DNA from: a virus
Taxonomy: Duplodnaviria; Caudoviricetes
Strand: one strand, 5' to 3'
Virus record (IMG/VR): IMGVR_UViG_3300025372_000014
Location: 1 to 64,000 of that record
Length of the DNA: 64,000 nucleotides
In this document: positions 1-64,000 of the stretch, in pieces
How the letters are laid out: each line of letters begins with the position of its first letter
How positions within the stretch are numbered: position 1 is the first letter of the stretch
Program-made: the position numbers and the translations under genes
The notes under the pieces: generated by a model
The model's database searches: none
What the model saw: only the letters and a program-made list of their open reading frames with translations
What the model was told of the DNA's origin: nothing

Positions 1-156
1 GCATTAAACATTGCATACGAATTTGCAGGAATGTTAGAGCCTTTTATTACAAAAGATGAAACCATAGCAATTAGGTTTAATGAATTGTTTGATGAATTAA
101 AAATTCTTGATCCTTTAATTCCTGACATCACCTCCTAAAGCATATAGAATAAGATT

Positions 157-345
157 ATGAATGAAGAAGACAAATTTACAGAAGAGGATATAAAAGAATT
201 GATTTTTGACACTTTATGTGATTGTCATCAATCAAGCACTTTTGTATACAGAAAAGGCAATAAAGCAAATTCGTTTTTTATTGATACACCAAGTTACGAA
301 GATATCTTTGAAATTATCATAAAGAAGCTTGACAAGTCCTCCTAA
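157..345 (+). CDS. hypothetical protein
   Basis: 62-aa ORF; CTGACA-17-TAGAAT promoter ends 6 nt before the ATG. Confidence 0.65.
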   Translation: MNEEDKFTEEDIKELIFDTLCDCHQSSTFVYRKGNKANSFFIDTPSYEDIFEIIIKKLDKSS

Positions 346-365
346 AGCATATAGACTATAAGAAT

Positions 366-806
366 ATGGTAACACAAGCAATAGTATTGAAGTGTAAGGA
401 GTGTGGTAATAATTTTGATACCACAGCAACTTATAATGAGCATGGACAGATGATGCCTCTTCCTCAACTGTATTGTGATTACTGTGATTATGAAAGAAAG
501 TTTGGTAAGAAGCAGTCTGTAGTTATGGAAGAAAAAGACATTGACATTGGAGAAAGCCCTTATTGTCCAGTTTGTGAAAGCTGTGGAGAGGAAGGATGCT
601 GTAGTGCAGAGAATTCTCTTTGGAAACATGATTGTAAATATGGCAAAGTTTATGCAAGAGATGTTTATCTTAATGAGATGATCATTGATGAGTTCCATAA
701 GCTCTTTGATGAGAATGGAAATTATCTAGGATATGATGGTAATCCTATTGAGGTAGTGTATAATAATGCTTTTGATAGAACAAAGCAGAAGTATGGAAAG
801 AAATAA
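366..806 (+). CDS. Cys-rich (zinc-binding) hypothetical protein
   Basis: Several CxxC pairs; TTGACA-17-TAGACT promoter just upstream. Confidence 0.7.
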   Translation: MVTQAIVLKCKECGNNFDTTATYNEHGQMMPLPQLYCDYCDYERKFGKKQSVVMEEKDIDIGESPYCPVCESCGEEGCCSAENSLWKHDCKYGKVYARDVYLNEMIIDEFHKLFDENGNYLGYDGNPIEVVYNNAFDRTKQKYGKK

Positions 807-807
807 T

Positions 808-1032
808 ATGAAAGCAATACTAGAATTCAATCTTCCAGAAGAAGAGGAAGAGCATAAGAGCGCAGTAGACGGTGCAAACTGGAAACTTGCCGTATGGGAC
901 TTAGACTATATACTAAGAAACGCAATCAAACACGGTTGCGATCAGTGCGAAGATAATAAGTATGCCGCCTTTGAGTATATAAGAAAAGAACTATATGATA
1001 CACTAGAGCATCATAAGCTGATCTTGGATTAA
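808..1032 (+). CDS. conserved small phage protein (MKAILEFNLPEE type)
   Basis: Start moved to ATG 808, after the previous stop; resembles ORF 16869-17123. Confidence 0.7.
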   Translation: MKAILEFNLPEEEEEHKSAVDGANWKLAVWDLDYILRNAIKHGCDQCEDNKYAAFEYIRKELYDTLEHHKLILD

Positions 1033-1061
1033 ATATTTTAATAATTTTTTATTACCGGCCT

Positions 1062-1616
1062 ATGGCAAAAGATGCTATAAAAGAGAAAGAACGCAAAAGA
1101 CTTTCCGAAATCAAACATAGAGATGCGAGGAACGCGCGACGACGGGAGAGGTATCGCACTGATGCTAAATATCGACAAAAGCAATTAAAAATTCGCAGAC
1201 AATTTAGAAACGATAACCTTGAACAATCTAAATTAAGAGAAAGTCTTTATAAGAAAAATAATAGGGAAAAGGTAAATGCTTATAGAGAAAATAAATATAA
1301 GAATGACCCGAATTTTAGGTTAGCCCAAGTAATAAGAGTTAGGATGAGGAAAGTTATAAAAAACAAATCACAATCTTCTAAGAAGCTAATGGGCGCAGAC
1401 ATAGAAACTGTAAAGAAACATTTAGAAAGTTTATTCCAAGATGGCATGAGTTGGGATAATCATGGTTTTAATGGTTGGCATATTGACCATATCATACCCT
1501 GTGCCTCTTTTGATCTAACCGATCCAAAACAACAGAAAAAATGCTTTCACTATACGAACCTACAGCCACTTTGGGCAAAGGACAACCTATCAAAATCAGA
1601 CAATTATGAACACTGA
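1062..1616 (+). CDS. HNH-type endonuclease
   Basis: WHIDHIIP...CFHYTNLQPLWAKDNLSK motif; basic N-terminus. Confidence 0.85.
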   Translation: MAKDAIKEKERKRLSEIKHRDARNARRRERYRTDAKYRQKQLKIRRQFRNDNLEQSKLRESLYKKNNREKVNAYRENKYKNDPNFRLAQVIRVRMRKVIKNKSQSSKKLMGADIETVKKHLESLFQDGMSWDNHGFNGWHIDHIIPCASFDLTDPKQQKKCFHYTNLQPLWAKDNLSKSDNYEH

Positions 1617-2121
1617 GATATGGAAACCCATCAAGGGCTATGAAGATAGATATGAAGTATCTTCCCATGGCCGAATAAGAAGCTACAATAAGAAAACCCA
1701 AACACATTTAATTATGAAACCCTTCAACCATAAGGGGTACTATCGTATAGATTTAAGAGGTAAATCACCAAGGGTTCACAGGATGGTTGCAGATGCTTTT
1801 ATACTTAACCCTTTGAAAAAGCCAGAAGTAAATCATCTTAATGGTATCAAGACAGATAACCGTATAGAAAATCTTGAATGGTGTACTAGGCAGGAGAATC
1901 AGAACCACGCCTATGATACTGGTTTAATTGTAAAGCCCCGGGGCACACAACATATACAAACTAAACCATTGGTCGTAATGACCAAAACAGGCGAATATGT
2001 CACAACCCTATACGGAACAACACAAATAAAAGAGTTCGGTTTAGACCAAGGTAGTGTTATGGGATGCCTAGCTGGAAGAAGAAAACAACACAAGGGGTAT
2101 ACATTTAAGTATTTAAATTAA
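1606..2121 (+). CDS. NUMOD4-HNH homing endonuclease
   Basis: EIWKPIKGYE..YEVSSHGRIRS (NUMOD4); VHRMVA..VNHLNGIKTDNRIENLEWCT..EN..H (HNH); C-terminal NUMOD1-like end. Confidence 0.9.
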   Translation: MNTEIWKPIKGYEDRYEVSSHGRIRSYNKKTQTHLIMKPFNHKGYYRIDLRGKSPRVHRMVADAFILNPLKKPEVNHLNGIKTDNRIENLEWCTRQENQNHAYDTGLIVKPRGTQHIQTKPLVVMTKTGEYVTTLYGTTQIKEFGLDQGSVMGCLAGRRKQHKGYTFKYLN

Positions 2122-2154
2122 AGATCTGGTATTTTAAATTAATTTTTAATTAAT

Positions 2155-2388
2155 ATGCATGACCAAAGCACACAAGAAGATATAGAATATTTACAAGCAT
2201 TCTCCTCGGATATAATCGCCTCATTGACTCTTGTTAGCCAATACGATATAAAGAAGGTTGCCTATGCTATAGATAATCTAATCCTAAGACTAAATGAAAT
2301 TGAGTCGGATACTATTAGGGAATTAAGAAATGAAATCCTAGTACTAAAGAATGATTATGCAGTTTTAAAACATAAAAAAACTATTTAA
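2155..2388 (+). CDS. hypothetical protein
   Basis: 77-aa ORF co-oriented with neighbours. Confidence 0.55.
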   Translation: MHDQSTQEDIEYLQAFSSDIIASLTLVSQYDIKKVAYAIDNLILRLNEIESDTIRELRNEILVLKNDYAVLKHKKTI

Positions 2389-2579
2389 ATTAAAAGCCGG
2401 GCACTTTAAAATACAGTTTATATACCTATTTTAATATATATCTTACCTTTAAGATAGATATTCCCCACTCCGACCCACCCATCCCCACACCACTCCACAT
2501 TTATATTGTTTAATATATACTACATATATCCCAAATATGTCTTAGGATCGCTACACGATGCCCCTTTTGCCCGTTTAGT

Positions 2580-2655
2580 ACCCGAATACATACCCGATTA
2601 TACCCGAATAATTATCACCCGATAACCACCCGATTGAATAGAAACAATCACCCGT
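2580..2655 (+). repeat. ACCCGA short direct repeats in an AT-rich non-coding region
   Basis: Copies at 2580, 2592, 2602, 2617, 2628, plus ACCCGT at 2650. Confidence 0.7.
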
Positions 2656-3161
2656 ATTAACAGAGTAAAATAAGAAAAAATGAATAGATCTAATAATACA
2701 ATTAATCGCACATCTAATAAGAAGTTCCTATATAGGGAATAACACGTAAGAACAATAGAACAATAGAATATATAAGAAAAGGTACGTATTAATAAAAATG
2801 CAATTAATATATAAAACTATCAGTGCCATTTATATAATTAAAAGTCAAGAAAAATATTTAAAAAATTTACAAAATATTAAAAATTGAAATAATTGTAAAA
2901 ATATGTTATGTGTATAGTAGTAATAGAACCCTATATAAACCCTATACATAAAATGTGACATATGCCTATACGACTGCTTAAATACTTGCGCCAGAGCCTA
3001 CCGGAGATAAATTGTCCGCACAGGCGTAGACGCAGGCAGAAAATAAGAAACCATGTGAAACGTATAAGAACCTATAGGAAGATTAGGAATAGTATAGAAT
3101 ATCATCCAGCATTAATAAGTTTAATGGTATTAATGTACAAATTGCAGTAAAATATAAGAGA

Positions 3162-3362
3162 ATGGTATACGAATTTAAGAATCCCATTCCTGTGATTACC
3201 GAGATAGGGCCCGGATATGTGTGGTATGTGCGCGATGGCGGAACTTGGGAGAACGATATCTTTTGTGTGGTAATGGAAAGCAATGGAAGTATAAGACATT
3301 TTCGTAGTGATCAAATAAAATTCCATAAGAATGGCACTTTTGACATTTTTAATAATAAGTAA
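3162..3362 (+). CDS. conserved small phage protein
   Basis: 66-aa ORF with typical phage composition. Confidence 0.7.
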   Translation: MVYEFKNPIPVITEIGPGYVWYVRDGGTWENDIFCVVMESNGSIRHFRSDQIKFHKNGTFDIFNNK

Positions 3363-3452
3363 TTTTAAATAATTTTAATTAATTTTAATTAATTTTACAA
3401 TTTTTAGAAGAATCTACTTGTATAATAGATCATAATAGAATACTATAAGAAC

Positions 3453-4358
3453 ATGTACAGAACCGGCTATTGCTGCATCAACTTGTCGCTCGACGAGAAT
3501 TTCAGAACCATGCAGCTGACATGGGCAAATAAGAATCCAGAGGAGGCCCCGAAGAAATGGAGGGAAGTAGTAACTCATAATTTTAAATTACTACATAAAA
3601 TAATAGAATGGAATCTTAAGAATGGTGTATTCCTATATAGGATCTCTAGTGATCTAATACCTTTTGCTGACCATGACCAATGGGGGCAGTTATGGAGGGA
3701 GGCATTGAGGGCAGACTGGATGGCGGAAGCAAGTAGCCCGGCCCGGCAAGCTCTTACTAACTATCGTACACTTGGCGGTCGCCTGACAATACACCCCGGC
3801 CAGTTTGTCAGCATCAGTTCGCCCAATGACGAGACGCGCCGCAAGAGTCTCGCCAATCTAGAGTACCACGGTCAGCTACTAGACTATCTTGGACTACCAG
3901 AAAGTGTAGAGTGCCCAATTAATATACATATCAGTAATGGTACTAAAGGAGAACAAGTAGTTAAATATGTAGAACAATCATTATCTCTTATGAGCGCTAG
4001 TGTACGTAATCGTCTTGTATTTGAGAATGAACAAAATGGCTATTGGAAACCTAGTAATATTAAAAAGCATTTCAAAGTACCTATTACATTAGACTATCAT
4101 CACTTATCTATTAATCCAGATGAGGGATTTACTCTAGAAGAAATTATCAAATTTACTAGAGACAGTTGGCCAAATATAGATCCAGTACAGCACTACTCAG
4201 AGGGCCGCAAGCATGCCCTAGACCCGGCGCACAGCGATTATGTCCAGTCCTTACCTGACCAGCCCTATGATATTGAAATAGAAGCAAAGAAAAAAGAATT
4301 GAGTATCATGCCATATTTGCGAACGAGAAATCGCCAAATAACAAATGTCCTATACTGA
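3453..4358 (+). CDS. uvsE: UV DNA damage endonuclease (UvsE/UvdE family)
   Basis: GYCCIN, YRISSDLIPF, HPGQF, NIH, RLVFEN, LDYHH, QHYSE, AHSDY, IEAKKKE motifs. Confidence 0.92.
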   Translation: MYRTGYCCINLSLDENFRTMQLTWANKNPEEAPKKWREVVTHNFKLLHKIIEWNLKNGVFLYRISSDLIPFADHDQWGQLWREALRADWMAEASSPARQALTNYRTLGGRLTIHPGQFVSISSPNDETRRKSLANLEYHGQLLDYLGLPESVECPINIHISNGTKGEQVVKYVEQSLSLMSASVRNRLVFENEQNGYWKPSNIKKHFKVPITLDYHHLSINPDEGFTLEEIIKFTRDSWPNIDPVQHYSEGRKHALDPAHSDYVQSLPDQPYDIEIEAKKKELSIMPYLRTRNRQITNVLY

Positions 4359-4690
4359 ATTTGCTAACGAGATTTCGCCAAATAAGAGATATACGAATTT
4401 GCTAACGAAAAAATGCCAAATAAGGGTATATTGAATATGTGAATTTGCTAATGACTTTTTGCCAAATAATGAATTTAAATAAATAAAAATTAATTAATAA
4501 TGGAAGTGTGGCCGAGCGGTTTATGGCTGCAGTTTACTAAACTGCCGTACAGCGATGTACCGAGGGTTCGAATCCCTCCGCTTCCTGATTTGCTAACGAA
4601 AACCCGGCAAATAATAGATATACGAATTTGCTAACGCGAAACAGCCAAATAAGCAATACCCGTATTTGCTAACGAAATTTTGCCAAATAA
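4315..4690 (+). repeat. array of seven 27-bp ATTTGCTAACG-N7-GCCAAATAA units, interrupted by tRNA-Ser
   Basis: Units start at 4315, 4359, 4397, 4443, 4588, 4626, 4664. Confidence 0.9.
4502..4586 (+). tRNA. tRNA-Ser (anticodon ACU), long variable arm, CCA not encoded
   Basis: Acceptor stem GGAAGTG/CGCTTCC; anticodon arm GCAGT-TTACTAA-ACTGC; GGTTCGAATCC T arm. Confidence 0.85.
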
Positions 4691-4852
4691 AGGGTAAGTT
4701 AAATATTAAATTAAATACCCAGATCTTATATAAGGAATAAATACAAATTGTAAAATTAGGCTACACTGAATAATATTAAAAATGTAATAAAATTAATTGG
4801 AATACTCAAATATAAAAATGCATAGTGAGTATACAGTAGTGTAATACATTAT

Positions 4853-5323
4853 ATGGCACTTAATAATACTAAGTATACAAAAGACATATTAGAAGAAATA
4901 GTTAAAAGAAACGTTTCTATTTATGGAGTATTAAAAGAATTAAATTTAAAACTTAGTGGCGGAAACCACTCGCATATAAAAACAAGAATAAAACAGTGCG
5001 GTATAAGTACCGACCATTTTCTTGGTAGACGATCCAATTGTGGTCCCAATCATTCCGGTGGTCCGGCAAAATTAAAAACAAATGATATTTTAGTCTATAA
5101 CAGAAAGGGCAGAAGGGAAAGTATTCGTAGATTAAGAAATGCATTAATAGATGCTGGTATAGAACACATATGTAACGACTGTGGAATAAGAGATACTTAT
5201 AATAATTTACCTATAACACTAGAGGTACATCATATAGATGAGGATTTCCTTAATAACCGTATTGAGAATTTAAAGTTTCTTTGCCCAAATTGTCATTCAC
5301 AACAACGGGCGAATAAAAATTAA
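4853..5323 (+). CDS. HNH endonuclease (tRNA-flanking)
   Basis: CxxC...LEVHHIDE...NNRIENLKFLCPNCHSQ; paralog of 10093-10560. Confidence 0.9.
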   Translation: MALNNTKYTKDILEEIVKRNVSIYGVLKELNLKLSGGNHSHIKTRIKQCGISTDHFLGRRSNCGPNHSGGPAKLKTNDILVYNRKGRRESIRRLRNALIDAGIEHICNDCGIRDTYNNLPITLEVHHIDEDFLNNRIENLKFLCPNCHSQQRANKN

Positions 5324-5367
5324 TTTTAATTTGACTACTGGGTAAAATAGTTGTAATATATATTTAT

Positions 5368-5452
5368 GCTCTGGTGGCGGAATTGGCAGACGCCCGGGTT
5401 TTAGGCACCCGTGCCGCAAGGCGTGAGAGTTCGAGTCTCTCCTAGAGCACCA
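5368..5452 (+). tRNA. tRNA-Leu (UAG)
   Basis: GCTCTGG/CTAGAGC-ACCA; anticodon loop TTTAGGC; long variable arm. Confidence 0.93.
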
Positions 5453-5476
5453 CAACTAAAAACACAAAAAAAACAA

Positions 5477-5827
5477 ATGAGTACTAAAAGAGGACGTAAA
5501 GCCGGTAGCGGAAGTTTTGTCAGCGTGACGCTGGCAGATCTGAATGCCGCCCTTAAACCAAATGCGCGTGTGATCATATGGGGTCGCTACGCACAGATGC
5601 TAGGGCTAGCCGGAAAGAAGATCGATGCCAAACCGGATGCATTAATTGCTGCGGTTGCTGGTGGCAAGAGTGATGTGGAGCTTGAGACCTTTAATGAGGT
5701 TCCTGAGAAGATCAAGTCTCTAGCAGAGGATGTACTGAAGCTGAATAAGCCAGACACCGAGAAACCGGACATCATGCCCAAGGTTTCTGTAGAGTTGGAA
5801 AGCTTCGATGATGACGAAGTTTTTTAA
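5477..5827 (+). CDS. hypothetical protein (basic N-terminus, acidic C-terminus)
   Basis: Start moved to ATG 5477 because the track start lies inside the tRNA. Confidence 0.7.
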   Translation: MSTKRGRKAGSGSFVSVTLADLNAALKPNARVIIWGRYAQMLGLAGKKIDAKPDALIAAVAGGKSDVELETFNEVPEKIKSLAEDVLKLNKPDTEKPDIMPKVSVELESFDDDEVF

Positions 5828-5870
5828 AAAAAACCATTGACCCACAAACCAAACTAGTATACAAGAAGGT

Positions 5871-6878
5871 ATGGAAACAACCTACTTCGACGAAATGATC
5901 GGTCAGGATAAGACCAAGCGTGTCCTATCTTTTTACATTGATGCCTTTGAGAAAAGCGAGATCCTTCCACACCTGTTTGTGGTCGGTCAGCGTGGTCAGG
6001 GCAAAACCATGTTGGCTACACAGGTGGCCAAAAACTTGCGCTCCAAGACTCTTGGGCGTGTCAAGCCGATGCTTACCATCAACTGCTCGACGCTCAAGAA
6101 CGTTCGCCAGTTCGTGGAGGATATCGCCCTCACATACATTCGTGACCAGCACATAACCGTGTTCTTTGACGAGGCTCATGAGATGCCAGAGAGTGTGCAG
6201 ACCTGCCTACTCACGGTTCTCAATCCAAACAAACACAACAGAAATACCTTACGGTTTGATGACTACAACATAGAGTTTGATTTTACAAAGGTATCATTTA
6301 TCTTTGCCACTACAGACCCACAGAAGGTTATTACTCCTCTTAAAGATCGTTGTAAGATGATTCATATGGAAGAGTATGACTATGAGTCTTTGGGCAAGAT
6401 AGTCGAAGCAAATTCTGATGAGATTACTTACTCACCAGAGGTTCTCAAGGAGATCAGTTCTACTTGCCGTGGTAACGCACGTAATGCCACTCTCATGGCC
6501 AAGGATAACATTACTCAATTTGCACACCGGCATGGTATCTACGACATTGACAAGAAGGCATGGAAGGAACTCAAGTGCGTCCTAGGAATTTTGCCGCTGG
6601 GCTTGGAGAATACCGAGTTGCAGTTGCTCAAGGTTCTCAAGGAGCGTGGCAGTTGTTCGCTCACGAATTTGAGTGCGGTTACTGGACTTTCTGGTAATGC
6701 CCTGCGTAGTGAGTTTGAGCTTTACCTGCTCAAGCACGGCCTCATGGAGGTCGCACAGGGTGGTCGTAGAATTACTGCCAAGGGTCTGGAGTATCTCCGA
6801 TCCCTTGACGGCGAATGTGACGACCAGAAAGCCTTGCAAGCCTCAACAGTAACAATTACAATGGAGGGGCATGAATAA
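5871..6878 (+). CDS. ruvB: RuvB-like Holliday junction branch-migration AAA+ ATPase
   Basis: FDEMIGQ, PHL, Walker A GQRGQGKT, Walker B FFDEAH, FATT, PLKDR, RGNAR, C-terminal YLLKHGL..GRRIT..G. Confidence 0.88.
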   Translation: METTYFDEMIGQDKTKRVLSFYIDAFEKSEILPHLFVVGQRGQGKTMLATQVAKNLRSKTLGRVKPMLTINCSTLKNVRQFVEDIALTYIRDQHITVFFDEAHEMPESVQTCLLTVLNPNKHNRNTLRFDDYNIEFDFTKVSFIFATTDPQKVITPLKDRCKMIHMEEYDYESLGKIVEANSDEITYSPEVLKEISSTCRGNARNATLMAKDNITQFAHRHGIYDIDKKAWKELKCVLGILPLGLENTELQLLKVLKERGSCSLTNLSAVTGLSGNALRSEFELYLLKHGLMEVAQGGRRITAKGLEYLRSLDGECDDQKALQASTVTITMEGHE

Positions 6879-6962
6879 CGGGCAGGACTCCTCTGGAAAC
6901 ACCATAATAATATTAATAGGAATGATACTTACCGCAATAGCTTTAAATAACAAAACAAAAAA

Positions 6963-7148
6963 ATGAGATACTATAAAGTAACACTAGAAAATGGAGAAGA
7001 ACTGGTACATGAGAGCAAGACTAGTCTGGACAACGAACAACTACTCGCACAGATGCAGGAGCAGGCCACGCTTTCCCCTGCAGAGGTGGACGAGGTTCGT
7101 GAGATAGAAGAGATAGATGAAGAAGAGTATGAGATGATAGCTATTTAG
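6963..7148 (+). CDS. small acidic hypothetical protein
   Basis: 61-aa Glu-rich ORF. Confidence 0.6.
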   Translation: MRYYKVTLENGEELVHESKTSLDNEQLLAQMQEQATLSPAEVDEVREIEEIDEEEYEMIAI

Positions 7149-7186
7149 TGCTTGATTGATTTATACAATTTTGCCACTATAAGAGT

Positions 7187-7426
7187 ATGAAGCTAGTTTA
7201 TACTGAAAACTACCCGTCGGGAAAGACTGGTTACTGCTTTGATTGCATTGAGGAAACTCATGCTGATAGTCGCCTGCGATATATTCACGTATTTCAAGAT
7301 GCAAATGGCAGAATATTTACAGGATGGAATACTAGTTTCTTTGACCATACAGCAAAGAGTAGGCAGAGACAAAAATTAATGGCAAAAATAAATACTATAC
7401 TTGACACATTAACCAATAAAAAATAA
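7187..7426 (+). CDS. hypothetical protein
   Basis: ORF with TTGATT-17-CACTAT-6-ATG promoter. Confidence 0.6.
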   Translation: MKLVYTENYPSGKTGYCFDCIEETHADSRLRYIHVFQDANGRIFTGWNTSFFDHTAKSRQRQKLMAKINTILDTLTNKK

Positions 7427-7436
7427 AATAAACACA

Positions 7437-7628
7437 ATGAAGAACATAACTAAACTAAAGAATGGAAGTATCTATGATTACAACGGCAAGACTGTCCGTT
7501 TGCGCCAGCGAGTTGGGGTGGTAGTCACCCTGCGTGAGCCACACGGCAAGATCTTCCTTGGTCGAGCAGACTTGCTCAAGCGTGTCGGCACCAAGAAGGT
7601 CGAGACGTTCGTCGCCAAGTGCGCATAA
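7437..7628 (+). CDS. small basic hypothetical protein
   Basis: TTGACA-17-TAAAAT-7-ATG. Confidence 0.65.
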   Translation: MKNITKLKNGSIYDYNGKTVRLRQRVGVVVTLREPHGKIFLGRADLLKRVGTKKVETFVAKCA

Positions 7629-7629
7629 G

Positions 7630-7905
7630 ATGGCAGTCTCAAAGCATGTTGAAGAGGTTCTGGAGCATTTCCGTAACAATGTGGTTGCGGGATGCACCAA
7701 GAACGGAACCGAGATTCAAATCCTAGGCGTAGATACCTACGCAGAAGAGACAAATAATGTTATCTTACTAGGCAATGGAAAGAAGATCACAACTGATGAT
7801 CTGGAATTTGCTGAACCAATAGTTGGAAATATACAAACCAAGATTCACTTGGGTGATTACATCTTCCATCTGGACAGGCACGGCTTCAAGAACGAATGCG
7901 AATAA
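7630..7905 (+). CDS. hypothetical protein
   Basis: ATG 7630 follows the previous stop almost directly. Confidence 0.6.
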   Translation: MAVSKHVEEVLEHFRNNVVAGCTKNGTEIQILGVDTYAEETNNVILLGNGKKITTDDLEFAEPIVGNIQTKIHLGDYIFHLDRHGFKNECE

Positions 7906-8198
7906 GCGAACGCCAAATAGCCAAATAGACCGATCCAAATAAGCTAACGATTTTACGACAAATAGTGTAATAGTTATGTATACCAATGATCACTGCATGC
8001 TTACATATCTTGGAACAAACATTCCTACTTGTCGTATTTCTTTCTGCAATATACATGATATATAAAGGACTTACTGATGATGATAGTTTGAATAGATAGT
8101 TGTAAGTAGTTGTTTATTAATTATTTATAGAGCCGGGCCCCGCCGGGTGCTGTAACCCGCTCACCACAAACGAGTTACAGCTTCTCCCCCTTTACGGA

Positions 8199-8957
8199 CT
8201 ACTGGTTCTCCAGAACGAAGCTCCAGTATCGACTATCCGTATAACCTTGGTTGCGATCCCACCAGATGCAACGAGCAACATATGAACTAACATTCCACAT
8301 TTTGCACATTTCGATCCAATGACGCTCCATAGCGTGATACTGCTTGGCATCCTTGGACTGATCCAGACCGAAGAGTTGGAACAAGTGGGTATCCATGCAA
8401 GTGACCTCGGCAATAGCAGGGTAGATCATCTCAAGCGAGAAGCTGACCTTTGCCATGCCCAGACCAAGCACTTGATCTACGAGACGATCACGAAACTCTG
8501 ACCATGACTCGTCCTCTGCTTTCTTGTAAAAATCAAGGTTAGCCCAATAGTGTTCAGCGAAAGCCGTAATGAATTTTGTGCGGTTTTTATGAAGCCCTGC
8601 ACCACTCTCTACGATCCTACGCTCAAGTTCCTCTGGCTTGTTGAGCCACTCCCACCAGTTACGGATCATAAGATATCCGTTGATGTTGGAACGCCATGAG
8701 GTATGAACCGACATGAAGGCGAAGAGCCAACGCTGGAATACCTCGGAAGTGTTACGAGGAACAACGCTATCCCAATACTTGGAATACTCGCTGATCTCCT
8801 CGTCTAAAATTGAATTAAAAAACCTATCTACTTTCGTAGTGTTAAGGCTAGGGCGACGAGCAGGGATGCAATTAAAGTCAGTATCCCAGAATCGTGATTG
8901 TTCTGTTGCATTTGTATTAAGAGTTGAGATTGCGTTGCCGATGAAGTCGAGTTGCAT
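8199..8957 (-). CDS. HhH-GPD superfamily DNA glycosylase-like protein
   Basis: HhH-like VLGLGMAKVSF followed by CMDTH; N-terminal WLFAFMS helix as in Ogg2-type enzymes. Confidence 0.7.
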   Translation of the reverse strand: MQLDFIGNAISTLNTNATEQSRFWDTDFNCIPARRPSLNTTKVDRFFNSILDEEISEYSKYWDSVVPRNTSEVFQRWLFAFMSVHTSWRSNINGYLMIRNWWEWLNKPEELERRIVESGAGLHKNRTKFITAFAEHYWANLDFYKKAEDESWSEFRDRLVDQVLGLGMAKVSFSLEMIYPAIAEVTCMDTHLFQLFGLDQSKDAKQYHAMERHWIEMCKMWNVSSYVARCIWWDRNQGYTDSRYWSFVLENQ

Positions 8958-9006
8958 GGTGTATTGTGGTTAAGGGTGAGTCTTGATAATAATTAAAATT
9001 GACCTG

Positions 9007-9579
9007 TCACGCAAGAGTTTTCTGCGAAAAACTTTTCCAGATCATAAGGTCAAAATCAGCAGGAGTCATCTCATGCTTCCACGCCTCAGTCAAGAAGATT
9101 GCCTCAAGGACAGCATACTTCTTTTTAGTAGGAGTTTGCTTGGGCGCACTATATCCTTGCTCTCGTAGCCACTTTAGGATATGCACATCCAGAACCGCAT
9201 GACGAGCATCCTTGCGAGAATGAAGGATAAAGAAACGCGCCGTCTTACTTCCGATTCCCTTAACGCTTTCTAGCTCCTCAACCGAAACAGTCTTGAGCTT
9301 GCCCTTGAACATTAAAATACCTTTAAAAGCCTGTTCGATCCTGTTGTACTGACCCAGCTTATGATGGCGCATTGCATTACGTAGCATTATCCAACTACCA
9401 CCGAATAGATATTCTAAATGTTCAAAAGGAGTAGCTTCACCCCTAGACGAAAGAAAGTTTTCTAACTTTTGTGCTTGCGTCTTTGCCGTCTTGCCAGCAA
9501 CGAGGATTGCGAACATGAGAAACTCCTCAAGTTCAGCTTCGGTACGATTGTAGTTGGTGATTTGGGTAGGGTCTATCAT
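9007..9579 (-). CDS. 8-oxoguanine DNA glycosylase/AP lyase-like protein (Ogg2/HhH-GPD)
   Basis: VKGIGSKTARFF (HhH with catalytic Lys), AVLDVHILKWL (catalytic Asp), YAVLE..F, DLMIW. Confidence 0.82.
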   Translation of the reverse strand: MIDPTQITNYNRTEAELEEFLMFAILVAGKTAKTQAQKLENFLSSRGEATPFEHLEYLFGGSWIMLRNAMRHHKLGQYNRIEQAFKGILMFKGKLKTVSVEELESVKGIGSKTARFFILHSRKDARHAVLDVHILKWLREQGYSAPKQTPTKKKYAVLEAIFLTEAWKHEMTPADFDLMIWKSFSQKTLA

Positions 9580-9693
9580 TCCCCTATACTATGCCTTCTT
9601 GCCTATAGGTACAAGCACATTTTTACAATTTGGTAAGTCGCGCATCCTCAAGCACTTACGTCGCCGGGCCCCGCCGGGCTGTCAAGGGCAAAG

Positions 9694-9767
9694 TGGAGCG
9701 CCGTACTGGAGTCGAACCAGTCTAACAGGTTTTGCAGACCCGTGCCTAACCGCTTGGCTAACGACGC
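9694..9767 (-). tRNA. tRNA-Cys (GCA)
   Basis: Cloverleaf; anticodon loop CTGCAAA; CCA encoded. Confidence 0.92.
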
Positions 9768-9771
9768 ATTG

Positions 9772-9843
9772 TGGAACCCTTGGGACTCGAACCCAAAACC
9801 AATACCTTAAAAGGGTACTGCTCTACCATTGAGCTAGGATTCC
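9772..9843 (-). tRNA. tRNA-Lys (UUU)
   Basis: Cloverleaf; loop CTTTTAA. Confidence 0.9.
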
Positions 9844-9848
9844 AAGAG

Positions 9849-9924
9849 TGGCGCATCGGGCAGGGATCGAACCTGCGACCAAGAGTTTAGAAAACTCCTG
9901 CTCTATCCACTGAGCTACCGACGC
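9849..9924 (-). tRNA. tRNA-Arg (UCU)
   Basis: Cloverleaf; loop TTTCTAA; CCA encoded. Confidence 0.92.
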
Positions 9925-9928
9925 ATAG

Positions 9929-10001
9929 TGCCCCCGGAGGGATTTGAACCCCCAACCAATCAGTTATGAGCCGACTGCTCTGACCATTGAGCTACAAGGG
10001 C
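9929..10001 (-). tRNA. tRNA with CAU anticodon, probably Ile2 (lysidine type), alternatively Met
   Basis: Cloverleaf; loop CTCATAA; TTCAA T loop and overall layout resemble ileX-type tRNAs; lacks the initiator GGG/CCC anticodon stem. Confidence 0.8.
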
Positions 10002-10006
10002 GAAAT

Positions 10007-10082
10007 TGGTAGTGATGGTGGGATTCGAACCCACACTACAGGCATTTTAAGTGCCTTGACTCTGCCGTTGGTCTACATCACC
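10007..10082 (-). tRNA. tRNA-Leu (UAA) with short variable loop
   Basis: Anticodon arm AGGCA-CTTAAAA-TGCCT; 76 nt; ACCA end. Confidence 0.85.
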
Positions 10083-10092
10083 ATATTCAAAA

Positions 10093-10560
10093 TTATTTCT
10101 TTTTATTTTTACCTCGGTAAGTAGACGTTTGAGCATGGCAGTTTGGGCATAGTAAGGTTAGATTTTCTAGTCTATTGTCATTGTTGATTCCATTGATATG
10201 TTCTAATTCTAAAGGTATTTGTTGCCCCTGCCAAGTTGTATTTTGGCATTTGTGACACTTTTTATCAATGAAACCATATTGAAGAATTCTTCTTTTTAGG
10301 CTGTAGGTAGAAAGATTATGTTTTCCGTTTGCAACAAAAACTTCTTCATTTTTATACCTTTTCGTCCAATCGTGAGTCTTTCCTTTTAAATGTGCTTTAC
10401 CAGTAAAATGAGATGAATCTATATTTAATCTTTTAATATTAAAATGAACTATCTTATAGTTTCCTCCAGCTGGCTTAAGGTTTAATTTTTTAAGTACCTG
10501 CGCTATAGAAAAAGACGATTTAACTGCTTCTATAAACTCTTGGTCAGTATAGGTAGACAT
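10093..10560 (-). CDS. HNH endonuclease (tRNA-flanking)
   Basis: CHKC...LELEHINGINNDNRLENLTLLCPNCHAQT. Confidence 0.92.
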   Translation of the reverse strand: MSTYTDQEFIEAVKSSFSIAQVLKKLNLKPAGGNYKIVHFNIKRLNIDSSHFTGKAHLKGKTHDWTKRYKNEEVFVANGKHNLSTYSLKRRILQYGFIDKKCHKCQNTTWQGQQIPLELEHINGINNDNRLENLTLLCPNCHAQTSTYRGKNKKK

Positions 10561-10595
10561 ATAAGTATATTACACTAATAAGTCTACCCTAAACA

Positions 10596-10787
10596 CTACT
10601 TGTCCTTCTTGACAAACTCTTTCTTTGATGCCTTTGGAACGCAGTCCAGAACCAACTGCTTGTTGTACAACTGCTCTGCTATCATTGCCTTCCACTCCTC
10701 GTCGGTCACCCCCTTGGGACGCTTTGCCCTGAACTTGGGCATTGAGTTTCGGGTTTTAGTGATAGATGGGTTTGGCCAGATGTGCAT
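10596..10787 (-). CDS. small basic hypothetical protein
   Basis: ORF; start may be 10742. Confidence 0.55.
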   Translation of the reverse strand: MHIWPNPSITKTRNSMPKFRAKRPKGVTDEEWKAMIAEQLYNKQLVLDCVPKASKKEFVKKDK

Positions 10788-10839
10788 ATTTTTAATTAAT
10801 TTTTTGGACGAATGGTTAATTCAAGTGTAATATCATTAT

Positions 10840-11337
10840 ATGAAGATTTGCGCTAACTGTCAAAGGAGTTTTTCATCTTGTTGTAAAATAGATGGAGTAA
10901 AAAAGAATTTGGGTGCAAGAAAGTTTTGTTTAGAATGCTCACCTTGGGGGCAGCACAATACACGAAGCATAGGTAAAAGAAAAAACTGCGTAATCTGTTC
11001 AAAAAAATTAGAAGGCAATCAAACTATTTATTGTTCTAGATCATGTACCATGAAAAAAGCCGGTAGATGGTATAAACAACAAAAAGATCGTGCTATACAG
11101 AGAAAGAAAGATCTCGTTAATCAGTTGGGTGGAAAATGTAGCAAATGTGATTACAATAAAAATTTGGCGGCATTAGATTTTCATCATTTAGACCCATCTA
11201 AAAAGGAGACGCCAATGAATCTAAGCTTTTTATTAAAGATGAATTGGGAAAAATGTCTCAAGGAAGTATCTAAATGTATTTTGCTTTGTGCTAATTGTCA
11301 TCGAGAACATCATAATCCGCAATATGAAAATTGGTAG
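10840..11337 (+). CDS. HNH endonuclease with N-terminal zinc fingers
   Basis: Several CxxC; LGGKCSKC..ALDFHH..KCILLCANCHREHH. Confidence 0.9.
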   Translation: MKICANCQRSFSSCCKIDGVKKNLGARKFCLECSPWGQHNTRSIGKRKNCVICSKKLEGNQTIYCSRSCTMKKAGRWYKQQKDRAIQRKKDLVNQLGGKCSKCDYNKNLAALDFHHLDPSKKETPMNLSFLLKMNWEKCLKEVSKCILLCANCHREHHNPQYENW

Positions 11338-11424
11338 TCCTAGAAGGATTCGAACCTTCACCACGCAGGCGTCTCCCCGCTTACACTGTATAAGAGTGCC
11401 GTTCTGCCGTTAAACTATAGGACT
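11332..11424 (-). tRNA. tRNA-Ile (UAU) with ~23-nt variable arm
   Basis: AGTCCTA/TAGGACT-ACCA; anticodon arm GCACT-CTTATAC-AGTGT; GAAGG-TTCGAAT-CCTTC. Confidence 0.82.
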
Positions 11425-11526
11425 ATATTCGTTTATTATATAGTAGTTTTGGGCTATAGTCTAGTTTAAACTTAAAGTTTTGTATTAATCATTACTAATT
11501 GAATAAAAATCCATAGCCTCAGTATT

Positions 11527-11727
11527 CTAGTACGAATCTTCGACATCTTCTTGACAGAGATGACAGCGGAAGATTGAATTGAGCGGATTCGTACGGTCTT
11601 CTTTAATTATAAAAAGATCTAAACTTCCGTCAAGTACTTGCTCGCCACAGTATGTAGTGTCGCAGTCTCTGCAGTAGAAACGCATGTCTTCAGTGACGCC
11701 TTTAGGTGATAGTATAGCAGCGCTCAT
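11527..11727 (-). CDS. small zinc-finger protein
   Basis: CRDC...CHLC. Confidence 0.6.
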   Translation of the reverse strand: MSAAILSPKGVTEDMRFYCRDCDTTYCGEQVLDGSLDLFIIKEDRTNPLNSIFRCHLCQEDVEDSY

Positions 11728-11939
11728 TGTAATTCGTGTATGTTTGTTTCTTCTATGGTTTCTTTGATTCGGTAGTATTCACTGATATGTGGAACATCTT
11801 TATAGTTCAGATGAAATTCGTCTTGTTTGTATAGTTCACGGGCCCTATCTTCAGCATCCTGTCTATTGCTATACTGACAAGAGTACCGGTCTGACCACTT
11901 GCGTCGATTGTAAACTTCTATAGTAAAGTATCTAGTCAT
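11724..11939 (-). CDS. hypothetical protein
   Basis: ORF overlapping the next gene by 4 nt. Confidence 0.6.
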   Translation of the reverse strand: MTRYFTIEVYNRRKWSDRYSCQYSNRQDAEDRARELYKQDEFHLNYKDVPHISEYYRIKETIEETNIHELQ

Positions 11940-11940
11940 A

Positions 11941-12135
11941 TTATTTCCAAGTGAAGACTGACATGGTTGGTCTATTGGTATTAGGAATCATATAGCTTGC
12001 ATACCCTCTCTTAATCGCTTCCTCTTGCAGGGGAGTAACATTGAAGTATTGCATTGAGCATAGTGCAATAAATCCTCCAATAAGCAAACCAATAAAGGTT
12101 GCTCCAACCATGTCGGTGTCGTCGTATGGTCTCAT
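11941..12135 (-). CDS. small membrane protein
   Basis: One hydrophobic segment; start moved to ATG 12135. Confidence 0.6.
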   Translation of the reverse strand: MRPYDDTDMVGATFIGLLIGGFIALCSMQYFNVTPLQEEAIKRGYASYMIPNTNRPTMSVFTWK

Positions 12136-12136
12136 A

Positions 12137-12439
12137 TTAAGAAACGATTCCGGTAGTTGTACCATCTGGATTGTGCGCGATAATCAAGCTATTAGCAAAC
12201 CCACGCATAATGCATCGCGGTTGTCGCTTTTGCTCATGACTCTCTACATCAAGGCCAATTGTTTTGATTTTATTTACAATGCGGCACGAACCTTCCCAGT
12301 GGATGGTTATGACATTCCTGCCCTGCTTGTGGGCTAACGGCTTATTGTAGTGGTAAAAGAAACGTTTGGGCTTAGGAGTTTTAATTCCATACTGCCATTC
12401 TTTAATAGCCTGTTCTTTAGAGATAGTGGGAGTTTTCAT
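12137..12439 (-). CDS. conserved phage hypothetical protein
   Basis: RFFYHYNKP..ITIHW...QPR.IMRG; TTGACA-17-TATAGT-7-ATG fixes the start at 12439. Confidence 0.7.
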   Translation of the reverse strand: MKTPTISKEQAIKEWQYGIKTPKPKRFFYHYNKPLAHKQGRNVITIHWEGSCRIVNKIKTIGLDVESHEQKRQPRCIMRGFANSLIIAHNPDGTTTGIVS

Positions 12440-12631
12440 GACCCTTACTATATGACTAGTTGGCCAGTGTGTCAAAGGAATTCTACAATTTGTTCATGTA
12501 AACGAAAGGCGACTTTCTATACATGTCAATGATCATATACAAAGAATCTTTATTTGTGTAAGCTTTTGATTATTAGAGATTTACGGCGCCGGGCTCCGCC
12601 GGGCGATATAACCTATTGATACCGAGGGGTT

Positions 12632-12705
12632 TCGGAGTGACAGGATTCGAACCTGCGACTTCTTGCTCCCAAAGCAAGCGCACTACCAAGCTGTGCTACA
12701 CTCCG
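12632..12705 (-). tRNA. tRNA-Pro (UGG)
   Basis: CGGAGTG acceptor; loop TTTGGGA. Confidence 0.92.
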
Positions 12706-12769
12706 TTAAAACCTTTACACGGAAATGCCGCCCTCGATACCCCTATCGAGGACGGCTATCCCCTATCCC

Positions 12770-13627
12770 TTATTTTCTCCGTGCGACAAACCTTCCCTTA
12801 TTGTCCCTGACATTGTGATAATGGTCGCCATTAGGCTTGACACCATAGTCCTCGTAGTCGTTGTAGTCGTCCTCCTCATTCTCGTCCTCATCCTCATCAT
12901 AGCCATCGTAGTAGCTATCGGGAAGCGGAGCGTCGAATGTACCGACAACCTCGTACCGAGAAGTACGCATCTTCTGGAAGTCGCAATCGTGAGGAACGCT
13001 GACCACATCAGCAGGATCAACCTTGACGATCACGACCCGACGATCACCACTACCAAAATTGGTAGCATACTCAAGCGAACCGACATGGAAGCCATAACTG
13101 CAACCCATGTTAGCATCGTCGCAAACCGAGTTGCGAGGCATTGATAGAACCTCACCAACCTTATTGCTGAACTTGCCAGAGTAGTGATCCATCCAGTCAG
13201 AACGGACGCTCTTATAGCCGAGGAAACAACCATCTGGCGTGATGGGCATATTTCCATGCTCAAGGAACGAGTAGAGTTCCGTAACACTACGCCGAGATGG
13301 ATTCTGCATCAGTCTGGTAAGAAACTTAACCAGAGGAGTAGGCGAGATTCCCTCCTTGATAAAAGCCAAAATCTTTTCCACGATGGTTCCATGCACCACT
13401 TCACCATTGAAGTAGACATGACCATTAACAACTTCGACACTACCCTCCGACCAATCGGAGACTACACTTGCCGTGTCGATGAGATCAAGGAGTTCCTGTT
13501 CGGTAACTCCCTGCTTGACTGCTTCGATAACACGACCCCAATTCTCATGCGAACTCTGTATCGTGTACGGAGTGCCGTTGAGGATTGCGGTAAGCGAGTT
13601 ATCAGTTAGGATGTATGGGATGTTCAT
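12770..13627 (-). CDS. rIIB: RIIB-like protein
   Basis: NPS..SVTELYSFL..PITPDGCFLGYK..VLSMPRNSVCDD..GCSYGFHVGS.EYA..VKVDPADVVSVP.D..KMR; downstream of rIIA. Confidence 0.9.
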   Translation of the reverse strand: MNIPYILTDNSLTAILNGTPYTIQSSHENWGRVIEAVKQGVTEQELLDLIDTASVVSDWSEGSVEVVNGHVYFNGEVVHGTIVEKILAFIKEGISPTPLVKFLTRLMQNPSRRSVTELYSFLEHGNMPITPDGCFLGYKSVRSDWMDHYSGKFSNKVGEVLSMPRNSVCDDANMGCSYGFHVGSLEYATNFGSGDRRVVIVKVDPADVVSVPHDCDFQKMRTSRYEVVGTFDAPLPDSYYDGYDEDEDENEEDDYNDYEDYGVKPNGDHYHNVRDNKGRFVARRK

Positions 13628-13820
13628 AACTCCCTCATCATCTACTTTTTTGCATAGGGTGACAAGATATTTTTACAAGAAAAATACGAATAGTCATAAG
13701 TCATTCGCTATCAACAAGTTACGGCACCGGGCCCCGCCCGGCGATGTTAGTAATATTAAATGAGTTGGGGATGGAGCCACACCACATAGCTCCACCCCCG
13801 TTCCCTCACCACAACAATCT

Positions 13821-16049
13821 TTAAGCGTTGAAGTAGCTTGCTATGACCTTGAAGAACTGGTCACTACCACCCCAACGGAAGTTTCTCTCTTCGATATAAG
13901 GAAGCAGAGGAAACCTAGCCTCAAACGCTTTGACACGACCAGCAATATCATTAGCAATCTTGGTAGCGTTATCGTTCTTCTTAACATTCTTGCCTTGGTC
14001 AAGACGATCAATCTTATCCATCATGGTAAGAGCAACCTGCTCCTTGGCTTTAGAGTTGTTATCGTTATTACGAGAGTTGATGCAAGCAAACAAGTCTTGT
14101 AGTGTCTTGCGATCATCGTCACTCTTGATGAGAGACAAGATCAAGTCTTGATGCTTTCTGTCTGTCATACGATAGAACGCAGAACCATTAAGCATCATGC
14201 AACCCAAACGATAGGCAAGCAACTTGTCGATGTCGATTGCGTTAGCAGAGATGTAGTTATCAAACTCTTCACGCATCTTATCCTCAACGCTAACCCATCC
14301 GCTACCAATCTTATTCTTGAGTTGACCACCTGTGAACCCAACAATAGTAGCAGGGTTAATCGTCTTGAATGGGGCAACTAATTCCTTGAGAGTGCTATTA
14401 CCGATTCTTTCACCATTAAGAACTGCTTGATAGTTATTGATCTGGATATAGATACCCGAACCAGTCTTTTGATCGACCGCACAATCCTTCCAAGAGCTAC
14501 GATCCCTCCAAGAGTTAATGCTAGGGTCGAGCATTAAAGCACCAGTACGCTTTGCCTTGGTAGTAGTGAACGATGCGGTATTGGTAGGCAGGGTAATCGT
14601 AGATGCAAACATGAAGTCCTCATCAGCAAACCCATTAGCCTTCTTGAGATCAGCAATCTCTGTAGCATATTGAGCATACTCCGTAGGCTTGAGAACCTTT
14701 GTGACTTCAACAGCACCCTGCTTCTCTACCTTCTGCATGGTCAACAGATAGACGCTCTCCTTATTAGATGCTTGGGAGGCAAGGTAACGACCATACCTAG
14801 CACCAGAGTTGTAATGCCCAAGGTCATTAAAAACTAATTTAATGTCATGCCTAGCTTGGAACTCGTTCATGTTGGTAGTCTGGATATTACCATTCCAGTT
14901 CTGACGATACCGCATCATGTGGAAGCGTAGCGTCTTGGTAGCGTCACGCTTTGTGATGTCAACATTATCAGAGGTGATAACCTTGCCGTTAAAGGTGATC
15001 TTTTTAACGATGTTACGGATGTGATAGAAACCGCTAACCATATTGTCCAACTCGGACATGAACTTTTTAGCAGAGTATTCGCTCTTGGCAGAGGCATTGA
15101 TCTGTTTCTGAATGTCATCCACCAGCACCTTGATGATCTCTCCTGCCTTCGTCTTGATATTGCCAATAGTCCTGTCGGTGTATTGCAAACCCTCACGACT
15201 TGCCGCAACATCCAAGTCACCGATACCAAAATCGACGACGATTGAACTATTGAACAAGTAACTGATCTGTGTGTCGAGATCATTACCAGCAACAAACTTT
15301 AATGCACTTCTGTCGATAGGGTATGCGATGTTACCCATGACTGCCATCGGGCGATTGTCCTCTAGGTTTTCATAAAAAGCCCAACCCCTGCCAGTAGAGA
15401 TAGGCTTGGCAAAAACCTTATCATACTCTGCCTTGTCCATGCCGATAATTTCGGGACGAACCTTAAAGAATCGGAGGTAACGCTTAACAGCCTTGGTGAA
15501 GTAGTTGGAGTCCTCGCCCTTAACTGGAATGACGATCTCTACACCATTCTCTTCCGTAGTGTCCTTGGTAGATAGCAGGGCAATCTGACCGATACCGCTA
15601 GGGTCGATGAAGGCATTATAGGAACGAACTTTGCCTTCGGTAAAGCTATTGATAACAAAGTTGTCACCATAAGCAAAAGCACTCTTTGAGCCTAGACCCA
15701 ACTGACCGATAAAAGCGTTGCTCTGACGCTTCGTGCTTTCTCCATAGAAGCAGTAGATGTCTTGAATGTCCTGCTCGGAAAGTCCACGACCAAAATCACG
15801 GATCTTGAAAACCTTTGACAAGGGACTAGGCATCGTGATCTTGATAGCAGTATTAGGCTTGCCAGCTTCGACATTAGCATCGTAGGCATTGGCAGAGTAT
15901 TCACGCACGACAGCACCGATCTTGTCGGTGTAAAGCTGATTGCGTAGAACATTGAAGATATGGGCGAGTCCAGTATCTTTGATGCCGAAACTGACGGCAG
16001 ACTTAATTCCCTTGGATTCTAGCGAGTTATATGTAGTGTTTTGGATCAT
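13821..16049 (-). CDS. rIIA: RIIA-like protein (GHKL ATPase N-terminal domain)
   Basis: LY..K..AVVREYSANAYDA, IRDFGRGL, YGESTK, IGQLGLGSKSAFAY; start set by the TTGTCA-17-TATTAT promoter. Confidence 0.9.
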   Translation of the reverse strand: MIQNTTYNSLESKGIKSAVSFGIKDTGLAHIFNVLRNQLYTDKIGAVVREYSANAYDANVEAGKPNTAIKITMPSPLSKVFKIRDFGRGLSEQDIQDIYCFYGESTKRQSNAFIGQLGLGSKSAFAYGDNFVINSFTEGKVRSYNAFIDPSGIGQIALLSTKDTTEENGVEIVIPVKGEDSNYFTKAVKRYLRFFKVRPEIIGMDKAEYDKVFAKPISTGRGWAFYENLEDNRPMAVMGNIAYPIDRSALKFVAGNDLDTQISYLFNSSIVVDFGIGDLDVAASREGLQYTDRTIGNIKTKAGEIIKVLVDDIQKQINASAKSEYSAKKFMSELDNMVSGFYHIRNIVKKITFNGKVITSDNVDITKRDATKTLRFHMMRYRQNWNGNIQTTNMNEFQARHDIKLVFNDLGHYNSGARYGRYLASQASNKESVYLLTMQKVEKQGAVEVTKVLKPTEYAQYATEIADLKKANGFADEDFMFASTITLPTNTASFTTTKAKRTGALMLDPSINSWRDRSSWKDCAVDQKTGSGIYIQINNYQAVLNGERIGNSTLKELVAPFKTINPATIVGFTGGQLKNKIGSGWVSVEDKMREEFDNYISANAIDIDKLLAYRLGCMMLNGSAFYRMTDRKHQDLILSLIKSDDDRKTLQDLFACINSRNNDNNSKAKEQVALTMMDKIDRLDQGKNVKKNDNATKIANDIAGRVKAFEARFPLLPYIEERNFRWGGSDQFFKVIASYFNA

Positions 16050-16199
16050 GGTGTTAGTAGTGTTGTGTGAGCCTTCATAATAGACTTTCTTGTATGGCAT
16101 GACAAGAATTATTTTCACAATTTTACAGGTATCTCTAAGTTGTTGAAAAGGAATGACTTACAGCGCCGGGCCCCGCCGGGCTAAAGGAGGGCCCATAAA

Positions 16200-16232
16200 C
16201 CAAAAAGAGCCCCCCAGTAAAGGAGGGCCCTT
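16200..16232 (-). terminator. probable intrinsic terminator
   Basis: GC-rich hairpin followed by a U-tract on the minus strand, after the peptide ORF. Confidence 0.55.
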
Positions 16233-16254
16233 ATCCCAGCCTCAAAGGAGGCCC

Positions 16255-16398
16255 CTAGTACCGATGCTTGTGAGTAGAAGCTCCAACTGAATGGTGTGAG
16301 CGACCGCTAGAAGAACTATGCTTCCACCCTGCGGCTTGCGCTCCAGAAACGCTCACGAAAAAGATTGCGGTAATGACGGCTAGGATTGTTTTATTCAT
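16255..16398 (-). CDS. secreted His/Ser/Gly-rich peptide (WKHS type), absent from the ORF track
   Basis: MNKTILAVITAIFFVSVSGAQA|AGWKHSSSSGRSHHSVGASTHKHRY; paralog at 27636-27791. Confidence 0.75.
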   Translation of the reverse strand: MNKTILAVITAIFFVSVSGAQAAGWKHSSSSGRSHHSVGASTHKHRY

Positions 16399-16564
16399 TG
16401 GTTGTGTATAGGTTGTATTTGTAGTTTTCTATTTTTCCATTGTTAAACATACGATAGTGCCAGTTACCATGGGTAACATCCATCATGTGTCCGAACAACA
16501 GAGAGTTCTTTGGATTATATTCATATCCAAATAGATTAAGGAGGAATGTGATGGGGTCTTTCAT
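16391..16564 (-). CDS. 57-aa hypothetical protein, absent from the ORF track
   Basis: MKDPITFLLNLFGY...YTTNE; stop overlaps the start of the peptide ORF. Confidence 0.6.
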   Translation of the reverse strand: MKDPITFLLNLFGYEYNPKNSLLFGHMMDVTHGNWHYRMFNNGKIENYKYNLYTTNE

Positions 16565-16589
16565 ATTTATAGTTTGTGGGTTTTTGTTT

Positions 16590-16849
16590 GGGACTGCAAG
16601 AAAATTGTCCCTGCCACTCCGTCGAGTGCTACCCCCAGATGAATCTCTTCACGCTGGGGTTGGTGACTGCACGATACGATTGCAGAACACACAGGGGGTT
16701 TTGCTCTCTGCTTTTAGCCCAGTTAATTATGCTGGACGCCGACTTGAGACGGTTAACTTCAAACGATCATTTGTCGCCTGCAAATTAGTAGCATTACAAA
16801 TTATTAAAGAGCTTCCTAGGTTGTGTCTTTAGAACTGCTAGGCCAGTCC
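16590..16849 (-). ncRNA. putative structured RNA or long structured leader, family unknown
   Basis: TTGACA-17-TACTAT promoter immediately upstream; 5' GGACUG pairs with 3' CAGUCC; at least five internal hairpins. Confidence 0.6.
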
Positions 16850-16868
16850 TTGTATTGTTATAGTAAAT

Positions 16869-17123
16869 CTATTTGCCCTCTGTGTCAACAGGTGTTTCAA
16901 AAAAACTAGAGTCCAATCCAAAATAGGAAAATAGCTCCCATAACTTCTCCTGTGCTATCTCCAAGCCTTTAACCGCATCAAAATCTTCAGTAGTTTTTAT
17001 TTCATCTTCCAAATAGTTTTGCATATTAATACAGACGGCGCGCCACTTCTGTCCATTTAAACAATCGGTCATTGGGACTTCCTCTTTGGGTAGAGAATAT
17101 TTAATATTAACTTCCATAGCCAT
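16869..17123 (-). CDS. conserved small phage protein
   Basis: Resembles 808-1032 (xLPxEE...NG.KW). Confidence 0.65.
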   Translation of the reverse strand: MAMEVNIKYSLPKEEVPMTDCLNGQKWRAVCINMQNYLEDEIKTTEDFDAVKGLEIAQEKLWELFSYFGLDSSFFETPVDTEGK

Positions 17124-17508
17124 AATAGGGATTTACGAATGCCAAATCCAATAAATAGGTTGGAGATTTACTAGCCAAATTCCCCTTAATAGCTGTATTA
17201 GCTAGCCCGATTTCCCCTAAATAGGGATTTACGCCCGATATCCCCCTAAATAGCTTTTTGGGAATACCCCTGTCCCCTTATATCAGAAACTAATATCATT
17301 TCTGTAGTACTAACTGGATGGATTGTTTGTATTTCCACTATATATTAGTATATCACTATTTGGACAGCTTGTCAAGCCATGTATCTATCTGGTAATCAAC
17401 GACTTACGAGACCGGGCCCCGCCCGGTGGGCGTTGTCTTACAAGTGATCAGTTAGGTAAGCGCATATAATTAAACCTACGGTAATTAGAGGGACTAGGTA
17501 TCGCATTT

Positions 17509-17718
17509 TCATTTTGCGTCCTCCGATCCGCCAAACATCTGATCCCACTCCTCGCCCGTGATGCCCGTCTTGTAGAACTCACGCTCGTCGGCGTTGAGGT
17601 TAGGGAAGGCGTTCTGTAGAAGCGCGCCGTTGGCGTAGGCTTCGACTTGAGCCTCGGTGATGTCGAGGTCGAGGGTGCGGGTGATCTGGGTGAAGGGAGA
17701 GGTACGGGTTACTTTCAT
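17509..17718 (-). CDS. conserved small phage protein at the repeat-polarity switch
   Basis: LLQNAFPNLNADEREF.KTGIT.EEW; leaderless promoter. Confidence 0.8.
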   Translation of the reverse strand: MKVTRTSPFTQITRTLDLDITEAQVEAYANGALLQNAFPNLNADEREFYKTGITGEEWDQMFGGSEDAK

Positions 17719-17890
17719 ATGATCATCATACTATAATTTGTCCCTAGCACAACAAAAAAAATGCATGAATAAAAATTAATTTATTAAAAAAAGCTTGACA
17801 TACCACTTGTCTTACTGTATACTACCGGGCGGGGCCCGGCGCTGTAAACCCTTGAGAATCAGTAACTTACACAAGCCAGAATCGTGTCAA

Positions 17891-17926
17891 GCAAAAACCG
17901 CCCCCTATGTTAGTAGAGGGCGGCTG
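17891..17926 (-). terminator. intrinsic terminator
   Basis: GCCGCCCTCTA..TAGGGGGCGG followed by TTTTT, downstream of the DUF932 gene. Confidence 0.7.
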
Positions 17927-17941
17927 ATGTTAGGCTAGATG

Positions 17942-18730
17942 TTAGGCCTCGACTAGAACCGCATCTTGAGCCTCCACGACTTGCTGGGCCGCGATCCCTG
18001 CGAGAGGGTCGAGCAGTGCGTGTAGAGCGTCCGACCTGCGAGGCAGTGCCATCGCATTACCGCGCAGGACATTGGTGAAGGCGTTGTGCAAGCCCCAGAG
18101 GTTGCGCTCGGAACCCCAGACATCGTGTTCGGGTTCGTGCCACTGGGCGACCACATCCGCAAGCGCAGTCTTGGAAACCGCGCCGCAACGGAAGGCCTTC
18201 ACGATGATGTCGTGGGCATCCTTGTCGGCAATCGCGCAGGACTGATAAGCCTCGACGCGCTTTGCATGGTTGCCCCATGCGCTAGTGAGCTTGCCGAATG
18301 CGCCAGCGAGGAGCATCGGAAGATCGCGCAGGATGAACTTTGTGTGACGACGAGCGATCTTGATCTCGTTGTGGAACGCGAGGTTATCGCAGACGAAAGG
18401 CGCGGAGCCAGCGTTGATGCCAGCAGGGAATGACTTGTCGTGCGAGTTACGCAAACCGATGACAGTCCCGACAGTCTCGGCAAGCGAGAAGTTAGGGATT
18501 CCAGCGACTTGGAAAAGTCCAAAGTAGCGTTGACCATCACGAGCGAGAGCGTGACGCTCCTGCACGATTTCAAGGCCAGCGGTTGCGACAGTCTCGCGCA
18601 AGCCTTCAATGATGCGCGAGTGAGGGATCGGATGCCACGACTCCGTGGCGTTAGGGGTGATGGAGTTGGCGACTTGCTCGGAAGAAACTTCGTGGCCGCC
18701 GCAGTGTAGTGTGAGGTTCAGTGTTTTCAT
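17942..18730 (-). CDS. DUF932/DUF945-family protein
   Basis: WHPIPH, GLRNSHDKS, FVCDNL, RRHT, LWGLHNAFT motifs. Confidence 0.8.
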   Translation of the reverse strand: MKTLNLTLHCGGHEVSSEQVANSITPNATESWHPIPHSRIIEGLRETVATAGLEIVQERHALARDGQRYFGLFQVAGIPNFSLAETVGTVIGLRNSHDKSFPAGINAGSAPFVCDNLAFHNEIKIARRHTKFILRDLPMLLAGAFGKLTSAWGNHAKRVEAYQSCAIADKDAHDIIVKAFRCGAVSKTALADVVAQWHEPEHDVWGSERNLWGLHNAFTNVLRGNAMALPRRSDALHALLDPLAGIAAQQVVEAQDAVLVEA

Positions 18731-19135
18731 TGAGCCTTCATCATCCATCTTTTTGGCGTTCGGTACAATACCTTTTTTACAATTTTGTGCGATTTTTTTG
18801 TATAAAGCGCGCTTGACATTCGTTCGTTTATATAAAGCAAAATGGCTTTTACTTTAGACAACCCACAGAGCCAGTATTTATGCGGCTCCGCGGCCTATTT
18901 GATCTGTAGCCGGTGGCCCACCCGTAGAGCCAGTATCTATGCGCCTGTGCAGTTGTCTTACAAGCCGCCGGGCGGGGCCGGGCGCCGTAACCCGTTGATA
19001 TTCAGCAAGTTACAGCGATTGGTGGTTGGGATGTTATATTAGCGCATTTTGTTTTCCTTTTTTATTTGTTTTTATTATAGTGAATTGCGATAGCCACTAA
19101 CAAGCATATTAGTAGAAAAGTCATGGCTCGTCACG

Positions 19136-19825
19136 TTAAACGGTTTCCGGTTGTAGGACAAAGCCTGACTCGTCCTTTTTCCCCTTGCCCTTGGCGACAA
19201 GTCCGACGATCACGCCCCTTGCATCTTTGAAGCGAAGGTCGGTGTCATCACCATTGACCACGGGCTTTCCGAGATAGGTTTCGGGAAGTTTACCAGCGAA
19301 CACGGCGGCGATGTTACCGCCTAGCTTTGCGATGATCTCAACCACGCTCTGATTGTTTTCTTTGCGTGAGAAAGTCAAGTGGTAGTTGGCAGGCAACTCG
19401 CCACGAAGGAAAGCAAGCATCCGCTTGGGATTGGGCGTGTAGTCGTAGAACATCACTTCAGGGAAGGTGTTCATCTCAATCAGATTTTCCCATGGAAGAT
19501 CAGAGAGAACATTCAACCGCACAGCAAGTTTCATGTTTTTCTTTTTTGCGTTCTTAATCGCAAGAGAGATTTCCTTTTTTAATTGTGCAAGGAAAGCGTC
19601 CTTCTGTTCAATGAAGTAACGAGACTTTTTTAGTCGTGCCTCTTGAACATTAGAAAACACGCCCATGCCCGAAGTGTTGAGGCAGGCGGCGGCACAGCCT
19701 TCCGAAGCGTGAGAGCAAAAGTTTTTGCCGGAGAGATTATAGGGAAGGAGAGACAAGCCAAGCGTGAGCCAGCCGAGTTTTTCGCCTTTGCGGATTTTAG
19801 TGTTGTTGGGTGATAGGAGTTTCAT
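19136..19825 (-). CDS. gp88-like phage protein (Cys cluster, radical-SAM-like)
   Basis: CSHASEGCAAACL, VRLNVLSD, FYDYT, NYHLTFS, GDDTDLRF.D, VGLVAKG. Confidence 0.8.
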   Translation of the reverse strand: MKLLSPNNTKIRKGEKLGWLTLGLSLLPYNLSGKNFCSHASEGCAAACLNTSGMGVFSNVQEARLKKSRYFIEQKDAFLAQLKKEISLAIKNAKKKNMKLAVRLNVLSDLPWENLIEMNTFPEVMFYDYTPNPKRMLAFLRGELPANYHLTFSRKENNQSVVEIIAKLGGNIAAVFAGKLPETYLGKPVVNGDDTDLRFKDARGVIVGLVAKGKGKKDESGFVLQPETV

Positions 19826-19866
19826 GGTTCTATGATTTTGATTATTTTTTGCGATAGTGTCAACGA

Positions 19867-20373
19867 TCAATTTTCTGGATCCCAGTCATTTGATCCTTCA
19901 CGAATTAGATGTCCTTCTGGCACACGATCCGTTGCCCATCCCATAAAGTTTTCCCTAGTGATTCCGTCGAGCGTATCCTTTGCCGCTTGCATGGCATCAG
20001 CTTTGAACTTTTCAGCCTTGCCCTTGTATTGCTTGCTCACAGGAGAATCTTGCCAGAGACGGATATTCTCCCATGTAAGACCACGCACGATGTCCTCCGA
20101 TGTCGTGAGAAAGTAGGCGAAGCTCTCGCCGATGTAGTGAAGGAAACCATCTCCGAGCGTTTGTCCGTTGCTTACCCATCCTCCCTCGTCGTCAATGTTG
20201 CTTGTGACATTTGCACCAGCGATACCAAGGTTGAAGTAGCGATTGAAAGAGCGTTCGATCTGTTGGCGAGTGCCAGAAAGACCGAAAGCCAATCCGTTGC
20301 CATAGGATGAAATCGCTTCAGAGGCGAAGGCGTTGAGGGTTGCGTTAGGGGTTTGGGTGTTGTTGTTTGTCAT
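19867..20373 (-). CDS. hypothetical protein
   Basis: 168-aa ORF; TTGCAA-17-TAGTTT-6-ATG. Confidence 0.75.
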   Translation of the reverse strand: MTNNNTQTPNATLNAFASEAISSYGNGLAFGLSGTRQQIERSFNRYFNLGIAGANVTSNIDDEGGWVSNGQTLGDGFLHYIGESFAYFLTTSEDIVRGLTWENIRLWQDSPVSKQYKGKAEKFKADAMQAAKDTLDGITRENFMGWATDRVPEGHLIREGSNDWDPEN

Positions 20374-20605
20374 GGTTCAAAACTATCCGATGCCGTCTCG
20401 AATTGCAAAATCTTTTTTCATTTTGGCGAAACTTTTTTTGTGCGAAACTTGTTGACAGCCGTAGAGCTAGTGTTTATGCGGCTCCGTGGACTAGTTCGTC
20501 TACGGGTGGGTGGGTATCCGTACAGCCCCATTCTATGCGGCTCCGCGAGGGGTGGGCAACCCGCCGGGCGGGGCCCGGTCACGTAAGTCATTGATTTGTA
20601 GTAAC

Positions 20606-21037
20606 TTAGAATGATTGCGTCTCTCTAAGGTATGTTAGGCGATTATTGGATATTAAGTAACTCTCTTCTAGCCTCTGAAGTGGACGATTTAATCCAGTAT
20701 CATAAATTGATCCGTTTATGATAGCAAAAGCGTGACGATTAGTTGCAACATAGTAGCGACCAGTTGGGTTCTCTTTAATGAACCTCTGAATGGTGATACT
20801 TTTGTAACGCTTTTTTTTGTATGTTATGCCGTACTCCTTTTTGGCATATTTAAGTAATTTTTCTGGATCAAAACCATGACCATTTTTTCTGCCAGCTTCA
20901 ACGCCTATCTTGTGAGCATACTCGTAAGGTATGCCAGCACTTGCCGCCAATGCACGAATCGTGCAGTCTCTAAACTCTCTGATTCCAGACCTTGCTCTTC
21001 CAGCGTCAGAGCAGATTGTTCGTGATTTTAAATCCAT
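20606..21037 (-). CDS. conserved phage protein (DCTIRALA...HAFAI..G..YD)
   Basis: Cys/His/Asp motif pattern, possibly a papain-like fold. Confidence 0.7.
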   Translation of the reverse strand: MDLKSRTICSDAGRARSGIREFRDCTIRALAASAGIPYEYAHKIGVEAGRKNGHGFDPEKLLKYAKKEYGITYKKKRYKSITIQRFIKENPTGRYYVATNRHAFAIINGSIYDTGLNRPLQRLEESYLISNNRLTYLRETQSF

Positions 21038-21146
21038 TTTTATTTGAGAAGAAAGTTGGAGCCCATGCGAGTGTTTTACGACATCCTTTTAACTCGCACA
21101 CCCAATGAAGTCGAGGTGCTAGCGGGACTTTGCTAGATGATTGCAA

Positions 21147-21419
21147 CTAGGCGATCAACTCAAAGCGGTTGATGCGATCCAAGCGGAACCTGCGGATGTC
21201 ATCCACAGCAGGGACATAGCAAGTGATTCCCTCACCAGCAGGATTGTTCACTCCACGATCCTCCTTGTAGAAGAACTTCCCGAAAGGACGGGAAACTTGA
21301 TACTCCTTCGGCTCAAAACCATTCGTCGCCGCCGAGTAGACGATGCGATAGGTTCTGCACAAGCCGAGCTTGTAAGCGAGTTTCGTGAAGAGGAGGTTGA
21401 GACGGATTGCGGTTTTCAT
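21147..21419 (-). CDS. stand-alone WYL-like domain protein
   Basis: N-terminal RIVY and C-terminal IRRFRLDRI. Confidence 0.6.
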   Translation of the reverse strand: MKTAIRLNLLFTKLAYKLGLCRTYRIVYSAATNGFEPKEYQVSRPFGKFFYKEDRGVNNPAGEGITCYVPAVDDIRRFRLDRINRFELIA

Positions 21420-21481
21420 GGTAGTGTTGTTTTTGTTTTGTTGTTTCTGTATTTTGATTATTAAAAATTTTGGGTGATGTG

Positions 21482-21691
21482 TCAAGAGACAATCTTGATA
21501 TTTTTTGCGGCTCTGTATGCCGAGATCATCTCACCGATGCGGTTACGACTGGACTTGGTGAAGTAACTATTAACTCCCCAGTTGGCTTTGATGTTCTTGT
21601 GAGCTTTGACTTCGCTCTGAATTGCAATCGCCAGATAGGCACGGATGTTGCAGACATTGGTGAAGTTGAGTGTGGTGTTCTTATTTTTCAT
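21482..21691 (-). CDS. hypothetical protein
   Basis: Leaderless promoter; resembles 23859-24050. Confidence 0.65.
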   Translation of the reverse strand: MKNKNTTLNFTNVCNIRAYLAIAIQSEVKAHKNIKANWGVNSYFTKSSRNRIGEMISAYRAAKNIKIVS

Positions 21692-21927
21692 ACTTCTAGT
21701 ATAAGCAGACTTCGCAGAAAAAACGAGAAAAATCGTATGGCTAGATGAAATTATTTTTATTGAAATCGCTTGACAGCCCTAGCCCTAGTATTTATGCCGC
21801 TCCAAGCTATATTCGTCTACAGGCAGGGGGTCGGCTCTAGAGCCAGTGTTCATGCGCCTCTACAGATGATCACCGGCTGACCGGGCGGGACCCGGCGCCG
21901 TAACCCCTTGGTTATCAGCGCTTTACA

Positions 21928-22194
21928 TTAATCGGTCATTTTAGTGACGAAAACAGGAGTATATTCACCCATGTAAGCACCAGCGATGTTAAATTCAAAG
22001 AATTCCCATGCTTCATCTCTATCCATTCCTTCGGACATTAGCTTGGTGATAATTTTATTGGTATCGTAAGCAATCACAGATGGGCGACCAGCTTGCGAGG
22101 TAAAACCAATGATGCAGTCATCATACCCATCGGCCTTCAGAACATTTTCGTCAAGGCATTCTAGGAGATCGTCAAGATCAATTTTAGAACTCAT
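21928..22194 (-). CDS. conserved acidic phage protein
   Basis: ADGYDDCIIG..AYD..EA.EFFEFNI.GAY.GE.TP. Confidence 0.75.
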   Translation of the reverse strand: MSSKIDLDDLLECLDENVLKADGYDDCIIGFTSQAGRPSVIAYDTNKIITKLMSEGMDRDEAWEFFEFNIAGAYMGEYTPVFVTKMTD

Positions 22195-23521
22195 AGCCGC
22201 CTCCTATGTCGTTCCTGTCTTCAACAGAAGAATCTAGATATTGGTCTGGCTCTACTTCGTCCATGCTTCTAGGCGTGTGACCTAGTTCATGCTCCTCCAT
22301 GTAGTATTCTGGCTCGTTGCTGTTATCGGGGTCGTTGGGGTCTTGCATAATCTGATTAAAATGTTTTTTGGTTATGGTGTCAAGCGTTGATCGTGGCGCA
22401 GAACTCTCTGAATCCACGCACGATGTGTGAGATATCGCCGGTAGTGCTACAGAGTGCATCGGCAATGCTTATCGCACAATCACGCTCAAGCTGAAGCTGA
22501 AGCAATTTCTTCATCACTTCTCGCTTAGTAACTCCGGCAGTAGACTCTTCAAGAGCATCCAGCATTAGATCAAAGTCCATTTTAGTAAAATTCTTTTTGA
22601 TCATTTTATTTAATTCCTAACTGACTGAGTTTCTTTTTGAATACCGCATCTTGGATTTTCTGCCAGCCTTCCTCTTGGAATGGCGTTTGCGCGAGGGACT
22701 CATCATTCCAATGAAACGATGGGATGCCCCAAGAATTAGCCTCATAGGTTGCGGCACTATGCTTAACGGCAAGGTGTCGCCAAACTAAAGAGGTGGCGAG
22801 TGAGTCGATCACGCAGAAGGTGATGGCGACGATGGACATGACTAGGATGTTGCGCGTGGTGTTGTTCATTATTGTGTTTATTTAGGGTTAGTTTAACTGA
22901 TAGCCGTAGTTGATACCAAGAGAATCTTCTCTCTCAAGATCACCGATCTGCTCCTCCCATCCAGCGATGTCGTCCTGCAAGGTCTCTAGTGACTGCTGAC
23001 GAATGATGTAGAGAGGATGTTCTGGAAAAAGCATCGACATCTGCTTTTCGATTGCCGCGATCTCTTTTTCCGCTTGTGCAATTTTTTTGTTCAGTTTGGG
23101 GATGAGGTAGTGCATAGAGTAATTAAAAAGAATTTTTATTGTTCAGTCAAGCTTTCCGAGATTTTTCCATTCTCTTCTTGGCTTTAAGCTCCTCAAAAGA
23201 ACTTACGCCATTTTTTTCATATAGCTCCTCAAGACCTTCTTTCGCACCTTCACGAATTGCGGTGATAATCTCAAAAAGAAAACCGGCAACCTTGAAAAGA
23301 ATCCAAAGGGCGACAGAGACGAATACGATGGTTTCAGCGATGTGTAGTATGGTGTTCATAAAGTAATTAAAATGTTTTTTTATTGTTCAGTCAACCCAAA
23401 TGTTCGGATTGCCATGCTCTTTGACGATAGCCTCCAACTCATCAAGCCAAGCCTCGTACTCGGAGGCGTAAGCGGCGAGATCGTCAACTGCGGTTTCTTT
23501 AGGGTCGAGTAGTAGTTCCAT
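22184..23521 (-). other. cassette of six small hypothetical ORFs (22184-22348, 22380-22604, 22606-22869, 22888-23115, 23147-23359, 23387-23521)
   Basis: Tightly packed co-oriented ORFs, two with TM segments; duplicated TTGACT-17-TTTAAT promoters. Confidence 0.65.
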
Positions 23522-23858
23522 GATTAGAGAATACCATAAAAAGAGTTTTGTGCAATAATTATTTATAAAAAAATTTCGACCGAATGGGAGAAAACGATTG
23601 ACAGCCTGCAGGCCCAGTGTTTATGCGGCTCCGCGGCCTACTTCATCTACAGCCGGTAGGCTAGCCTCAGAGCCAGTATCTGTGCGGCTCCGCGAGGGGT
23701 GACCGACCCGCCGGGCGGGACCGGGCGCTGTAAGTCGTTGATTTTGAGTTACTTACGAAAAAGGGATATGATGAGCAATGTTAGTGGATAAAAGTAGGTA
23801 AAAGCCGCCAAGATTACGCCAGAGATTGCTAGGATGTTATCAATCATATTATTAGATG

Positions 23859-24896
23859 TTAAAGCGCACGAATTTCGCGCAGTGCGGAGATATTTTCCTT
23901 GATTTCGTTAGTCCAGAAGTCCACGGAGCTAACATGGCGAATCTGTTGCGCATTTCGACGACTTTGCCACGATTTAGCGATGAGAGATCGGATGGCAACA
24001 CGGGCAGTGAATTTGGTTGAAGTGGAGAGAGTTTTTTGTGTGTTTTTCATATTGTTAGTTATTTGGTTAGTTGTGATGTTATTATGGGCGAGATTGGATG
24101 CCTTCTCTGACGGCTTTTATAGCCTTGCCAGTAGCCTCGTATTCGTCCTTGATGGGAGAGTCACGATAGACCGCAGATAACATGAGCAGATAATGCTCCA
24201 TGATTTTAGCGGCTTCAATGATCTGTTTGTCGGAGTAAGGAGAGATGTTTCTCATGATAGTTATAGGGTTAGGGTTAGAGGGATTGAGCAAAGCGAACCT
24301 TTGCCATGTTGTAGTACTTAACGCCAGACCATTTCGGGTCTTTGTACTGCTCACGGAAGCTGTCCCTAGTTTCTTGGTAGCGTTCGCTCATCTCACGAAG
24401 AGTGAACCAGCGACCAGCGGTGAAAGTGGGATCGGTCATCCCATAGTTTGTACCGAGGAAGGTGTGAATCTTGATCTCGTACTCGCCATCATTCCAGCGA
24501 GTGTCGGAGATCAGTTCTTGAACTCCTGCGCCTCCCCAGTTGATGATGAGTGCCATCCCGATGTTCGGGGTGAAGCTAGGAGTGAAAGTGACAGGCGAAG
24601 TGGTGATTGAGTTGTTCATATTTTTATTTCCTTTATTTTGTATGCTACTAGTGTATCAGAAACCTTTCCGAAAAGCAACGCTAGAGTTGTGGTTGAGTGT
24701 TGTTCGGGGCGACACATCCTGTCCCGATTTTGCGCTTCACCCAATGAGTGTTTGGGCAAGGCTTGCCGATGGTTGCGGAGCCTACTGGATACCACGCCCT
24801 TTCCCATCCGACGATTTGACCGACCAGATCGCCCTCTTGGACGATTTCGCCTGTGTTGAGTGTCCTGTAGTTGTTGAGGTTTTCTTTATCTTTCAT
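23859..24896 (-). other. cassette of small hypothetical ORFs (23859-24050, 24082-24255, 24275-24619, 24681-24896)
   Basis: Co-oriented ORFs between repeat copies 11 and 12. Confidence 0.6.
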
Positions 24897-25118
24897 GCTA
24901 TAAGCGTATCACAGGTCATGCAAAAATGCGACAAAAATCGTTCGGTTACCTACGGGTCATCACGACACATCCTGTCACCGCGTACCCAGAGTGTTAACAT
25001 TCATCTACAGCCCATGCCCTGCCTGTAGAGCTAGTGTTTATGCGGCTCCAGCGTTGTCTTACAACCCGCCGGGGGGAGCCGGGCGCTGTAAGCTGTTCTC
25101 TGTCAACAACTTATGCTT

Positions 25119-25502
25119 TTACTCTTTCACTGCTACTAACATCCCATGAATACCATTCCGATTTGCCTCTAGAATTGTGTCTACATTATCATCAATGTGT
25201 AGAACACTATTTAACATCTGTAAATGTGGAAGTTTTGCTTCACCTTTTGTCGCAATCATTCCAGTAATCGGAAGTTTATGATCCGCAACAAATTGCTGAA
25301 CCTCATGCATATGATCCCAGCTTCTGAAACTAACAATCCAGATATCATACCCATGCTTTGCCTTATCAAAGACAATTTCAAAGATTTCCTCTATAGGAGT
25401 TAACACTCCATTATCCAGATGCTCAATTGGATTTTCTGGATTCCAGACTCCATGAGTCTTTGCTAGTGTTTCGTCGAAGTCTACTGTGATTACTTTATTC
25501 AT
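25119..25502 (-). CDS. HAD-superfamily phosphatase-like protein
   Basis: Motif I VDFDETL, motif II IVS, motif IV HIDD. Confidence 0.75.
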   Translation of the reverse strand: MNKVITVDFDETLAKTHGVWNPENPIEHLDNGVLTPIEEIFEIVFDKAKHGYDIWIVSFRSWDHMHEVQQFVADHKLPITGMIATKGEAKLPHLQMLNSVLHIDDNVDTILEANRNGIHGMLVAVKE

Positions 25503-25899
25503 ATATTTTACTGGTTAAGATTGTCCTCTTTCAAATTCTTCTTTGCGATCTCTGCGGCGATCTTGTTCAGCCTCATCACCCTTTCCATGAGGGTTTCTGC
25601 TTTGATCGTTTGGTTGTTCTTATCTTTCATGGTTAAAGAATAGCATGGAGCCGCAAGAATTACAACAAAAAAATTCGCATGGGATAAACTTTTTTTTATA
25701 AAAAATGCTTGACAATGGCATTGTCTTACACTATACTACCGGGCGGCGCCCGGCCTTGTAAGTGGTTGATTACCAACCCTTTCCGTACTTCTGTCGTCTT
25801 TTGTACAATTTTTTGCTTGACACGGCGCGTTGGACAGGCGCATACGGCTGTCTTACCTTGATGTCTTTCAGTTGTATTACAAAGCGTTCGGTTTTCATA

Positions 25900-26130
25900 T
25901 TATTCAGCAGGGCAGTTCTCCCAGTACCAGTCAGCATAGGAGAGTTTCCACTCTTCCTCGAATGCGATCATCTGCTCACCTGTGTAGGTGAAAGTCCGCA
26001 TCAGTTGACGCTTGATGATTCCCAAGTCGTACTCCTCAAAGCTCCTCTCAACAAGCGTTGAAAGCTCGCGGTCATTGATCGCGCGAAGCATGAGTTCCGA
26101 AGTGGTGTTGTGGGTGATGTCAATTTTCAT
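25900..26130 (-). CDS. hypothetical protein
   Basis: Start moved to ATG 26130. Confidence 0.55.
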   Translation of the reverse strand: MKIDITHNTTSELMLRAINDRELSTLVERSFEEYDLGIIKRQLMRTFTYTGEQMIAFEEEWKLSYADWYWENCPAE

Positions 26131-26620
26131 ATTCTGATTATGAGGGTTAAGGTTAATTTTGTAAAGCGTAAAAATTACTTTGCAGTAACTTTTTTCTGTG
26201 CTTGTTTCCAAGCATTCCAGCGGACTTTTCTGGCAGTCCAGATTCTGTTTTGACGCTCCCAGCGAGCGACTTCCCACTCTTGAGAAGTTTGATTGTTATT
26301 CTTATTGTTCATGCTGTAAGCATACCATGATGACCCGAAAAACACTACAAAAATCTTTCGGCTATCGCAGGTAGGAACGACACATCCTGTCAGTGTGTGC
26401 CCATAGTGTTAACATTCATCTACAGCCTATACCCTACCGCTAGAGCCAGTGTTTATGCGGGTCTACGGGTGGTGACCGGCTGACCGGGCGGGGCCCGGCG
26501 CCGTAAGTTGTTGATACTCAGGGCTTTATCTCTCTCATGATTCCTGCGATGTAAAATCGCCAATTCTTTGGCTTATGAACCAAACAATTTAGGTGAAGTG
26601 AGATGCGATAGAGGCTCATG

Positions 26621-26911
26621 TTAAGTGTTCTTGATTTTCATCTCTAATTGACGAATTTTTGCTTCAAGCTCTTTCGTATGCCTACGATAGAAAGCCAAGT
26701 CTTGCTCGTAAGTTTTAACCGCAAAAAGCAAGTTCTTGACTTGATCTTCTGCAGTTCCAGAGAGGATGATCGGATCGTCAAAGCGTTCCTTATTCATTCG
26801 CTTCTGTTCGGAATCCATGATGGCGGTCTGGATTCTATCGTGTCTAGCTTCTGGAGTTTCACCGCCACAGGTTACTTTGAAGCTACGGAGAGGGTATTTG
26901 TATGATCTCAT
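26621..26911 (-). CDS. hypothetical protein with C-terminal coiled coil
   Basis: 96-aa ORF. Confidence 0.6.
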   Translation of the reverse strand: MRSYKYPLRSFKVTCGGETPEARHDRIQTAIMDSEQKRMNKERFDDPIILSGTAEDQVKNLLFAVKTYEQDLAFYRRHTKELEAKIRQLEMKIKNT

Positions 26912-27635
26912 ATTCTTTATTTATTTTCGATGTGTTTGTTTATATTGTCAATCAGCTTTTCGTTAGCCTTTGCGTAGGCTTCCAGATTCCTTGCGAACGC
27001 TTCAAGGCGAGCTTTGAGAGGATTTTGTTTTGGGGCTTTTCTTCTTTTCATGCTTTCAATGTATCAGAGTGATTCCGTTTTGTCAACCGATTTTTTTTGT
27101 TTTTTTATTCTTCTTCTGGTTCAAACTCTGCCCATTCTCCGCAGTCCTTGCAGAGGGCAATGTAATCGTTCTGTTCCAGAACTGGTGAGAGTGGACTATT
27201 GGAAGCCCCACAGCAGTTGCTGACGAGCTTTGTTTCTTTGAGTGTTTCTTTATCTTTCATGCTATGAGCATAGCCCCAAACCGAAAAAATTACAACAAGT
27301 ATTTTTCATTTTGATAAACTTTTTTTTGACGATTTGGCTTGACAGTCAAGCCGCCGACTTGGTGTCTACCTTCATCCGCAGGCAGGGGGGTGTCTGTAGA
27401 GCTAGTGTTTATGCGGGTCTACGCTGTAAGACAAGCCGACCGGGCGGGGCCCGGCGCTGTAAGTGCTTGATGTTCAGCTACTTATCGCGTTGCCTTTGCC
27501 AGACTCTGGCATAGATGTTATATACGCGCTTTTCATACTCTGGATGTGAGCCTAACTTCACGCCTCGCCGACGCAGTATGTCGGCGAGGTGACGCTTGAG
27601 TTGTATCTGTTGGACTATTGTCATACAAGCGAGTA

Positions 27636-27791
27636 CTAGTGATGACGGCGTCCGCTTGTCCCCGCGTGACCGCCCGATACGCCTTTGTGTCCGTATCCAG
27701 ACAGGCCGCTATGCTTCCATGCGGCTTGAGAGCTAGGGGTGAAGATGGCGAGAGCTAGCACAACGAGGAGGAGGTGTTTGATGTGGTTCAT
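27636..27791 (-). CDS. secreted Gly/His-rich peptide (WKHS type)
   Basis: MNHIKHLLLVVLALAIFTPSSQA|AWKHSGLSGYGHKGVSGGHAGTSGRRHH. Confidence 0.75.
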   Translation of the reverse strand: MNHIKHLLLVVLALAIFTPSSQAAWKHSGLSGYGHKGVSGGHAGTSGRRHH

Positions 27792-27813
27792 GTGTGTGGT
27801 GTTTAGTGTGATT

Positions 27814-28420
27814 CTACTTTTTTTTGTATGCGATTGCAAGTGCTACGATTACGGAGGCGATGAGCAATTCCATTAGTGGTTACAGATCTGGTCAGCGTAG
27901 TAACAGATGCCGCCGAGGACGCAGAGGTTAGCGAAGGCGAGGAGTGCGATGATGTACTTCATATTACTTGGAGAGAACCTCAAGGGCGATGACGATGATG
28001 CCAACGGCAGAGAGCGAGAGCAAGCCGAAGGCGAGGAACGAGGCGATGATGAGGACTGATTCGATGTGGTGTTTCATTTGTTCTAGTGTGTTGTTTGTTG
28101 GTGAGTGTGTCAAGGTTAGAGTGACTGAAGGAAAGTCTTCACCTCAAGCAGGGCGTTGCTGATGTAGAAGCAAGCCTTCATGCGAAGCGTGTTCTGCTGT
28201 CTGGCATGGTAGCAAGACAGGTTGTAGAAGTTCTGTGAGAGGTTGAAGATTGTGGTGATCATGGTTAGAGTATGTGTGAATGTAGTGATTGTGTCAACGA
28301 TTATTTCTTGGGAATCCAGAAGCCCTCTTCCCAGAGACCGCGCTTGATCTCGGAGAGTTTCTTGAGTTGAATCCTACGGAGTTCGATGATCCTCTGTTTG
28401 GTGGTGTTCTTATTTTTCAT
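27814..28420 (-). other. run of tiny ORFs (27814-27873, 27873-27962, 27964-28077, 28116-28262, 28301-28420); the first three are hydrophobic
   Basis: Abutting or overlapping stop-start junctions; three tandem sigma70 promoters with ATG 6-7 nt after the -10 box. Confidence 0.6.
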
Positions 28421-29167
28421 GTGTTCATACTACCACGGAGCCGTGAAGATTGCAACACTTTTTTTTATTTTTTTTCGTGTGCTGCCCTGCTTTGCCTCGC
28501 GTGACGGCGTAAGACAATTGTATGACAACGCGTATCCCCTCCCCTTTTTGGAAAAAAAGCCAGCCGCGCAGCCCGGAAGCGGTCGGGTGGGTGCTACTTC
28601 CATCTCCCCCAATAAAATACCTACCTTATTCAGAAATCTCGCCGCTTTGAATGGTTTTAAATAATAAATAAGCGGCTCGACCGCCGCTCGCTATGCCACG
28701 CGAGCGAACTTCCGATACACTGTCGCGGAATTTTCGGAATAATCCGCGCAAGTTAATTCAATCAACTAATACATAATATATTAAAAACTCTATATTAATG
28801 CATTAAATAATCCACGCTCACGTTATGAGCATACCACACAAGTATAAAATATACACAAACTATATAAACTGATAATAGTAGGGCGAACCATGCGGGGAAA
28901 CACTCTATCGTGCGTTTTATAAAGCCTCTCATAGTATATAATAGGTAACCCCTGCCAATTTATAAAAAATGGAATAAAAACACGTTATTAATAATTAAAT
29001 CATTTTAAAAATACCGGGGGGATAAATAATAAATATATATGACACTAATATAGAGTCAGTGTAATTACTATATAAGATTACTCAATGGTAAACTTACGCC
29101 TATCCAGACTGGTGGAAATGCACTTAAAGCGTTCCTTCAGGTGCTTCGTTAGATTTCTTATTGGAAA

Positions 29168-29335
29168 TTAATTCAACTTAAGAAAAGCCAGCAATCGCTG
29201 CCAGAAGCCCAGTTTAACTGGCGCCGGGGCAACCAAACGCTTGCGTGTGCCACAAACGCCACCACAGCACTTACCATTGGTCTTGCTCTTTTTTATTCCA
29301 ATCGCGCTCTTTTTATTATTTGTTTTATTTGTCAT
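29168..29335 (-). CDS. 55-aa basic protein (KCCGGVCG...GFWQRLLAFL)
   Basis: Hand-translated; co-oriented with 29351-29620. Confidence 0.5.
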   Translation of the reverse strand: MTNKTNNKKSAIGIKKSKTNGKCCGGVCGTRKRLVAPAPVKLGFWQRLLAFLKLN

Positions 29336-29350
29336 AATAATATTATTATA

Positions 29351-29620
29351 TTAATCCTGATTGATGTTTTCCATATTTTCTTGTTGGAATTCCCTGATAG
29401 CCTCTAAGATAAAATCCAGTTCTTTAGTTATGTCTGGTGTTTTAGGATAGCGCTCTTGCTTGGCCAGTAGTAAGAACTTCTTCTTTAACTGCTCCACAAC
29501 AAAGTCCTGCGCCTCCCTCTCGGTGGAGGTTTTTGCCTTTGGAAAGAAATCGTACACGCCGGGCCCTTTTAAATTGTTTCTAATTGAAGCCTGTTTCCTT
29601 CCTTGACCTCTTTCGCCCAA
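29351..29620 (-). CDS. hypothetical protein
   Basis: ORF track; start uncertain. Confidence 0.5.
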   Translation of the reverse strand: MGERGQGRKQASIRNNLKGPGVYDFFPKAKTSTEREAQDFVVEQLKKKFLLLAKQERYPKTPDITKELDFILEAIREFQQENMENINQD

Positions 29621-29793
29621 AATACGTCTATCCCACTATAGATTTTATAACGGTTGCTATTCTTTATTTCAATAATCTTTCCATAACGCCAGTTGCGACT
29701 GCCGCGCTCAAGAAACTCAACATTATCATTTAATTTGAAATTAGTTTTCGCATTCATAGTATATATTATATAATATAATGGGCGCAAAAACAA
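29569..29793 (-). CDS. small SH3/Tudor-like hypothetical protein
   Basis: FKLNDNVEF...WRYGKIIEI pattern; start uncertain. Confidence 0.5.
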   Translation of the reverse strand: MFLRPLYYIIYTMNAKTNFKLNDNVEFLERGSRNWRYGKIIEIKNSNRYKIYSGIDVFWAKEVKEGNRLQLETI

Positions 29794-29848
29794 TTTTTGT
29801 ATTAAACACTGCGCTGTTCAGTAATCCGTGTAATTAGTTATTGTATAT

Positions 29849-30646
29849 ATGGCATCCGTTGGACTAACAAACTGTTATTTAATAAAGCTCTTAACCATTT
29901 CCGTTAATCCGTTTGTGAGTGGCGGCGCCGGGACTTTCGATCTATATAACCTTAGAAGCATGACAAACATTACTGCTACTGGTGTGGGCTTGAGTAATAT
30001 TACAAATTTTGGCGCATGCTCAAAGCTGGCCGTTGTTAGTGTTAATAATAATGGTTTAAGTGGTGCAATTCCAGATTTTAGATTAAATACCGGATTACGT
30101 CAATTCACTGCATACGGAAATAACTATACTGGTATAACTCAGAATTACTGGGACGCTAATGCTGGTGCCATGCAGAATTTTTTAATATATAATAATCCAA
30201 ACTTGAGTGGAACACTACCAGTGGGCATAACAGGACTGACTGGCATACAAAGTTTTTCGGTAAATGGTTGTAAATTAAGTGGCACCTTGGCGATACCAAG
30301 GTCTAGAGTTATGACTGTATATAATGCCTATTCAAATAATTTTACTGGCACAATTCCAGATATTAGCTACCAAACAGGATTAAAAACATTTGGTCTTAAT
30401 AATAATAACCTAACTGGTTTTAATGGTGGATTTCCCACGGGGGTATCTGGACTAAACGCACAGTTCAGTGCTAACAAACTTTCCTTTTCTGGAGTGAGTC
30501 AGATACTTCAGGCGGCTGTTAATTCCACCTCCACTACTGGTGTTCTCGCTCTTGGCGGAACCAATAATGCCCGTGCCACAGGAACCACGAATGTTAATAA
30601 CATAAATACCCTAGTAAGCAGAGGATGGACTGTGACTTATAATTAA
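29849..30646 (+). CDS. leucine-rich repeat protein, probably virion- or fibre-associated
   Basis: Repeats NGLSGAIPDF, NLSGTLP, KLSGTL, NNFTGTIPD, NNLTG; ends LVSRGWTVTYN; late promoter motif upstream. Confidence 0.75.
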   Translation: MASVGLTNCYLIKLLTISVNPFVSGGAGTFDLYNLRSMTNITATGVGLSNITNFGACSKLAVVSVNNNGLSGAIPDFRLNTGLRQFTAYGNNYTGITQNYWDANAGAMQNFLIYNNPNLSGTLPVGITGLTGIQSFSVNGCKLSGTLAIPRSRVMTVYNAYSNNFTGTIPDISYQTGLKTFGLNNNNLTGFNGGFPTGVSGLNAQFSANKLSFSGVSQILQAAVNSTSTTGVLALGGTNNARATGTTNVNNINTLVSRGWTVTYN

Positions 30647-30661
30647 TTTATATTTATATAT

Positions 30662-30880
30662 ATGATAACACTAGTACAAGCCCCCGACCATTATGAACTA
30701 CCAGAGGCGAGTTATGCTTTTTATTTTGATAGTGGTTCTAATAGTTTATTATGCAGACCATTCGCAGCGCCCGGTACCTGCGCCTCGCCCTACACACTTG
30801 CCATCGGAAGTGCCGAGCAAGAATGTCTCGACTACATCACCGAAAATAACATTACCGTACCCGAATGGCTGACCGAGTAA
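30662..30880 (+). CDS. hypothetical protein
   Basis: ORF following the LRR gene. Confidence 0.6.
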   Translation: MITLVQAPDHYELPEASYAFYFDSGSNSLLCRPFAAPGTCASPYTLAIGSAEQECLDYITENNITVPEWLTE

Positions 30881-31131
30881 CAAAAACCTGCGGGTTATGC
30901 AAGAAAGAACTGGAATTTTTTTGTTTTAGTATTAATAGGAAATCCAGAGACGGTCTGCATGCTTGGTGCAAACCCTGTTGCCGCAAAGCTGAACAGGAAC
31001 GCTATAAGATAATTAGGGATGAACGTATTGCCGAGGTTCGTGAGTGGCAAAAGAATAATTTAGGTAAGGTTAGTGAATATAAAAAAAATTGGCGAGCCAA
31101 ACATGAGTCTGACCCGCCAACCGAAGGTTAA
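30865..31131 (+). CDS. zinc-finger protein resembling the N-terminal domain of phage endonucleases
   Basis: KTCGLCKK...F..N....DGL..WCKPC. Confidence 0.65.
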   Translation: MADRVTKTCGLCKKELEFFCFSINRKSRDGLHAWCKPCCRKAEQERYKIIRDERIAEVREWQKNNLGKVSEYKKNWRAKHESDPPTEG

Positions 31132-31141
31132 ATATAAAAAA

Positions 31142-31651
31142 TTACTTAACCGTCTGTACCTTTATTTTTTTCGTCTTTGCGGCGGCGAGTTTTGAAATAG
31201 AAATATATAATACTCCATGGTCTAGTTTCGCGTCTACGGTTTCTACATCTGCATTTTGTGGCAGATTAACGCTATTATAATACTTTAGACTATCCTGTTC
31301 AGCCTTAATGTGTAATAGACCGTCTTCAGTGGTAATATCCAGACTAGAAGCCTTGAATCTTGGTAACTCTGTCTCATAAGTATACTTATCACCCTGCTCT
31401 TTCCAAGGGTTTAGCTTTGAGATACTAAACTGCGGGCTTGCTATGGCTGTAAATGTATCGAATATACCCGGCCATCTATTAGTCCAGTAGTCTATAGGAG
31501 CAAAAGGATCTAGGCGTGTACTTCCTATGGTTAGACTGTCTCCAGTATTGGCTGGATAAGTATCTCCAAACCAACTGGCAGTAGATAGTCCATTTTTAGG
31601 TACTAGTGAAATGCTCATTAGAGAGCTTGATGTTGTATTGTTATTTTTCAT
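31142..31651 (-). CDS. small heat-shock protein (Hsp20/alpha-crystallin)
   Basis: ELP.F....LDIT.EDGLLHIKAE...LP..AD...VDAKLDHGVLYI; start moved to 31651. Confidence 0.85.
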   Translation of the reverse strand: MKNNNTTSSSLMSISLVPKNGLSTASWFGDTYPANTGDSLTIGSTRLDPFAPIDYWTNRWPGIFDTFTAIASPQFSISKLNPWKEQGDKYTYETELPRFKASSLDITTEDGLLHIKAEQDSLKYYNSVNLPQNADVETVDAKLDHGVLYISISKLAAAKTKKIKVQTVK

Positions 31652-31717
31652 AAATTGAATGTTACAATAATGAGACACAACTTTTATTGGAATGTTCAAA
31701 AAAAGTTTGTAATATAT

Positions 31718-32398
31718 ATGGTGAAAGAGTACGAGTACCTGATAGTGTCGGATGTTCATATGACAAGTCTTGTGTGTCAGCATGATAAACTAGAGTGGGT
31801 TATTAAGAATGTTAAATCTAAAAATCTTATATTAAATGGAGATATTATAGATGTTAATCATACTAAAAAATTAACCAAAAAAGACTGGCACCTATTGTCA
31901 CTACTCAGAAAGCAAACAAAGGAAAGAAACTGTTATTGGAACGCTGGCAACCATGATGGCGATGTGAGTGGACTACTTGCAGACTTTCTGGGTTATACTC
32001 ATGGACATGAAGTTAGAACTAATATAAATGGTAGTAACTTTATTATAACACATGGCGACCAGTTTGATAGTTTTATTGGAGACCATCCTATTATTACTAA
32101 TATAGCTAGTGGATTATATTACTGGTTACAGGCAATAGATCCAAAACAGCAAAGAATTCCTAGGTATTTTAAAAAAAGATCAAAGAACTGGATACATGCC
32201 ACAAAGAGAGTAAAGAACAATGCGATCAAGTGGGCAAAGAATCAGAATGCTAATAACATTATCTGTTCACACGTTCACCATGCAGAAGTTGACGAAGTAG
32301 ACGAAGTAGTCTATGCCAATACCGGATGCTTTACATATGCCGAATGCTATTATATTACCATAGATAAATTTGGTAAAATAGAGACACATAAGGTGTAA
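31718..32398 (+). CDS. calcineurin-like metallophosphoesterase (LpxH-like)
   Basis: SDVH, NGDIID, GNHD, HGDQFD, SHVH, YANTG. Confidence 0.88.
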   Translation: MVKEYEYLIVSDVHMTSLVCQHDKLEWVIKNVKSKNLILNGDIIDVNHTKKLTKKDWHLLSLLRKQTKERNCYWNAGNHDGDVSGLLADFLGYTHGHEVRTNINGSNFIITHGDQFDSFIGDHPIITNIASGLYYWLQAIDPKQQRIPRYFKKRSKNWIHATKRVKNNAIKWAKNQNANNIICSHVHHAEVDEVDEVVYANTGCFTYAECYYITIDKFGKIETHKV

Positions 32399-32522
32399 AT
32401 ATATCTGTAGTGAACAGCACTATTGTTCTAGAACAAAGCGAGAGAGGGGTAAGATTTTTAATTACCACAGGGATGCCTCGCCACTTTTACCAAAACTTTT
32501 AAGGTAAACAATTTTTAATTTT

Positions 32523-33281
32523 ATGAGTCACAAGAAAAAAACACCTGCTAAACAAGCAACTGTAACTAAAGATACTTCTCCTTATGTAGATAAAAAACGT
32601 ACAAAAAGTACAATACAACTATCAATTAGAGAACTTCCTTGGACAGATAAGCAAAAGAAATTTTTTGAAGTAGCCCTAGATAAAAATACTAAGGTTATGA
32701 TAGTTAAGGGCGTTGCTGGAACAGCTAAGACATTACTGGCGGTATACTGCGCGCTAAAGAAAATTAATGAGAAGAAGTCTGCTGAGATTTATTATAGCCG
32801 CGTTCCTGTAGAAAGTTCTATACATGGAATTGGTTATATTAAAGGTACTACAGATGAGAAAATGTCCCCCTATATACAACCCCTAGTGGATAAGCTACAT
32901 GAACTACTGCCAGAACCACAAGTTAGAGCATTAATGGCAGATGATAGAATCAAGGGTTTACCACTAGGATTCCTACGTGGACTAAACATATCTAATGCCT
33001 CGTTTATTATGGATGAGGCACAGAACTGCCGAGTTGAGGACTTCTTATTAGTCATGAGCCGTATGGCTAATTTTTCTAACCTATTTGTTATAGGTGATGA
33101 GCAGCAGTCAGATATCAAACAAAGCGGTTTTAATCGTGTTTATAACTCATTTAATACCGAGACGGCAAAAGAGCATGGTATTCATACCTTTGAATTTACC
33201 AAAGAAGATATTGTGAGATCAGAAATCCTATCTTATGTTATCGAGACTTTCGAGAAGATGAGGCTTAAGATCGTGAATTAG
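32523..33281 (+). CDS. phoH: PhoH-family ATPase
   Basis: GVAGTAKT, EKMSPY, FLRG, MDEAQN, GD..QSDI, DIVRS. Confidence 0.92.
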   Translation: MSHKKKTPAKQATVTKDTSPYVDKKRTKSTIQLSIRELPWTDKQKKFFEVALDKNTKVMIVKGVAGTAKTLLAVYCALKKINEKKSAEIYYSRVPVESSIHGIGYIKGTTDEKMSPYIQPLVDKLHELLPEPQVRALMADDRIKGLPLGFLRGLNISNASFIMDEAQNCRVEDFLLVMSRMANFSNLFVIGDEQQSDIKQSGFNRVYNSFNTETAKEHGIHTFEFTKEDIVRSEILSYVIETFEKMRLKIVN

Positions 33282-33864
33282 TAAAAATATCATATACGCC
33301 CTCCGGGGCTTCCAAGTACTTCAGGTATGACTTGTGTATCTTATCAGGGCACATGTCTTCACAGTTTTTAAGGTCAGGGTTGCCCTTTGGCCAAAAATGA
33401 TCTGTATATAAGAATCCATACTTATATAATACTGCATTAGCTTCTTTTATATAATCGATATCATCAAAAAGCCTATATTTTTTTATTAGTTTAACTACTC
33501 TCCTTTCACAGTCTGCCTCTAATCTTAATAATAATAGTATTTCTTTTTTAAACTTTTTTGGATTGTTAATTATCTCATCTATATTAAAGTTACATTCTTC
33601 GAAATCTTTCCATATTCTACTACCTTCTCTCCACTGTAAAAAATGGCAGTATTCATGAATTAATACTCCAAACCATCTTTCATTTGATTTATTTCCTATA
33701 GCTACCTTAATAACAGGATTTTCTTTAAAATTAAATTCAAACATACCGTAGCATCGGTCATTACCCCCACAGTACTCTCCTTTATAGAGTAAAATCTTTC
33801 CATCATATGCTTTAAGGTCTTTTTTTATTATACCATAAAGTTTGCTTTTTTTAATGGACTGCAT
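33265..33864 (-). CDS. HExxH zinc metallopeptidase-like protein
   Basis: LIHEYCHFLQW and downstream LEADCE. Confidence 0.65.
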   Translation of the reverse strand: MQSIKKSKLYGIIKKDLKAYDGKILLYKGEYCGGNDRCYGMFEFNFKENPVIKVAIGNKSNERWFGVLIHEYCHFLQWREGSRIWKDFEECNFNIDEIINNPKKFKKEILLLLRLEADCERRVVKLIKKYRLFDDIDYIKEANAVLYKYGFLYTDHFWPKGNPDLKNCEDMCPDKIHKSYLKYLEAPEGVYDIFTNSRS

Positions 33865-33960
33865 TTACCCAATAATTACACCGAGGGTCTTATATAATAT
33901 AAGCCTAAAGAGAAATTAGAATTTTCTGTGTAATTAACTAATAATAAGTGTATCAAAACT

Positions 33961-34500
33961 ATGAAACATTTTTGCTCCAAATGTGGTAAACCCACTATAT
34001 ATGCTTTAGCACTACCTAAATTTTGTTCCCAGTGTGGAAGTGATTTTAGTTTGGTAACAAAGGAAAAAGATAAATCTGTACACGATCAGGCGCTAGAGAA
34101 GGCTAAAGAAAAATATGAGGTTAATACCCCTAATTTCGTACCGCAGCCCGATCCAAAAATTAAAAGCTATCCTAATCCAGCCAGAGCTTCTATTAAATAT
34201 AAACTATTAGATGATGATGAACAGACTGAAGACGAAGATGGCGATATAGGTTATGAAGACGATAATGTAGCTATTAACCCAGATCTTTTTGCCAAAGTTA
34301 AGCCAAAATTTACCCTGCAGCAAACTAGAAACACTTCGGAGTCTTTTGAGAATATTGTCACGCAGGGATATGCAAGTAATTACCAACCAATGGATCCAGC
34401 CGAAATGAGAACCCTATCCGGTGGTATACAAAACTCAACCCCTGATTCTGTTTTAGAGCAATTTAAAAGAGAAGCTGGAAGTATTCGTCAGCGAGATTAA
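33961..34500 (+). CDS. zinc-ribbon protein
   Basis: FCSKCG...PKFCSQCG. Confidence 0.7.
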   Translation: MKHFCSKCGKPTIYALALPKFCSQCGSDFSLVTKEKDKSVHDQALEKAKEKYEVNTPNFVPQPDPKIKSYPNPARASIKYKLLDDDEQTEDEDGDIGYEDDNVAINPDLFAKVKPKFTLQQTRNTSESFENIVTQGYASNYQPMDPAEMRTLSGGIQNSTPDSVLEQFKREAGSIRQRD

Positions 34501-34505
34501 ACTGC

Positions 34506-35204
34506 GTGACAAATCAAACCAGACCAACTTTCGAACAGTCTATTGATATTATAGATGAAGAAATTAGCAAGCGCAAATCGCGCTGGCATCTTACCGCTAT
34601 ATCTTGGATGGACTTTCAAGATGTATCTCAGCGTTTACGCATACATATATATAAAAAATGGGATAAGTGGGACAATATACGACCATTAAGGCCGTGGTTA
34701 AATCAAGTGATTAATCATCAGATTACTAATATGCTACGTAATCATTACTCTAACTTTTCCAGACCATGCTTGAAATGTAAGTTTAATACTGGTGAATATG
34801 GGTGTTCAGTATATGGAACACAGAACAATGGATGTTCAACATATGCAAAATGGGAAAAAACAAAAAAGTCTGCTTATGACATTAAGTTCCCAGTAAGTAT
34901 AAATAGCCCCAATTCTCAAAATCCAGAAACAACACTTGAATCAGTATTACAGTCAAAAGAGATAGATATTAATATTGAAGATACTATACCAGCTTTTAAT
35001 GATCTAATGAGAAAGAATTTATCGGTAATAGAATGGAGAGTTTATGAGTACATGTTCCTGCAAAATTTTGATGAAGCAGATGTTGCAAAAAAAATGGGAT
35101 ATAAACTCAGTTATAAGGATGGCCGACCTGCCTATAGACAGATAAGCAAAATAAAATCTAAAATTTTACAAAAAGCAAGATTACTAGCTAAAGAAGTAGT
35201 ATGA
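34506..35204 (+). CDS. phage sigma70-family factor, probably the late sigma
   Basis: Region-2-like DFQDVSQ..IYKKW..WD..LRPWL..VI.HQI.NMLR; region-4 HTH LS..E..V....F....EADVAKKMG; four-Cys insert between them. Confidence 0.75.
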   Translation: MTNQTRPTFEQSIDIIDEEISKRKSRWHLTAISWMDFQDVSQRLRIHIYKKWDKWDNIRPLRPWLNQVINHQITNMLRNHYSNFSRPCLKCKFNTGEYGCSVYGTQNNGCSTYAKWEKTKKSAYDIKFPVSINSPNSQNPETTLESVLQSKEIDINIEDTIPAFNDLMRKNLSVIEWRVYEYMFLQNFDEADVAKKMGYKLSYKDGRPAYRQISKIKSKILQKARLLAKEVV

Positions 35205-36340
35205 ACAAAGAAACAGAAAAAGCAGAGGCTGTTCTTTATGAAGAGCAGCAGCAAAGAATTCGTGATTGTATAGCATTAAATCCTGATGCTACGCTTACAG
35301 AGATTACTTCGTATGCGTATAATGATGAGAAGATAGATAGCAGAAGCAAAGAGGGTAGACTAGTAAAGCAGTTTCTACTAGATAATAAAATCGAGTATAA
35401 GAACAAGAGCGTTACCCAGAGAGAGAGAATTACTCTAACAGATGAGCAAAAAGAGTTTATAAAGAATAACTATAAGGGGCAAAACTATGTTGACCTAGCC
35501 AAAACGTTATTTCAAAATGATAGACTAACACATGTTACCTTGGAATGTAGAGAAGTAAATAACTATATACAGGAGTTAATAAAGAATGACCCTAATACGC
35601 CAAAAGACCAGTTAGACAATACAGTTTATGTACCGACTGAGCGTGGCGAGGACTCTACATCCACAACTTATTTTCCCCCAAGGAGAACTGACCAGACAGT
35701 ATTCAGAATTAATAAATACTTAAATATAGGATGGTCTGCTGATACACTGAAGGCTTCTCAACAGAAAATGGTTGATATGCTTCAGAGGTATTTGAATACT
35801 TTCAGCTTTTGTTATCAGATAAATACTTATAAAACCAATAATGACAGACAGTTATTTGAGGACTCATTTATTCGTTATACTTATGACAAGCCAGACCTAA
35901 GTCAAGAAGAGCTTGACCAGTTTATTGTTCTTTGTACTGAGGTAGTAACTGCCGCAACTATCCTACAACAAGTTGAGGATTTAAGAGACATGCTACGTAA
36001 TAGCACAAGTGACGGAGAGGGTAGAAATATTAAGATGCAGCTGAATGAAGCTATTAGTAATTTACAGACCGAGTATAACCAGTGCCGCGCTAGACAGCAG
36101 AAACTTTATAAATCACTAGTTGATGACCGCTCAAAAAGAATTGCGCAAAGACAGGATGAGAATGCAACTATTCTTAACTTAGTTCAAGCTTGGAAAGACG
36201 AAGAAAGGCGTAAGGGTATTATCATATTGGCCGAAGCCCAAAAAAAGAACTTACACGAAGAGGCTAAGAAACTATCCTCAATGGACGAGCTTAAGGCGGT
36301 TATTCGCGGGATTAATGTAGACGAGATGGTTCATGGTTAA
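35201..36340 (+). CDS. hypothetical protein, candidate terminase small subunit or DNA-binding protein
   Basis: HTH-like N-terminus, coiled-coil C-terminus, position upstream of TerL. Confidence 0.5.
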   Translation: MNKETEKAEAVLYEEQQQRIRDCIALNPDATLTEITSYAYNDEKIDSRSKEGRLVKQFLLDNKIEYKNKSVTQRERITLTDEQKEFIKNNYKGQNYVDLAKTLFQNDRLTHVTLECREVNNYIQELIKNDPNTPKDQLDNTVYVPTERGEDSTSTTYFPPRRTDQTVFRINKYLNIGWSADTLKASQQKMVDMLQRYLNTFSFCYQINTYKTNNDRQLFEDSFIRYTYDKPDLSQEELDQFIVLCTEVVTAATILQQVEDLRDMLRNSTSDGEGRNIKMQLNEAISNLQTEYNQCRARQQKLYKSLVDDRSKRIAQRQDENATILNLVQAWKDEERRKGIIILAEAQKKNLHEEAKKLSSMDELKAVIRGINVDEMVHG

Positions 36341-36343
36341 TAT

Positions 36344-37288
36344 ATGCAAGAATATGATAAATATTTAAGATGTAAGATTTGCCGTTCGCAGTTTAACTCG
36401 CAGCAGCAAATATTGAGTCATATAAAATCGCACCAACAGGCGGCTGAAAAGTATTTCGTACAAAACTTTAATAAAAAAGATCTTCATACTGGAGACCTGA
36501 TAAAATATAAATCAATAGAACAATACTTTCTTACTGACTTTATAGATAAACGTAATATGAAGCTATGGCTTCAGTCAGTAGATAAGCAAACTGCTTGTGA
36601 ATATTTAAAAAATAAACTTAAAACATATTGCTGGGTTAAGAGATTAGAAATTGCACCATCGCAGGCCGAACTAAAAACTATAGCCTGCTTACCAAAGGCT
36701 GATACGTTTATTTATTGCTGCGAGCAGAGCTTTGATAAAATATGTGAATCACTCGAATTAAAAAGCAATTTTAATTATAATACTAAACATACTCAAGATA
36801 GTTTTAGCAAATATACACATACGGATATTGTTATTGATACTAGAGAGCAACAACCACTAAAGTTTAAGGGGCTAAATGTTATTTCTTCAAAGCTTGAATG
36901 TGGCGACTATGCCAAGTCGATAGATAGTAAGGTTGTTGTAGAGCGTAAGAGCTTGGGCGACTTCTATTCTACCTTGAGTACAGGATTTGAAAGATTTAAA
37001 AGAGAAATAGAAAGGGCCGCACAAGCAGATACGTATATAGTTGTAGTTACCGAGTGTCAATTAAAAACAGTACTATATGCAAAGCGTAAATTTGGATTAT
37101 GCTCTGGAGAATATATAATGCACCATATGAGACAACTATGCAGAGAATACGATAATATACAATTTGTATTTGCAGATGGTAAGGCTGAAGCGGCTAAAAA
37201 AACTTTATTTATACTAGAAATGAACGATCTTGTTAGAACCACTGATTTGGAATATTTATTTGAACAGGAGGGATTCTCATGGCTTTAA
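36344..37288 (+). CDS. ERCC4/XPF-domain nuclease with N-terminal C2H2 zinc finger
   Basis: CKIC...HIKSH; IVIDTREQ, GDY, VERKS..DF. Confidence 0.85.
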   Translation: MQEYDKYLRCKICRSQFNSQQQILSHIKSHQQAAEKYFVQNFNKKDLHTGDLIKYKSIEQYFLTDFIDKRNMKLWLQSVDKQTACEYLKNKLKTYCWVKRLEIAPSQAELKTIACLPKADTFIYCCEQSFDKICESLELKSNFNYNTKHTQDSFSKYTHTDIVIDTREQQPLKFKGLNVISSKLECGDYAKSIDSKVVVERKSLGDFYSTLSTGFERFKREIERAAQADTYIVVVTECQLKTVLYAKRKFGLCSGEYIMHHMRQLCREYDNIQFVFADGKAEAAKKTLFILEMNDLVRTTDLEYLFEQEGFSWL

Positions 37289-39180
37289 TAGTAGGGGTGC
37301 AAAATAGCAAGAACATCGTTGATGTTAATAAAGAGTTATTAGAACTTAAGGGCGAACTTTCTGATGCAGAGGCAAGAGTCAGCTTGGCAAAATTCTTAAG
37401 ACATAACTTAGGATTTGCAACTGAACTTGGATTAGGTGTGACATTAGAATCATATCAAGAATTGACTATTAAGTCATTCTTTAATCGCAACTATTGTATG
37501 TTAGTATGGGGCCGTGGTTGCGCAAAGAGCTTTTGTGCGGCAATTTATTGTATATTGAAATGTATATTCGAGCCGGGTACTAAAATACTTATTGCGTCTA
37601 TTAACTTTCGTACTGCGCGAAGAATGTTTAATGAAATTGAAAAGTTCCTAGCCAGTCCAGAGGCGGGATTGTTTAGACAATGCTTTGGTGACAAAATGAA
37701 GCGTAATGACCAGTATGAATGGTTGATTAATGGCGGTAGTATAACTGCCATTCCGTTAACTGGAGAAAAGATTCGTGGTATTCGTGCTAACGTTCTTATT
37801 CTTGATGAGTTCTTGCTATTGCCTCCAGATATTATTGATAATGTTTTAATGCCATTCTTGAGTTCGCCTAGAGATGTTAGTGACCGTATTAGAACCCGAA
37901 GACTGGAAGAAGAACTAATTAAAAAGGGAATGTTACACCCTGATGATAGACAGATATTTGAAAATACTTCTCAGATGCTAGCACTAAGTTCGGCCAGTTA
38001 TACCTTTGAGCACTTGTTTCAAGTTCACCAGCAATGGGCGCACTTAATTGAGCATCCAGAGGATCAGGAATCAAAAGAGGGAGAGCTACCCGGAACTTAC
38101 TTTATTTCACAGCTTGGATATGAGGCATTACCAAACCACATGGTAGATCAGGCAGCAATTCAGTTAGCAAAAAATGGCGGAAGCTCGCATAACTCGTTCC
38201 TTCGTGAGTATGCGGCAAGATTCATTGATGGTGGCGATAGCTATTTCTCGCCAAAAAAGATGCACTTATGTACTATTCCAGATGGTGAGTACCCTACAAC
38301 AAAAATAGTAGGAGAAGAAGGCAAGAAATACGTATTAGCAGTTGACCCTAACTTCTCATCTTCTCGTAGTGCTGACTATTTTGCCATGAGTGTTATCGAG
38401 CTTGACGAAGAAAAGAAACAAGGCGTTCTGGTTCATGGTTACCAAGTTGCAGGTGCGTCCCTACAGGATCATATTAAGTATATGTATTATATATTTAAGA
38501 ATTTTAATATAGCTTTTATGATTATTGACCATGCTGGTGCCGATACTTTCATGGATGCTGTTAATAACTCCGAGTTCTTCAAGGGAATGAATAAAAAGAT
38601 TGGCTTTATTGATTTTGATTCAGATAAGGAAAACGAGGACTACATGAATATGTTGAAAGAGTGCGCTAAGCAGTATAATACAGATTTAGGTACTATTTGT
38701 ATTAAGCAGTATTTCACCTCTGCATTCTTGGGTAGAGCTAACTCATATTTACAGACCTGTATTGACCATAAAAAGATTTGGTTTGCGTCTAGGGCTAGTA
38801 ACCATCCAGACATTCTTGAGAATATGTTTACTATGAATCTCCCTATGGATTATGTTTACCCTAAAGGTATCGGTGATCGGGCAGATAATGAGTATGAAAC
38901 CAAAAAGCTTACTGTTCGTGACTTTATCGAACAACAGGATTTTATTATTAAAGATACTAAAGACCAGTGCGCCAACGTTGAGGTCACTAGTACGTCCAGA
39001 GGAACGCAGAGCTTTGACTTGCCTTCTCACCTAAGAAAATCTACTAGCGTAAACCGCGCCAGAAAGGATAATTATACAACTTTAATGTTGGGAAACTGGG
39101 CAGTTAAATGTTATTTTGATATTATGGCTCCAGATAATTTTAAGAAAAAAAACACAGAATTTGTTGCCGTGTTGATTTAA
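37279..39180 (+). CDS. terL: terminase large subunit
   Basis: Walker A GRGCAKS, IRGIRA, Walker B LILDE, LSSA, F.REY.A.F, RNase H AVDP..D, RKD. Confidence 0.9.
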   Translation: MALIVGVQNSKNIVDVNKELLELKGELSDAEARVSLAKFLRHNLGFATELGLGVTLESYQELTIKSFFNRNYCMLVWGRGCAKSFCAAIYCILKCIFEPGTKILIASINFRTARRMFNEIEKFLASPEAGLFRQCFGDKMKRNDQYEWLINGGSITAIPLTGEKIRGIRANVLILDEFLLLPPDIIDNVLMPFLSSPRDVSDRIRTRRLEEELIKKGMLHPDDRQIFENTSQMLALSSASYTFEHLFQVHQQWAHLIEHPEDQESKEGELPGTYFISQLGYEALPNHMVDQAAIQLAKNGGSSHNSFLREYAARFIDGGDSYFSPKKMHLCTIPDGEYPTTKIVGEEGKKYVLAVDPNFSSSRSADYFAMSVIELDEEKKQGVLVHGYQVAGASLQDHIKYMYYIFKNFNIAFMIIDHAGADTFMDAVNNSEFFKGMNKKIGFIDFDSDKENEDYMNMLKECAKQYNTDLGTICIKQYFTSAFLGRANSYLQTCIDHKKIWFASRASNHPDILENMFTMNLPMDYVYPKGIGDRADNEYETKKLTVRDFIEQQDFIIKDTKDQCANVEVTSTSRGTQSFDLPSHLRKSTSVNRARKDNYTTLMLGNWAVKCYFDIMAPDNFKKKNTEFVAVLI

Positions 39181-39216
39181 AACAGATTTAAGTGTAATTA
39201 ACATTTATAATATCAT

Positions 39217-41271
39217 ATGACACAAAAAGGTAAAAGTCAGGAGGCTTCAGAGATAAAGGCAAAGGTAACCAAGGAAAAAAAGAAAAAAAATACTTCTTTT
39301 GTTTCACCTAGTCTTATCGAGGGGTCTGTTAAATTAGATTCGCAGTCTGAGGTTGTTGCTGCTGGATATGGTGATATGGGCGGAGCTAATTCATATGATG
39401 ATGACTCGCTTGACTATGGGGGGTATGGCGCCCCTGCGCGCAGAAACAGAACTGCCACTATAACCCGATCTGAAAGATACTCAAATATTGAGGGCGGTGT
39501 AGTTCCTTTTATTTATAGTGCATCTAGAGGTAAATATACTTCAAATATATCAATTAGAGATGCTATTATTCTTTGCCAAAAATGTTATTACAATTTTTCA
39601 GTGTTTCGTAATACAATTGATCTAATGACCGAGTTTAGTTGCTCTCCAATTTACTTTACTGGTGGAAATGCGCAGTCCAGAAAGTTTTTCGAGGCATGGG
39701 CTAATAGAGTAAATCTTTGGAGATTACAAGATGAGTTTTATCGTGAATACTACAGAAGTGGGAATGTTTTTGTTTACAAGCTAAATGCAATCTTTAAAAG
39801 GGAGGATATGGCTGCAATTACTGACGTTGTAACTGCTGCTGGTAATAGGGAGGTTCCAATTAGATATATTATATTAAACCCAGCTGATATTCAGTCTATT
39901 GGCTCTGCCTCTTTTATATCTCCTCGTTACGTTAAAGTTCTCAATGACTTTGAAATGCAGGTTTTAACCAATCCAAAAACCGATGAAGAAAAAGATCTTG
40001 CAAAAAGAATACAAGAGTTTGGTCAGCTACAAGAAACTGTAAAAACTGCCCAATCACAGACATATTTAGTTTTCTATTTAGATCCAGATCGCGTGAAGGC
40101 TATTTTCTATAAAAAACAACCATATGAACCATTTGGTGTTCCTATGGGCTTTCCTGTTCTTCAGGACATTAACTGGAAGCAAGAACTAAAAAATATTGAT
40201 ATGGCAATTAGCCGTACAGTTCAACAAGCTATCCTATTAGTAACCATGGGTAATGACGAGGTTGGAATGCCAACCGCCAAACAAATTACTAATTTAAGAA
40301 ACATTTTTCAAAATGAGAGTGTTGGCCGTATTCTTGTTACTGATTATACAACCCAAGCCAAATTTGTTATCCCTGAAATTGATAAGATTCTTGATCCCAA
40401 AAAATATCAAATTGTTAATGAAGATATCAAAAATGGCTTGAATAATATACTTGTGGGAGATGAAAAATATGCTAATTCTTCTACTAAAGTTGAAATGTTT
40501 TTAGCCAGATTAAAGCATGCAAGGGAGGTCTTCTTTAATGATTTTCTACTGCCAGAAATGAAGTATATTGGTGAGCAATTAGGTTTTAAATCAATTCCTC
40601 AGCCGAGATTTAAACAGGCGGACTTCAGAGATGATCCTAACCTGTCTAGAATTTATTCCAGACTATTGGAAATTGGTGTACTTACCCCAGAAGAGGGGAT
40701 TACTGCGCTTGAGACTGGAAGATTACCACTGCCAGAGGAAAGCATTGAAAACCAGAAGAAGCTTCATGAGTACCATAATGAAGGTTTATATCAACCGCTA
40801 CTAAATAATCCTAATCTAGTTGTACCTCCCACAGGAGATGAAAAAGATAAGCAGGGTAAACCAGCGCAACAAAAAACTGCTGGCGGTGGCGGAATGACAG
40901 GAAGACCACCGGGCGGTGGGACACCTAAATCTATTAATAACGTTGGAAAAATTGGAAGGAAAATTAGCGCACAAGATGTTGCTAATAATATGGCAAGGTT
41001 TGACCTATTAGAGGGCAGTATTGAAAACTATCTAAAGGAAAAATTCAAAAAGAAAAAGCTTGGTAAAGAGCAGAAAGAAATAGTTAAAGAAATAGCTGAA
41101 ACTATTGCCATTAATGAGCAGCCAGATAAATGGCTGGAAAGCATAGCAACATATGTTACCCAGCCCGTACAGCTTAGTGAAAAATTAAGCGAAGTACAGG
41201 AAATTTCCGAGCAACATGGCGTTGATACTAAAACAGCAATACTATTAATGCACAGTCAGATTAACAATTAA
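39217..41271 (+). CDS. portal protein
   Basis: Follows TerL; FRNTIDLMTEF, REYYRSGNVF motifs; size fits. Confidence 0.8.
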   Translation: MTQKGKSQEASEIKAKVTKEKKKKNTSFVSPSLIEGSVKLDSQSEVVAAGYGDMGGANSYDDDSLDYGGYGAPARRNRTATITRSERYSNIEGGVVPFIYSASRGKYTSNISIRDAIILCQKCYYNFSVFRNTIDLMTEFSCSPIYFTGGNAQSRKFFEAWANRVNLWRLQDEFYREYYRSGNVFVYKLNAIFKREDMAAITDVVTAAGNREVPIRYIILNPADIQSIGSASFISPRYVKVLNDFEMQVLTNPKTDEEKDLAKRIQEFGQLQETVKTAQSQTYLVFYLDPDRVKAIFYKKQPYEPFGVPMGFPVLQDINWKQELKNIDMAISRTVQQAILLVTMGNDEVGMPTAKQITNLRNIFQNESVGRILVTDYTTQAKFVIPEIDKILDPKKYQIVNEDIKNGLNNILVGDEKYANSSTKVEMFLARLKHAREVFFNDFLLPEMKYIGEQLGFKSIPQPRFKQADFRDDPNLSRIYSRLLEIGVLTPEEGITALETGRLPLPEESIENQKKLHEYHNEGLYQPLLNNPNLVVPPTGDEKDKQGKPAQQKTAGGGGMTGRPPGGGTPKSINNVGKIGRKISAQDVANNMARFDLLEGSIENYLKEKFKKKKLGKEQKEIVKEIAETIAINEQPDKWLESIATYVTQPVQLSEKLSEVQEISEQHGVDTKTAILLMHSQINN

Positions 41272-41281
41272 ATAAAATAAT

Positions 41282-44104
41282 ATGGCAATTAGTCTTATAA
41301 GAAAAACACAATTAGCGCCAGATATAGCAGATTTGATTGCTCAGTATGGTAGTGGTTATTTTCTACCAATTAGTGTTAGCGGACAATTAACGCAGTTTAT
41401 TGAAGGCGTGGTGAGCCAGCTTTCTGGAGTTACTACTCTTGATGGCCTGCAGGGTATATTAAATTTAACAGGAGTTAGTGGTGTGCAGGTTAGTATTTCT
41501 GGAGATAACCAGTCATTAATTATAAGTTACACTGGAACACCTATATTGCCAAACTCTTTATATACTACCGGTGACCAAAATATTAGTGGGAGTAAAAATT
41601 TTGTTGGTCAGCTTTTAATTAGTGGTAATCCTGTATTAACTGGTACTGACTTATCTGCATATATAACTACCGCACAAACTGGTTCTTTTTATTCTTCTAA
41701 TAATCCCAGCGGTTTTATTACTGGTGTTAACCTTTCTGCCTATGCTCTGGCACAAAATTTAGTTTTAACTGGTTCTGGACTATCTTCTTCTATAGCTTCT
41801 TTAAGTGGTGCTTTAACTGGTAATTATTTACTAGTGTCACAAACAGGAAATTTTTACCCTATAAGCGGTAATCCTAGTGGTTTTATAAACTCTTCTCAAA
41901 CTGGTGCGTTCTACCCCAGAAGCGGTAACCCAAGTGGATTTATTACCTCGTCACAGACTGGTGCTTTTTATCCTAGAACGGGTAACCCTAGTGGCTTCTT
42001 GCTTTCCTCTCAAACTGGGGCATTCTACCCTAGAAGCGGCAATCCTAGTGGGTTTATATTACCATCCCAAACTGGAGCTTTCTATCCTAGAAATGATAAC
42101 CCTAGTGGTTTTATTACTAGTGGTCAAACCGGAGTATTTTATACAGCAGATAACCCGAGCGGATTTATTCGAAGCGTAAATCTTTCGCCATATGCAACTA
42201 CAGGATTCGTTACGAGTGGTTTTGTAAGTAAAAGCTCCACTGGTATATTTTTGACTAGTGGTAATTCCTATCCAAGTAATAATCCTAGTGGGTTTGTTAC
42301 AACCGGACAGATGACAGGTTTTGCATTAAAAAGTCAGACAGGTAATTTTATAACAACCTCTCAAACTGGAATATTTTATACTACTGACAATCCTAGTAAT
42401 TTTGTTACTGCTTCTCAAACGGGTGCTTTCTATGCAGCCAGTAACCCAAATGGTTTTATAACAAGTAATGTTAATGGTAATCTTTATGTAAATGGAACTG
42501 GTACATTTGGTGGTATACAGATAACAGGAACAAGATCGTTAACTTTTAGTGGTGCAGATATTACTGTAGGATCAGGAAATCAGTATATAAATAGCGGCGA
42601 ATTATTCTTGAATGGATATGCCGTATATGGCGGCGGACTATCTGGAGTATATTACCCATCAAATAACCCTAGCGGCTATATTACTGGTGTCAATCTTAGC
42701 GCATATACTCTAAATGCAAATACAGGATCGTTTATAACAACGGCGCAAACTGGTGCTTTCTATGCCGCTAATAATCCGAGCGGCTATATTACTGGTGTCA
42801 ATCTTAGCGCATATACTCTAAATGCAAATACAGGATCGTTTATAACAACGGCGCAAACTGGCGGTTTCTATGCGGCTAATAACCCTAGCGGCTATATTAC
42901 TGGTGGTAGTATTTCAAACTATACTATTACTGGTGGCGACCTAACTGGTAATTTACTGTCTCCAGCTATATATAAGATTCAAGGTAATCCATTAAGCGCG
43001 CAAGCACCGAGTAATGGTCAGACATTACAATGGAATGGTTCAGCTTGGGTACCGGGTGCGGTTGCAGCTGGTGGGAATGGTGGCGGTGGGTTGGTTTATT
43101 ATTTTGATTTTGGTAATAGCAGCGGCATATCTCCATCTGGCGGATTACCAGCTACCGGATTAACTCCTGTTTCTTTACTAGGAACTCAGTATGGCGTGGG
43201 TAGTGGAAGTTTTACGAGTCCAGACCTTGCTCCACAGGGTAAAGATATATTAGTTGCTAGTTTTGTAACTGCTAGTGGAAATCCCGGTGTTACAAATATT
43301 CCCGCTGGACTTTGGGACTTTAATATCTGGGCGGACACAAGTAGTACAAGTGCTACACAAACTGCAATGAAGGTAGTGGTTAATATATATAATCCAGTTA
43401 CTTCTGGCTATAGAATACTTGGATCAAGCGATGAGATTTACCTATACGATACTACTACGACGGCTCAGTATATATTAAATGTAACAGTACCACAAACTGG
43501 TATCGCATCAAACGAACGAATTTATATTCAACTATTTGCTTCTAAATATACAAACCCATCTAGAACAATAACTTTTTATTTTGATAGTTATCGTCCATCT
43601 CACGTTCATACCACGCTACCATCGGTAGCTGGAAACGGAGTGGTTAAAGTTATTAATGGAATAATGCAATCTCCTGCTACTGGAATTTTTGATAGCGATG
43701 TCGACGCTAACGCCGCCATTCAGCAGGGTAAAATTTTAGGATTAACATCCTCACTATCTGCTCTATATCCAAATACAAATCCAAGTGGTTACGTGCCTTC
43801 TTCTGGTGCATCTTTTATTACCTTACCAACTGTAAATGGTACGGGAGTTTTATTGAGCGGACAGGCGGCGGCACTTCCAAGTGGAATCCTTTATAATACT
43901 GGTGATCAGAATATATCGGGTTTAAAAACTTTTAGTAATGCGCTTACGTTATCTAGTAATATAACTGTCAGTGGTACTGGTGTGATGAATGGTGGCAATA
44001 TTATTACAGGAAATTCTAGTGTGACTTCAATAATAACACTAAGTCAGGCGCAATTTAATGGTATAGTTCCAAACGCTAACACGGTATACTTAATCGTAGG
44101 ATAA
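41282..44104 (+). CDS. repetitive Gly/Ser/Thr-rich fibre-like virion protein
   Basis: Tandem QTGAFYP.xNPSGFI repeats; near-exact 108-bp duplication at 42671/42779; TGDQNISG.K.F repeats. Confidence 0.75.
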   Translation: MAISLIRKTQLAPDIADLIAQYGSGYFLPISVSGQLTQFIEGVVSQLSGVTTLDGLQGILNLTGVSGVQVSISGDNQSLIISYTGTPILPNSLYTTGDQNISGSKNFVGQLLISGNPVLTGTDLSAYITTAQTGSFYSSNNPSGFITGVNLSAYALAQNLVLTGSGLSSSIASLSGALTGNYLLVSQTGNFYPISGNPSGFINSSQTGAFYPRSGNPSGFITSSQTGAFYPRTGNPSGFLLSSQTGAFYPRSGNPSGFILPSQTGAFYPRNDNPSGFITSGQTGVFYTADNPSGFIRSVNLSPYATTGFVTSGFVSKSSTGIFLTSGNSYPSNNPSGFVTTGQMTGFALKSQTGNFITTSQTGIFYTTDNPSNFVTASQTGAFYAASNPNGFITSNVNGNLYVNGTGTFGGIQITGTRSLTFSGADITVGSGNQYINSGELFLNGYAVYGGGLSGVYYPSNNPSGYITGVNLSAYTLNANTGSFITTAQTGAFYAANNPSGYITGVNLSAYTLNANTGSFITTAQTGGFYAANNPSGYITGGSISNYTITGGDLTGNLLSPAIYKIQGNPLSAQAPSNGQTLQWNGSAWVPGAVAAGGNGGGGLVYYFDFGNSSGISPSGGLPATGLTPVSLLGTQYGVGSGSFTSPDLAPQGKDILVASFVTASGNPGVTNIPAGLWDFNIWADTSSTSATQTAMKVVVNIYNPVTSGYRILGSSDEIYLYDTTTTAQYILNVTVPQTGIASNERIYIQLFASKYTNPSRTITFYFDSYRPSHVHTTLPSVAGNGVVKVINGIMQSPATGIFDSDVDANAAIQQGKILGLTSSLSALYPNTNPSGYVPSSGASFITLPTVNGTGVLLSGQAAALPSGILYNTGDQNISGLKTFSNALTLSSNITVSGTGVMNGGNIITGNSSVTSIITLSQAQFNGIVPNANTVYLIVG

Positions 44105-44370
44105 TGATATCAAGCGCAATTAACTCAGTATTTGTTGGATCTGCCACTGGATCTGCTATATATTATGGTGCCAATTTGGTTTGGCCGCCACCAAGTAATA
44201 GTGGTACAATATGGTCGGGTTTTACTGGAGATTCATGTGTTACGTTTACAATTAGTGCATACAATAAACTAAACGATAGTGCTATAATATGGAATGACGG
44301 GTCTTCATCTCAAATTACTTCTGCGAACAGTACTTCATATCCACATAACTATGGTACTGGAATATGCTAG
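44104..44370 (+). CDS. short fibre-associated protein, possibly truncated
   Basis: VFVGS...AIYYGANLVWP motif; IIWNDGS...HNY followed by an early stop. Confidence 0.6.
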   Translation: MISSAINSVFVGSATGSAIYYGANLVWPPPSNSGTIWSGFTGDSCVTFTISAYNKLNDSAIIWNDGSSSQITSANSTSYPHNYGTGIC

Positions 44371-44480
44371 TATAATGTGATACTTTGAATAGTTAATTTA
44401 CTTTATTTTAAAATAATTCAGAAATTGCCAAAGCTGTGTAATTTATAGTATCGACGGCATAAGGAAAATAAAATTAATAT

Positions 44481-47400
44481 ATGGCAATTAATATTCAATA
44501 TATATCTACGACGGGACTAGATTCTAATAACGGTCTTAGCCTGTCTTCTGCCAAAAGAACTTTTTCTGGTGCTTTTACGGGGCTTAATCCTCAGCCAACT
44601 GGATATTATATAATATTTGAAAAAGATGCTCTGAGCAATTCTAGCTACAATAATTTCGTGTCTACTTATGGGCCGATGGGTACTGGACAGGTAGCGTCAG
44701 GTAAATTTGTGCTACAAATACCAGATCTGTCTGTGGGTAGCACTGGATGGCTAGCATCGGGACAATATTTTTCCGGTTTAAATAATTATTTAGTAAAATC
44801 TAATAGTAGCAATAATGCTAATATCAAGAACCTCATGTCATCACCGCTATCTTCTGGCGGGTACGGCTGGTGGCCATATAATAGTGCAGATGCGACTGCA
44901 TGGACTGGTGCGCAGTATATACCTATTTATTTACCAAATTCTGGTAATAAGGGTACATATTTTACTGGCGGCTTTTCTACTCCTTTAAATTCTGGAGGAT
45001 CTGGTGCTTTTAGTACAGGGTCTAGCCCGATTCCTAAATATTATACTGGAGGATTTTTTGATATTACCTTTTCTGGTAGTACTACTGATTTAAATACAAA
45101 AACATTATGGAAATTTAACTCTGGTAGTGGTAATCAGTCTTTTAGTGGGCCATTTAATGGTAATTATTTTAAAAGCGGTATATTGAATACTGATTTTTTT
45201 GGTACTGGTTCAGATGGTGCTTGTTATTCTCACGGTGTTCGTTCAAGTGGAATTATGTGCAGTGGTGTGCCAATTTATGTAAGAACGAATGGCGATGATA
45301 ATAATGGAGATGGAACCATCGATAACCCATTAGCTACTGCACAAGCGGCTTTCGAATTGGCATATACAGGTTACGGTGGAACCGGTGGATATTATATTTT
45401 AGATTTTGGAGTTGGGGGTTTTGCTGGAATAGTTGTTAATTCTTATAACGATTTTTCGAGTCTGGCTAGAAATTATAGAGAATGGCCTTCTAGAATAGCG
45501 GTACGTGGAGCAGGTAGTGGAGCAAGTTTTATAGGTGGTATTTCAAATGATGCTTATGATTTTAATACAATTGGTGATATAAATATTACCAGTGATAGTA
45601 GTGTTAATTTAGGTGCAATTAATTGTAACCCATCAAGTAATAACACTGCGGTAGGAAGTATAACTTTAATAGATTGCGTTGCTGGGAGTATAGTAAATTC
45701 TGTTCTTACAAATGATGTTTCCTATTCTATAAACCCATCAAACGGGGGAAATGTTACACTAATTGGGGGTCAGTGTGGTGATATAAATGTTTCCGCTCAA
45801 AATGTTGCAGGATATTTAATATGTTACAACTTAGCAAGACCACATCCTGGCGGTGTGACTTTACTGACCGATCAAAATGGTGTATTTCCAACACATGGTA
45901 TTATAACTGCAAACGAATCTAATGTGTGCGCAAATGGCTGTGACAACTGCGGTAGCTGCGGGCCAACATACGGATGTACATATCAAGATGCATGTTATAA
46001 CTATAACAGTTGCGCAAATGTAGATGATGAATCTTGTGGATATAGTTGTGAGGACAGGAACGCAAGAAACTATCATGACGGTTGCAATAGTTGCTGGTAT
46101 ACGGACTGTTATGATGATAGGGCTATTAATTACGATAGTAATTCTTTTGGTAATAGTGAGTGCATTTTTCTTGACTGCGCGGGAAATATATACTATACCG
46201 GCGATAGTGTCTTTATAGACTCTAATGGTACAAGTTGTATTTATTTAAGTGTTACCAGAGATAGTCTAACATGTTGTGGCGATGGTACATACTCATGTGG
46301 TTGGGACATAAATGGCCCGCTGTTTTTTGATGACTGTTGGAATTGTGGTTATGGTAACATGTATGATAATCTTGGTAATTATAATGGCTGCTGTCATGGT
46401 AAGATAGACGAATGTCATGATTGTAATGGTGATTGTATTTGTAGTAATTCTTGTGGTTGTAATACTGAATATGACACTTGTGACAATTGCGTAACAGTAG
46501 GCACTGGTTGTTATGCCTCTTATTGTTACTACGGAATTTGCGGATGTTCAGATGATTACGGATGTGGATGTAATTCGAATGGAAATAGTATTAGCCCTGA
46601 TTATTGTAGAGATTGTTCTGGGAACTGTACTTGCACTATTGATGATTGTGGGAATTGTGGTGGTAATTGTGGGGCTGGTTCTTGTCAGGATGGAATATGC
46701 GGATGTTCAAATGATTACGGCTGCGGATGTAATTCAGACGGGAGTAGTATTAGCCCTGATTATTGTAGAGATTGTTCTGGGAACTGTACTTGCACTATTG
46801 ATGATTGTGGGAATTGTTATGGTAGTTGTGGGGCTGGTTCTTGTCAGTATGGAATTTGCGGATGTTCTGATTATTACGGCTGTGGATGTAATTCAGATGG
46901 GAGTAGTATTGCTGGAGATACTTGTGGTAACTGCGGGGGCAACTGTAATACCGATTGCTACTATGGAATATGCGGATGTACAGATGATTACGGCTGTGGT
47001 TGTAATTCAGACGCGAGTAGTATTACTAGAGACGCTTTAGGGTATTGCAGGGGTACATGTCAAGATGCCCTAGCCTGCAGTGAAGACCATTATGGTTGCA
47101 TGTTTATAGACCCTAATACTGGGCTGTGTACAAGCAGAACAAACCATTATTTTGGTAGAATCGTTACCTCTTCTGGATTGGGGGTTATAAAATCAATAAA
47201 GGGATCTGGAAAAGTTTATTCTGATAATTCCTTACCATTAATAAATGCTGGATTCGTTGGCTGGGTGAATGGATTATCAAATTATAAATATATGATACGT
47301 TTTGATTGGGATAACTGCCCAATGAGTGCGGCAGCCATTCTTTCTTATGACTCTATTATTGCCGATGGTATAAGATATGAAAGTGACCCCAATTTTCATC

Positions 47401-47690
47401 AAATAGATGGCCTTAGTGTTTGGCGGGCGAATGGGGATGGTACAGCAACGTGTGTATATGCCAGTGGAAACTATACTAATTCAAATAATAATAATTTTAG
47501 CATATCAATAGGTAGTGTTTTTACTATATCTTATTTAATAAGTATACAGCTTGGCACTCATGTCTTAAATGATAGTGTAATGCTGGGATGCCTAACTGAA
47601 GGAGAAAGCTCTTGCTGTACAGGCTTAACACTAAATAGACCTTTACAAACAGCTGTTCTTTGCAATAGCTGGTTTGCGGCTAAATATTAA
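44481..47690 (+). CDS. large Cys-rich repeat protein, probably virion-associated
   Basis: G.D.NNG...AK.T and GDDNNGDGT..NPLAT motifs; central Cys/Gly/Asp repeats; 159-bp duplication at 46587/46746. Confidence 0.7.
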   Translation: MAINIQYISTTGLDSNNGLSLSSAKRTFSGAFTGLNPQPTGYYIIFEKDALSNSSYNNFVSTYGPMGTGQVASGKFVLQIPDLSVGSTGWLASGQYFSGLNNYLVKSNSSNNANIKNLMSSPLSSGGYGWWPYNSADATAWTGAQYIPIYLPNSGNKGTYFTGGFSTPLNSGGSGAFSTGSSPIPKYYTGGFFDITFSGSTTDLNTKTLWKFNSGSGNQSFSGPFNGNYFKSGILNTDFFGTGSDGACYSHGVRSSGIMCSGVPIYVRTNGDDNNGDGTIDNPLATAQAAFELAYTGYGGTGGYYILDFGVGGFAGIVVNSYNDFSSLARNYREWPSRIAVRGAGSGASFIGGISNDAYDFNTIGDINITSDSSVNLGAINCNPSSNNTAVGSITLIDCVAGSIVNSVLTNDVSYSINPSNGGNVTLIGGQCGDINVSAQNVAGYLICYNLARPHPGGVTLLTDQNGVFPTHGIITANESNVCANGCDNCGSCGPTYGCTYQDACYNYNSCANVDDESCGYSCEDRNARNYHDGCNSCWYTDCYDDRAINYDSNSFGNSECIFLDCAGNIYYTGDSVFIDSNGTSCIYLSVTRDSLTCCGDGTYSCGWDINGPLFFDDCWNCGYGNMYDNLGNYNGCCHGKIDECHDCNGDCICSNSCGCNTEYDTCDNCVTVGTGCYASYCYYGICGCSDDYGCGCNSNGNSISPDYCRDCSGNCTCTIDDCGNCGGNCGAGSCQDGICGCSNDYGCGCNSDGSSISPDYCRDCSGNCTCTIDDCGNCYGSCGAGSCQYGICGCSDYYGCGCNSDGSSIAGDTCGNCGGNCNTDCYYGICGCTDDYGCGCNSDASSITRDALGYCRGTCQDALACSEDHYGCMFIDPNTGLCTSRTNHYFGRIVTSSGLGVIKSIKGSGKVYSDNSLPLINAGFVGWVNGLSNYKYMIRFDWDNCPMSAAAILSYDSIIADGIRYESDPNFHQIDGLSVWRANGDGTATCVYASGNYTNSNNNNFSISIGSVFTISYLISIQLGTHVLNDSVMLGCLTEGESSCCTGLTLNRPLQTAVLCNSWFAAKY

Positions 47691-47744
47691 TTTAATTAAA
47701 TTTTATAATTAAGACAAATATTATAGTGCGGTGTAATAAATAAT

Positions 47745-48335
47745 ATGAGAGCAAGCGTGTTACTATTTTTTTCTTTATTATTCTTTTTCAGTGGCTGCAC
47801 TGTTTATACAGAAAAGCAGTCTGAGGCTGTTAGTCAAAACGTTTACGCAACAAATGATTCAATTTCTAAAGCAAGGATAGATTTAGCGCAATTTTATTCT
47901 AATGAGGCAACGCGTTTTATTAAGCCGCCGAAACACCCAATCAAAATCAATGCCGTTTATGAAGCCGGTCAAGTTGTAAAGAATGGCGAAAAAGCCGATA
48001 GAACTCGTGTTGTTATTGTTCCCGATCAGTATAAAAATGATAAGGTTGTGGTCGTTGGATCTAAAGATTACGATCAATTATTACAAGATAGCGCAATTAA
48101 GAAGCAGCTAGAAGAAGACAATAAAATTAAAGATAAGCAGTTAAATGATAATAACATGGAGCTAACAAAGCAAAAAGAAATGTCAGATAAAATGGTTAAG
48201 GATCTTAACTATTATCAGAAAGAAGTTTATAAGCTAAGATTATCTGGATTGTGGAAAGATATTATAATAGTAGGATTACTACTAGTAATTGGTACATTTA
48301 TTTATATAAGAGTATCTGCTCCAAAATTTTTATAA
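47745..48335 (+). CDS. lipoprotein with C-terminal TM, unimolecular-spanin-like
   Basis: Lipobox FSGC, coiled coil, C-terminal TM; lies in the lysis cluster. Confidence 0.6.
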   Translation: MRASVLLFFSLLFFFSGCTVYTEKQSEAVSQNVYATNDSISKARIDLAQFYSNEATRFIKPPKHPIKINAVYEAGQVVKNGEKADRTRVVIVPDQYKNDKVVVVGSKDYDQLLQDSAIKKQLEEDNKIKDKQLNDNNMELTKQKEMSDKMVKDLNYYQKEVYKLRLSGLWKDIIIVGLLLVIGTFIYIRVSAPKFL

Positions 48336-48336
48336 T

Positions 48337-48453
48337 ATGAATAAACTAACATCAATAATTGCTAACTTAAGTTCTTGGATAAAATCTAATCCAGTTAAAG
48401 CTGCGTTTGCATTAGGTTTCATTTTTGGTTTTATTTTGGGAACAATAATTTAA
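48337..48453 (+). CDS. 38-aa membrane peptide, absent from the ORF track
   Basis: MNKLTSIIANLSSWIKSNPVKAAFALGFIFGFILGTII fills the gap between neighbours. Confidence 0.6.
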   Translation: MNKLTSIIANLSSWIKSNPVKAAFALGFIFGFILGTII

Positions 48454-48457
48454 TTTT

Positions 48458-48916
48458 ATGTTAGATGGCGTTATCAAAATAGCGCAGACAGCTGCGGCAT
48501 TCCTTACTAATGGTAAGGCACCGCCAGATACGCCCCCACGCTTAGAAAAGCAAATGGAAGATACGAATCATCTTGCCTCCAAGAAGTTTTTTATTATAAT
48601 GACTTCTTTACTAATTATTGTTAGTATGTTTTTTGTAGCAGTTGGTATACTGTTTTTTATCCCCAAAGATCATGATATAGTAATAACAACTTATGCAACA
48701 ATTTTCACAAAGATAATGGAACAAATTGCACTAGTTATCTCTGTTTATTTGGGTGCGCAGGGGCTGGTAGATTTAAGGTATAATAGCTCATCTAGTGCAA
48801 GTGTTGAGGGAACTGCGCAGAGCACTACCGAGAATAAAAATGTTAATTTAAACGAGAGTATATTAAGTAATAATGCCAAAGAAGATGACTATAATATATC
48901 CGAGGTAGACGTATGA
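48458..48916 (+). CDS. holin-like membrane protein
   Basis: SKKF followed by two TM segments, YLGAQGLVD; overlaps the endolysin start. Confidence 0.65.
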   Translation: MLDGVIKIAQTAAAFLTNGKAPPDTPPRLEKQMEDTNHLASKKFFIIMTSLLIIVSMFFVAVGILFFIPKDHDIVITTYATIFTKIMEQIALVISVYLGAQGLVDLRYNSSSSASVEGTAQSTTENKNVNLNESILSNNAKEDDYNISEVDV

Positions 48917-49527
48917 AAAACCCATCTGCAAAAGCACTATCTTTAATTCTTGAGTATGAGGTTGGTGGCGGCCAATCTTATTACGAAAAGTATTTAAGTG
49001 GCCCAACATGGCCCGGTGGCGCAAGTGGCATGACATTAGCTATAGGTATAGATTGTGGATACTATACACCTAATGAACTACAGCAGATTTTTAGCTTTTT
49101 ACCTTCTGACCAACTTAAAGCAGTACAGGGTGCCAGTGGAAAAACTGGTCAGGCTGGAAAAGAATATACACAGTCTGTAAAAAATTTAAACATAAAAGTA
49201 ACATGGAAACAGGCAATTGAAATCTTTGATAAATATACTTGGCCCAAGTTTGCAAGACTTGCTGAGAGAGCTTTTCCCAATTTGGATCAGTTATGCGATA
49301 ATGCGTATGGTGCTATTGTTTCCTTGGTATTTAATCGCGGGACTAGTTTGGTGGGCGATAGTCGTAGGGAAATGAGAGAGATTAAAGATTTGGTAGTTAA
49401 AAAAGACTATAGAAGTATAGCTATAGAATTTCAAAAGATGAAAAGGGTTTGGAAGGGCAAGGGTCTTGATGGTTTATTAGCAAGGCGAGATGCAGAGGCC
49501 GCATTAGTTCTTTCCTGTGTAAATTAA
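48913..49527 (+). CDS. endolysin (lysozyme-like muramidase)
   Basis: ILEYEVG, WPGGASG.T.AIGIDCG, AIVSLVFNRG, GLLARR.AEA. Confidence 0.85.
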   Translation: MKNPSAKALSLILEYEVGGGQSYYEKYLSGPTWPGGASGMTLAIGIDCGYYTPNELQQIFSFLPSDQLKAVQGASGKTGQAGKEYTQSVKNLNIKVTWKQAIEIFDKYTWPKFARLAERAFPNLDQLCDNAYGAIVSLVFNRGTSLVGDSRREMREIKDLVVKKDYRSIAIEFQKMKRVWKGKGLDGLLARRDAEAALVLSCVN

Positions 49528-49563
49528 TTTGTTTTCTGTGTATAATTATATTACTATAATAAT

Positions 49564-51450
49564 ATGATTATCGAAGACTCTCAAGCGCCCGGTTTTGATC
49601 TTAACAATTTAGAATACAGCCCCGGAAAGAATGTTAATATTTGCGCTTTTGAGCTAATAAAGAGCGAAGACAATAAGGTTATTGTAAATCGTGCATTAAA
49701 AAATATTGCCCCAATATCTAATGAGGGTGTAAAATTTAACATGGATAAATTTAAGTATCATGCTCGTTTTGATGGCATTATAGTTCAGGCTAAAGTTGCA
49801 AAAGAAGAAGATAAGTATCTGGCAACAGCCTCTATTAATCAGTTAAAAGATTTTTTACCAAACCATGTTGATCTAGATGTTAATAAAGATCTATTGGGGG
49901 TTGCCTTTGATGCATTTGTTGTAAATCGTGGTAATAAGAATGGTCACATGATTGGAACTGATAATGCCCTTGCAATGGTAAGTAATTTTGTCAATAAGCC
50001 TTTTAATATTGAGCACAACCGTAAAACAATAGTTGGATTTTGTACTGGTTATGGTTTTAGCGAGTTTGGTTCTAGTAAGCCACTAACACTTGAAGAGGTA
50101 AAAGCTAGCGATACCCCATTTAATGTTGTTCTTTCTGGTTTTGTTTGGAAAATAGCTAACCCAGAATTTGCAGAAGAGCTTGTAAGCAGCAGCGATCCAA
50201 GTTCTTCCGATTACCTATCCGTTAGTGCAAGCTGGGAGCTTGGGTTTAACGAGTTCAATATTGCCGAGGGCAGCAAGAACCTGAATGAGGCCACAATTAT
50301 AGAGGACGAAGAAGAAATACTAAAACACAAAGATGATCTAAAGGTATTTGGTGGGAGTGGTATTTCTACAATATCTGGAAAACAAATTTTCTTAAATTTA
50401 CAGGGTAACATTTTACCATTAGGAATTGGATTTACTAATAATCCTGCTGCCGAAGTTAAGGGTGTAGCAATTACCCATGACAAAAAAGAGGACACTAAAA
50501 ATGAAAAAGAAGACAATGAAATGAATAAAAAAAGTGTCTCTTCGGAAATTAAAGATGTAAAAAACATTATGCAAATCAATCAGATCGAAGATATTACTGA
50601 CGATGTAATGAAGGAAGTTTCCGCAAGTGCGGTTCGTGAGTTCATTTCCAACAAAATCACTGAGCTAGCAAAAGATTGGACAGCAAAGGCCGAAGAGAAA
50701 GAAAACGCTCTTAAGGTTGCCCAAGAAGAACTAGCAAGTCTAAAGACAGACCTTGAAGCAATCAAGGCAGACAGCGAAAAGGTTAAGGCCGATTTCGCAG
50801 AGGTTCAGGAGAATATCCGCAAGCAAGAGATCGAGGCAACATTCCAGCGTAGAATGTCCCTAATTGATGACGAATTTAATCTAACTGATGCAGATCGCAC
50901 TATCGTAGCTGAAGATCTACAGGCGATTGCTGATGAAGAGAGTTTTGAAAAGTGGTACAATAAGTTTGCCACATTAGCGGAAGCGAAGAAAAAGGCAGTA
51001 AAGAAAGATGAGCCAAAGGACGGAATGGAGAGAGAAGCTGATGTTGATGATACCGGAATGTCTGGTGGAACATCTTTTAGCTCCAAGAAAGACGACAAGA
51101 AGAAAGACGACAAGAAGAAAGATGACGAGAAAGAAGAGAAGTCTGAAAAGAAAGACGATAAGGAAGAGGAAGAGGCCGAGGCCGATGACGAGTCTGCAAT
51201 GGCCGGAGTTCCAACTCCAGCCGGAGAAAAGCTAAAGGTTGAGGACTATTCTCACAGTGTTCTAAAGACAAACGATGCTTCTCGCAAGCAAGAGGTTGAG
51301 ATCAAGCTACCAAAGACAATCGAGCAGGTTGTTGATGCGGCTGTAGAAGAAACTCCTCTAATCCCAAATGCTGCGGCTCCAAATGACCTATCACTAATGG
51401 AAAAAATTAGTGCCGCTTTCAATAAATCAAGTGTAAGGATTAAAAGATAA
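49564..51450 (+). CDS. prohead protease fused to a scaffold-like domain
   Basis: NKNG, NIEH, SASWE in the N-half; coiled-coil and highly charged C-half; upstream of capsid genes. Confidence 0.75.
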   Translation: MIIEDSQAPGFDLNNLEYSPGKNVNICAFELIKSEDNKVIVNRALKNIAPISNEGVKFNMDKFKYHARFDGIIVQAKVAKEEDKYLATASINQLKDFLPNHVDLDVNKDLLGVAFDAFVVNRGNKNGHMIGTDNALAMVSNFVNKPFNIEHNRKTIVGFCTGYGFSEFGSSKPLTLEEVKASDTPFNVVLSGFVWKIANPEFAEELVSSSDPSSSDYLSVSASWELGFNEFNIAEGSKNLNEATIIEDEEEILKHKDDLKVFGGSGISTISGKQIFLNLQGNILPLGIGFTNNPAAEVKGVAITHDKKEDTKNEKEDNEMNKKSVSSEIKDVKNIMQINQIEDITDDVMKEVSASAVREFISNKITELAKDWTAKAEEKENALKVAQEELASLKTDLEAIKADSEKVKADFAEVQENIRKQEIEATFQRRMSLIDDEFNLTDADRTIVAEDLQAIADEESFEKWYNKFATLAEAKKKAVKKDEPKDGMEREADVDDTGMSGGTSFSSKKDDKKKDDKKKDDEKEEKSEKKDDKEEEEAEADDESAMAGVPTPAGEKLKVEDYSHSVLKTNDASRKQEVEIKLPKTIEQVVDAAVEETPLIPNAAAPNDLSLMEKISAAFNKSSVRIKR

Positions 51451-51484
51451 TCTTTATCTAAAACAAATTTAACTAAACAATCAT

Positions 51485-52021
51485 ATGCCAACACTAAGAC
51501 CATACAATGATCATAGCGAACATGAGGTTATCAACCTGTTCACTGTTACTGGCGACCTTCCTCGCGGAACGTTCGTCACAGCAGCGGATGCCGGTGTAAA
51601 CCTTTCTGACGCTAGCACAATCGGACAGCTTTCCCCATTCGGGAATACTGTATCTGCCGTAATCTCCGTTCCTTGGAACGCCGTTGCTGCCCCATCGGGA
51701 ACAGCAAAGGCTGCCGTTATCGGAGCAACCCTAAAAGACTTCCGTACATTCGACGAAAACGGTGAGCGCCTAGTTCTACACCCTCGTAAGGCTGCAGAAA
51801 TGGACGTTGTTATCACTGGACAGGCTGTTCCTGTTCTAACTCGTGGTATCGTACTATACAGTGGTATCGCAGGTACCCCTGGTTACGGAAGTGGCGCAGC
51901 AGTTTCTGACGCTGGAGACGGCGGAGTTAAGGTTGTCGCTTACAATGCATCCACTTGCGTAGGCAAGTTCCTAGGCCCTAAAAATGCCTATGGACACGCT
52001 CTACTAAAGATCGAGCTATAA
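51485..52021 (+). CDS. head decoration / capsid cement protein
   Basis: Position between scaffold and MCP; high-expression codon bias. Confidence 0.65.
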   Translation: MPTLRPYNDHSEHEVINLFTVTGDLPRGTFVTAADAGVNLSDASTIGQLSPFGNTVSAVISVPWNAVAAPSGTAKAAVIGATLKDFRTFDENGERLVLHPRKAAEMDVVITGQAVPVLTRGIVLYSGIAGTPGYGSGAAVSDAGDGGVKVVAYNASTCVGKFLGPKNAYGHALLKIEL

Positions 52022-52047
52022 TCTAACCAATAACAATTTTTAATAAC

Positions 52048-53184
52048 ATGAAAATTCAATTCGAAAAAAACCCAGAGCAGATCGAGCTAATCAAGGCCCT
52101 TGCATCGGAAAATAAGACCGTTGCAATGCAGGCACAAGAGGCTTTCGCTGCATTCATCAGTGACGTAGTTCTTCAGGTATTACTACAGGCCTCCACAGCA
52201 GGTCTAGTATATCGTGATATCGAGTTCGACGAAGACGATCAGCCTTCCATCCCACTTGACCTATACTATGGTCAGACCGAGGGAACTATCTCCGTATGGA
52301 GCCAGACAGTCGGTGGTGGACTACCAAGTAGTTTCGTTCAGGGAATGAACGAGATGAAGGTTAACACATATCGCCTAGATAGTGCTATCTCCATGGAGAA
52401 GCGTTATGTCCGCCGCGCACGTCTTGACGTTGTTGCTGCCGGTCTAGAGCGTATGGCTAACGAGCTTCTTGTTAAGCAAGAGCGTAATGCATGGGCAGTT
52501 GTTCTAAAGGCACTAGCAGAAGCACAGACCTTCGGTAAGGATCACGTTCAGCGTGTTCAGACCAACGGTGTGTTCCAGCTAGACGACATGAACAAGCTAT
52601 GGACTCTAATCCGTAGAATCAATGCCGCTTACACAGGTGGTACTCCAAGTAACCTACAGTTCCGTGGTCTAACTGACATCTTCGTCAGTCCAGAGATCAA
52701 GGAGCAGATCCGTGGGTTTGCTTATCAGCCAATGAACACACGCGCTGGTTCCCTAAACGGAACAAGTAGTGCTGGTTATGCTGCAACAGCAATCGGTCTT
52801 CCTGACGCAGTTCGTGAGGAAATCTATCGCGGAGCAGGAACACAGGAGATCTTCGGTGTAACAATTCACGAGCTACTAGAGCTTGGAACAAGCCGCAAGT
52901 ACAATGACCTATTCGGTGCTTTCAGTAGCAAGTCCTTCACAGACTACGCTGGTAGCCAGAGTGGAGCATTCTCCAGTGGTAGTGACGATCTAATCGTCGG
53001 TATCGATTCCACACGTAATGCATTCCTACGCCCAGTCGCTATCCAGAGCGAGAGCCGTGGACAGGTCAAGGTTCTTCCTGATGACCAGTTCCTAGCTCGC
53101 AGTCAGAAGGTCGGCTTCTACAGTTATGTTGAAGAGGGCCGCGTAGTAACTGATGCTCGTGCAGTTGTCGGACTACTAGTCTAA
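52048..53184 (+). CDS. major capsid protein
   Basis: 378 aa, position, strong codon bias, strong terminator downstream. Confidence 0.85.
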   Translation: MKIQFEKNPEQIELIKALASENKTVAMQAQEAFAAFISDVVLQVLLQASTAGLVYRDIEFDEDDQPSIPLDLYYGQTEGTISVWSQTVGGGLPSSFVQGMNEMKVNTYRLDSAISMEKRYVRRARLDVVAAGLERMANELLVKQERNAWAVVLKALAEAQTFGKDHVQRVQTNGVFQLDDMNKLWTLIRRINAAYTGGTPSNLQFRGLTDIFVSPEIKEQIRGFAYQPMNTRAGSLNGTSSAGYAATAIGLPDAVREEIYRGAGTQEIFGVTIHELLELGTSRKYNDLFGAFSSKSFTDYAGSQSGAFSSGSDDLIVGIDSTRNAFLRPVAIQSESRGQVKVLPDDQFLARSQKVGFYSYVEEGRVVTDARAVVGLLV

Positions 53185-53210
53185 TACTAACGAAAAGTTA
53201 ATCAAGAAAC

Positions 53211-53240
53211 CCCCTCTGGAAACAGAGGGGTTTTTCTTTT
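53211..53240 (+). terminator. intrinsic terminator
   Basis: CCCCTCTG-GAAA-CAGAGGGG-TTTTTCTTTT. Confidence 0.92.
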
Positions 53241-53291
53241 GTATTTATTAAATAAAATTTTAATTATATACCTTTCACGTTTATAATAAGT

Positions 53292-53666
53292 ATGGCAAAC
53301 AAAAAGAAGACAACTGTTACTCTAGAAGCATCGGCTCAACTTGATGGCAAGGCACAGGGAAACCCGCCCGAACACTTATATGGATCGCTAGACCAGATCT
53401 TAGGAGAAAATATCTCAGTATATAAGACCTCAAATGTTGAAGAGTATAAGCAGCAAATAGCTGAAATGAATCAGACTGATTTACAGTCACATGCTCTTAA
53501 GGTTGGGCTTATTCCAATTGAGGATCGTCGGGTTTTGGTTGGCCGCCTTGTTCAAGAGTTTGAGAGATGGAGTTCCAGAATGATGCCGCAAGGTAATATT
53601 AAGGGAGCAAAAAAGATAGAAGATATTGATGAAAAAGTTAGAAAGATTCTGAGAGAAGGCGCGTAA
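53292..53666 (+). CDS. hypothetical protein
   Basis: ORF in the head-tail module. Confidence 0.7.
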   Translation: MANKKKTTVTLEASAQLDGKAQGNPPEHLYGSLDQILGENISVYKTSNVEEYKQQIAEMNQTDLQSHALKVGLIPIEDRRVLVGRLVQEFERWSSRMMPQGNIKGAKKIEDIDEKVRKILREGA

Positions 53667-53693
53667 GTTTACCAAATCAGTGTAAATTATTAT

Positions 53694-54236
53694 GTGAGCG
53701 ACTTCGATAATTTCGTCAATAATATTTATACAGAGCTAGACCAGCCAGCCGACTATTCGCCCGCAAGAATAAGTGGTTGGTTTCTAGATCAGTCAAATGT
53801 TGGTCAACTAAATAACTTAATAGGTACTTGTTATAAACCTGCCGCATTTTATGACGGATCTGGAAATATGACCGGATTCGGAATTGTTCCTACAGTTAGT
53901 GGAAATGAGCTTGGTATCTTCAAGCTACTATTTGAATATAACTATTATTATAGGTTATCTAGATATACTGCAACTAGTATTATGACTGTTGGTCAGGACT
54001 GGATTAATCTACAAGAAGGTGATAGTAAAATTACCAGAATTAACTATAATGAAGTTAGTAAAAATTTAAGAGGGCTCGCCAAAGACGCTAAAGAGACTCT
54101 TGATAAGGCAGTAAAGATGTACTTGAAGTATGGGGCTATACCACAACAAATCGCAGGAGATGATACAATTGGTATTAGTAATTATATTGCCACTTCAGAG
54201 GATCGCGGTATAACTAATGATAATTTCTTATACTAA
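53694..54236 (+). CDS. putative head-tail adaptor
   Basis: Position; LQEGDSKIT motif. Confidence 0.55.
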   Translation: MSDFDNFVNNIYTELDQPADYSPARISGWFLDQSNVGQLNNLIGTCYKPAAFYDGSGNMTGFGIVPTVSGNELGIFKLLFEYNYYYRLSRYTATSIMTVGQDWINLQEGDSKITRINYNEVSKNLRGLAKDAKETLDKAVKMYLKYGAIPQQIAGDDTIGISNYIATSEDRGITNDNFLY

Positions 54237-54670
54237 TGAACTATTTCAATAACGCGCAGAAAACAGCTTACAGTAAGCCATTTTATGACATACATGATAC
54301 TTTCTCGCGCAATATTGTAGTTTTTCAGCACCCACAGGCAGTTCTTATATCTAGCCAGCCAGAATACAATTTTTTATACTCGCAGCAAACTGATGACACG
54401 GTAGTATATACTCCAGTAAGCGGCGTATTTCCAGCCACAATAAAGTGGGAACATGCTTATAAAATTAATGATGCTAGAGATATTCGCCCTACTATTTTCG
54501 GAAACTATTGCCGTTTAAAGGTAAAGGCAGATGCGCTTGCATTTATAAGTGGCGCGCGTGGACAAAGAATTGAAGTAGACGGGAGAGCAGTAAATTGGAT
54601 TGGTAGTAGTGAAGTTCACGGTTTATTTACTGGAGATTTCTATCATATATATTTAAGGGAGGGAGAGTAA
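54236..54670 (+). CDS. putative head closure protein
   Basis: Position and size. Confidence 0.5.
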   Translation: MNYFNNAQKTAYSKPFYDIHDTFSRNIVVFQHPQAVLISSQPEYNFLYSQQTDDTVVYTPVSGVFPATIKWEHAYKINDARDIRPTIFGNYCRLKVKADALAFISGARGQRIEVDGRAVNWIGSSEVHGLFTGDFYHIYLREGE

Positions 54671-54671
54671 T

Positions 54672-55250
54672 ATGGGTAGTAGTTTGGAACAAATACGCTT
54701 GGAAATATTAAATAATCCGGGCCTAGAAAAAGAAGTCCGTATTGTTGCTGAAGAAATTTTTGAAAAAAGCAAGCAGCAATTAATACAAGAGTTTGAGAAT
54801 CATCCTGTAACAAAAGAGATTCAAGCCGGGCCTGATGCATCAAATGAGTCTGGTACTTTGGGTGGTAGAGGAAATTTATTTTCATTTATAGGATTTAATG
54901 ATGGCACTGATCCAATTACCCCTATAAAAGAGCTATTACAGGGAATAGAATTTTCATCTTCAAAGGGCAGGAGATTTGGTTCGGGATTTCAGTTTAAAGT
55001 AAACATGCCAGATCAAGGTGAACTAGAAAATGCAAGCAAAATGCCTTGGGAAACAGGACGTAGTTGGTTATATGATATAGAACGCGCTATATCTGGATTG
55101 GGGCAATATTTATACGGTCAATTTAAAAATTCAAGAAGTGGTACTGGAATGCAATTAGAAAAAAATGTTACTACAAATACGTTTATGCCTGTAAAATATT
55201 TTGGTACAATGCTAGAAAAATTTAAAAACAAACTTAAGGGAATAGAATGA
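54672..55250 (+). CDS. putative neck / tail completion protein
   Basis: Position. Confidence 0.5.
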   Translation: MGSSLEQIRLEILNNPGLEKEVRIVAEEIFEKSKQQLIQEFENHPVTKEIQAGPDASNESGTLGGRGNLFSFIGFNDGTDPITPIKELLQGIEFSSSKGRRFGSGFQFKVNMPDQGELENASKMPWETGRSWLYDIERAISGLGQYLYGQFKNSRSGTGMQLEKNVTTNTFMPVKYFGTMLEKFKNKLKGIE

Positions 55251-56116
55251 ATCCATCATATACAACTAATTTAATGTCAAGTTTTTATTTGTGGCTAGAC
55301 CATGAGTTAGCGCATGTTGGTCAGGGGTTTGTTAATACCAGTGGGCAATTATTTCCAGTTAATGACCCTACTTGTGCGGGATATAATGTTTATAGCTCGC
55401 CATTCAGACAGTGGATTTCAGATAGTAATATTGCAAATGCCGTAGTTCCAAGCGGTGTTTATTGTGATGGTAACTTACTCACTAGGGATAGTGGTGTTAT
55501 ATTAAATTTTAATAAAGGACAGGTTTTATTGCCAAGTAATGTAAAACCAAATTTGGTCACTACTCAGTATTCTAAAAAAGACTTTAATCTTTACTATACA
55601 GACGAAAGAGAGGAAACTTTATTATTTGAAAACGCACATGCTTTGCAGTCTAAATTTAGAAATATTACCGGTGGTTTAAATGGTGATGACCAGCCATTTC
55701 CTTGTATATTTATTAAAAATACTGCTTACCAAAATGTGCCTTATGCCTTGGGTGGTCAAGAACAAACCAAAACAACAGTAAGATGTATTATTCTTTCTGA
55801 TAATATGTACTTATTAGATGGCGCCATATCTGTAATGACCGATAGCGTGAGAAAGGTTTTTCCTGTAGTTGAGCCTTCTAAATTACCATATAATTACTAT
55901 GGAGATTTTAAATCAGGAACAAGCTATGAGTATGTGCAAATGGCAAATGATGCAAGCTTAAATGCTAGCAACTTAATATATATTGACAGAGTTACTGTTT
56001 CTAGATTAGATGAAATTAGGAATAAACATATTAACTTAAAAGTTGTCGCCGCGATGGTTGACTTCGACCTATGGCAGGCAAGATATCCAAGAATATACAA
56101 TCCAACTGGTGTATAA
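55247..56116 (+). CDS. putative tail terminator protein
   Basis: Position before the tail tube; FPCIFI motif. Confidence 0.5.
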   Translation: MNPSYTTNLMSSFYLWLDHELAHVGQGFVNTSGQLFPVNDPTCAGYNVYSSPFRQWISDSNIANAVVPSGVYCDGNLLTRDSGVILNFNKGQVLLPSNVKPNLVTTQYSKKDFNLYYTDEREETLLFENAHALQSKFRNITGGLNGDDQPFPCIFIKNTAYQNVPYALGGQEQTKTTVRCIILSDNMYLLDGAISVMTDSVRKVFPVVEPSKLPYNYYGDFKSGTSYEYVQMANDASLNASNLIYIDRVTVSRLDEIRNKHINLKVVAAMVDFDLWQARYPRIYNPTGV

Positions 56117-56191
56117 TGATAAATAATTTAATCTTTTCAGAGTGTCTATAATGACCCCTTTAATGTAATTAAATAAAGAACTTCCAAAACT

Positions 56192-57301
56192 ATGTCAAGA
56201 AATCGCATCATTTATAACGTTTTATCCCTATACGCTGGACAGAATAACGCTGTTAGCGGTAGTCACTCTAACGCTGGAGATATTCGCCAGCTAACACGTG
56301 TACAATCTTTTGATGAAGATTTTGCAAGAAATCTTACAAATGTTGAACAATATGGTAACCTTGCGGCAATAGATCGTATTGAGCTTGAGGCCCCAACAGT
56401 TAAGTCCAGTTTTTCTTACTATCTAACAGATGGTAGTAATGAACACTATCTTGGATTAAATGTTTCGACTGGAAATCAACCATTACTTTCCTGTGTTTCT
56501 GGGTATCTAACAAAACAGACCGATCAGAGAAACATGTTCTTAATGATTGCCGACGAGGGTCATGATGCTGTAGACTATTCTTATACAAGAACTGGTGTAA
56601 TTGGGCTTGGAAATGCCTTCTTAACATCTTATGATATAGAGGCGAATGTTGGAAGTATACCAAAGGCAATGGTAAATATGGAAGCTCTAAATGTTGCCGT
56701 ATACTCTTCTGTAGATGGAACAAATAATATTCCTGCAGTTAATCCAACTAATGGAATACCAGTAAATGGAATTCCTTTTGTCCTACCACAGTCTACTCTA
56801 AGTGATAACAATAGTCAGGTAACTGCATTACAACCTGGAGATCTATCCCTATCGGTAAATGGAACACTTGGGGTAAATATTGCAGATCTTAAGATTCAAG
56901 GCTTTAAGATGGCACTGCCTTTATCGCGTCAACCAATTCGTCGCCTTGGTAACAAGTTTGCATTCACACGCGAAATTCAGTGGCCAGTTAAGGCAACTTT
57001 CTCGATTGATGCAGAACTTGGCGATTTGAATGATGGCGATCAATATGGTGGCAATCTAGCAAATATCCTTTGTGATACTGGGGTTTATACTATGAATCTT
57101 CAGTTCAGAAAGCCAAACTGTCAGGGAACAGGTGCTGCGGCCCTATTATATCAATTCCGTGGAGCTAAGCTTCTAAACCAGAAAGTAACAACTTCTATTG
57201 GTGCAAATGCGAAGTTCACAGCAGAATTTGAGGCGCAAATCGGTGCCCCAGAAGATACAGTACATGGTATCTTTATCTCTGGAACATATACAAATTACTA
57301 A
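56192..57301 (+). CDS. major tail (tube) protein
   Basis: Position; RVQS, R.PI.RLG motifs; terminator downstream. Confidence 0.75.
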   Translation: MSRNRIIYNVLSLYAGQNNAVSGSHSNAGDIRQLTRVQSFDEDFARNLTNVEQYGNLAAIDRIELEAPTVKSSFSYYLTDGSNEHYLGLNVSTGNQPLLSCVSGYLTKQTDQRNMFLMIADEGHDAVDYSYTRTGVIGLGNAFLTSYDIEANVGSIPKAMVNMEALNVAVYSSVDGTNNIPAVNPTNGIPVNGIPFVLPQSTLSDNNSQVTALQPGDLSLSVNGTLGVNIADLKIQGFKMALPLSRQPIRRLGNKFAFTREIQWPVKATFSIDAELGDLNDGDQYGGNLANILCDTGVYTMNLQFRKPNCQGTGAAALLYQFRGAKLLNQKVTTSIGANAKFTAEFEAQIGAPEDTVHGIFISGTYTNY

Positions 57302-57327
57302 GATATAGATCAATAATAAATAAGTAG

Positions 57328-57357
57328 TGGGCACCTTCGGGTGCCCATTATTTTTTT
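57328..57357 (+). terminator. intrinsic terminator with UUCG tetraloop
   Basis: TGGGCACC-TTCG-GGTGCCCA-TTATTTTTTT. Confidence 0.92.
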
Positions 57358-57407
57358 ATGGGTGTAATATAAGTTGGTATAATAAGGTAAATAAAGGAAA
57401 AAGGTTT

Positions 57408-57647
57408 ATGACTGAATTTGATATCAATGGTTTTGTTACTTCCGCTATTGTGCGTGAAGTTAAGAAGTTGTACTTATCCTTCCTGTATACAACTGAAGAT
57501 CTTGCTAATAATAACAAGTTATCAGAAGAAGATTTCGCGTATCTTAGAAAAAGAATCCTTGACTATGGGAATAATACTGTTAGAAATTTAGAGGAACAGT
57601 TAGATAATTTTGATTTTACGTTTAAAAATAAAGAAAATAATAAATAA
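57408..57647 (+). CDS. hypothetical protein
   Basis: Start moved to ATG 57408; the track start lies in the terminator. Confidence 0.7.
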   Translation: MTEFDINGFVTSAIVREVKKLYLSFLYTTEDLANNNKLSEEDFAYLRKRILDYGNNTVRNLEEQLDNFDFTFKNKENNK

Positions 57648-57649
57648 TC

Positions 57650-58438
57650 ATGAGTAGCACAAACACAAACAAATGGTATTACGAATTTTCGGTAACTGAT
57701 AAAACCGGAGCACAAACAAAAAAGTATGCCATATTAAAACCTAATAGGAAAATTAGAGAAGATGGTGAACTGTTTTTCGCCAGTGAAACTTCTAGATTTG
57801 CTAAGGCCGGGGTATTGCCACGTGCAGCTTGGAATACCATTCTTTCAAATGGCGGGGGTACTATTAGCGACTCAGAAAGAGAAAGTTATGGAAAGCTTCT
57901 TGCAGATTATAGAACAAATAGTTTTGAGTTACAGTCTATCCTGATTAAGAGCGATGGCTCTAGGTCTGAAGATGAAAATAAGAGGATCGAGGAGCTTCTA
58001 GTTAAGATAGAAGAAATCAAACGTAATATACAATCTTTTGAGTCTGAACAAATTAATATTTTTGAAAATACCGCAGAAGCTAAGGCTCGTAACCGTACCA
58101 TTTTATGGTGGATGCTTCAACTATCATTCGTAGAGAATAGCGGTAGTTATGTTCCAGTGTTTGATGGAGAGTCATTTTATGACAAGCTAGATAAATATGA
58201 TGAAATAAATGATTCTGATAATGAGGAACTATCTTTTACAGTTCAGCGTCTAACATATTTAGTTACGCTGTGGTTCTTGGGTAGAGCAGAAAAAACCGAG
58301 GACTTTGTATCTCTTGATCAAGAGTTCTCCTCAAGTAAAAAAGAAGAGAATGCTGAAGTTAAGCCAGAGGAAGATGCGGTTGTGACACCTGATGCTACGG
58401 TTGCGCCTGCTACGCCAGAGACTTCTGCGCAGGCATAA
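57650..58438 (+). CDS. putative tail assembly chaperone
   Basis: Position between tube and tape measure genes. Confidence 0.5.
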   Translation: MSSTNTNKWYYEFSVTDKTGAQTKKYAILKPNRKIREDGELFFASETSRFAKAGVLPRAAWNTILSNGGGTISDSERESYGKLLADYRTNSFELQSILIKSDGSRSEDENKRIEELLVKIEEIKRNIQSFESEQINIFENTAEAKARNRTILWWMLQLSFVENSGSYVPVFDGESFYDKLDKYDEINDSDNEELSFTVQRLTYLVTLWFLGRAEKTEDFVSLDQEFSSSKKEENAEVKPEEDAVVTPDATVAPATPETSAQA

Positions 58439-58444
58439 TAAAAT

Positions 58445-59476
58445 GTGCAAAATAGTACCGTAAAATACGGAAATGTTTTTACAGAAATAGCTGTCGGGCT
58501 TTCACAGAAAGCCATAGAGGGTAGAACTTATTATTTTAAGCACCCAACACAGGCCGAGCATTTTGAAATTTATGGTAAGTATTATTTAATATTTGAAGAT
58601 GCAAAAAAGCGCGGCCTACTCTCGGAAGAGGAAAAAATAGAAGACGCCCTTAAAAATGGTTGGTGGACTAAACAAAAAGAAGTGAGATTTAATCAGTTAA
58701 ATGATAATATTAAAAATCTTAAAATAACAAGAAATAACTTATTATTACCATCACAAAAGCAACAGATAGATAAAGAGATACAAAGAAATATTTATATTCT
58801 TTCAACGTTCGAGAAGGAAAGAAATGAAATAATTGGATATACGGCAGAAAAGTACGCCAATGAGAGGCTATACGATGAAATGCTTCTGTCTTTAACTTAT
58901 AAAAATAGTAATCTAACCGAAAGGCTATTCACTGATAGTCAAGAATATTACTATTTGTCTGATAGCATAGTAGAGAGCATAAGAGAGGGGTTCTTCTCGT
59001 CTATGGCTATCTTGTCGCCAGATAGTATAAAAAAAGTGGCTGCATGTACATTTTTTCAAAATATGTTGTATGTAACTTCTGAATGTGATGTTATGAGTTT
59101 TTGGGGCAAGTCAGCAACTCAGTGTACAAAATACCAAATAGATTTACTTATTAATGGTAAGGTTTTTAAAAATGCAATTAAAAATGAAATGCAGCAAGGT
59201 GGAAGTATTTCAGATGATGTTCTTTCAGATCCTGAGAAATTTGTGTTATGGTATGACTCACAGACTAATAATGCTACAACTAATAGTACAACTAGCTCTA
59301 ATTTTTCCGGATCAAATAATGCAGTATCTAGTTTTGTAGGCGCAACAAAAGAAGACTTAAAGCAGATGGGTGTCAAAATAGAAAAAATCAAGGGTAAGAG
59401 CCTATTACAGCTAGCAGAAGAAAAGGGTGGTGTTTTACAAAAACATGAATATCTGAATGCGCGAGAAGGTAGCTAA
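58445..59476 (+). CDS. putative tail assembly chaperone-like protein
   Basis: Position immediately before the tape measure gene. Confidence 0.45.
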   Translation: MQNSTVKYGNVFTEIAVGLSQKAIEGRTYYFKHPTQAEHFEIYGKYYLIFEDAKKRGLLSEEEKIEDALKNGWWTKQKEVRFNQLNDNIKNLKITRNNLLLPSQKQQIDKEIQRNIYILSTFEKERNEIIGYTAEKYANERLYDEMLLSLTYKNSNLTERLFTDSQEYYYLSDSIVESIREGFFSSMAILSPDSIKKVAACTFFQNMLYVTSECDVMSFWGKSATQCTKYQIDLLINGKVFKNAIKNEMQQGGSISDDVLSDPEKFVLWYDSQTNNATTNSTTSSNFSGSNNAVSSFVGATKEDLKQMGVKIEKIKGKSLLQLAEEKGGVLQKHEYLNAREGS

Positions 59477-59521
59477 AGTGTAAATATCATAGAGTATAAC
59501 CCTCATACTCGGAAAAAGGAT

Positions 59522-62500
59522 ATGCCACTAGAAACAATTGTAAATGTATCAGCGAATACCAGACCAGCCGAGCAGCAAATTAATCAGCTTACTGGTAAAA
59601 ATTACGCAATTAATCTTAATATTAATTCTCAGCCTCTGGGCAGAATTACTGGGCAGTTAAGCGAATTTAATAAATCAATTGATGCGGCAAATGCCCGTGT
59701 TATAGCTTTCGGTGCTAGTGCTGGCGCTATTTCCATTCTAGAGAAATCTTTCCATGCACTGATTGATTCTACTATAGAAGTGCAAAAAGCCATGAATGGC
59801 ATTCAGGTTATTCTTGGTGCATCTGAGGGGGTGATGACTAAGTTTGGTAAAAACTTATTTGACATTGCAAAAAATACTGGCCAAAGCTTTGATGTTGTTG
59901 CTGAGGCGGCTACGAATCTTTCTCGTCAGGGCTTGGGCGTAGAAGAAACATTAAAAAGAACCAATGATGCGCTTGTGCTTTCTCGTATTACTGGTATGGG
60001 TGCTGCAGAAAGTGTTCGCGCACTGACTGCGGCAGTAAACTCTTTTACAAGTCAGGCTGTAACTGCCACAGAGGTTGTTAATAAATTTGCAACTGTAGAT
60101 TCCTCATTTGCTATTGGTGCAAAAGATTTGCCAGAAGCTATTAGTCGTGTTGGTAGTGCCGCCGCTCAAGCGGGTGTTAGCTTGGATGAGCTTATTGCGC
60201 TGGTTACATCTGCACAGGTGGCAACAGCCCGTGGCGGTAGTGTAATTGGTAACTCGTTTAAGACAATCTTTACAAGACTTGAGCGTGGAAAAACACAAGA
60301 CTTATTAGAGAGTATTGGTGTTAGCACAAAAGATTCCGAAGGAAAATTAAAGTCTACAATTGACATGCTAAAAGATTTGGCTACTGTTTACGGAAGCCTA
60401 AGTCAAGGTCAGCAGGCGAATGTGGCCGAAAAGGTTGGTGGAGTTTTCCAGATTAACATTTTAAAAGCTGCTTTGGCAGATTTAGGTAAAGAAAATTCTG
60501 TATATAACGCTGCTCTAAAAACATCCATATCTTCAACGGATGAAGCAACAAAACGTAATGAAAAATTAAATGAAACATATGCCGCTCAAATCAATAGACT
60601 AAAACAAAGCGCTACAGAGTTAGCTGCAAACGCTGGTAAGCAGGTTTTTGGGCCAAGCATGGATAGAATTATTGGCGGTGGGAATAATATATTAGATTCT
60701 TTAAATAATATAGATTCGAATAGCATCGGCGCTAAATTAGGTAAGGGAATTCTTGACGGTATTGGTCAGGTTTTAGCCGGTCCCGGATTGGTATTAATTG
60801 GTGGGGTTGTTATAAAGTTACTGGGCGATTTAGCTAAATTCTCGTCTGGTAGTGTTAAGGAACTATTAGGTTTAAATGCTGCAACAAAACAGCGTGAAGA
60901 TATACAGAAAAGTGTTCTTGAGATTTTACAAAAAGAGCCAGATGTTTTAGCAAAAATTAACGCTGCAGGAAAAGACACGACCTCATCTGCAAAAATATTA
61001 TTAAGCTTCCTAGAGAAACAGACAGCGCAGATGGAAATGCAGGCAAAGTGGGCCGGTGAGGTTGCTGGAAAGTTATATGGTGGTGGTGTGAGAATGGGTG
61101 GTGGTGTACCAGTAACAAAAAAATCTGCAGGTTATATTCCAGACTTTGCAAGTGAAGAGATACAAGCAAAAATGCTTGGCGCAAAAAATCCACGCGCAAT
61201 GTGGAGCGATGGGACAATTGGTGGTAAAAAATTTATTAAGAATAGTGAGGAGACTGAGATAGTTGGGTATGGGCGTAATGGAGATTCTGCTGTTATACCA
61301 ATGTATGCCAGTGGATATGTACCTAATTTTGCTGGAGAGGGCTCAAGAGTTCAGGCTCTATCTGAATGGAATAGATTTAATCTAATTGATGATAATGGTA
61401 AAATAATACTTGCGAATAAACCCTCAAAAGATTTAAGAAACTGGTCCCGCAACAACTCTGGAATATTGTCAGAAGAGGATATATTAAAAATAAAACAGCC
61501 AGAACCGCTGACAAAAAGAGAAAAACCAATAACCTCCGTAGAGGATATAAGTGTATCTGGAAGGGGCTCTAATAAAATAGTAAATCTGGGTAATCTTGAT
61601 TTATCGACTTTAGATCCTAGTATCGCTAATAAATATGGAGTATTTTTTCCGAACTTGGGTGGCGAGGTTCTGCCAATTTCTCAGTCGGTAAATGATATTA
61701 GCGCGTTAAAAAGTAAAAATGTAAATGGAAACATTTCTGCTAAATTAAAAACTGCATCTGTTTTTCCTTTAAATTCAAAAGAAAGCGATTTTGATAAAAT
61801 TCTAGAAGACCTATTTTTACCGCCTTTTAGGAATTTATCAGATAGAATTGCATCTACATTTTTATCTAAAGATAGTAGTATTGCAGGCGAATTGGGAGTG
61901 GATAGTGTACTCACCCCTTCTGTGAAGGGTAGTATATTTGAAAAAGCTTTGGGGGCGGCTTCTGTTATTTCTAAGAAAAAATTTGAAAAAGATAGTCAAG
62001 AAGATCAACGTTCTTTTGATTATGCACCGCTTGGTGATTATCCGTCTCTTATGGATAAGATAAAGTTATCTTCTGATGGCGCAGCTGAAGCAAAAAAATC
62101 TAAAGATGCGGCTCATAACTTACCATCAAAAATTTTAACACATGACTCTGGTTTATTAGTTCAATTACAAAACAAAATTAAAGAAAAACTAGAGCCAAAA
62201 ATTAAAACTGCGGCAACTGGTTATATACCTAATTTTGCAGATGCGCTACATGCATCTATTGCGCGCGAAATTGGTGCTGGCGCGCCAGCTGGTGATATTT
62301 ATGTTAAAAAATATGGACAATTAACAAGTGCAAATAATCCCGATGGGTATGGTGTTTTTAATAAGAGGGATGAGGGCACGATGTCGAGCGAGATGCGAGC
62401 TATGCGCAAAAAGGGATATGCTCGTGGTTATATTCCAAATTTTGCTGATGATGGTGGAGGATTTGGCGCTGCTGGTGGTGCTAGCGCCGGGCTTGATTTA

Positions 62501-64000
62501 TTAATGGCGTTACAGTTAATCAAATCTTCTAATAAAGAAAAATCTGAAGAAGAAAAAAAGGCCGCAGAAGCTACCAAAGAGGCATCTACTGGAATAAAGC
62601 AATTAACTAGTAATATTAAAGCACTTTCACAGATAGATAAAGAAATTGCATCTGTTTCTAATTTAAAAAAAGCCGCTACTTCTGCTATAAGTAAAATAAG
62701 ATCAAATGAACTTCCATTAGATTTAATGGGCGAAGCCGTTAGTACTGTCAAGCAAAGTGGAGCCGAAGAAGCAAGGTTAAAAAAACAAAAAAAAGATATT
62801 CTTGCCGAAGGGAGAGCTTCGGGGGCTTTTAACGCGAAAATTCTAGGTGTAGATGTTGGTAATGTAGAAAGTATGTCAACCTTTACTGGTTCTTTGAAAC
62901 AACAGGCTGGATCTTTACTGGGTAAAGCTGGCAAAATGGCTTCAAACCCAATGCTTGGAATAGCTGCGCCATTAATTGCTGGACAAATTTCAGAATTAAT
63001 ACCCAAAGAAAATACCGGTGCAAAACAGGCGGTATCTAGTCTAGGAAATGTGGCATCAATGGCTAGTACTGGTGCAATGTTAGGTGGGCCAATTGGTGCA
63101 GTAGCTGGCGCGGCGGTTGGCGCAATAGGTGAAATACCTAATATAGCACGAGCTTTTAATTCTAGTTTACCAAAACTTACCGAAGAGGCAGATAAGGCAA
63201 AAGATGGGTTTACAGAATTTCATTCTACTTCTCAAAGTTATCTACAGTCACTACAAACACTAGAAGATGCTGTAAATAATGGTACTGCTAGTGAGACAGA
63301 GTTGAGAAAAATGAAACAACAAGTTTCTCAGGCATATGCAAAATTTTCTCCAGATGATTTAAAAGTTATAAAAGAAGCTCGACAAACTGGTGGAGCAAAG
63401 GGTGAGCGAGAGGCTATTCAAGACTTGGATCAGCGTAAAAAAGAAGACGCGGAAAAGAAAGCTAGTGATTTAGCGTTAACAAAAAATGCGGAAGATTTAA
63501 GGTATTCATTCTCTGGAATGATGATACCAGGATGGGCTGGCGGAGGTGTTGGTGCTCAGGACACTTCAAAAGTATCTGATATGGCTGTTTCTGTATTGAC
63601 ACAGGGACTTACTGGTAAAGAGAAACTTGATAAGTTATCAGGTGTTAATATTGGCGGCTTACTAGAAGCTGGTAATAAGAAAGATGCGAGCGCAGTTCAG
63701 GGTCAGTTGATGGCAGCTGGTTATAGTGAGCAAGAGGCAAAGGCCGAGGTTGCCAATCTTAAAGCAAGTAAAGATTTTAGCGCTGCTACTGCAGAACTTG
63801 CAGAAAAACTCGTAAAAGCAAGAGTCGCAACATTAGCACAGAAGAAAGCCGAAGATGAGATAATAGAAGTAAGACAGAGAGATAGGGACATGACCATGCA
63901 AAATGTCGGAATCATACAAGAAGAGATTGCGGCTTTAAAAGTAAACATACAGGCTCAATATGAAACAGAAAGAGCTAAAATTAAAACAGAAGAAAGAAAA
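59522..64000 (+). CDS. tail tape measure protein, partial (runs off the window; absent from the ORF track)
   Basis: ATG 59522 MPLETIVNV...; TP901-like core (TARGGSVIGNSFKTIFTRL); Ala/Gly-rich helical composition; no in-frame stop noticed. Confidence 0.88.
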   Translation, partial: MPLETIVNVSANTRPAEQQINQLTGKNYAINLNINSQPLGRITGQLSEFNKSIDAANARVIAFGASAGAISILEKSFHALIDSTIEVQKAMNGIQVILGASEGVMTKFGKNLFDIAKNTGQSFDVVAEAATNLSRQGLGVEETLKRTNDALVLSRITGMGAAESVRALTAAVNSFTSQAVTATEVVNKFATVDSSFAIGAKDLPEAISRVGSAAAQAGVSLDELIALVTSAQVATARGGSVIGNSFKTIFTRLERGKTQDLLESIGVSTKDSEGKLKSTIDMLKDLATVYGSLSQGQQANVAEKVGGVFQINILKAALADLGKENSVYNAALKTSISSTDEATKRNEKLNETYAAQINRLKQSATELAANAGKQVFGPSMDRIIGGGNNILDSLNNIDSNSIGAKLGKGILDGIGQVLAGPGLVLIGGVVIKLLGDLAKFSSGSVKELLGLNAATKQREDIQKSVLEILQKEPDVLAKINAAGKDTTSSAKILLSFLEKQTAQMEMQAKWAGEVAGKLYGGGVRMGGGVPVTKKSAGYIPDFASEEIQAKMLGAKNPRAMWSDGTIGGKKFIKNSEETEIVGYGRNGDSAVIPMYASGYVPNFAGEGSRVQALSEWNRFNLIDDNGKIILANKPSKDLRNWSRNNSGILSEEDILKIKQPEPLTKREKPITSVEDISVSGRGSNKIVNLGNLDLSTLDPSIANKYGVFFPNLGGEVLPISQSVNDISALKSKNVNGNISAKLKTASVFPLNSKESDFDKILEDLFLPPFRNLSDRIASTFLSKDSSIAGELGVDSVLTPSVKGSIFEKALGAASVISKKKFEKDSQEDQRSFDYAPLGDYPSLMDKIKLSSDGAAEAKKSKDAAHNLPSKILTHDSGLLVQLQNKIKEKLEPKIKTAATGYIPNFADALHASIAREIGAGAPAGDIYVKKYGQLTSANNPDGYGVFNKRDEGTMSSEMRAMRKKGYARGYIPNFADDGGGFGAAGGASAGLDLLMALQLIKSSNKEKSEEEKKAAEATKEASTGIKQLTSNIKALSQIDKEIASVSNLKKAATSAISKIRSNELPLDLMGEAVSTVKQSGAEEARLKKQKKDILAEGRASGAFNAKILGVDVGNVESMSTFTGSLKQQAGSLLGKAGKMASNPMLGIAAPLIAGQISELIPKENTGAKQAVSSLGNVASMASTGAMLGGPIGAVAGAAVGAIGEIPNIARAFNSSLPKLTEEADKAKDGFTEFHSTSQSYLQSLQTLEDAVNNGTASETELRKMKQQVSQAYAKFSPDDLKVIKEARQTGGAKGEREAIQDLDQRKKEDAEKKASDLALTKNAEDLRYSFSGMMIPGWAGGGVGAQDTSKVSDMAVSVLTQGLTGKEKLDKLSGVNIGGLLEAGNKKDASAVQGQLMAAGYSEQEAKAEVANLKASKDFSAATAELAEKLVKARVATLAQKKAEDEIIEVRQRDRDMTMQNVGIIQEEIAALKVNIQAQYETERAKIKTEERK

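Follow-up and report, generated by a model that had tools for sequence, protein, structure and literature searches.

In an uncultured freshwater phage, the small gene cassettes of the hyperplastic early region meet at a recurrent 46-base element, a composite double-stranded DNA site built of a 15-bp GC core (CCSGG-CGGGG-CCSGG), a 4-bp linker and a 27-bp palindrome, and the order, orientation, number and content of these cassettes vary among related phages, with the joints in the core. Fifteen such joints, each carrying one copy, lie in the window (the whole stretch of 64,000 nt that was analysed). The account to which we give about an even chance of being correct is that proteins bind the element as a boundary or upstream module and that short homology between its repeats drives the shuffling of cassettes, in the manner of promoter-early stem-loops (PeSLs), the mobile regulatory cassettes described from T4-type phages (Arbiol et al., 2010, PMC2839356; Comeau et al., 2014, PMC4122927). 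The element marks the joints of separately promoted cassettes in a clade of uncultured freshwater phages of ~140-155 kb; its palindrome would bind a DNA-bending protein, most likely host IHF to judge from the consensus, its core a second, lineage-specific factor, and the two factors together would form a module serving to set up or to insulate the early transcription units next to it. Core, linker and first palindrome bases (~22 bp) would constitute the longest sequence common to all joints, whence general recombination between cores: short-homology recombination or template switching would delete, invert, excise and re-insert cassettes, as with T4-type PeSLs, and would account for the shuffling with no dedicated enzyme. 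The first-pass annotation, made on this DNA beforehand, had proposed an undescribed system; what is new is the element family and not yet the mechanism. A literature search with the core sequence returned no paper, and BLAST of positions 17300-21000 against GenBank phages, in near and distant modes, no match.

A scan with CCSGGCGGGGCCSGG, allowing up to two mismatches, located 15 cores against 0.01 expected from shuffles, all within 8133-27454 and none outside that span across the whole 91,233-nt contig. A palindrome weight matrix, trained on 61 distinct copies, exceeds 12 at just 16 places in the 64-kb window, every one beside a core; a palindrome without a core was never found, and in every one of the 61 copies the best offset between the two is exactly 4 bp. 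The weight matrix shows palindromes flanking the core on either side in copies 1 (8133) and 3 (12589), successive copies are 413-2925 nt apart, and tRNA-Cys (3' end 9694) precedes copy 2 as tRNA-Pro (3' end 12632) precedes copy 3 (Table 1). The first-pass annotation had described each of these features, namely 15 intergenic copies between 8 and 27 kb, the exact 4-bp distance, the two-sided copies, a spacing of 0.4-2.9 kb and the abutting tRNA 3' ends, and all of them are upheld. Five related genomes and many metagenome contigs have the element as well.

Table 1. Element copies and adjoining promoters in the window.
Feature	Span	Strand	Components	Neighbourhood
Copy 1, two-sided	8102..8178	-	palindrome 8102-8128, core 8133-8147, palindrome 8152-8178	
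Copy 2	9633..9678	-	palindrome 9633-9659, core 9664-9678	15 nt past tRNA-Cys 3' end
Copy 3	12558..12634	-	palindrome 12558-12584, core 12589-12603, weaker second palindrome ~12608-12634	adjoins tRNA-Pro
Copy 4	13696..13741	-		flanked by rIIA and rIIB
Copy 5	16135..16180	-		upstream of rIIA; preceded by intrinsic terminator 16232-16205
Copy 6	17381..17426	-		5 nt from palindrome end to -35 of minus-strand promoter 17375-17347 (TTGACA-17-TATACT)
Plus-strand promoter, then copy 7	17795..17870	+	promoter 17795-17823 (TTGACA-17-TATACT), core 17825-17839, palindrome 17844-17870	
Copy 8	18855..19013	+	core 18968-18982, palindrome 18987-19013	~110 nt extension upstream
Copy 9 with extension	20452..20609	+		
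Copy 10 with extension	21770..21926	+		
Copy 11 with extension	23598..23756	+		
Copy 12, core with 2 mismatches	25000..25114	+		extension shorter
Second plus-strand promoter, then copy 13	25709..25784	+	promoter 25709-25737, core 25739-25753, palindrome 25758-25784	
Copy 14 with extension	26415..26529	+		
Copy 15 with extension	27339..27485	+		

Among orthologous copies, conservation is 0.94 in the core, 0.78 at the consensus positions of the palindrome, 0.46 at its N positions and 0.44-0.47 in the flanks, so that the conserved parts are the core and the palindrome consensus positions only. The S positions of the core (S3/S13) combine as GC 21 times, CC 19, GG 19 and CG once, this central pair is mismatched in 39 of 60 distinct copies, and the S positions make the arms direct rather than inverted in 38 of 61. 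The six left copies lie on the minus strand and the nine right ones on the plus strand, the genes from 8 to 29 kb being all minus, and seven right copies form the 3' end of a longer repeat of 95-130 nt. The second palindrome of copy 1 lies at the 3' end of the D cassette, identical across five genomes and always on the D-cassette side, and the stop codon of a 143-aa gene falls inside the palindrome arm of copy 9.

The element reads as a double-stranded DNA-protein site rather than an RNA hairpin, because covariation is absent and most copies have a mismatch at the central core pair. Paired cells amount to 77.8% versus a shuffle mean of 80.0%, every covariation measure is at or below the shuffles, and columns 31-33 (the N3 positions) are unpaired in 26-38 of 60 copies, which accords with the earlier observation that these positions mostly do not pair and with the preference then expressed for a DNA site. 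Covariation was likewise not found within or between the palindromes of distant relatives (102 copies), Rfam returned tRNAs only, whether the whole window was searched at the gathering threshold or 17.3-27.6 kb at E below 0.5, and the element occurs in both orientations relative to genes. A hairpin or cruciform of core or palindrome, and palindrome-palindrome pairing in relatives, were rejected for want of covariation, and a lambda-type nut boxB, an intrinsic terminator and an RNase III site find no support in view of the two orientations, the missing covariation and the lack of an Rfam match. The same observations make it quite improbable that the element acts as an RNA-level signal, whether by terminating or attenuating transcription, as a site of RNase processing or as a structured 5' leader on antisense RNAs from the conserved outward promoters, even though it is located at the 3' ends of transcription units, just two canonical terminators occur across the 20 kb, conserved promoters fire directly into core and palindrome, and PeSL stem-loops terminate transcription (PMC2839356). 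The core strand also has a wobble-compatible bias, with G-T outnumbering A-C mismatches by 72 to 19 at three palindrome positions, an excess that RNA read off that strand would likewise give and one that counts against the boundary-module reading. The RNA reading is further opposed by the absence of a U tract and, where a promoter adjoins, by the impossibility of a core hairpin, since the start site would sit inside the core.

The core-proximal half of the palindrome fits the IHF consensus WATCAANNNNTTR and is on that basis a candidate IHF site, with an exact match in 7 of the window's 15 copies and in 25 of the 61 distinct ones, and at most one mismatch in 44 of the latter, the background match rate being 1e-4 per position. 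The first-pass annotation had assigned such a match to each half, which holds for the proximal one; the distal half fits less well. In a sister lineage with 48-nt spacing, 123 of 132 half-sites lie within one mismatch of the IHF consensus. Binding by IHF is nevertheless challenged by the perfect dyad, which suits a homodimer better, and by one AT-rich relative that keeps the GTAAG/CTTAC arms only. The search for IHF/HU homologues recommended earlier yielded no such gene (PF00216) in two complete genomes.

Just 14 strong sigma-70 promoters (10 or more of 12 matches) were located near the 61 distinct copies, each on the strand of the core and in either of two geometries: the -10 ends 1-2 nt before the core (18-20 nt in two copies), or the -35 begins 5-6 nt past the palindrome. 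The layout of copy 6 and its promoter is unchanged in five genomes. A promoter is missing next to many copies and does not belong to the conserved unit. Promoters beside right-arm copies face away from genes: the one at 17795-17823 is directed against them, the gene to the right of copy 13 is on the minus strand by codon-phase analysis, and plus-strand genes behind the plus-strand promoters were rejected by that analysis together with PHROG hits. In distant relatives the order is terminator, palindrome, GC centre, palindrome and promoter, here termed the ancestral layout, and because the palindromes there lie between an intrinsic terminator and the next promoter, the comparison suggests that the element's primary role is that of an upstream module or a boundary between transcription units. 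A simple boundary role leaves unexplained the outward plus-strand promoters, which are conserved and direct transcription into the element, antisense to the gene beside it. As to other promoter types, the only trace of sigma-54 promoters in this window is a single degenerate box (17874-17889), the GCATAAACACT box, considered as a late promoter, is confined to right-arm extensions and absent before structural genes, and a supposed phage-encoded enhancer-binding protein came down to generic AAA+ similarity in a RuvB-like protein.

The division of the early region into cassettes, claimed from the single sequence, is borne out by the relatives, whose gene gain and loss, order and orientation joints fall in the cores, where it had been suggested that breakpoints be sought. 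The rIIA, rIIB, tRNA and glycosylase cassettes occur in three distinct orders and orientations. Each palindrome moves with its own cassette and the partner across the core changes, which places the exchanges in the core. A 97-98% identical genome lacks one 425-bp cassette, the crossover lying within a 22-bp tract, and the same cassette stands elsewhere in the array of a third lineage (a metagenome contig), homology ending at both cores. Exchange points at the core +/-4 bp in two-sided joints, and in the 22-bp tract of the recent deletion, fit site-specific and homologous exchange alike, and core orientation at one given joint differs between genomes. The mapping rests on junction tables rather than on the enrichment of alignment ends within 10 nt of the element, which is real but modest (20% versus 5% random). 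No short metagenome contigs with terminal repeats were seen.

These arrays resemble PeSLs in that repeated intergenic motifs cluster in an early region that is hyperplastic and composed of small genes without known function, in that a GC-rich motif varies in position relative to strong sigma-70 promoters and may lie just downstream of the -10, in that the joints of the indels, replacements and rearrangements distinguishing relatives fall in the motif, and in that a cassette consists of motif, promoter and one or few genes. They differ in their conserved unit, which is the core at its fixed distance from an IHF-consensus palindrome and not the promoter, in their many promoterless copies and right-arm promoters pointing away from genes, and in that a stem-loop would not be predicted here (no covariation, a central mismatch, no U tract); moreover, the structural genes of the present phage are not T4-like, and UvsX/RecA was not found. 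The boundary module with short-homology shuffling also has to contend with a shared tract of 15-22 bp, short for homologous recombination, with the failure to find RecA or RecT homologues, and with a core conserved far beyond the needs of a mere homology patch. The sister lineage has the 5-5-5 format again in another sequence (GGGCC-CCTCG-GGCCC), and this recurrence, together with the excess conservation of the core, suggests a specific reader, possibly a recombinase.

We consider it unlikely, on balance, that the array is a dedicated system for site-specific cassette exchange, like an integron though in a lytic phage, in which an unrecognised recombinase would cut and join within the core and the IHF-type palindrome would act as an accessory bend. 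Such a system would accommodate joints that map to the core at a resolution of up to 22 bp, a two-core-bounded cassette that is present, absent or repositioned, a core that is almost invariant (0.94) and keeps its 5-5-5 format in a different sequence in the sister lineage, and a rigid 4-bp spacing between core and IHF-consensus site. In two genomes the array region has been purged of free CCSGG (1 versus ~13-20 expected) and other regions have not, but the arrays of every lineage, irrespective of centre, show a purge of GGCC and CCGG as well, so that the purge may be restriction avoidance and one specific to each lineage's own core pentamer is not clean. Tyrosine (PF00589) and serine (PF00239) recombinases, which the first-pass annotation had advised seeking in the rest of the genome, are absent from the four genomes searched, G000-G003, two of them complete, in a search whose positive controls were found, and two complete relatives lack a Y1/HUH recombinase (PF01797). 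Tyrosine recombinase sites have 6-8 bp overlaps and 9-13 bp arms, and serine recombinases a 2-bp crossover region; the 5-bp arms and 5-bp spacer match no known recombinase core. With the S positions of the arms mostly direct, the varying core orientation at one joint, and recombination in the longest shared tract explaining all events equally well, the layout of an att-type recombination site that had been proposed is not sustained, and of the cassette-shuffling system the shuffling stands, whereas dedicated machinery finds no support. The likeness to attP and to integron attC-attI sites lies in a short core with roughly inverted arms, an asymmetric spacer and an adjoining IHF-consensus site, and in arrays of repeat-bounded cassettes that are acquired, lost or moved at joints lying in the core. 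Integron attC sites are defined by an IntI integrase, a folded bottom strand with extrahelical bases and promoterless cassettes, whereas here there is no integrase of known class, neither structural covariation nor a folded single-strand signature, often direct arms, and cassettes with their own promoters in a lytic phage. Distinctly unlikely is the fuller form of this proposal, recombinase-directed, integron-like exchange in the early region of lytic phages through a 15-bp 5-5-5 crossover core with an IHF-type accessory bend, by a recombinase whose class would be unrecognised because no tyrosine, serine or Y1 enzyme is present, and with which the core would co-evolve. The two cores that such co-evolution would relate are CCSGG-CGGGG-CCSGG here and the sister-clade sequence given above.

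It is most improbable that the element is a polar DNA signal for replication, nicking or entry, serving as priming or R-loop origins, strand-specific nicks or a sink for a restriction or anti-restriction protein. Its copies in the window, as in G002, are mirror-oriented on the two sides of 17.4-17.8 kb, cumulative GC skew has a local minimum at 16-18 kb, the non-template strand is G-rich right after a strong promoter, and the cores are built from CCGG-containing pentamers otherwise purged from the region; yet the mirror is not conserved among relatives (12 plus and 1 minus copies in G001, 11 minus and 1 plus in G003), on which ground origin-centred polarity was rejected, the cassette rather than position sets orientation, and fifteen origins within 20 kb are implausible. 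Iterons TATTTGCAACTC, seen in a relative, are absent here.

In E. coli, RIB/RIP elements (BIME-1) have an IHF site between two REP palindromes and are placed at transcription-unit 3' ends. For BIMEs a role as barriers between supercoil domains has been proposed (PMC6907758). The present element is likewise a repeated extragenic module of IHF consensus and GC-rich palindromic DNA between transcription units, and a boundary or topological role is plausible for both. The layout is inverted here, with IHF-like palindromes around a GC centre, the sequences are unrelated, and the setting is a phage and not a chromosome; a REP/BIME family would be marked by a RAYT (Y1/HUH) transposase and by REP hairpins bearing a conserved 5' tetranucleotide, and here both PF01797 and hairpin covariation are absent.

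The element family provides a second, independent case, outside T4-like phages, of conserved intergenic motifs where early-gene cassettes are shuffled, cassettes that probably carry host-takeover and anti-defence functions. Its architecture is sharp, with a fixed distance separating the invariant core from the IHF-consensus palindrome, and its joints are readable at base-pair scale in metagenomes, which opens two questions to testing: whether modular exchange in lytic phages is a by-product of regulatory repeats or is catalysed, and whether phages use host architectural proteins to insulate dense early transcription units. Because the palindrome module is common to a wide set of uncultured freshwater phages, in which the centres and even the promoter types differ, it offers a handle for annotating their early regions.

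The repeated element, a 15-bp GC-rich core (CCSGG-CGGGG-CCSGG) joined by a 4-bp linker to a 27-bp palindrome (GTAAG-N3-TTGA-N3-TCAA-N3-CTTAC), is confined to one part of the window. With up to two mismatches allowed, the core pattern CCSGGCGGGGCCSGG occurs there at 15 sites (numbered from the left) against 0.01 expected, and nowhere else in the whole 91-kb contig. A weight matrix for the palindrome exceeds 12 at only 16 window positions, every one beside a core, and across six genomes all 61 distinct copies have the two parts exactly 4 bp apart. This bears out the first-pass annotation, as does the palindrome found on both sides of copies 1 and 3. The core with the start of the palindrome is present in nine IMG/VR contigs and in dozens of lake-metagenome contigs, and in five related genomes (G001-G005) the copies again crowd into a single stretch of about 18-20 kb.

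The annotation had also favoured a DNA-protein site over an RNA hairpin, and comparison of the copies agrees. In 60 distinct copies, the helices of core and palindrome are paired in 77.8% of cells against a shuffle mean of 80.0%, with no covariation and every measure at or below the shuffles; copies from deeper relatives likewise lack covariation. The middle positions of the core arms read GC in 21 copies, CC and GG in 19 each and CG in one, so the core "stem" is usually mismatched. Identity between orthologous copies is 0.94 in the core and 0.78 at the consensus positions of the palindrome, falling to 0.46 at its N positions and 0.44-0.47 in the flanks. This profile, combined with the rigid 4-bp spacing, is the mark of a duplex DNA site that is recognised by its sequence; RNA-level roles are disfavoured. 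The half of the palindrome nearest the core reads YAA-N4-TTGATW, the reverse of WATCAANNNNTTR, the established IHF consensus; the match noted earlier is upheld for this half at the sequence level: of the 61 copies, 25 fit perfectly and 44 with at most one mismatch (background 1e-4 per position).

Every gene between 8 and 29 kb lies on the minus strand, and the array has a GC content of 44-51% compared with about 35% in its flanks. The six left copies carry a minus-strand core, the nine right-arm copies (7-15) a plus-strand one. This mirrored arrangement is not seen in all relatives (G001 has 12 plus and one minus), and orientation follows the cassette, the small early-gene unit between cores: rIIA, rIIB and tRNA cassettes always point the same way as the core (core, palindrome, promoter, gene), and right-arm cassettes always the opposite way (gene, stop, palindrome, core). 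In seven right-arm copies the element forms the 3′ end of a longer repeat, the extension, with a duplicated box. The window has the box GCATAAACACT, inside GAGCC...GGCTC, only in these extensions, once or twice in each and on the gene strand; in the relative L058 it comes after the second palindrome. It could serve as a phage-specific promoter or as some other protein site.

Features of the array and of related loci (window positions unless a locus or genome is named)
Feature	Position	Strand	Remark
Core copies	8133-27454		15 sites
335-aa AAA+ protein	5871-6878	plus	beside array
rIIB	12770-13627	minus	
rIIA	13821-16118	minus	
Seven tRNAs	8-29 kb region	minus	
HNH endonuclease	8-29 kb region	minus	
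Two Ogg-like glycosylases	8-29 kb region	minus	
DUF932 protein	8-29 kb region	minus	
GP88-family protein	8-29 kb region	minus	
Class-1 promoters	17795-17823, 25709-25737	plus	
Class-2 promoter	17375-17347	minus	kept in five genomes
GCATAAACACT boxes	18873-18942, 20469-20479, 21787-21855, 23616-23626, 25033-25043, 26448-26458, 27404-27414	minus	
TTGTTA-18-TATAAT with mini-ORF	19040-19103	minus	between GP88-family gene and copy 8
AAATTGTAAAAA...TTGTACC	9595-9634, 18749-18788	minus	
CTAACAT / CTAACACTAG	17896-17960	minus	three copies at 17905-17955; also in L076
425-bp cassette	G001 18635-19059		absent from G003
Sigma-54-type boxes	L065:3808-8400		example
TATTTGCAACTC iterons	L076:7900-8010, 13540-13640; L061:14161-14220		
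Analogous module	L051:7083-13389		

Of the strong sigma-70 promoters situated no more than 120 nt from an element, nearly all are on the core strand. In one class the core follows the end of the -10 by 1-2 or 18-20 nt; in a second the -35 begins 5-6 nt past the palindrome. Both class-1 promoters of the window are near-consensus, have A/T-rich upstream regions and point antisense into the 3′ end of a neighbouring minus-strand gene; behind one plus-strand promoter, codon-phase analysis confirms that the gene is on the minus strand. That at 17795, with its upstream region, is conserved in all five relatives despite being directed against its neighbour.

Other signals accompany the genes. The promoter-like TTGTTA-18-TATAAT stretch also holds a Shine-Dalgarno sequence and a two-codon mini-ORF (ATG CGC TAA). 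The common AAATTGTAAAAA...TTGTACC motif stands directly upstream of several start codons, including that of rIIA in G001, and may be a translational or regulatory signal; CTAACAT / CTAACACTAG motifs recur at the 3′ ends of genes, immediately ahead of terminators and elements, and, in relatives, fall within a longer conserved intergenic module. Directly adjoining the array in all relatives is the conserved flank encoding the AAA+ protein, which matches RuvB_N and the winged-helix RuvB_C, has the PHROG label clamp loader and was rejected by motif as an enhancer-binding protein.

When genomes were cut at their cores and the pieces matched, cassette order proved variable. With Z the flank, D the glycosylases, T the tRNAs, rB and rA the rII cassettes, and E, F and H1 the next three (H1 carrying the 268-aa DUF932 gene), the window reads Z, D, T, rB, rA, E, F, H1..., G002 reads Z, rB, rA, T, D, E, F..., and G001, G003, G004 and G005 read Z, inverted rA + rB + T, D, F, H1.... 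At two-sided joints every palindrome keeps to its own cassette: that at the D 3′ end is identical in five genomes, and across the core from it stands the Z palindrome, a T-side palindrome or none, the Z palindrome in turn being partnered by D, rB or rA. The exchanges therefore map to the core ± 4 bp, answering the question, raised at first reading, of whether breakpoints between relatives fall in the cores. A recent case agrees: G001 and G003 are 97-98% identical, but G003 lacks the 425-bp cassette of G001 and keeps a single hybrid core in its place; informative positions show that the crossover fell within a 22-bp tract bounded by core position 4 and palindrome position 6. This cassette comprises one minus-strand ORF (about 95 aa) whose promoter is of leaderless type, together with an A/T-rich stretch upstream and a promoter directed outward. 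It recurs at 75-78% identity elsewhere in the array of metagenome contig L092, its homology ending at both cores; further new adjacencies occur in other contigs.

Deeper loci, retrieved through the GP88-family protein, lack the CCSGG core and hold 9-25 palindrome matches each, laid out as palindrome, GC-rich centre, palindrome, with the IHF consensus fitting both palindrome halves in one sister lineage. The centre is lineage-specific and 15, 21 or 23 nt long; one, GGGCC-CCTCG-GGCCC, repeats the 5-5-5 format. Since palindromes persist around differing centres, they are the old, widely shared part and the centre the part that changes between lineages. The window's one-sided form is derived, because a GTAAGACAA remnant stands where the second palindrome is expected. 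In L076 a gene and an intrinsic terminator precede the first palindrome, the centre and the second palindrome, after which comes either an A/T-rich region with a sigma-70 promoter or a conserved antisense box, TTGACA-17-TGTTAT.

Sister lineages (L058, L060, L063, L065, L067, L068, L075, L049) carry sigma-54-type boxes, YTGGCACG-N4-TTGMW, at 5-20 per 13-21 kb locus against about one expected, in most of them on the gene strand; the first begins 3-13 nt past the second palindrome, and further boxes often succeed it in tandem at 33-nt steps. For the early region of a phage, arrays of sigma-54 promoters would be unusual. Searches of two records from these lineages (behind L065 and L049) revealed no enhancer-binding protein gene. 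In distant relatives, two elements are followed by tandem TATTTGCAACTC iterons, a possible sign of an origin; the window has none. The AT-rich relative L051 has an analogous but different module, a terminator, a TTGTAAGAT-N17-ATCTTACAA inverted repeat and a highly conserved TTGACT-N17-GATACT promoter, sharing only the GTAAG/CTTAC arms with the window's palindrome.

A dedicated site-specific recombinase acting at the core would be in keeping with the core's extreme conservation, the reappearance of its 5-5-5 format with another sequence, and the purging of free CCSGG from the array (one in the window's array against 13.5 ± 4.6 expected; 0-1 per 10 kb in G001 against about ten). Free CCSGG and CCGG are nearly missing from the arrays (window 8000-28000; G001 1-20000) and at or above expectation outside them in both genomes. 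The arrays of every lineage, however, are depleted of GGCC and CCGG by such purging, so the purge may instead be restriction avoidance. The cores consist of the very tetramers purged around them, and CCWGG and GGWCC are depleted genome-wide. Searches in which positive controls were detected found no Phage_integrase, Resolvase, Y1_Tnp, Bac_DNA_binding, RecA or RecT in the window's contig or two complete relatives; the tyrosine or serine recombinases and IHF/HU homologues that the first-pass annotation had proposed to seek were thus not found in these records. We regard a dedicated recombinase acting at the core as rather unlikely. The primary role of the element is most likely that of a protein-bound module between transcription units, in which a bender would occupy the palindrome and a lineage-specific factor the centre. 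Shuffling would then be a by-product of recombination at the sole sequence common to all joints, the same scheme as in the model for PeSLs, the promoter-early stem-loop mobile regulatory cassettes of T4-type phages, with a different and sharper motif.

Follow-up and report, generated by a model that had tools for sequence, protein, structure and literature searches.

The Spackle (Sp, gp61.3) and Imm proteins of phage T4 are small, early, envelope-located superinfection-exclusion proteins. Sp carries a signal peptide that can be cleaved off, and it works in the periplasm; about 75 aa long, folded and helical, it binds to the lysozyme gp5. In the arbitrium system, AimP is a phage ORF of about 40–50 aa with an N-terminal secretion signal, and AimR is a TPR/HTH protein of about 380 aa. 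Flexible metal binders with multiple histidines include the prion octarepeat, histatin 5, and the His-rich N-termini or loops of ZinT and ZnuA, the last two being periplasmic. The octarepeat, with a His spacing of about 8 residues, and the His-rich N-termini of periplasmic zinc proteins bind Cu or Zn. Phage annotation routinely discards genes shorter than 50 aa. In the HXS system, an anti-phage defence of bacteria, the effector HxsA undergoes export into the periplasm, and there its tandem His repeats, rich in basic residues, are proposed to make electrostatic contact with incoming phage DNA and block its entry (PMC13128918). HxsA is 214 aa long with five tandem H-x-S repeats and a peptidoglycan-binding domain, and it needs the radical-SAM maturases HxsB and HxsC, plus HxsD (PMC13128918).

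Here we describe two micro-genes, pep1 and pep2, in a window of 64,000 nt of an uncultured phage (positions 1 to 64,000 of IMG/VR record IMGVR_UViG_3300025372_000014), and compare them with these systems.

Two Pre-Peptide Genes

By translation, pep1 (16255..16398) encodes a 47-aa pre-peptide and pep2 (27636..27791) a 51-aa pre-peptide, both on the minus strand; the plus-strand translations of both intervals are riddled with stops. A sequence-only reading of the window had picked out these two ORFs, with no strand named, and given each a Sec-type signal peptide ending in (A/S)QA, followed by WKHS in a cationic, Gly/Ser/His-rich mature part of 25–28 aa with no acidic residues. Apart from the standing of WKHS, this description held. 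The predicted signal peptide of pep1 is 22 aa (16333-16398) and its mature part 25 aa (16258-16332), ending at the stop codon (16255-16257). For pep2, the corresponding parts are 23 aa (27723-27791) and 28 aa (27639-27722). Residues −3 to −1 are A-Q-A in pep1 and S-Q-A in pep2, which by rule places small residues at −3 and −1 in both. The two mature tails are basic and rich in Gly, Ser and His, each with five His, four Lys plus Arg, and no Asp or Glu.

Scanning all six frames of the entire 91,233-bp record for the motif showed A(G)WKHS following a hydrophobic N-terminus in the pep1 and pep2 ORFs only. A loose rule-based screen for signal peptides flagged 15 of the 597 ATG-ORFs of 30–120 aa, pep1 and pep2 included. 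That two of these 15 carry the word WKHS right after the predicted cleavage site makes chance sharing very unlikely. As a conserved determinant, however, WKHS did not survive comparison with the orthologs, which read W-S-H-S, W-S-H-N or W-S-H-K at this place; the ortholog consensus is W-[K/S]-H-[S/K/N].

A Small Phage-Only Family

The two ORFs are genuine genes of a small phage-only family and not chance ORFs. The orthologs of pep2 are P0004–P0008 and P0010, together with loci L002, L003 and L008–L015, and seven or more different phage contigs from metagenomes carry the type. Homologs under purifying selection, which had been named as a check, exist for the 51-aa type: dN/dS (NG86) is 0.05–0.44 over the whole gene and 0–0.33 in the mature part. 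Between L002 and L008, the mature part differs by 10 synonymous and 0 non-synonymous changes. The counterpart of pep2 in the related phage G001 is near-identical in the C-terminal half of the mature peptide, though the rIIA orthologs of the two phages are only 52% identical. For pep1, a search of 5.8 billion proteins gave a single homolog, P0003 (68% identity, E 1.3e-11), in which every His and Trp keeps its position and the residues that differ do so by S/T and K/R swaps.

A search of 185,579 bacterial genomes gave zero matches to the family. Pfam and PHROGs contain no significant profile match (best E 0.046 or worse, over the signal-peptide region), NCBIfam has no significant match, and the ESM atlas is blank for the family. 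No sequence kinship to characterised exclusion proteins or metal-binding families was found in these family-library searches.

The sequence-only reading took pep1 and pep2 for paralogs. Their profiles align by hhalign at 90% over 16 columns, and they have a common spacing of His residues. Once composition is removed, the similarity gives p 0.003 against orthologs sharing W-K-H-S and 0.07–0.5 otherwise. Judged by these comparisons, paralogy is plausible but weak.

The pep1 Locus

A candidate sigma-70-like promoter on the minus strand (16860..16888; TTGACA, 17 nt, TACTAT; 10/12 in a consensus scan, a consensus match only) heads a unit consisting of a leader RNA, a 57-aa ORF and pep1. The structured 5' leader is about 289 nt (16565..16853, minus strand), with an MFE of −81.3 kcal/mol and a z of −2.78. 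Within it, 16700-16800 gives a twister-P1-like match to RF03160 of 29.7 bits (E 8.4e-5), under the gathering score of 67.2; the homologous leader of G001 gives 45.3 bits (E 3e-9), also under that score. The 57-aa ORF (16391..16564, minus strand) is widely conserved in related phages, with ten homolog clusters at 58–88% identity. Between its stop and the start of pep1 there is an overlap of 8 nt, an arrangement suggestive of translational coupling. The earlier placing of one peptide gene downstream of the structured RNA is right for the 47-aa gene, but the two are not adjacent, the 57-aa ORF lying between them. Directly after pep1, an intrinsic-terminator-like hairpin and T run (16205..16232, minus strand; 11 pairs, 7 of them G-C, tail TTTGGTTT) parts it from the next gene downstream, a homolog of rIIA (13821..16118, minus strand; phrog_612, E 6.5e-107).

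A pep1-like gene after the 57-aa ORF is absent in five relatives (L016–L019 and G001); in G001, an unrelated small TM ORF occupies the slot. Going by these gene orders, pep1 is a lineage-specific add-on placed just upstream of rIIA and behind the 57-aa gene, itself widely conserved. This absence, the lone homolog of pep1, and the restriction of significant pep1–pep2 similarity to orthologs sharing W-K-H-S would all fit one or both ORFs being non-functional, whether as reading frames that arose by chance or as what is left of a decaying duplicate. We consider that very unlikely, since purifying selection on pep2 is clear and its synteny is conserved, the pep1 homolog has kept every His and Trp position with conservative swaps elsewhere, and pep1 sits between an overlapping upstream stop and a terminator.

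The pep2 Locus

Upstream of pep2 is a conserved cassette of micro-genes (27814..28262, minus strand). It encodes a soluble protein of 48 aa (28116-28262) and TM proteins of 37 aa (27964-28077), 29 aa (27873-27962) and 19 aa (27814-27873). The cassette stands beside every pep2 ortholog in L002, L008, L012, L003, L014 and L015, with minor gain, loss or reordering. At its head is another candidate sigma-70-like promoter (28269..28297, minus strand; TTGACA, 17 nt, CATACT; 10/12, a consensus match only). Directly downstream of pep2 lies a basic 48-aa ORF (27478..27624, minus strand), conserved among the closer relatives (L002, L008 and L012). A GC-hairpin and palindrome repeat (27440..27486, plus strand) ends the cassette. 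It belongs to repeat family D2, with 10 copies, which bounds early cassettes and also follows the pep2 cassette in L002 and L003.

Signal Peptides and Predicted Export

The family signal peptides are 21–24 aa long and by rule have a tripartite n/h/c layout, with weakly charged n-regions and an h-region of 11–16 hydrophobic residues followed by Gly or Pro. All 12 sequences have Ala at −1; Ala, Ser or Val occupies −3, and −2 is variable, with Q, R, H and E all occurring there. The three regions and the small uncharged residues at −3 and −1 are, by rule, those of Sec export and signal peptidase I; on the question of predicted cleavage raised by the sequence-only reading, rule-based sites are both present and conserved. 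A lipobox is excluded because Cys is absent from the window, P00xx and locus-derived members of the family, and none of these has a twin-Arg (R-R) in the n-region. In an AF2 model of pep2, residues 2-17 form a helix and the remainder is low-pLDDT coil.

These segments might also be retained as anchors. The products would then be uncleaved, bitopic micro-membrane proteins whose short, basic tail lies in the periplasm, and they would be complexed with the neighbouring TM micro-proteins. The setting favors this: pep2 is inside a run of 19–37 aa TM ORFs conserved in all relatives, pep1 adjoins rIIA, G001 has its small TM ORF in the pep1 slot, and cleavage of both peptides is a prediction. However, a fixed Ala at −1 with a small −3, a free −2 and a preceding Gly/Pro breaker is the signature of signal peptidase I and not of a membrane anchor. 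The signal region also changes faster than the tail, with dN of 0.6–0.7 versus 0.13–0.34 for the mature part in pairs of window-type and G001-type clades. Retention as an anchor seems to us rather improbable. An antiholin-like regulator of lysis timing, an ion channel or a transporter are among the complexes that such proteins could form.

Short signal peptides of this kind we take to be associated with diderm hosts, and with a diderm host the predicted export and cleavage would put the peptide in the periplasm. This bears on the suggestion of the sequence-only reading that the peptides are signals, in an arbitrium-like or other phage–phage or phage–host communication through a receptor. AimP, too, is laid out as a signal peptide with a short mature peptide behind it. 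The same reading saw no AimR-like receptor, and indeed no receptor-sized gene is adjacent to either gene, the neighbours being ORFs of 19–57 aa and rIIA. Furthermore, conservation covers the entire 25–35 aa tail and not a C-terminal hexapeptide; signal peptides of 21–24 aa with weakly charged n-regions are of the kind that we link to diderm hosts, and a diderm host would keep the peptide periplasmic; and rIIA together with the virion-gene module suggests a lytic lifestyle. We give signalling hardly any credence.

The Trp Anchor and the His Ruler

Conserved across the pep1 and pep2 types are a Trp at mature position 2–3 and, counted from this Trp, His at +2, +10 and +17/18. The His gaps are 7–8 residues in every family member, and the His columns are among the most conserved of the alignment. 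The C-terminus is a basic His-rich cluster with a terminal His pair in all members. The mature products are 25–35 aa, with 2–5 Lys/Arg, at most one acidic residue (0 in the window pair) and a net charge of +3 to +5. They are Gly/Ser-rich and intrinsically disordered.

Such a ruler could mean that the main role is periplasmic metal handling, to buffer, scavenge or deliver Zn, Cu or Ni, with no part in phage exclusion. The regular His on Gly/Ser linkers, the terminal pair and their conservation would suit it, octarepeats and ZinT/ZnuA-type segments bind such metals, and the sole family-library match of pep2, a non-significant one, is to the periplasmic zinc chaperone ZraP (E 3.9). Set against this are the absence of acidic and Cys/Met ligands and a net charge that disfavors cation binding. 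An ATCUN motif has His at mature position 3; given the predicted A-x-A cleavage, pep2-type peptides have this His at 4 and pep1-type peptides at 5. The ortholog P0006 has Tyr in place of the third His. The surroundings showed neither a metal transporter nor a metal-responsive element, and no metal riboswitch was seen in the leader. As a main role, metal handling is unlikely in our view. Protection from Cu or Zn stress and the starving or feeding of periplasmic metallo-enzymes would be examples of it.

Proposed Function

The best explanation, which we hold tentatively and at somewhat less than an even chance, is that pep1 and pep2 are periplasmic multi-His polycation pre-peptides that alter the envelope, most likely excluding superinfecting phage. 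Superinfection exclusion had been among the roles suggested by the sequence-only reading, beside signalling and metal scavenging. In favor of the explanation are the selection on pep2, the signal-peptide layout, the His ruler, the gene context and the phage-only distribution; HxsA, with its basic His/Ser repeats in the periplasm, is a precedent for blocking phage DNA entry. The sigma-70-like promoters of the early genome arm, which contains rIIA, would drive transcription, of pep2 together with the conserved 19–37 aa membrane micro-proteins and of pep1 behind the structured leader and the 57-aa gene. Signal peptidase I would remove the Sec signal and free a product of 25–35 aa in the host periplasm, presupposing a diderm host. 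The mature peptide would then serve as a multivalent His/Lys/Arg ligand for an envelope target. A metal bridge might mediate the binding, Zn, Cu or Ni being chelated by several flexibly linked imidazoles; otherwise the binding might be purely electrostatic, and pH could tune the charge. Peptide and membrane micro-proteins would jointly modify the envelope of the infected cell, most likely to exclude a superinfecting phage, for example by hindering DNA entry. Counting against this explanation, a disordered peptide of 3 kDa may be degraded quickly in the periplasm, the radical-SAM maturation and the peptidoglycan-binding domain on which HxsA depends were not found here, and the family-library searches linked the peptides to no characterised exclusion protein or metal-binding family.

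A broader proposal, possible but one we would sooner bet against, is that these are the first examples of a class, encoded by phages, of disordered, periodic-His periplasmic micro-effectors of about 3 kDa, secreted early and working with membrane micro-proteins of <40 aa. They would either gate the entry of rival phage DNA, as a maturase-independent counterpart of HxsA, or seize periplasmic metal homeostasis.

The pep genes are a clean case of genes of sub-annotation size under selection with a clear sorting signal, and the chemical design of the family is simple and testable, with Trp for an anchor, a ruler of His residues and a basic tail. If periplasmic action is true, it would show phages modifying the envelope by disordered micro-peptides, beyond folded proteins like Spackle, and the peptides would be a minimal tool, open to synthesis, for work on superinfection exclusion or on the chemistry of metals in the periplasm. 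If they are inert, the value is confined to better annotation of one uncultured phage clade.

Comparison with Known Systems

With arbitrium AimP, the pep genes have in common a short phage-encoded ORF with an N-terminal secretion signal. They differ in lacking an adjacent AimR gene and a conserved C-terminal hexapeptide, and they belong to a different type of phage. By analogy, they resemble the multi-His metal binders, being cationic, disordered, Gly-rich and flexible, with His about 7–8 apart and Trp present; unlike these, they have no homology, no acidic or Met/Cys co-ligands and no ATCUN geometry.

The likeness to HxsA lies in predicted export and a basic, His-bearing peptide, and pep1 has two H-x-S triplets. 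The pep2 repeats, on the other hand, are H-x-G-x-S-G rather than H-x-S, and neither peptide has room for a domain. When six family members were scanned against NCBIfam with E allowed up to 10, none matched the HxsA model, and radical-SAM PF04055 was not found in the 91-kb phage record, which is ~60% complete, while 14 of 14 control genomes were positive.

Unlike T4 Sp, the products are disordered, Gly/Ser/His-rich, polycationic peptides of 25–35 aa, with no sequence similarity to it or PHROG match. Like Sp and Imm, the genes are phage-encoded and small, and they are found in the early region among genes for small membrane proteins.

Two Minus-Strand Genes for Micro-Peptides with a Predicted Export Signal

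The two peptide genes occupy 16255–16398 (pep1) and 27636–27791 (pep2), just where the sequence-only reading had placed them, and both are on the minus strand, which that reading did not give. Minus-strand translation yields products of 47 and 51 aa, while a plus-strand reading of either range is ruled out by stops throughout. Each product is laid out as a Sec-type pre-peptide. The n-region is M-N-K in pep1 and M-N-H-I-K-H in pep2; the hydrophobic core spans 11–16 residues in both, with Gly as the helix breaker in pep1 and Pro in pep2; and residues −3 to −1 are A-Q-A and S-Q-A, respectively. The predicted mature parts, of 25 and 28 aa, are cationic and free of acidic residues, as had been claimed, each having four Lys plus Arg, no Asp or Glu and five His. 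Neither peptide is a lipoprotein, there being no Cys, and neither is a Tat substrate. In a scan of the full 91,233-bp record, a hydrophobic N-terminus followed by a WKHS-type word occurs in pep1 and pep2 alone; a loose signal-peptide rule flagged 15 of 597 small ATG-ORFs, these two included.

An AlphaFold2 model of pep2, built on the family alignment, has a helix at residues 2–17 and low-confidence coil for the remainder (mean pLDDT 63; tail 44–57). It is in keeping with a signal peptide leading into a disordered product. The same N-terminal helix could instead stay attached, making the peptide an uncleaved membrane subunit, a reading that we regard as quite unlikely.

Conserved Features and the Relationship of pep1 to pep2

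WKHS itself did not hold up as a conserved word, since pep2 orthologs have W-S-H-S, W-S-H-N or W-S-H-K in its place. What is invariant in the family is Ala at −1, a small residue at −3, and a Trp at mature position 2, or at position 3 in the pep1 type. In all members a His lies two residues past the Trp and further His follow each 7–8 residues, and the C-terminus is basic with His as the final residue. The pep2 tail consists of three degenerate H-x-G-x-S-G-x-x units; the related phage record G001 (138 kb) has four of these instead of three, which accounts for the 7-residue insertion in its type of peptide. The His offsets from the Trp (+2, +10 and +17/18) are common to the pep1 and pep2 types.

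The claim that the two genes are paralogs stands in part. Alignment by hhalign joins the two sub-families at 90% probability over 16 columns across the cleavage site and first repeat. In composition-preserving shuffles, support is restricted to the pep2 orthologs that share W-K-H-S with pep1 (p about 0.003), the remaining orthologs giving p of 0.07–0.5. The pep1 and pep2 codons are identical across Q-A-A and W-K-H-S, as 9 and 11 identical bases flanking a 3-nt indel, which hints at either common descent or local gene conversion. On this sequence evidence we consider paralogy likely but unproven. A candidate third paralog, an 87-aa signal-peptide ORF at 22606–22869 (−), proved unrelated (hhalign probability 0.7%). 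It is an early ORF with a Sec-like signal peptide and Trp and His in the N-terminal mature segment, and it has acidic residues in its tail.

Homologs and Selection

The pep2 ORF is clearly a genuine gene. A word-indexed search gave matches at 80–100% identity (P0004–P0007), and two further homologs (P0008 and P0010) came from a profile search that covered all 1.84 billion representatives; a 943-aa match from that search (P0009) is a translated tandem DNA repeat and is unrelated. DNA of the pep2 type came from the IMG/VR loci L002 and L003, the latter inside G001, and from eight metagenome contigs (L008–L015). Purifying selection is evident over seven distinct coding sequences, with Nei–Gojobori dN/dS of 0.05–0.44 overall and 0–0.33 in the mature part; between L002 and L008, the mature part has 10 synonymous and no non-synonymous differences. 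That the ORFs are non-functional is very improbable.

Between window-type and G001-type pairs, dN reaches 0.69 in the signal region and is 0.13–0.34 in the mature part. Divergence of this kind, faster in the signal region, is what one would expect were the exported product the part that functions. Between the window and G001, the mature part is nearly unchanged in its C-terminal half; the rIIA of G001 is only 52% identical. A signalling peptide of the arbitrium kind would need a receptor, and here the earlier failure to see an AimR-like one is borne out, no receptor gene adjoining pep1 or pep2; moreover, conservation covers the whole tail rather than a hexapeptide. We give signalling hardly any credence.

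As a gene, pep1 is less secure than pep2. It has a sole homolog (P0003, E 1.3e-11), in which Trp and His occupy the same positions and most substitutions swap Ser with Thr or Lys with Arg. Neither peptide has a significant match in Pfam, NCBIfam or PHROGs, a look-alike in the ESM Atlas, or a relative among 185,579 bacterial genomes. The family is new and of narrow distribution, belonging to a known general kind, the small envelope-directed early phage proteins; its disordered design with periodic His is unusual.

Genome Setting

The record, for which CheckV estimates 60% completeness, carries tRNA genes, a terminase and an rIIA homolog (phrog_612, E 6.5e-107); from about 34 kb on, a long virion module occupies the plus strand. 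No cultured phage matches it at the nucleotide level, and relatives of its TerL and rIIA are only distant (23–31% identity). The arm from 8 to 29 kb, with small minus-strand genes, sigma-70-like promoters recognized as consensus matches, and a repeated GC-hairpin element, is read as the early region. Its cassettes are bounded by this hairpin (CCGGGC-GGG-GCCCGG) together with a GTAAG...CTTAC palindrome, in about 17 copies over 8100–27490. The element reverses orientation near 17.4–17.8 kb, while the genes there remain minus-strand. Directly 5′ of two hairpin copies are near-perfect plus-strand promoters (TTGACA, 17 nt, TATACT) antisense to the genes, with example sites at 17795–17823 (+) and about 25707–25738 (+).

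Throughout the whole record, for instance 5′ of the genes at 4853, 10840, 39217 and 47745, start codons lack a Shine–Dalgarno sequence in almost every gene, and many late genes have GTGTAAT 8–20 nt 5′ of the ATG. Together these hint at SD-independent initiation in the host.

The pep2 Cassette

The pep2 gene is the fifth in a tightly packed run, in the order of a 48-aa ORF, three transmembrane (TM) ORFs of 37, 29 and 19 aa, pep2, a basic 48-aa ORF and the hairpin element. Every relative retains this micro-gene cassette, apart from minor additions, deletions and changes of order. Its make-up is modular: the soluble 48-aa ORF and a TTGACACACTCACCAAC promoter module are placed differently in G001-type and window-type phages (L003 9647–10222 versus window 27636–28262). 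The L002 cassette lacks the 29-aa TM ORF, and a 20-aa TM ORF after the peptide occurs in the G001 type only. The hairpin/palindrome element is also 3′ of the cassette in L002 and L003.

The pep1 Unit and Its Leader

The pep1 unit begins with a sigma-70-like promoter at 16888–16860 (−), a consensus match only, and a structured leader, about 289 nt long, at 16565–16853 (−; folding z −2.78). Next is a 57-aa ORF (16391–16564, −); its stop and the start of pep1 overlap over 8 nt. A terminator-like hairpin directly follows pep1 at 16232–16205 (−), and rIIA is next. Between the stop of pep1 and the hairpin element, GGGCC(C)TCCTTT occurs three times as a direct repeat (16180–16255, −); each copy is able to join a hairpin, the middle copy forming the terminator-like stem.

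A search of the leader for a metal riboswitch was negative. At 16700–16800 (−) it matches twister-P1 (RF03160) with two loop insertions at 29.7 bits (E 8.4e-5), and the homologous G001 leader (L020 2004–2065, −) does so at 45.3 bits (E 3e-9), both below the gathering score of 67.2. Core segments are common to the two phages, and the pep1 leader is a candidate for a twister-like ribozyme in phage mRNA.

The 57-aa gene is widespread, with ten homolog clusters. No pep1-like gene follows it or lies upstream of rIIA in G001, L016–L019 or the further relatives G003 and G004, with the caveat that gene callers may miss 47-aa overlapping ORFs on other contigs. Since the 57-aa gene in these relatives lacks such a follower, pep1 is a lineage-specific insertion. 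In G001 the slot (L020 1290–1490, −) holds an unrelated TM ORF of about 53–69 aa and then the same GC hairpin. This suggests that the slot is a hotspot tolerating small envelope-directed genes.

Proposed Function and Comparison with Known Systems

The peptides combine predicted Sec export and a Trp close to the processed N-terminus with flexible Gly/Ser linkers that bear four to six imidazoles, and their net charge is positive. Such a design points to a multivalent mode of binding within the envelope, for which either of two chemistries would fit. Several His could chelate a divalent metal, as in the octarepeat-type and ZinT-/ZnuA-type His-rich segments. A purely metal-handling role is unlikely in our judgment; with canonical cleavage the peptides depart from ATCUN geometry. 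The other chemistry would be electrostatic attraction, adjustable by pH, to anionic components of the envelope or to nucleic acid as it passes.

Phage T4 guards the infected cell against superinfection with Sp and Imm. A peptide placed early in the periplasm, beside membrane micro-proteins, could likewise shield its cell, and by this analogy protection from superinfection would most plausibly be its purpose. We tentatively favor pep1 and pep2 as envelope effectors with an exclusion role, at somewhat under an even chance; what probability the several readings leave over goes to one outside those considered.

In bacteria, the periplasmic effector HxsA has basic repeats that contain His, and these are proposed to trap phage DNA as it enters (PMC13128918). 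The peptides are not HxsA itself, as there is no HxsA model match, no rSAM gene in the 91-kb, 60% complete record and no peptidoglycan-binding domain. The likeness is in the chemistry, HxsA being a recent precedent for the electrostatic binding proposed here for pep1 and pep2.

Follow-up and report, generated by a model that had tools for sequence, protein, structure and literature searches.

A minus-strand locus in the genome of an uncultured, tRNA-rich phage that carries rIIA appears, with a probability that we put at about three in four, to be a small stable-RNA transcription unit in which a self-cleaving twister ribozyme heads a second structured RNA built around a four-way junction. The window, by which we mean the whole 64,000-nt stretch of DNA analysed, comes from a 91-kb IMG/VR viral record and holds nine tRNA genes, and an rIIA homolog (phrog_612) lies directly downstream of the RNA locus. 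Within the RNA, positions 16800-16700 very probably form a type-P1 twister ribozyme of a divergent subgroup, predicted from comparison of related sequences to be cleaved between U16796 and A16795. A sequence-only reading of the locus had proposed a novel noncoding RNA, ribozyme or cis-regulator. What stands of this is a structured RNA that is very probably a ribozyme, but the class of that ribozyme is a known one, and the cis-regulatory option is weakened by the genomic contexts in which relatives of the RNA occur.

Promoter, leader and relatives of the locus

The promoter named in that reading, TTGACA-17-TACTAT, is present on the minus strand (16888..16860), has 10/12 matches as a sigma70-type promoter, and keeps its hexamers and their spacing in every syntenic relative, while the spacer sequence itself is variable; its placement would set the transcript start near 16853. 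The gap of ~290 nt from the promoter to the 57-aa ORF holds no substantial minus-strand ORF, and the reported absence of such frames stands except for one 41-aa GTG frame (16567-16692), which is not kept in relatives. On folding, the RNA region has an MFE of -81.3 kcal/mol and is modestly more stable than its shuffles (z = -2.48), and every internal stem that had been picked out by eye (CCUAG/CUAGG, CCAG/CUGG, CUGCA/UGCAG, ACCCCAG../..CUGGGGGU and CACUC/GAGUG) was found in the sequence, as were the downstream 57-aa ORF, the 47-aa ORF with its signal-peptide-like start, and a terminator-like site (Table 1). That the structure goes beyond chance is borne out by an alignment of relatives, which places the region in a conserved family with strong covariation. 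We regard a structured RNA of ~260 bases at this locus as real, and its transcription from the conserved promoter as probable.

When 1 kb around the locus was searched with blastn against 50,697 phage records, no match was obtained, and the nearest cultured phages share at most 31.5% identity over the aligned part of RIIA. Homologs came from rIIA neighbours, from three motif scans of viral contigs and from one of metagenome contigs, and make up 39 distinct relatives on viral and metagenome contigs; members score 63-85 bits with a covariance model (R1), and each phage record searched carries one copy per genome. The element is also present in loci fetched through RIIA, where its position relative to rIIA differs and its strand is the opposite one. 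In cellular genomes, represented by 185,579 prokaryote species with one genome each, the strict motif gave 0 matches, and the 15 matches obtained with a looser motif were set aside as chance, because all of them score below 20 bits by the family model. The metagenome contig names that we recognise presumably point to freshwater lakes, which suggests that the unit of variant twister and junction RNA is carried by uncultured lake phages.

At the 5′ end of the RNA, the leader GACUG pairs locally in relatives with CAGUY 6 nt downstream, and the covarying position of this stem is G.U in the window, G-C in L032, and C-G in L016, L024 and L080; the same hairpin also heads the units that carry a tRNA-Met (L016, L025, L050). 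The sequence-only reading had paired GGACUG with CAGUCC and so closed the whole RNA over some 260 nt. The letters are indeed there (16849-16844 and 16591-16596), but comparison lends no support to such a closing stem: the distal CAGUCC is missing from L024, L032 and L053 and is uncompensated in L080, and GGACUG and CAGUCC probably form no conserved helix. A pairing between CCUAG of the leader loop and the downstream CUAGG is possible, and as both partners are invariant in all relatives, covariation speaks neither for nor against it.

Fold and identity of the twister core

All members share one arrangement, in which two invariant runs, GUAAUGCUAC and GCAGAGAG, are bordered on their outer sides by the strands of P1, and between these runs follow, in order, an optional variable hairpin, an invariant hairpin NCG-UCUCAAGU-CGN, and a second optional hairpin. 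Type-P1 twister ribozymes (RF03160, clan CL00120) are likewise ordered as P1, the U-A site, P2, P3, P4 with a 10-nt L4, P5 and GAGNG, and a U-A site adjoining P1 is a defining feature of twisters (PMC5408937). The helices P1, P2, P3 and P4 and the two pseudoknots, which together define the core, had been overlooked in the sequence-only reading.

Table 1. Features of the RNA locus and of the unit downstream of it, with positions in the window.
Feature	Position	Strand	Remarks
-35 hexamer TTGACA	16883..16888	-	In the 3′ end of the upstream 84-aa ORF; TTGAC in all syntenic relatives
-10 hexamer TACTAT, 17-nt spacer	16860..16865	-	TACTAT, TATAGT or TATTAT in relatives, at equal spacing
5′ leader hairpin GGACUG-GCCUAG-CAGUUC	16832..16849	-	Local stem; one covarying position
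CCUAGG, possible partner of leader-loop CCUAG	16815..16820	-	H-type pseudoknot, or nested CCUAG/CUAGG hairpin of the MFE fold
Twister P1 5′ strand UUUG	16797..16800	-	Pairs with CAAA 16703-16700
Predicted cleavage dinucleotide U16796/A16795	16795..16796	-	Aligned to UAA of the RF03160 consensus
P2 5′ strand UGCU (16793-16790) and T2 partner AC (16789-16788)	16788..16793	-	
Twister P3, optional hairpin	16754..16787	-	34 nt here; absent to 42 nt in relatives
Twister P4 ACCG/CGGC with loop L4 UCUCAAGU	16738..16753	-	P4 covaries
Twister P5 GUCCAG...CUGGGC, optional hairpin	16717..16737	-	CCAG/CUGG of the sequence-only reading
P2 3′ strand AGCA (16712-16709), then L1 3′ strand GAGAG (16708-16704)	16704..16712	-	Aligned to gGcg-GAGGG of RF03160
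Candidate catalytic G	16708	-	First G of GAGAG
T1 partner GAG	16706-16704	-	T1 paired in 35/35
Twister P1 3′ strand CAAA	16700..16703	-	Pairs with UUUG 16800-16797
Four-way-junction domain	16609..16696	-	Supported by covariation
Closing helix Pa CCCUGU/GCAGGG	16696-16691 with 16614-16609	-	
Hairpin Pb	16690-16663	-	CUGCA/UGCAG of the sequence-only reading
Hairpin Pc	16660-16631	-	ACCCCAG/CUGGGGGU of the sequence-only reading
Hairpin Pd, 5-bp stem, GACG loop	16628-16615	-	CACUC/GAGUG of the sequence-only reading
Single-stranded tail ACAAUUUU	16601..16608	-	Conserved; follows the junction domain in types A and D
CAGUCC, proposed distal partner of GGACUG	16591..16596	-	Only in the closest relatives L052, L065, L069
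57-aa ORF	16391..16564	-	Probably on the same transcript as the RNA in this genome; homolog with its own promoter-like site in L032
47-aa ORF	16398-16255	-	Signal-peptide-like start
Terminator-like hairpin	16205..16232	-	After the 47-aa ORF; closes the unit

Searched alone, the window core (16800-16700) matches the full RF03160 model with 29.7 bits (E 4.2e-5), and in a permissive Rfam scan relatives reach 23-45 bits against it, the best of them over the full length with 45.4 bits (E 6.7e-8); in these alignments UAA, P2, P3, P4/L4, P5 and GAGNG stand in register with the consensus. No match of the variant family, window and relatives included, reaches the RF03160 gathering cut-off of 67.2 bits, which is a curation threshold rather than a structural feature, and standard annotation therefore misses the family; a canonical-looking twister without P3 in L105 also scores only 32 bits. 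At gathering score, Rfam returned only tRNA, tmRNA and a distant abiF motif for the window and 11 relatives, and a permissive scan of 16200-17200 gave only noise. The twister match emerged only with relatives whose P3 and P5 are shorter, or with the window core by itself. The strong Rfam hit that had been held to speak against novelty is thus half present, as a full-model match to RF03160 that nevertheless lies below the gathering score. RNase P RNA, which has a CAGAGAGCAAACC-like run in common with this RNA, group I intron R/S elements, Y-RNA-like RNAs and T4 species 1/2 RNAs were also considered and set aside, each being without a model match.

Covariation supports the helices P1, P3 and P4. 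P1, through which both flanks exit, has double-sided changes in 9/9 columns across the family, and in the window it is 4 bp only; the foot of P3 has such changes in all four of its base pairs, with 94% of cells paired; and P4 covaries in three of four pairs, with L4 agreeing with the consensus at 8/10 positions. At the position of P5, relatives have other hairpins or none. P2 is UGC/GCA in 35/35 sequences, its invariance leaving it without covariation, and a fourth pair fails to form in 20 of the 35; the consensus P2 has four pairs, and the fourth is likewise mismatched in the bona fide twister of L105. A MAFFT alignment of 32 cores has 80% of cells paired, compared with 58% when shuffled, and a covariation score of 0.48 compared with 0.15 (slid controls, at most 0.16), and a model-based alignment of 35 sequences, pseudoknots included, gives 85% compared with 69% and 0.354 compared with 0.119 (slid controls, at most 0.104).

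Both pseudoknots are formed by L4, whose CUC pairs with GAG in T1 and whose GU pairs with AC in T2. The central pair of T1, across 35 sequences, is U-A in 30 (the window among them), U.G in 3, A-U in L102 and C-G in L105, and the variable pair of T2 is A-U in 32 and G-C in two (L105, L102), being paired wherever the letters exist. Measured against the canonical twister, L4 with its flanking G and C reads GUCUCAAGUC instead of GUCCCAAGCC, the L1 strand reads GAGAG instead of GAGGG, and the L2 dinucleotide that serves as T2 partner is AC, pairing with GU of L4, where the canonical twister has GC with GC. Since these differences are double changes from C-G to U-A, both pseudoknots are kept. Four positions in strongly conserved twister loops, two in L4 and their two partners, differ from the consensus in this way. 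The family departs from type-P1 twisters also in that P3 and P5 can be long and that a conserved junction domain is attached downstream of the ribozyme.

Some members bridge this distance. L105 is a canonical twister that scores 70.5 bits, above the Rfam cut-off, and shares with the family the frame UAAUGC...GCAGAG; L102 combines CAC in L4 with GAGUG; and these two together with L036 grade into canonical twisters. The bridging members L105 and L102 came from a further scan that left the variable pseudoknot letters free. The search motifs otherwise required P2 and most of L4, T1 and T2, so that invariance of these elements within the family is partly a matter of ascertainment, and their support rests on the bridging sequences (L102, L105, L036 and three GAGGG members).

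The U/AA of the cleavage site is found in 36/36 parsed cores; the first G of GAGAG or GAGGG is present in all of them, and the adenine 3′ of the scissile bond is also invariant. By our own indexing of the rice sequence, we take the cleavage-site A to correspond to A7, the proposed general acid of the O. sativa twister, and the first G of GAGNG to correspond to its G45. In that ribozyme G45 is the active-site guanine, and the pairing scheme of its pseudoknots has been described (PMC5408937). In the MFE fold of the window, an upstream GCUCU is able to pair with AGAGC of the L1 strand, which might compete with the active fold.

The junction domain and its genomic settings

On its 3′ side the core is followed by the four-way-junction domain, whose closing helix Pa continues straight into Pb and is abutted by Pd. 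Each window-type relative, when folded singly, gives an identical four-way junction from a differing sequence, and RNAalifold finds compensated pairs in Pb, Pc and Pd, five among the long forms and six among the short forms. The domain matches no Rfam family, permissive scans included, and neither ARAGORN nor the Rfam tRNA model calls a tRNA at 16609-16696, whereas they do call the true tRNAs of the window. The association with the twister is constant, as an independent motif scan for the junction domain had seven real matches and the twister was present in all 7. Other family members have different 3′ parts. For the 3′ domains of type D, RNAalifold returned a different inner fold without covariation, a result that we ascribe to one divergent sequence being badly aligned, and parsing by eye indicates that the type D domain is likely the same four-way junction. 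The tail ACAAUUUU that follows the domain may be a processing site.

In outline, the domain resembles a tRNA or tRNA-like cloverleaf, having in common with it a four-way junction, a closing helix continuous with the last 3′ hairpin in the manner of acceptor and T stems, and a location in tRNA operons. It differs from tRNA in being without T-loop and D-loop motifs, in the 4-nt GACG loop of its last arm, in a closing helix of 6 bp, and in having no CCA end.

The settings of the relatives bear on what kind of gene this is. Promoter and leader head all window-type units, with or without an inserted tRNA-Met; the insert between leader and twister is a tRNA-Met in L016, L025 and L050, and another RNA module in L051. 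In five distinct lineages, which include L016, L025, L051 and L049, a tRNA-Trp begins a few nt after the junction domain or its tail, and in two of the loci fetched through RIIA the element occupies the entire gap from tRNA-Met to tRNA-Trp. Between the RNA and the next ORF, L032 and L024 have a GC-rich hairpin followed up by a promoter-like site of its own for that ORF, the hairpin being no proven terminator, since it was flagged as terminator-like on the opposite strand only; and in L004 the homolog of the 57-aa ORF is found upstream of the RNA. What precedes the twister thus varies (promoter leader, mRNA, tRNA or another RNA module), while what follows it is conserved.

As the unit often includes tRNA-Met and has tRNA-Trp at its end, it reads as a stable-RNA operon rather than an ORF leader, and a role as cis-regulator is weakened by the relatives in which tRNAs flank the RNA, the ORF homolog lies upstream of it, or a hairpin and promoter set RNA and ORF apart. 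From these contexts we conclude that the RNA is an independent stable-RNA gene or operon and not a leader that evolved for the 57-aa ORF. The window would then present a reduced unit, having neither the tRNAs nor the hairpin-plus-promoter spacer and running on into two small ORFs.

Proposed processing, alternatives and significance

On the reading that we prefer, a host-type promoter would start a transcript consisting of a leader of ~50 nt, possibly pseudoknotted, the twister, and the junction domain (16696-16609) with its terminal ACAAUUUU. The twister would fold through P1-P5, T1 and T2 and cut its own backbone at the predicted site, freeing the leader with a 2′,3′-cyclic phosphate and leaving the ribozyme body and junction domain as an RNA with a 5′-hydroxyl end. 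In this manner the ribozyme would supply the downstream RNA with a defined 5′ end in any upstream context and with no host enzyme needed. A fixed 5′ end is the simplest purpose suggested by a variable upstream and a conserved downstream neighbour, and in relatives, whose unit sits within a tRNA operon, the remaining ends would be left to the tRNA-processing enzymes of the host. As the tRNAs and the hairpin-plus-promoter spacer are missing in the window, the cleaved RNA would here continue into the 57-aa and 47-aa ORFs.

More tentatively, and at clearly less than even odds, the twister may be a maturation device only, and the four-way-junction domain a new class of phage stable RNA that acts in trans. 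A cloverleaf-shaped RNA attached to a ribozyme, typically just before tRNA-Trp, would be freed with a ribozyme-made 5′-hydroxyl end and might serve as a tRNA-shaped decoy or binding partner of host factors that process or target tRNAs. Alternatively, it might be a self-pairing RNA that acts via palindromic loops, such as UUGCAA and UGAUCA in relatives.

The RNA could instead, or as well, act mainly in cis, as a 5′ untranslated region, ribozyme included, for the 57-aa and 47-aa ORFs, a role compatible with the preferred explanation in this genome that we nonetheless hold to be rather doubtful. Self-cleavage would strip the triphosphate leader, and the compact structured 5′-hydroxyl end would stabilise or insulate the message, along the lines of proposals, summarised in a review (PMC6765202), in which polycistronic mRNAs are processed by twister and hammerhead ribozymes and altered in stability. 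In the window and in its closest relatives L052, L065, L069 and L080 no hairpin or new promoter precedes the next ORF, and no terminator-like site is met before the end of the 47-aa ORF. Such a role sits poorly, however, with the placing of the family between tRNAs with no ORF attached (L016, L025, L050), with the GC-rich hairpin and fresh promoter-like site ahead of the ORF (L032, L024), with the position of the RNA downstream of the ORF homolog (L004), and with a junction domain that is conserved whatever comes after it. We consider it unlikely that the core retains the twister fold without cleaving and is of use to a stable phage RNA only as a rigid scaffold or a module that binds protein. 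The four positions at which it differs from canonical twisters, its sub-threshold scores and the short P1 and P2 of the window could all be read as signs of lost activity, but the differences are exactly compensatory in both pseudoknots, and 36/36 parsed cores retain the cleavage-site U-A, the A beside it and the candidate catalytic G. These conserved single-stranded catalytic positions are as expected of an active ribozyme.

It is highly improbable that the likeness to twisters is a coincidence and that the whole ~260 nt constitutes one new RNA family, engaged for example in ligand binding or a different catalysis. The lack of any match at Rfam gathering thresholds and a 3′ half without any Rfam family would suit such a view, but several independent members match the twister over the full model, with E values as low as 6.7e-8, the helices all fall in register, compensation keeps both pseudoknots paired, and L105, L102 and L036 lead gradually into canonical twisters. 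Scarcely credible at all is a protein-coding region in which the plus-strand 115-aa ORF (16485-16832) or a small minus-strand ORF would be the real gene. The plus strand does hold this open frame, and the antisense stop-free stretch persists in the near-identical relatives L052, L065 and L069, but frames and lengths are lost in more distant relatives, exchange and loss of hairpins involve lengths not divisible by three, and substitutions in stems are compensatory. The 115-aa ORF moreover overlaps the 57-aa gene on the opposite strand and has no match in Pfam or PHROG, and codon-level conservation of this ORF, which the sequence-only reading had named as the rival to its RNA, fails as an explanation, the ORF not being conserved.

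Among known phage RNAs, theta ribozymes are likewise small, self-cleaving, encoded by tailed phages and located in tRNA transcripts, and it has been proposed that they replace host nucleases in RNA end-processing (PMC10879173). They are of the HDV-like class and in gut phages are found immediately at the 3′ trailer of the tRNA, whereas the ribozyme described here is of the twister class, usually heads another structured RNA, is often at least 100 nt from a tRNA, and is found in lake phages; the unit of the window, unlike theta ribozymes, has no tRNA beside it. GOLLD and ROOL are also phage-encoded and modular, lie near tRNA islands and sometimes contain tRNAs, and the name GOLLD derives partly from lake samples (PMC5737381; bioRxiv 10.1101/2024.12.08.627333). 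Their covariance models match neither the window nor members of up to 594 nt, at gathering score or at E up to 10, and the present unit differs from them in being much smaller (~250 nt in the window and no more than ~600 nt in relatives) and in containing a predicted self-cleaving ribozyme.

The twister class is already known, as are phage ribozymes in tRNA transcripts, for which theta is the precedent (PMC10879173), and bacterial twisters near phage genes have been noted before (review, PMC6765202). In Rfam and the literature searched we found neither a twister subgroup with U-A in both pseudoknots, nor the constant pairing of a twister with an uncatalogued four-way-junction RNA, nor promoter-leader-(tRNA)-twister-junction-(tRNA-Trp) units of lake phages.

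To our knowledge, the natural role of twister ribozymes has been an open question since their discovery. A sizeable subgroup of these ribozymes, in which each pseudoknot is re-paired as U-A, falls below the curated Rfam cut-off, and its companion is a four-way-junction RNA not yet catalogued. The RNA-only operons of lake phages, in which the predicted ribozyme stands at the 5′ edge of a conserved RNA and often between tRNAs, would provide a repeated and simple natural setting for twisters, and they offer the testable hypothesis that ribozyme-made ends may be given to stable RNAs without recourse to host nucleases.

Accessory modules and palindromic loops in relatives

The RNA family (the variant type-P1 twister ribozyme with its 3′ junction domain) is embellished in several of the viral and metagenome contigs, designated by L-numbers, that were gathered in motif and rIIA-neighbour searches. 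In L016, L018 and L025 a tRNA is separated from the twister by conserved 5′ RNA modules of two kinds, 120-350 nt long; neither kind matches an Rfam family, and neither is present in the window. In close relatives (L069, L065, L032, L025, L051, L080) the segment linking twister P1 to the junction domain also contains small optional modules, from one to three in number, such as CCUCUGUCUAUGGGGGAAACAUAG and GUCGGAGCAGGGAACCCAAAUCCGAC; none of these occurs in the window's RNA. Hairpin loops of family members contain 6-nt palindromes (UUGCAA; UGAUCA), located in the loop of Pb, the first junction-domain hairpin, in short-form 3′ domains (L016, L020, L025, L080) and in the last hairpin of members with type-B and type-D 3′ parts, and two copies of the RNA could form loop-loop dimers through them.

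Positions of RNA features and neighbouring sequences
Contig	Positions	Strand	Feature
L016	2855-2983	minus	5′ module
L018	426-550		5′ module
L025	739-1090		5′ module
L105	2499-5234		Three ribozymes
L036	7876-7950		Minimal twister-like core
L017	8054-8488		tmRNA (98.9 bits)
L017	1516-1552		abiF RNA motif
L019	5230-5662		tmRNA (106.6 bits)
Window	11332-11424		tRNA-Ile
Window	17120-17260	minus	CTATTTAGGGGRA-like repeats
L024	5860-6060	minus	tRNA-like stretch
L056	90-240		tRNA-like sequence

Other ribozymes and RNA genes

In a single viral contig, L105, three ribozymes share 2.7 kb: a pair of type-P1 twisters, scoring 70.5 and 32.1 bits, and one twister-sister, whose 39.2 bits exceed its own cut-off of 34. 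The minimal, higher-GC twister-like core of L036 (30.5 bits with the family's covariance model), identical in six more contigs and followed immediately 3′ by a Shine-Dalgarno-like GGAGG and an ATG, combines the canonical GCC after P2 with the variant L4, so that its T2 pseudoknot would include a G·U pair. Among phage contigs carrying the family, L017 and L019 encode full-length tmRNAs, the former also having an abiF RNA motif, and the window's tRNA-Ile (anticodon UAU, 93-94 nt, long extra arm) recurs in the related phages L024, L062 and L065.

Repeats and tRNA-like sequences beside the RNA

Immediately upstream of the 84-aa ORF that precedes the RNA in the window, a CTATTTAGGGGRA-like motif occurs three or four times, and after every copy comes a short stretch of variable sequence with TAAATC at its end. 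In L024, between the RNA and the promoter that follows it, and in L053, after the element, is a stretch with a tRNA-like 3′ end: a T-arm (for example GGTGAGTTCAAATCTCAC), then the 3′ strand of an acceptor stem and CCA. Its 5′ parts are set apart by a long GC-rich insertion, and neither ARAGORN nor Rfam calls it. In L056 a tRNA-like sequence is interrupted internally by a long insertion and likewise receives no ARAGORN call. Because it stops ~14 nt upstream of the predicted twister cleavage site, the L056 ribozyme would act as a tRNA 3′-trailer cutter.

Follow-up and report, generated by a model that had tools for sequence, protein, structure and literature searches.

An IHF-consensus repeat associated with early promoters in two opposite orientations in an uncultured phage genome

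The first-expressed genes of large uncultured phages are organized in many tiny units, and the separation and exchange of these units are poorly known. PeSL (promoter-early stem-loop) cassettes have been described for the T4-type phages RB49, phi1, T4/PST and KVP40/nt-1, and their stem-loops, in which G runs are followed by C runs, were reported to be effective terminators (PMC2839356, PMC4122927). Here, a 46-bp repeat was analysed in a phage sequence of 64,000 nt (the whole stretch of DNA under study, hereafter the window), and the PeSL cassettes of T4-type phages are the closest known kind of element. In both cases short composite repeats separate genes that are early or non-essential, both combine a GC-rich G-run/C-run element and an A/T-rich stretch with a strong sigma70-type promoter, both bound segments that are gained, lost and swapped between related phages (one PeSL crossover was mapped inside the GC element), and for neither of them is a dedicated recombinase known. 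In contrast to PeSL, the element described here additionally carries an IHF-consensus pseudo-palindrome at a fixed spacing of 4 bp, and its GC part is a self-palindromic heptamer pair without covariation, probably a protein site or clamp and not a terminator hairpin. Further differences are the two opposite conserved orientation classes, one of which is located directly downstream of an antisense promoter, the seams that show inversions besides indels, and the lack of a close relative of this phage in the phage collection.

The BIME-1/RIP/RIB elements of E. coli consist of REP palindromic units flanking an IHF site. The phage element resembles them in that an extragenic GC-rich palindromic unit is joined to an IHF-consensus site at the ends of transcription units. 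However, its sequence is unrelated, it has one GC unit and usually one IHF site, it is tied to promoters, and it is private to phages: the exact module pattern was absent from about 185,000 prokaryote species, represented by one genome each, and the idea of a host repeat was rejected. The polar sites Ter/Tus, KOPS and Chi are, like the repeat, short asymmetric motifs, and the copies of the repeat in the genome of the window face opposite ways to the left and right of a single point, but the orientation of the repeat is not kept in relatives, its copies are few, local and intergenic, and a skew signature is missing. Similar to lambda att and Hin/Gin sites, the repeat has short inverted arms, an asymmetric spacer and an adjacent IHF-consensus site, and a small gene segment lies between inverted copies; unlike those systems, it comes with no recombinase gene that could be found, the flanked segment shows no orientation polymorphism, and 11-15 copies are present per genome, each wired to a promoter.

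The repeat array and its surroundings

The window covers the initial 64 kb of a single viral contig of 91,233 bp, with a completeness of about 60% according to CheckV. The gene content is that of a phage and comprises rIIA, rIIB, a clamp-loader-like ATPase, a large terminase and nine tRNAs, seven of them in the left arm of the array described below. With respect to a possible T4-type affiliation, rIIA, rIIB and the clamp loader are present; the best cultured match of rIIA in a protein search of the phage collection was 31% identical, and among nine late-region proteins the large terminase alone matched a PHROG. A cultured close relative was found neither by near-identity search of the phage collection with the region nor by protein search, and a single-protein search of IMG/VR with rIIA returned no match. 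An Rfam scan of 6-30 kb returned tRNAs and nothing else. Between about 8.2 and 29.6 kb the genes form a minus-strand block, which has a higher G+C content than the remaining genome. The features at and around the centre of the array are the following:

12770-13627, minus strand: rIIB
13821-16118, minus strand: rIIA
17347-17375, minus strand: leftward promoter P_L (TTGACA, 17 nt, TATACT, with TG); the -35 begins 36 nt past the core of copy 6
17509-17718, minus strand: central 69-aa gene, matching PHROG 20898 (function unknown)
17795-17823, plus strand: rightward promoter P_R (A/T-rich run, TTGACA, 17 nt, TATACT), ending 1 nt short of the core of copy 7
17896-17925, minus strand: intrinsic terminator of the DUF932 gene, distinct from the repeat, with compensatory changes visible in the relative G002
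17942-18748, minus strand: DUF932 gene, right of the flip
19136-19870, minus strand: GP88 gene, right of the flip

Copies of the repeat were located by searching the window and the whole 91,233-bp genome for the core CCGGGCGGGGCCSGG (CCSGG-CGGGG-CCSGG) with up to two mismatches. The search returned 15 sites in the window and the same 15 in the genome as a whole, while the number of matches expected by chance was 0 (100 shuffles). All copies are intergenic and lie inside the minus-strand early block at 8-28 kb. Six cores are on the minus strand, spanning 8133-17426, and nine are on the plus strand, spanning 17825-27454; these groups are referred to as the left and right arm, respectively. The individual copies are:

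Copy 1, 8102-8147 (core 8133-8147), minus strand: convergent junction of plus-strand genes with the 252-aa gene; a second, unrelated palindrome is located at 8152-8178 on the inner side
Copy 2, 9633-9678 (core 9664-9678), minus strand: 15 nt past the 3' end of tRNA-Cys; border of a block that is inverted in the relative G003
Copy 3, 12558-12622 (core 12589-12603), minus strand: 28 nt past tRNA-Pro; IHF-consensus sites flank the core on both sides, the one on the inner side being an extra IHF-like half-site
Copy 4, 13696-13741 (core 13727-13741), minus strand: between rIIA and rIIB; a promoter-like TTGTCA begins 61 nt past the core
Copy 5, 16135-16180 (core 16166-16180), minus strand: after a terminator at 16232-16205 and before the rIIA promoter at 16105-16077
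Copy 6, 17381-17426 (core 17412-17426), minus strand: innermost left copy
Copy 7, 17825-17870 (core 17825-17839), plus strand: innermost right copy, short form
Copy 8, 18823-19013 (core 18968-18982), plus strand: long-form cassette; AGAGCCAGTRTTTATGCGGCTCC occurs twice, 102 and 43 nt ahead of the core
Copy 9, 20419-20609 (core 20564-20578), plus strand: long-form cassette with A/T-rich run and TTGACA at 20430-20455; a leaderless leftward promoter with ATG is located at 20373-20407
Copy 10, 21736-21926 (core 21881-21895), plus strand: long-form cassette
Copy 11, 23566-23756 (core 23711-23725), plus strand: long-form cassette
Copy 12, 24924-25114 (core 25069-25083), plus strand: long-form cassette with the most degenerate core
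Copy 13, 25709-25784 (core 25739-25753), plus strand: short form; an antisense promoter at 25709-25737 ends 1 nt short of the core, and the core matches on the opposite strand too
Copy 14, 26339-26529 (core 26484-26498), plus strand: long-form cassette
Copy 15, 27295-27485 (core 27440-27454), plus strand: long-form cassette

In every copy the core is followed by 4 nt (mostly CGCY) and then by a 27-nt pseudo-palindrome, GTAAGTnnTTGAT...ACTTAC. The search thus reproduced the reversal of polarity near 17.6 kb that a preliminary description had reported, with copies 1-6 on the minus and copies 7-15 on the plus strand, and since the pseudo-palindrome always comes after the core, it always lies on the side facing away from 17.6 kb, 4 nt past the core in all 15 copies. 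The midpoint of 17625 given there agrees with the coordinates of the innermost cores (17412-17426 on the minus and 17825-17839 on the plus strand), and the minus-strand genes to either side of the flip were also correctly described and are real, with rIIA and rIIB to the left and the DUF932 and GP88 genes to the right. Under independent orientations, a perfectly sorted 6/9 split would have a probability of about 30/32768 (approximately 0.001). Independence does not hold, however, since in the right arm the copies all belong to a repeated cassette of 125-250 nt. A misassembly at 17.4-17.8 kb, which had been named as a possible cause of the flip, was dismissed, as the innermost pair recurs in independent assemblies from five other samples.

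The central gene was described before as the one 69-aa ORF between the innermost copies, together with divergent promoters. Both statements stand: besides P_R, the gene's own leftward promoter was read by eye, the -10 (TATAGT) being at 17735-17730. P_L, the strong leftward promoter at 17375-17347, is located just outside copy 6. The acidic 69-aa protein is a member of a common small viral family; Pfam yielded no match, and no sign of DNA binding was seen.

Two cassette architectures

The copies are embedded in two types of cassette. Read on the sense strand, type L begins where the preceding gene or tRNA ends, in many cases with a terminator of its own, and continues with the core, the IHF-like site, an A/T-rich stretch, a promoter and the next gene. 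It is found in the left arm and beside the rII genes in every relative. Terminator-like hairpins are present before copies 4 and 5, and the -35 of the rIIB and rIIA promoters starts 60-61 nt past the core. Type R is a repeated back-to-back promoter module of 125-250 nt that occurs in the right arm as one fixed-length cassette. One end of it lies in the initial codons of the minus-strand gene downstream; at the other end are the core and palindrome, directly adjoining the stop codon of the gene upstream. Its parts are, in order, a promoter whose position should let the RNA begin at or close to the ATG, an A/T-rich run, a TTGACA on the plus strand, and either a short or a long form of the remaining segment. 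In the short form (copies 7 and 13) a canonical -10 ends 1 nt ahead of the core. In the long form, which accounts for seven of the nine right-arm copies of the window, two 23-nt motifs are fixed at 102 and 43 nt ahead of the core. The long forms have the plus-strand -35 and the A/T-rich run and no canonical -10 (the hexamer is TATGCG), so that the antisense promoters there may not fire.

P_L, P_R, the promoter of copy 13 and the rII promoters all fit a sigma70-type promoter with an A/T-rich upstream stretch. P_R is antisense to the genes and contains TTGTCTTAC inside its spacer. Both hexamers of P_L are kept in 4/4 aligned genomes. When the central segments are aligned, both promoters retain their -35 and the key positions of their -10 while the spacers drift, and the distance to the core is conserved as well (36-37 nt for P_L, 1 nt for P_R). 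In the right arms of six genomes, a forward core follows 1-20 nt after each of the near-consensus antisense promoters (10/10); for sense promoters the next core comes hundreds of nucleotides later, past the gene or genes they drive. The earlier statement that transcription does not explain the flip was too strong, since each copy is fixed relative to a neighbouring promoter on its own strand. The polarity flip at 17.4-17.8 kb has no genome-scale meaning and is merely the place where the run of type L cassettes meets the run of type R cassettes. The preferred reading, in which the flip is this border and the unit has a DNA-architectural function, was given a probability of roughly 0.6.

Orientation in related genomes and the origin-type reading

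Relatives were obtained solely with the DNA pattern of the repeat, which returned nine IMG/VR contigs. Seven of these contain 11-14 cores each, compared to 0-1 matches for a reversed control pattern, and two (G001 and G005) are classed as complete. A mirror pattern was present in three of the eight genomes including the window, namely the window, G007 and, with one left-arm exception, G002; it is perfect in the window (6/9) and G007 (5/9) only. Left of the centre the cores of G003 are ordered +,+,+,-,-, and before the centre of G001 and G005 the order is +,+,+,+,-, so that all but one copy are in a single orientation. G004, checked by core orientation only, has the core pattern of G001. Most left-side copies of G001, G003, G004 and G005 point like the right arm because the rIIA/rIIB block is inverted together with its copies; in G001, G003 and G005 rIIA and rIIB occupy the opposite strand, with their cores turned accordingly. 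The mirror symmetry that is striking in a single genome can hence be a by-product of block inversion.

The local arrangement was examined gene by gene in six genomes (the window, G001, G002, G003, G005 and G007). Right-arm copies are opposite to the genes in 6/6, the innermost minus copy followed by P_L is constant in all of them, and the cores next to the rII genes are co-oriented with these genes in both genome configurations. Inversions move copies and genes together, by which local co-orientation is automatic. The relatives show that orientation toward a centre is dispensable; selection for the local relation is not thereby shown. At the copy located 3' of the 252-aa gene, the direction of the GGG/CCC spacer is shared by the window and G003 and is reversed in G001, G002 and G005, which speaks against the preferred reading.

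In the preliminary description the copies were compared with Ter or KOPS sites arranged around a centre, and conservation of the flip and of the central gene in relatives was proposed as a check. The central gene is present in five relatives and missing in G007, where the mirror is perfect. That the copies are polar DNA-traffic signals around an origin-like centre at 17.6 kb, acting as Ter, KOPS, Chi or R-loop primers, would agree with the perfect mirrors of the window and G007, the strong divergent promoters at the centre, the G-rich forward strand of the core and a small sign change of the GC skew (at most 0.1) near the centre in the window and G003. Against it, four relatives (G001, G003, G004 and G005) have no mirror and that of G002 has a single break, G007 lacks both the central gene and P_R, and of the roughly 140-150 kb of the genome only 20 kb carry copies, all of them intergenic and beside promoters. 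The skew profile gives no support either: the cumulative GC skew rises near-steadily over the genome and has no minimum at 17.6 kb, local skews are at most 0.13 in size, and in either configuration the skew of the rII block goes with the strand on which its genes lie. The origin-type reading was largely refuted by the relatives and is regarded as extremely unlikely. Despite carrying minus-strand genes, the right arm has a slight excess of G on the plus strand, which is due to C-rich third codon positions and G-rich cassettes; the skew of this arm leaves a small unexplained anomaly. R-loop or G-quadruplex priming at the G-rich cassettes was dropped because the variable segment is C-rich in several copies.

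Anatomy of the unit, candidate functions and rearrangement borders

For the analysis of the unit, copies of the window were pooled with those of five or six relatives, giving 64-78 in total. Together with its flanks, the core consists of two self-palindromic GCCSGGC heptamers with GGG between them and a centre-to-centre distance of 10 bp. The 46-bp unit can thus be written as twin GCCSGGC heptamers around GGG, 4 bp, and the IHF-consensus pseudo-palindrome. In the pseudo-palindrome, the core-proximal half shows sequence conservation and corresponds to the IHF consensus WATCAANNNNTTR in reverse complement; exact matches were found in 26/64 copies and matches with up to one mismatch in 45/64, at a fixed distance of 4-5 nt from the core. 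An IHF-like site was located on the 3' side of the GGG strand only in 65/78 copies, on both sides in 6/78 and on the other side only in 3/78. With regard to the possibility that the polar unit is one half of a palindrome-GC-palindrome unit, the double forms do exist in these 6 copies, mostly at block junctions. The CGGGG spacer is present in 52/64 copies, and its strand is coupled to the side of the palindrome in 71/78.

According to one alternative, the repeat would act as RNA, with hairpins of the GC core and the palindrome terminating or stabilizing transcripts and with the orientation being a frozen accident of cassette copying. The reported terminator activity of PeSL stem-loops, the predicted stability of the module (about -16 kcal/mol on either strand), copies that directly follow tRNA genes with no other terminator, and the right-arm copies, which are clearly duplicates of one cassette, are in favour of this. 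However, the two variable S positions of the heptamers do not covary (CCGGG/CCCGG 21, CCCGG/CCCGG 20, CCGGG/CCGGG 19, the other complementary combination 1), so that about two thirds of the copies, which have a central C-C or G-G mismatch in the core, are unable to form the full stem. The palindrome alone folds weakly (about -4.9 kcal/mol), and in it only 4/13 positions pair reliably, namely TAA/TTA and one T/A position. A terminator scan did not flag the cores, no T-run follows them, and some copies are preceded by separate canonical terminators. Moreover, the sequence of the spacer and of the IHF-like half persists between genomes with protein identities of 50-90%, and a symmetric hairpin would not need the coupling of spacer strand and palindrome side. 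The RNA-level reading was consequently considered unlikely. RNAalifold gave no conserved structure for 18 long-form cassettes, and a stem CCGTAGA/TCTACGG that had been suspected by eye in the long form failed across sequences. An asymmetry of wobble pairs (G-T 121 vs A-C 73), examined as a possible sign of a strand-specific RNA hairpin, was discounted because it is concentrated at three positions with a sequence-conserved 5' base and because the predicted RNA stability is equal for both strands.

These properties suggest that the unit probably acts as double-stranded DNA, as a docking element whose polarity is real, and is a protein site or clamp and not an RNA hairpin. In the preferred reading, it would serve as a DNA-level, protein-docking boundary element inside the composite regulatory cassettes of the early-gene block. 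A host protein of the IHF type, assumed here from the consensus match, would bend the DNA at the pseudo-palindrome, and the GC double heptamer may be a clamp or docking site for a second factor. No HU/IHF (DNABII) gene was found in the five phage genomes searched. In type L cassettes, clamp and bend would assist the downstream promoter. In type R cassettes, the leaderless leftward promoter would drive the gene, and the antisense promoter, or the promoter-like -35/A-T element, would face the core and IHF-like site; the unit may then stop or limit the antisense transcript, which would make the back-to-back module effectively one-directional.

A more specific form of this function is doubtful. 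The core and IHF-like site might constitute an orientation-dependent transcription barrier, in which the bend would block RNA polymerase from the core side only. If this were true, the left arm would insulate successive sense units, and the right arm would cap antisense promoters within 1-20 nt while sense read-through is kept. The element would then represent a compact portable insulator and a new phage use of a host DNA-bending protein.

The putative GC clamp and IHF-like site are not only wired to promoters in two opposite ways but also form the seam at which modules are inverted, moved and lost. Between the window and G003, a 6.4-kb block at 9688-16125, from the tRNAs to rIIA, is inverted and moved past the block with the 252-aa and 190-aa genes. 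A core is contained in 3/3 junction intervals on the window side and in 2/3 on the G003 side. The start of one synteny block coincides with a core both in the window and in G003, and the block shared with G003 and G001 begins exactly at the core of copy 1. The relatives have recombined at the modules because the same sequence of about 50 bp bounds each of them.

Whether dedicated site-specific recombination takes place at the cores (att-, hix- or attC-like, with the central gene as an invertible or excisable cassette) was considered in the light of these borders. The core recalls lambda att in its inverted arms, the asymmetric spacer between them and the IHF-consensus site next to it, borders of inverted and translocated blocks between relatives coincide with cores, and the central 400 bp are present or absent exactly between two cores. 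Against this, genes for tyrosine (PF00589) and serine (PF00239) recombinases were found in none of five genomes, two of them complete, while both were detected in control genomes, and the exact module pattern is absent from the representative prokaryote genomes mentioned above. Furthermore, the central segment has the same orientation, and the same strand relative to the DUF932 gene, in 5/5 relatives carrying it, and a site-specific recombinase does not delete between inverted sites, whereas short direct homology of the palindromic arms explains the deletion. Dedicated recombination sites are therefore very unlikely. The earlier suggestion that the copies are inversion substrates is supported on an evolutionary scale, with inversion, translocation and 400-bp indel borders at cores.

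In G007, which has neither the central gene nor P_R, the 400-bp indel lies between two inverted cores. The heptamers are self-palindromic and therefore also match as short direct repeats, by which a deletion of these 400 bp is possible. The single core that G007 has at this position is flanked by the copy 6 palindrome and P_L on one side and by the copy 7 palindrome and the DUF932 terminator on the other. In G002, yet another module order was observed.

Sequence motifs in the right-arm cassettes

Each long-form cassette of the right arm carries the 23-nt motif AGAGCCAGTRTTTATGCGGCTCC twice, invariably 102 and 43 nt upstream of the core and at a spacing of 59 nt. This pair was found in seven of the nine right-arm cassettes of the window, as listed below, and also in relatives.

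18823-18967, long-form segment with AGAGCCAGTRTTTATGCGGCTCC pair
20419-20563, long-form segment with AGAGCCAGTRTTTATGCGGCTCC pair
five other long-form cassettes, likewise with the pair

The motifs may be bound by a factor of the phage or may form a promoter of non-canonical type. Conserved RNA structure was not detected in the long-form cassettes by RNAalifold.

An 11-mer, TTGT(C/A)(T/A)(T/G)ACAA, occurs in both orientations and is placed either within the spacer of the antisense promoter, i.e. the plus-strand promoter pointing into the core, or 4-6 nt upstream of the core; a further site adjoins copy 6. In appearance the 11-mer resembles an operator.

17807-17815, 25721-25729, 18953-18963, 27424-27433 and 17435-17445, sites of the 11-mer

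In one right-arm copy of the related phage genome G007 (sequence L024, around position 17231, reverse strand) a deletion of the spacer and the -10 hexamer has left the plus-strand TTGACA in immediate contact with the core. This fusion is a natural variant that is predicted to have lost the antisense promoter.

Promoter-like sequences and gene starts

Sequences of the AAATTGTAAAAA type are located downstream of several left-arm palindromes as well as ahead of the 190-aa gene and the DUF932 gene; a second class of promoters, specific to the phage, may be marked by them.

9595-9634 and 18749-18788, AAATTGTAAAAA-type sequences
copies 2 and 5, AAATTGTAAAAA-type sequences beyond the palindrome

A repeated gene-start module has the order -35 hexamer TTGnAA, 17 nt, -10 hexamer, 6 nt and ATG, and the repeat takes in the first codons (M-K-D/N-K-N).

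20358-20410, 21676-21728, 24881-24933, 25615-25667, 26297-26349, 27245-27297 and 28405-28457, gene-start modules

From this promoter layout, the genes behind the module are predicted to be leaderless.

Composition and further features of the early block

The G+C content at third codon positions is about 0.48-0.53 in the early-block genes (8.2-28 kb), whereas it is 0.28 in seven large late genes on the plus strand at 35-51 kb. Third positions of the right-arm genes are C-rich, with a coding-strand GC skew of -0.21.

8199-8957 and 9007-9579, neighbouring early genes, each with a weak Pfam match to the 8-oxoguanine DNA glycosylase helix-hairpin-helix domain (Ogg-HhH)
11332-11424, tRNA-Ile (anticodon TAT)

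With 93 nt, the tRNA is unusually long for its type and may hold an insertion or an intron.
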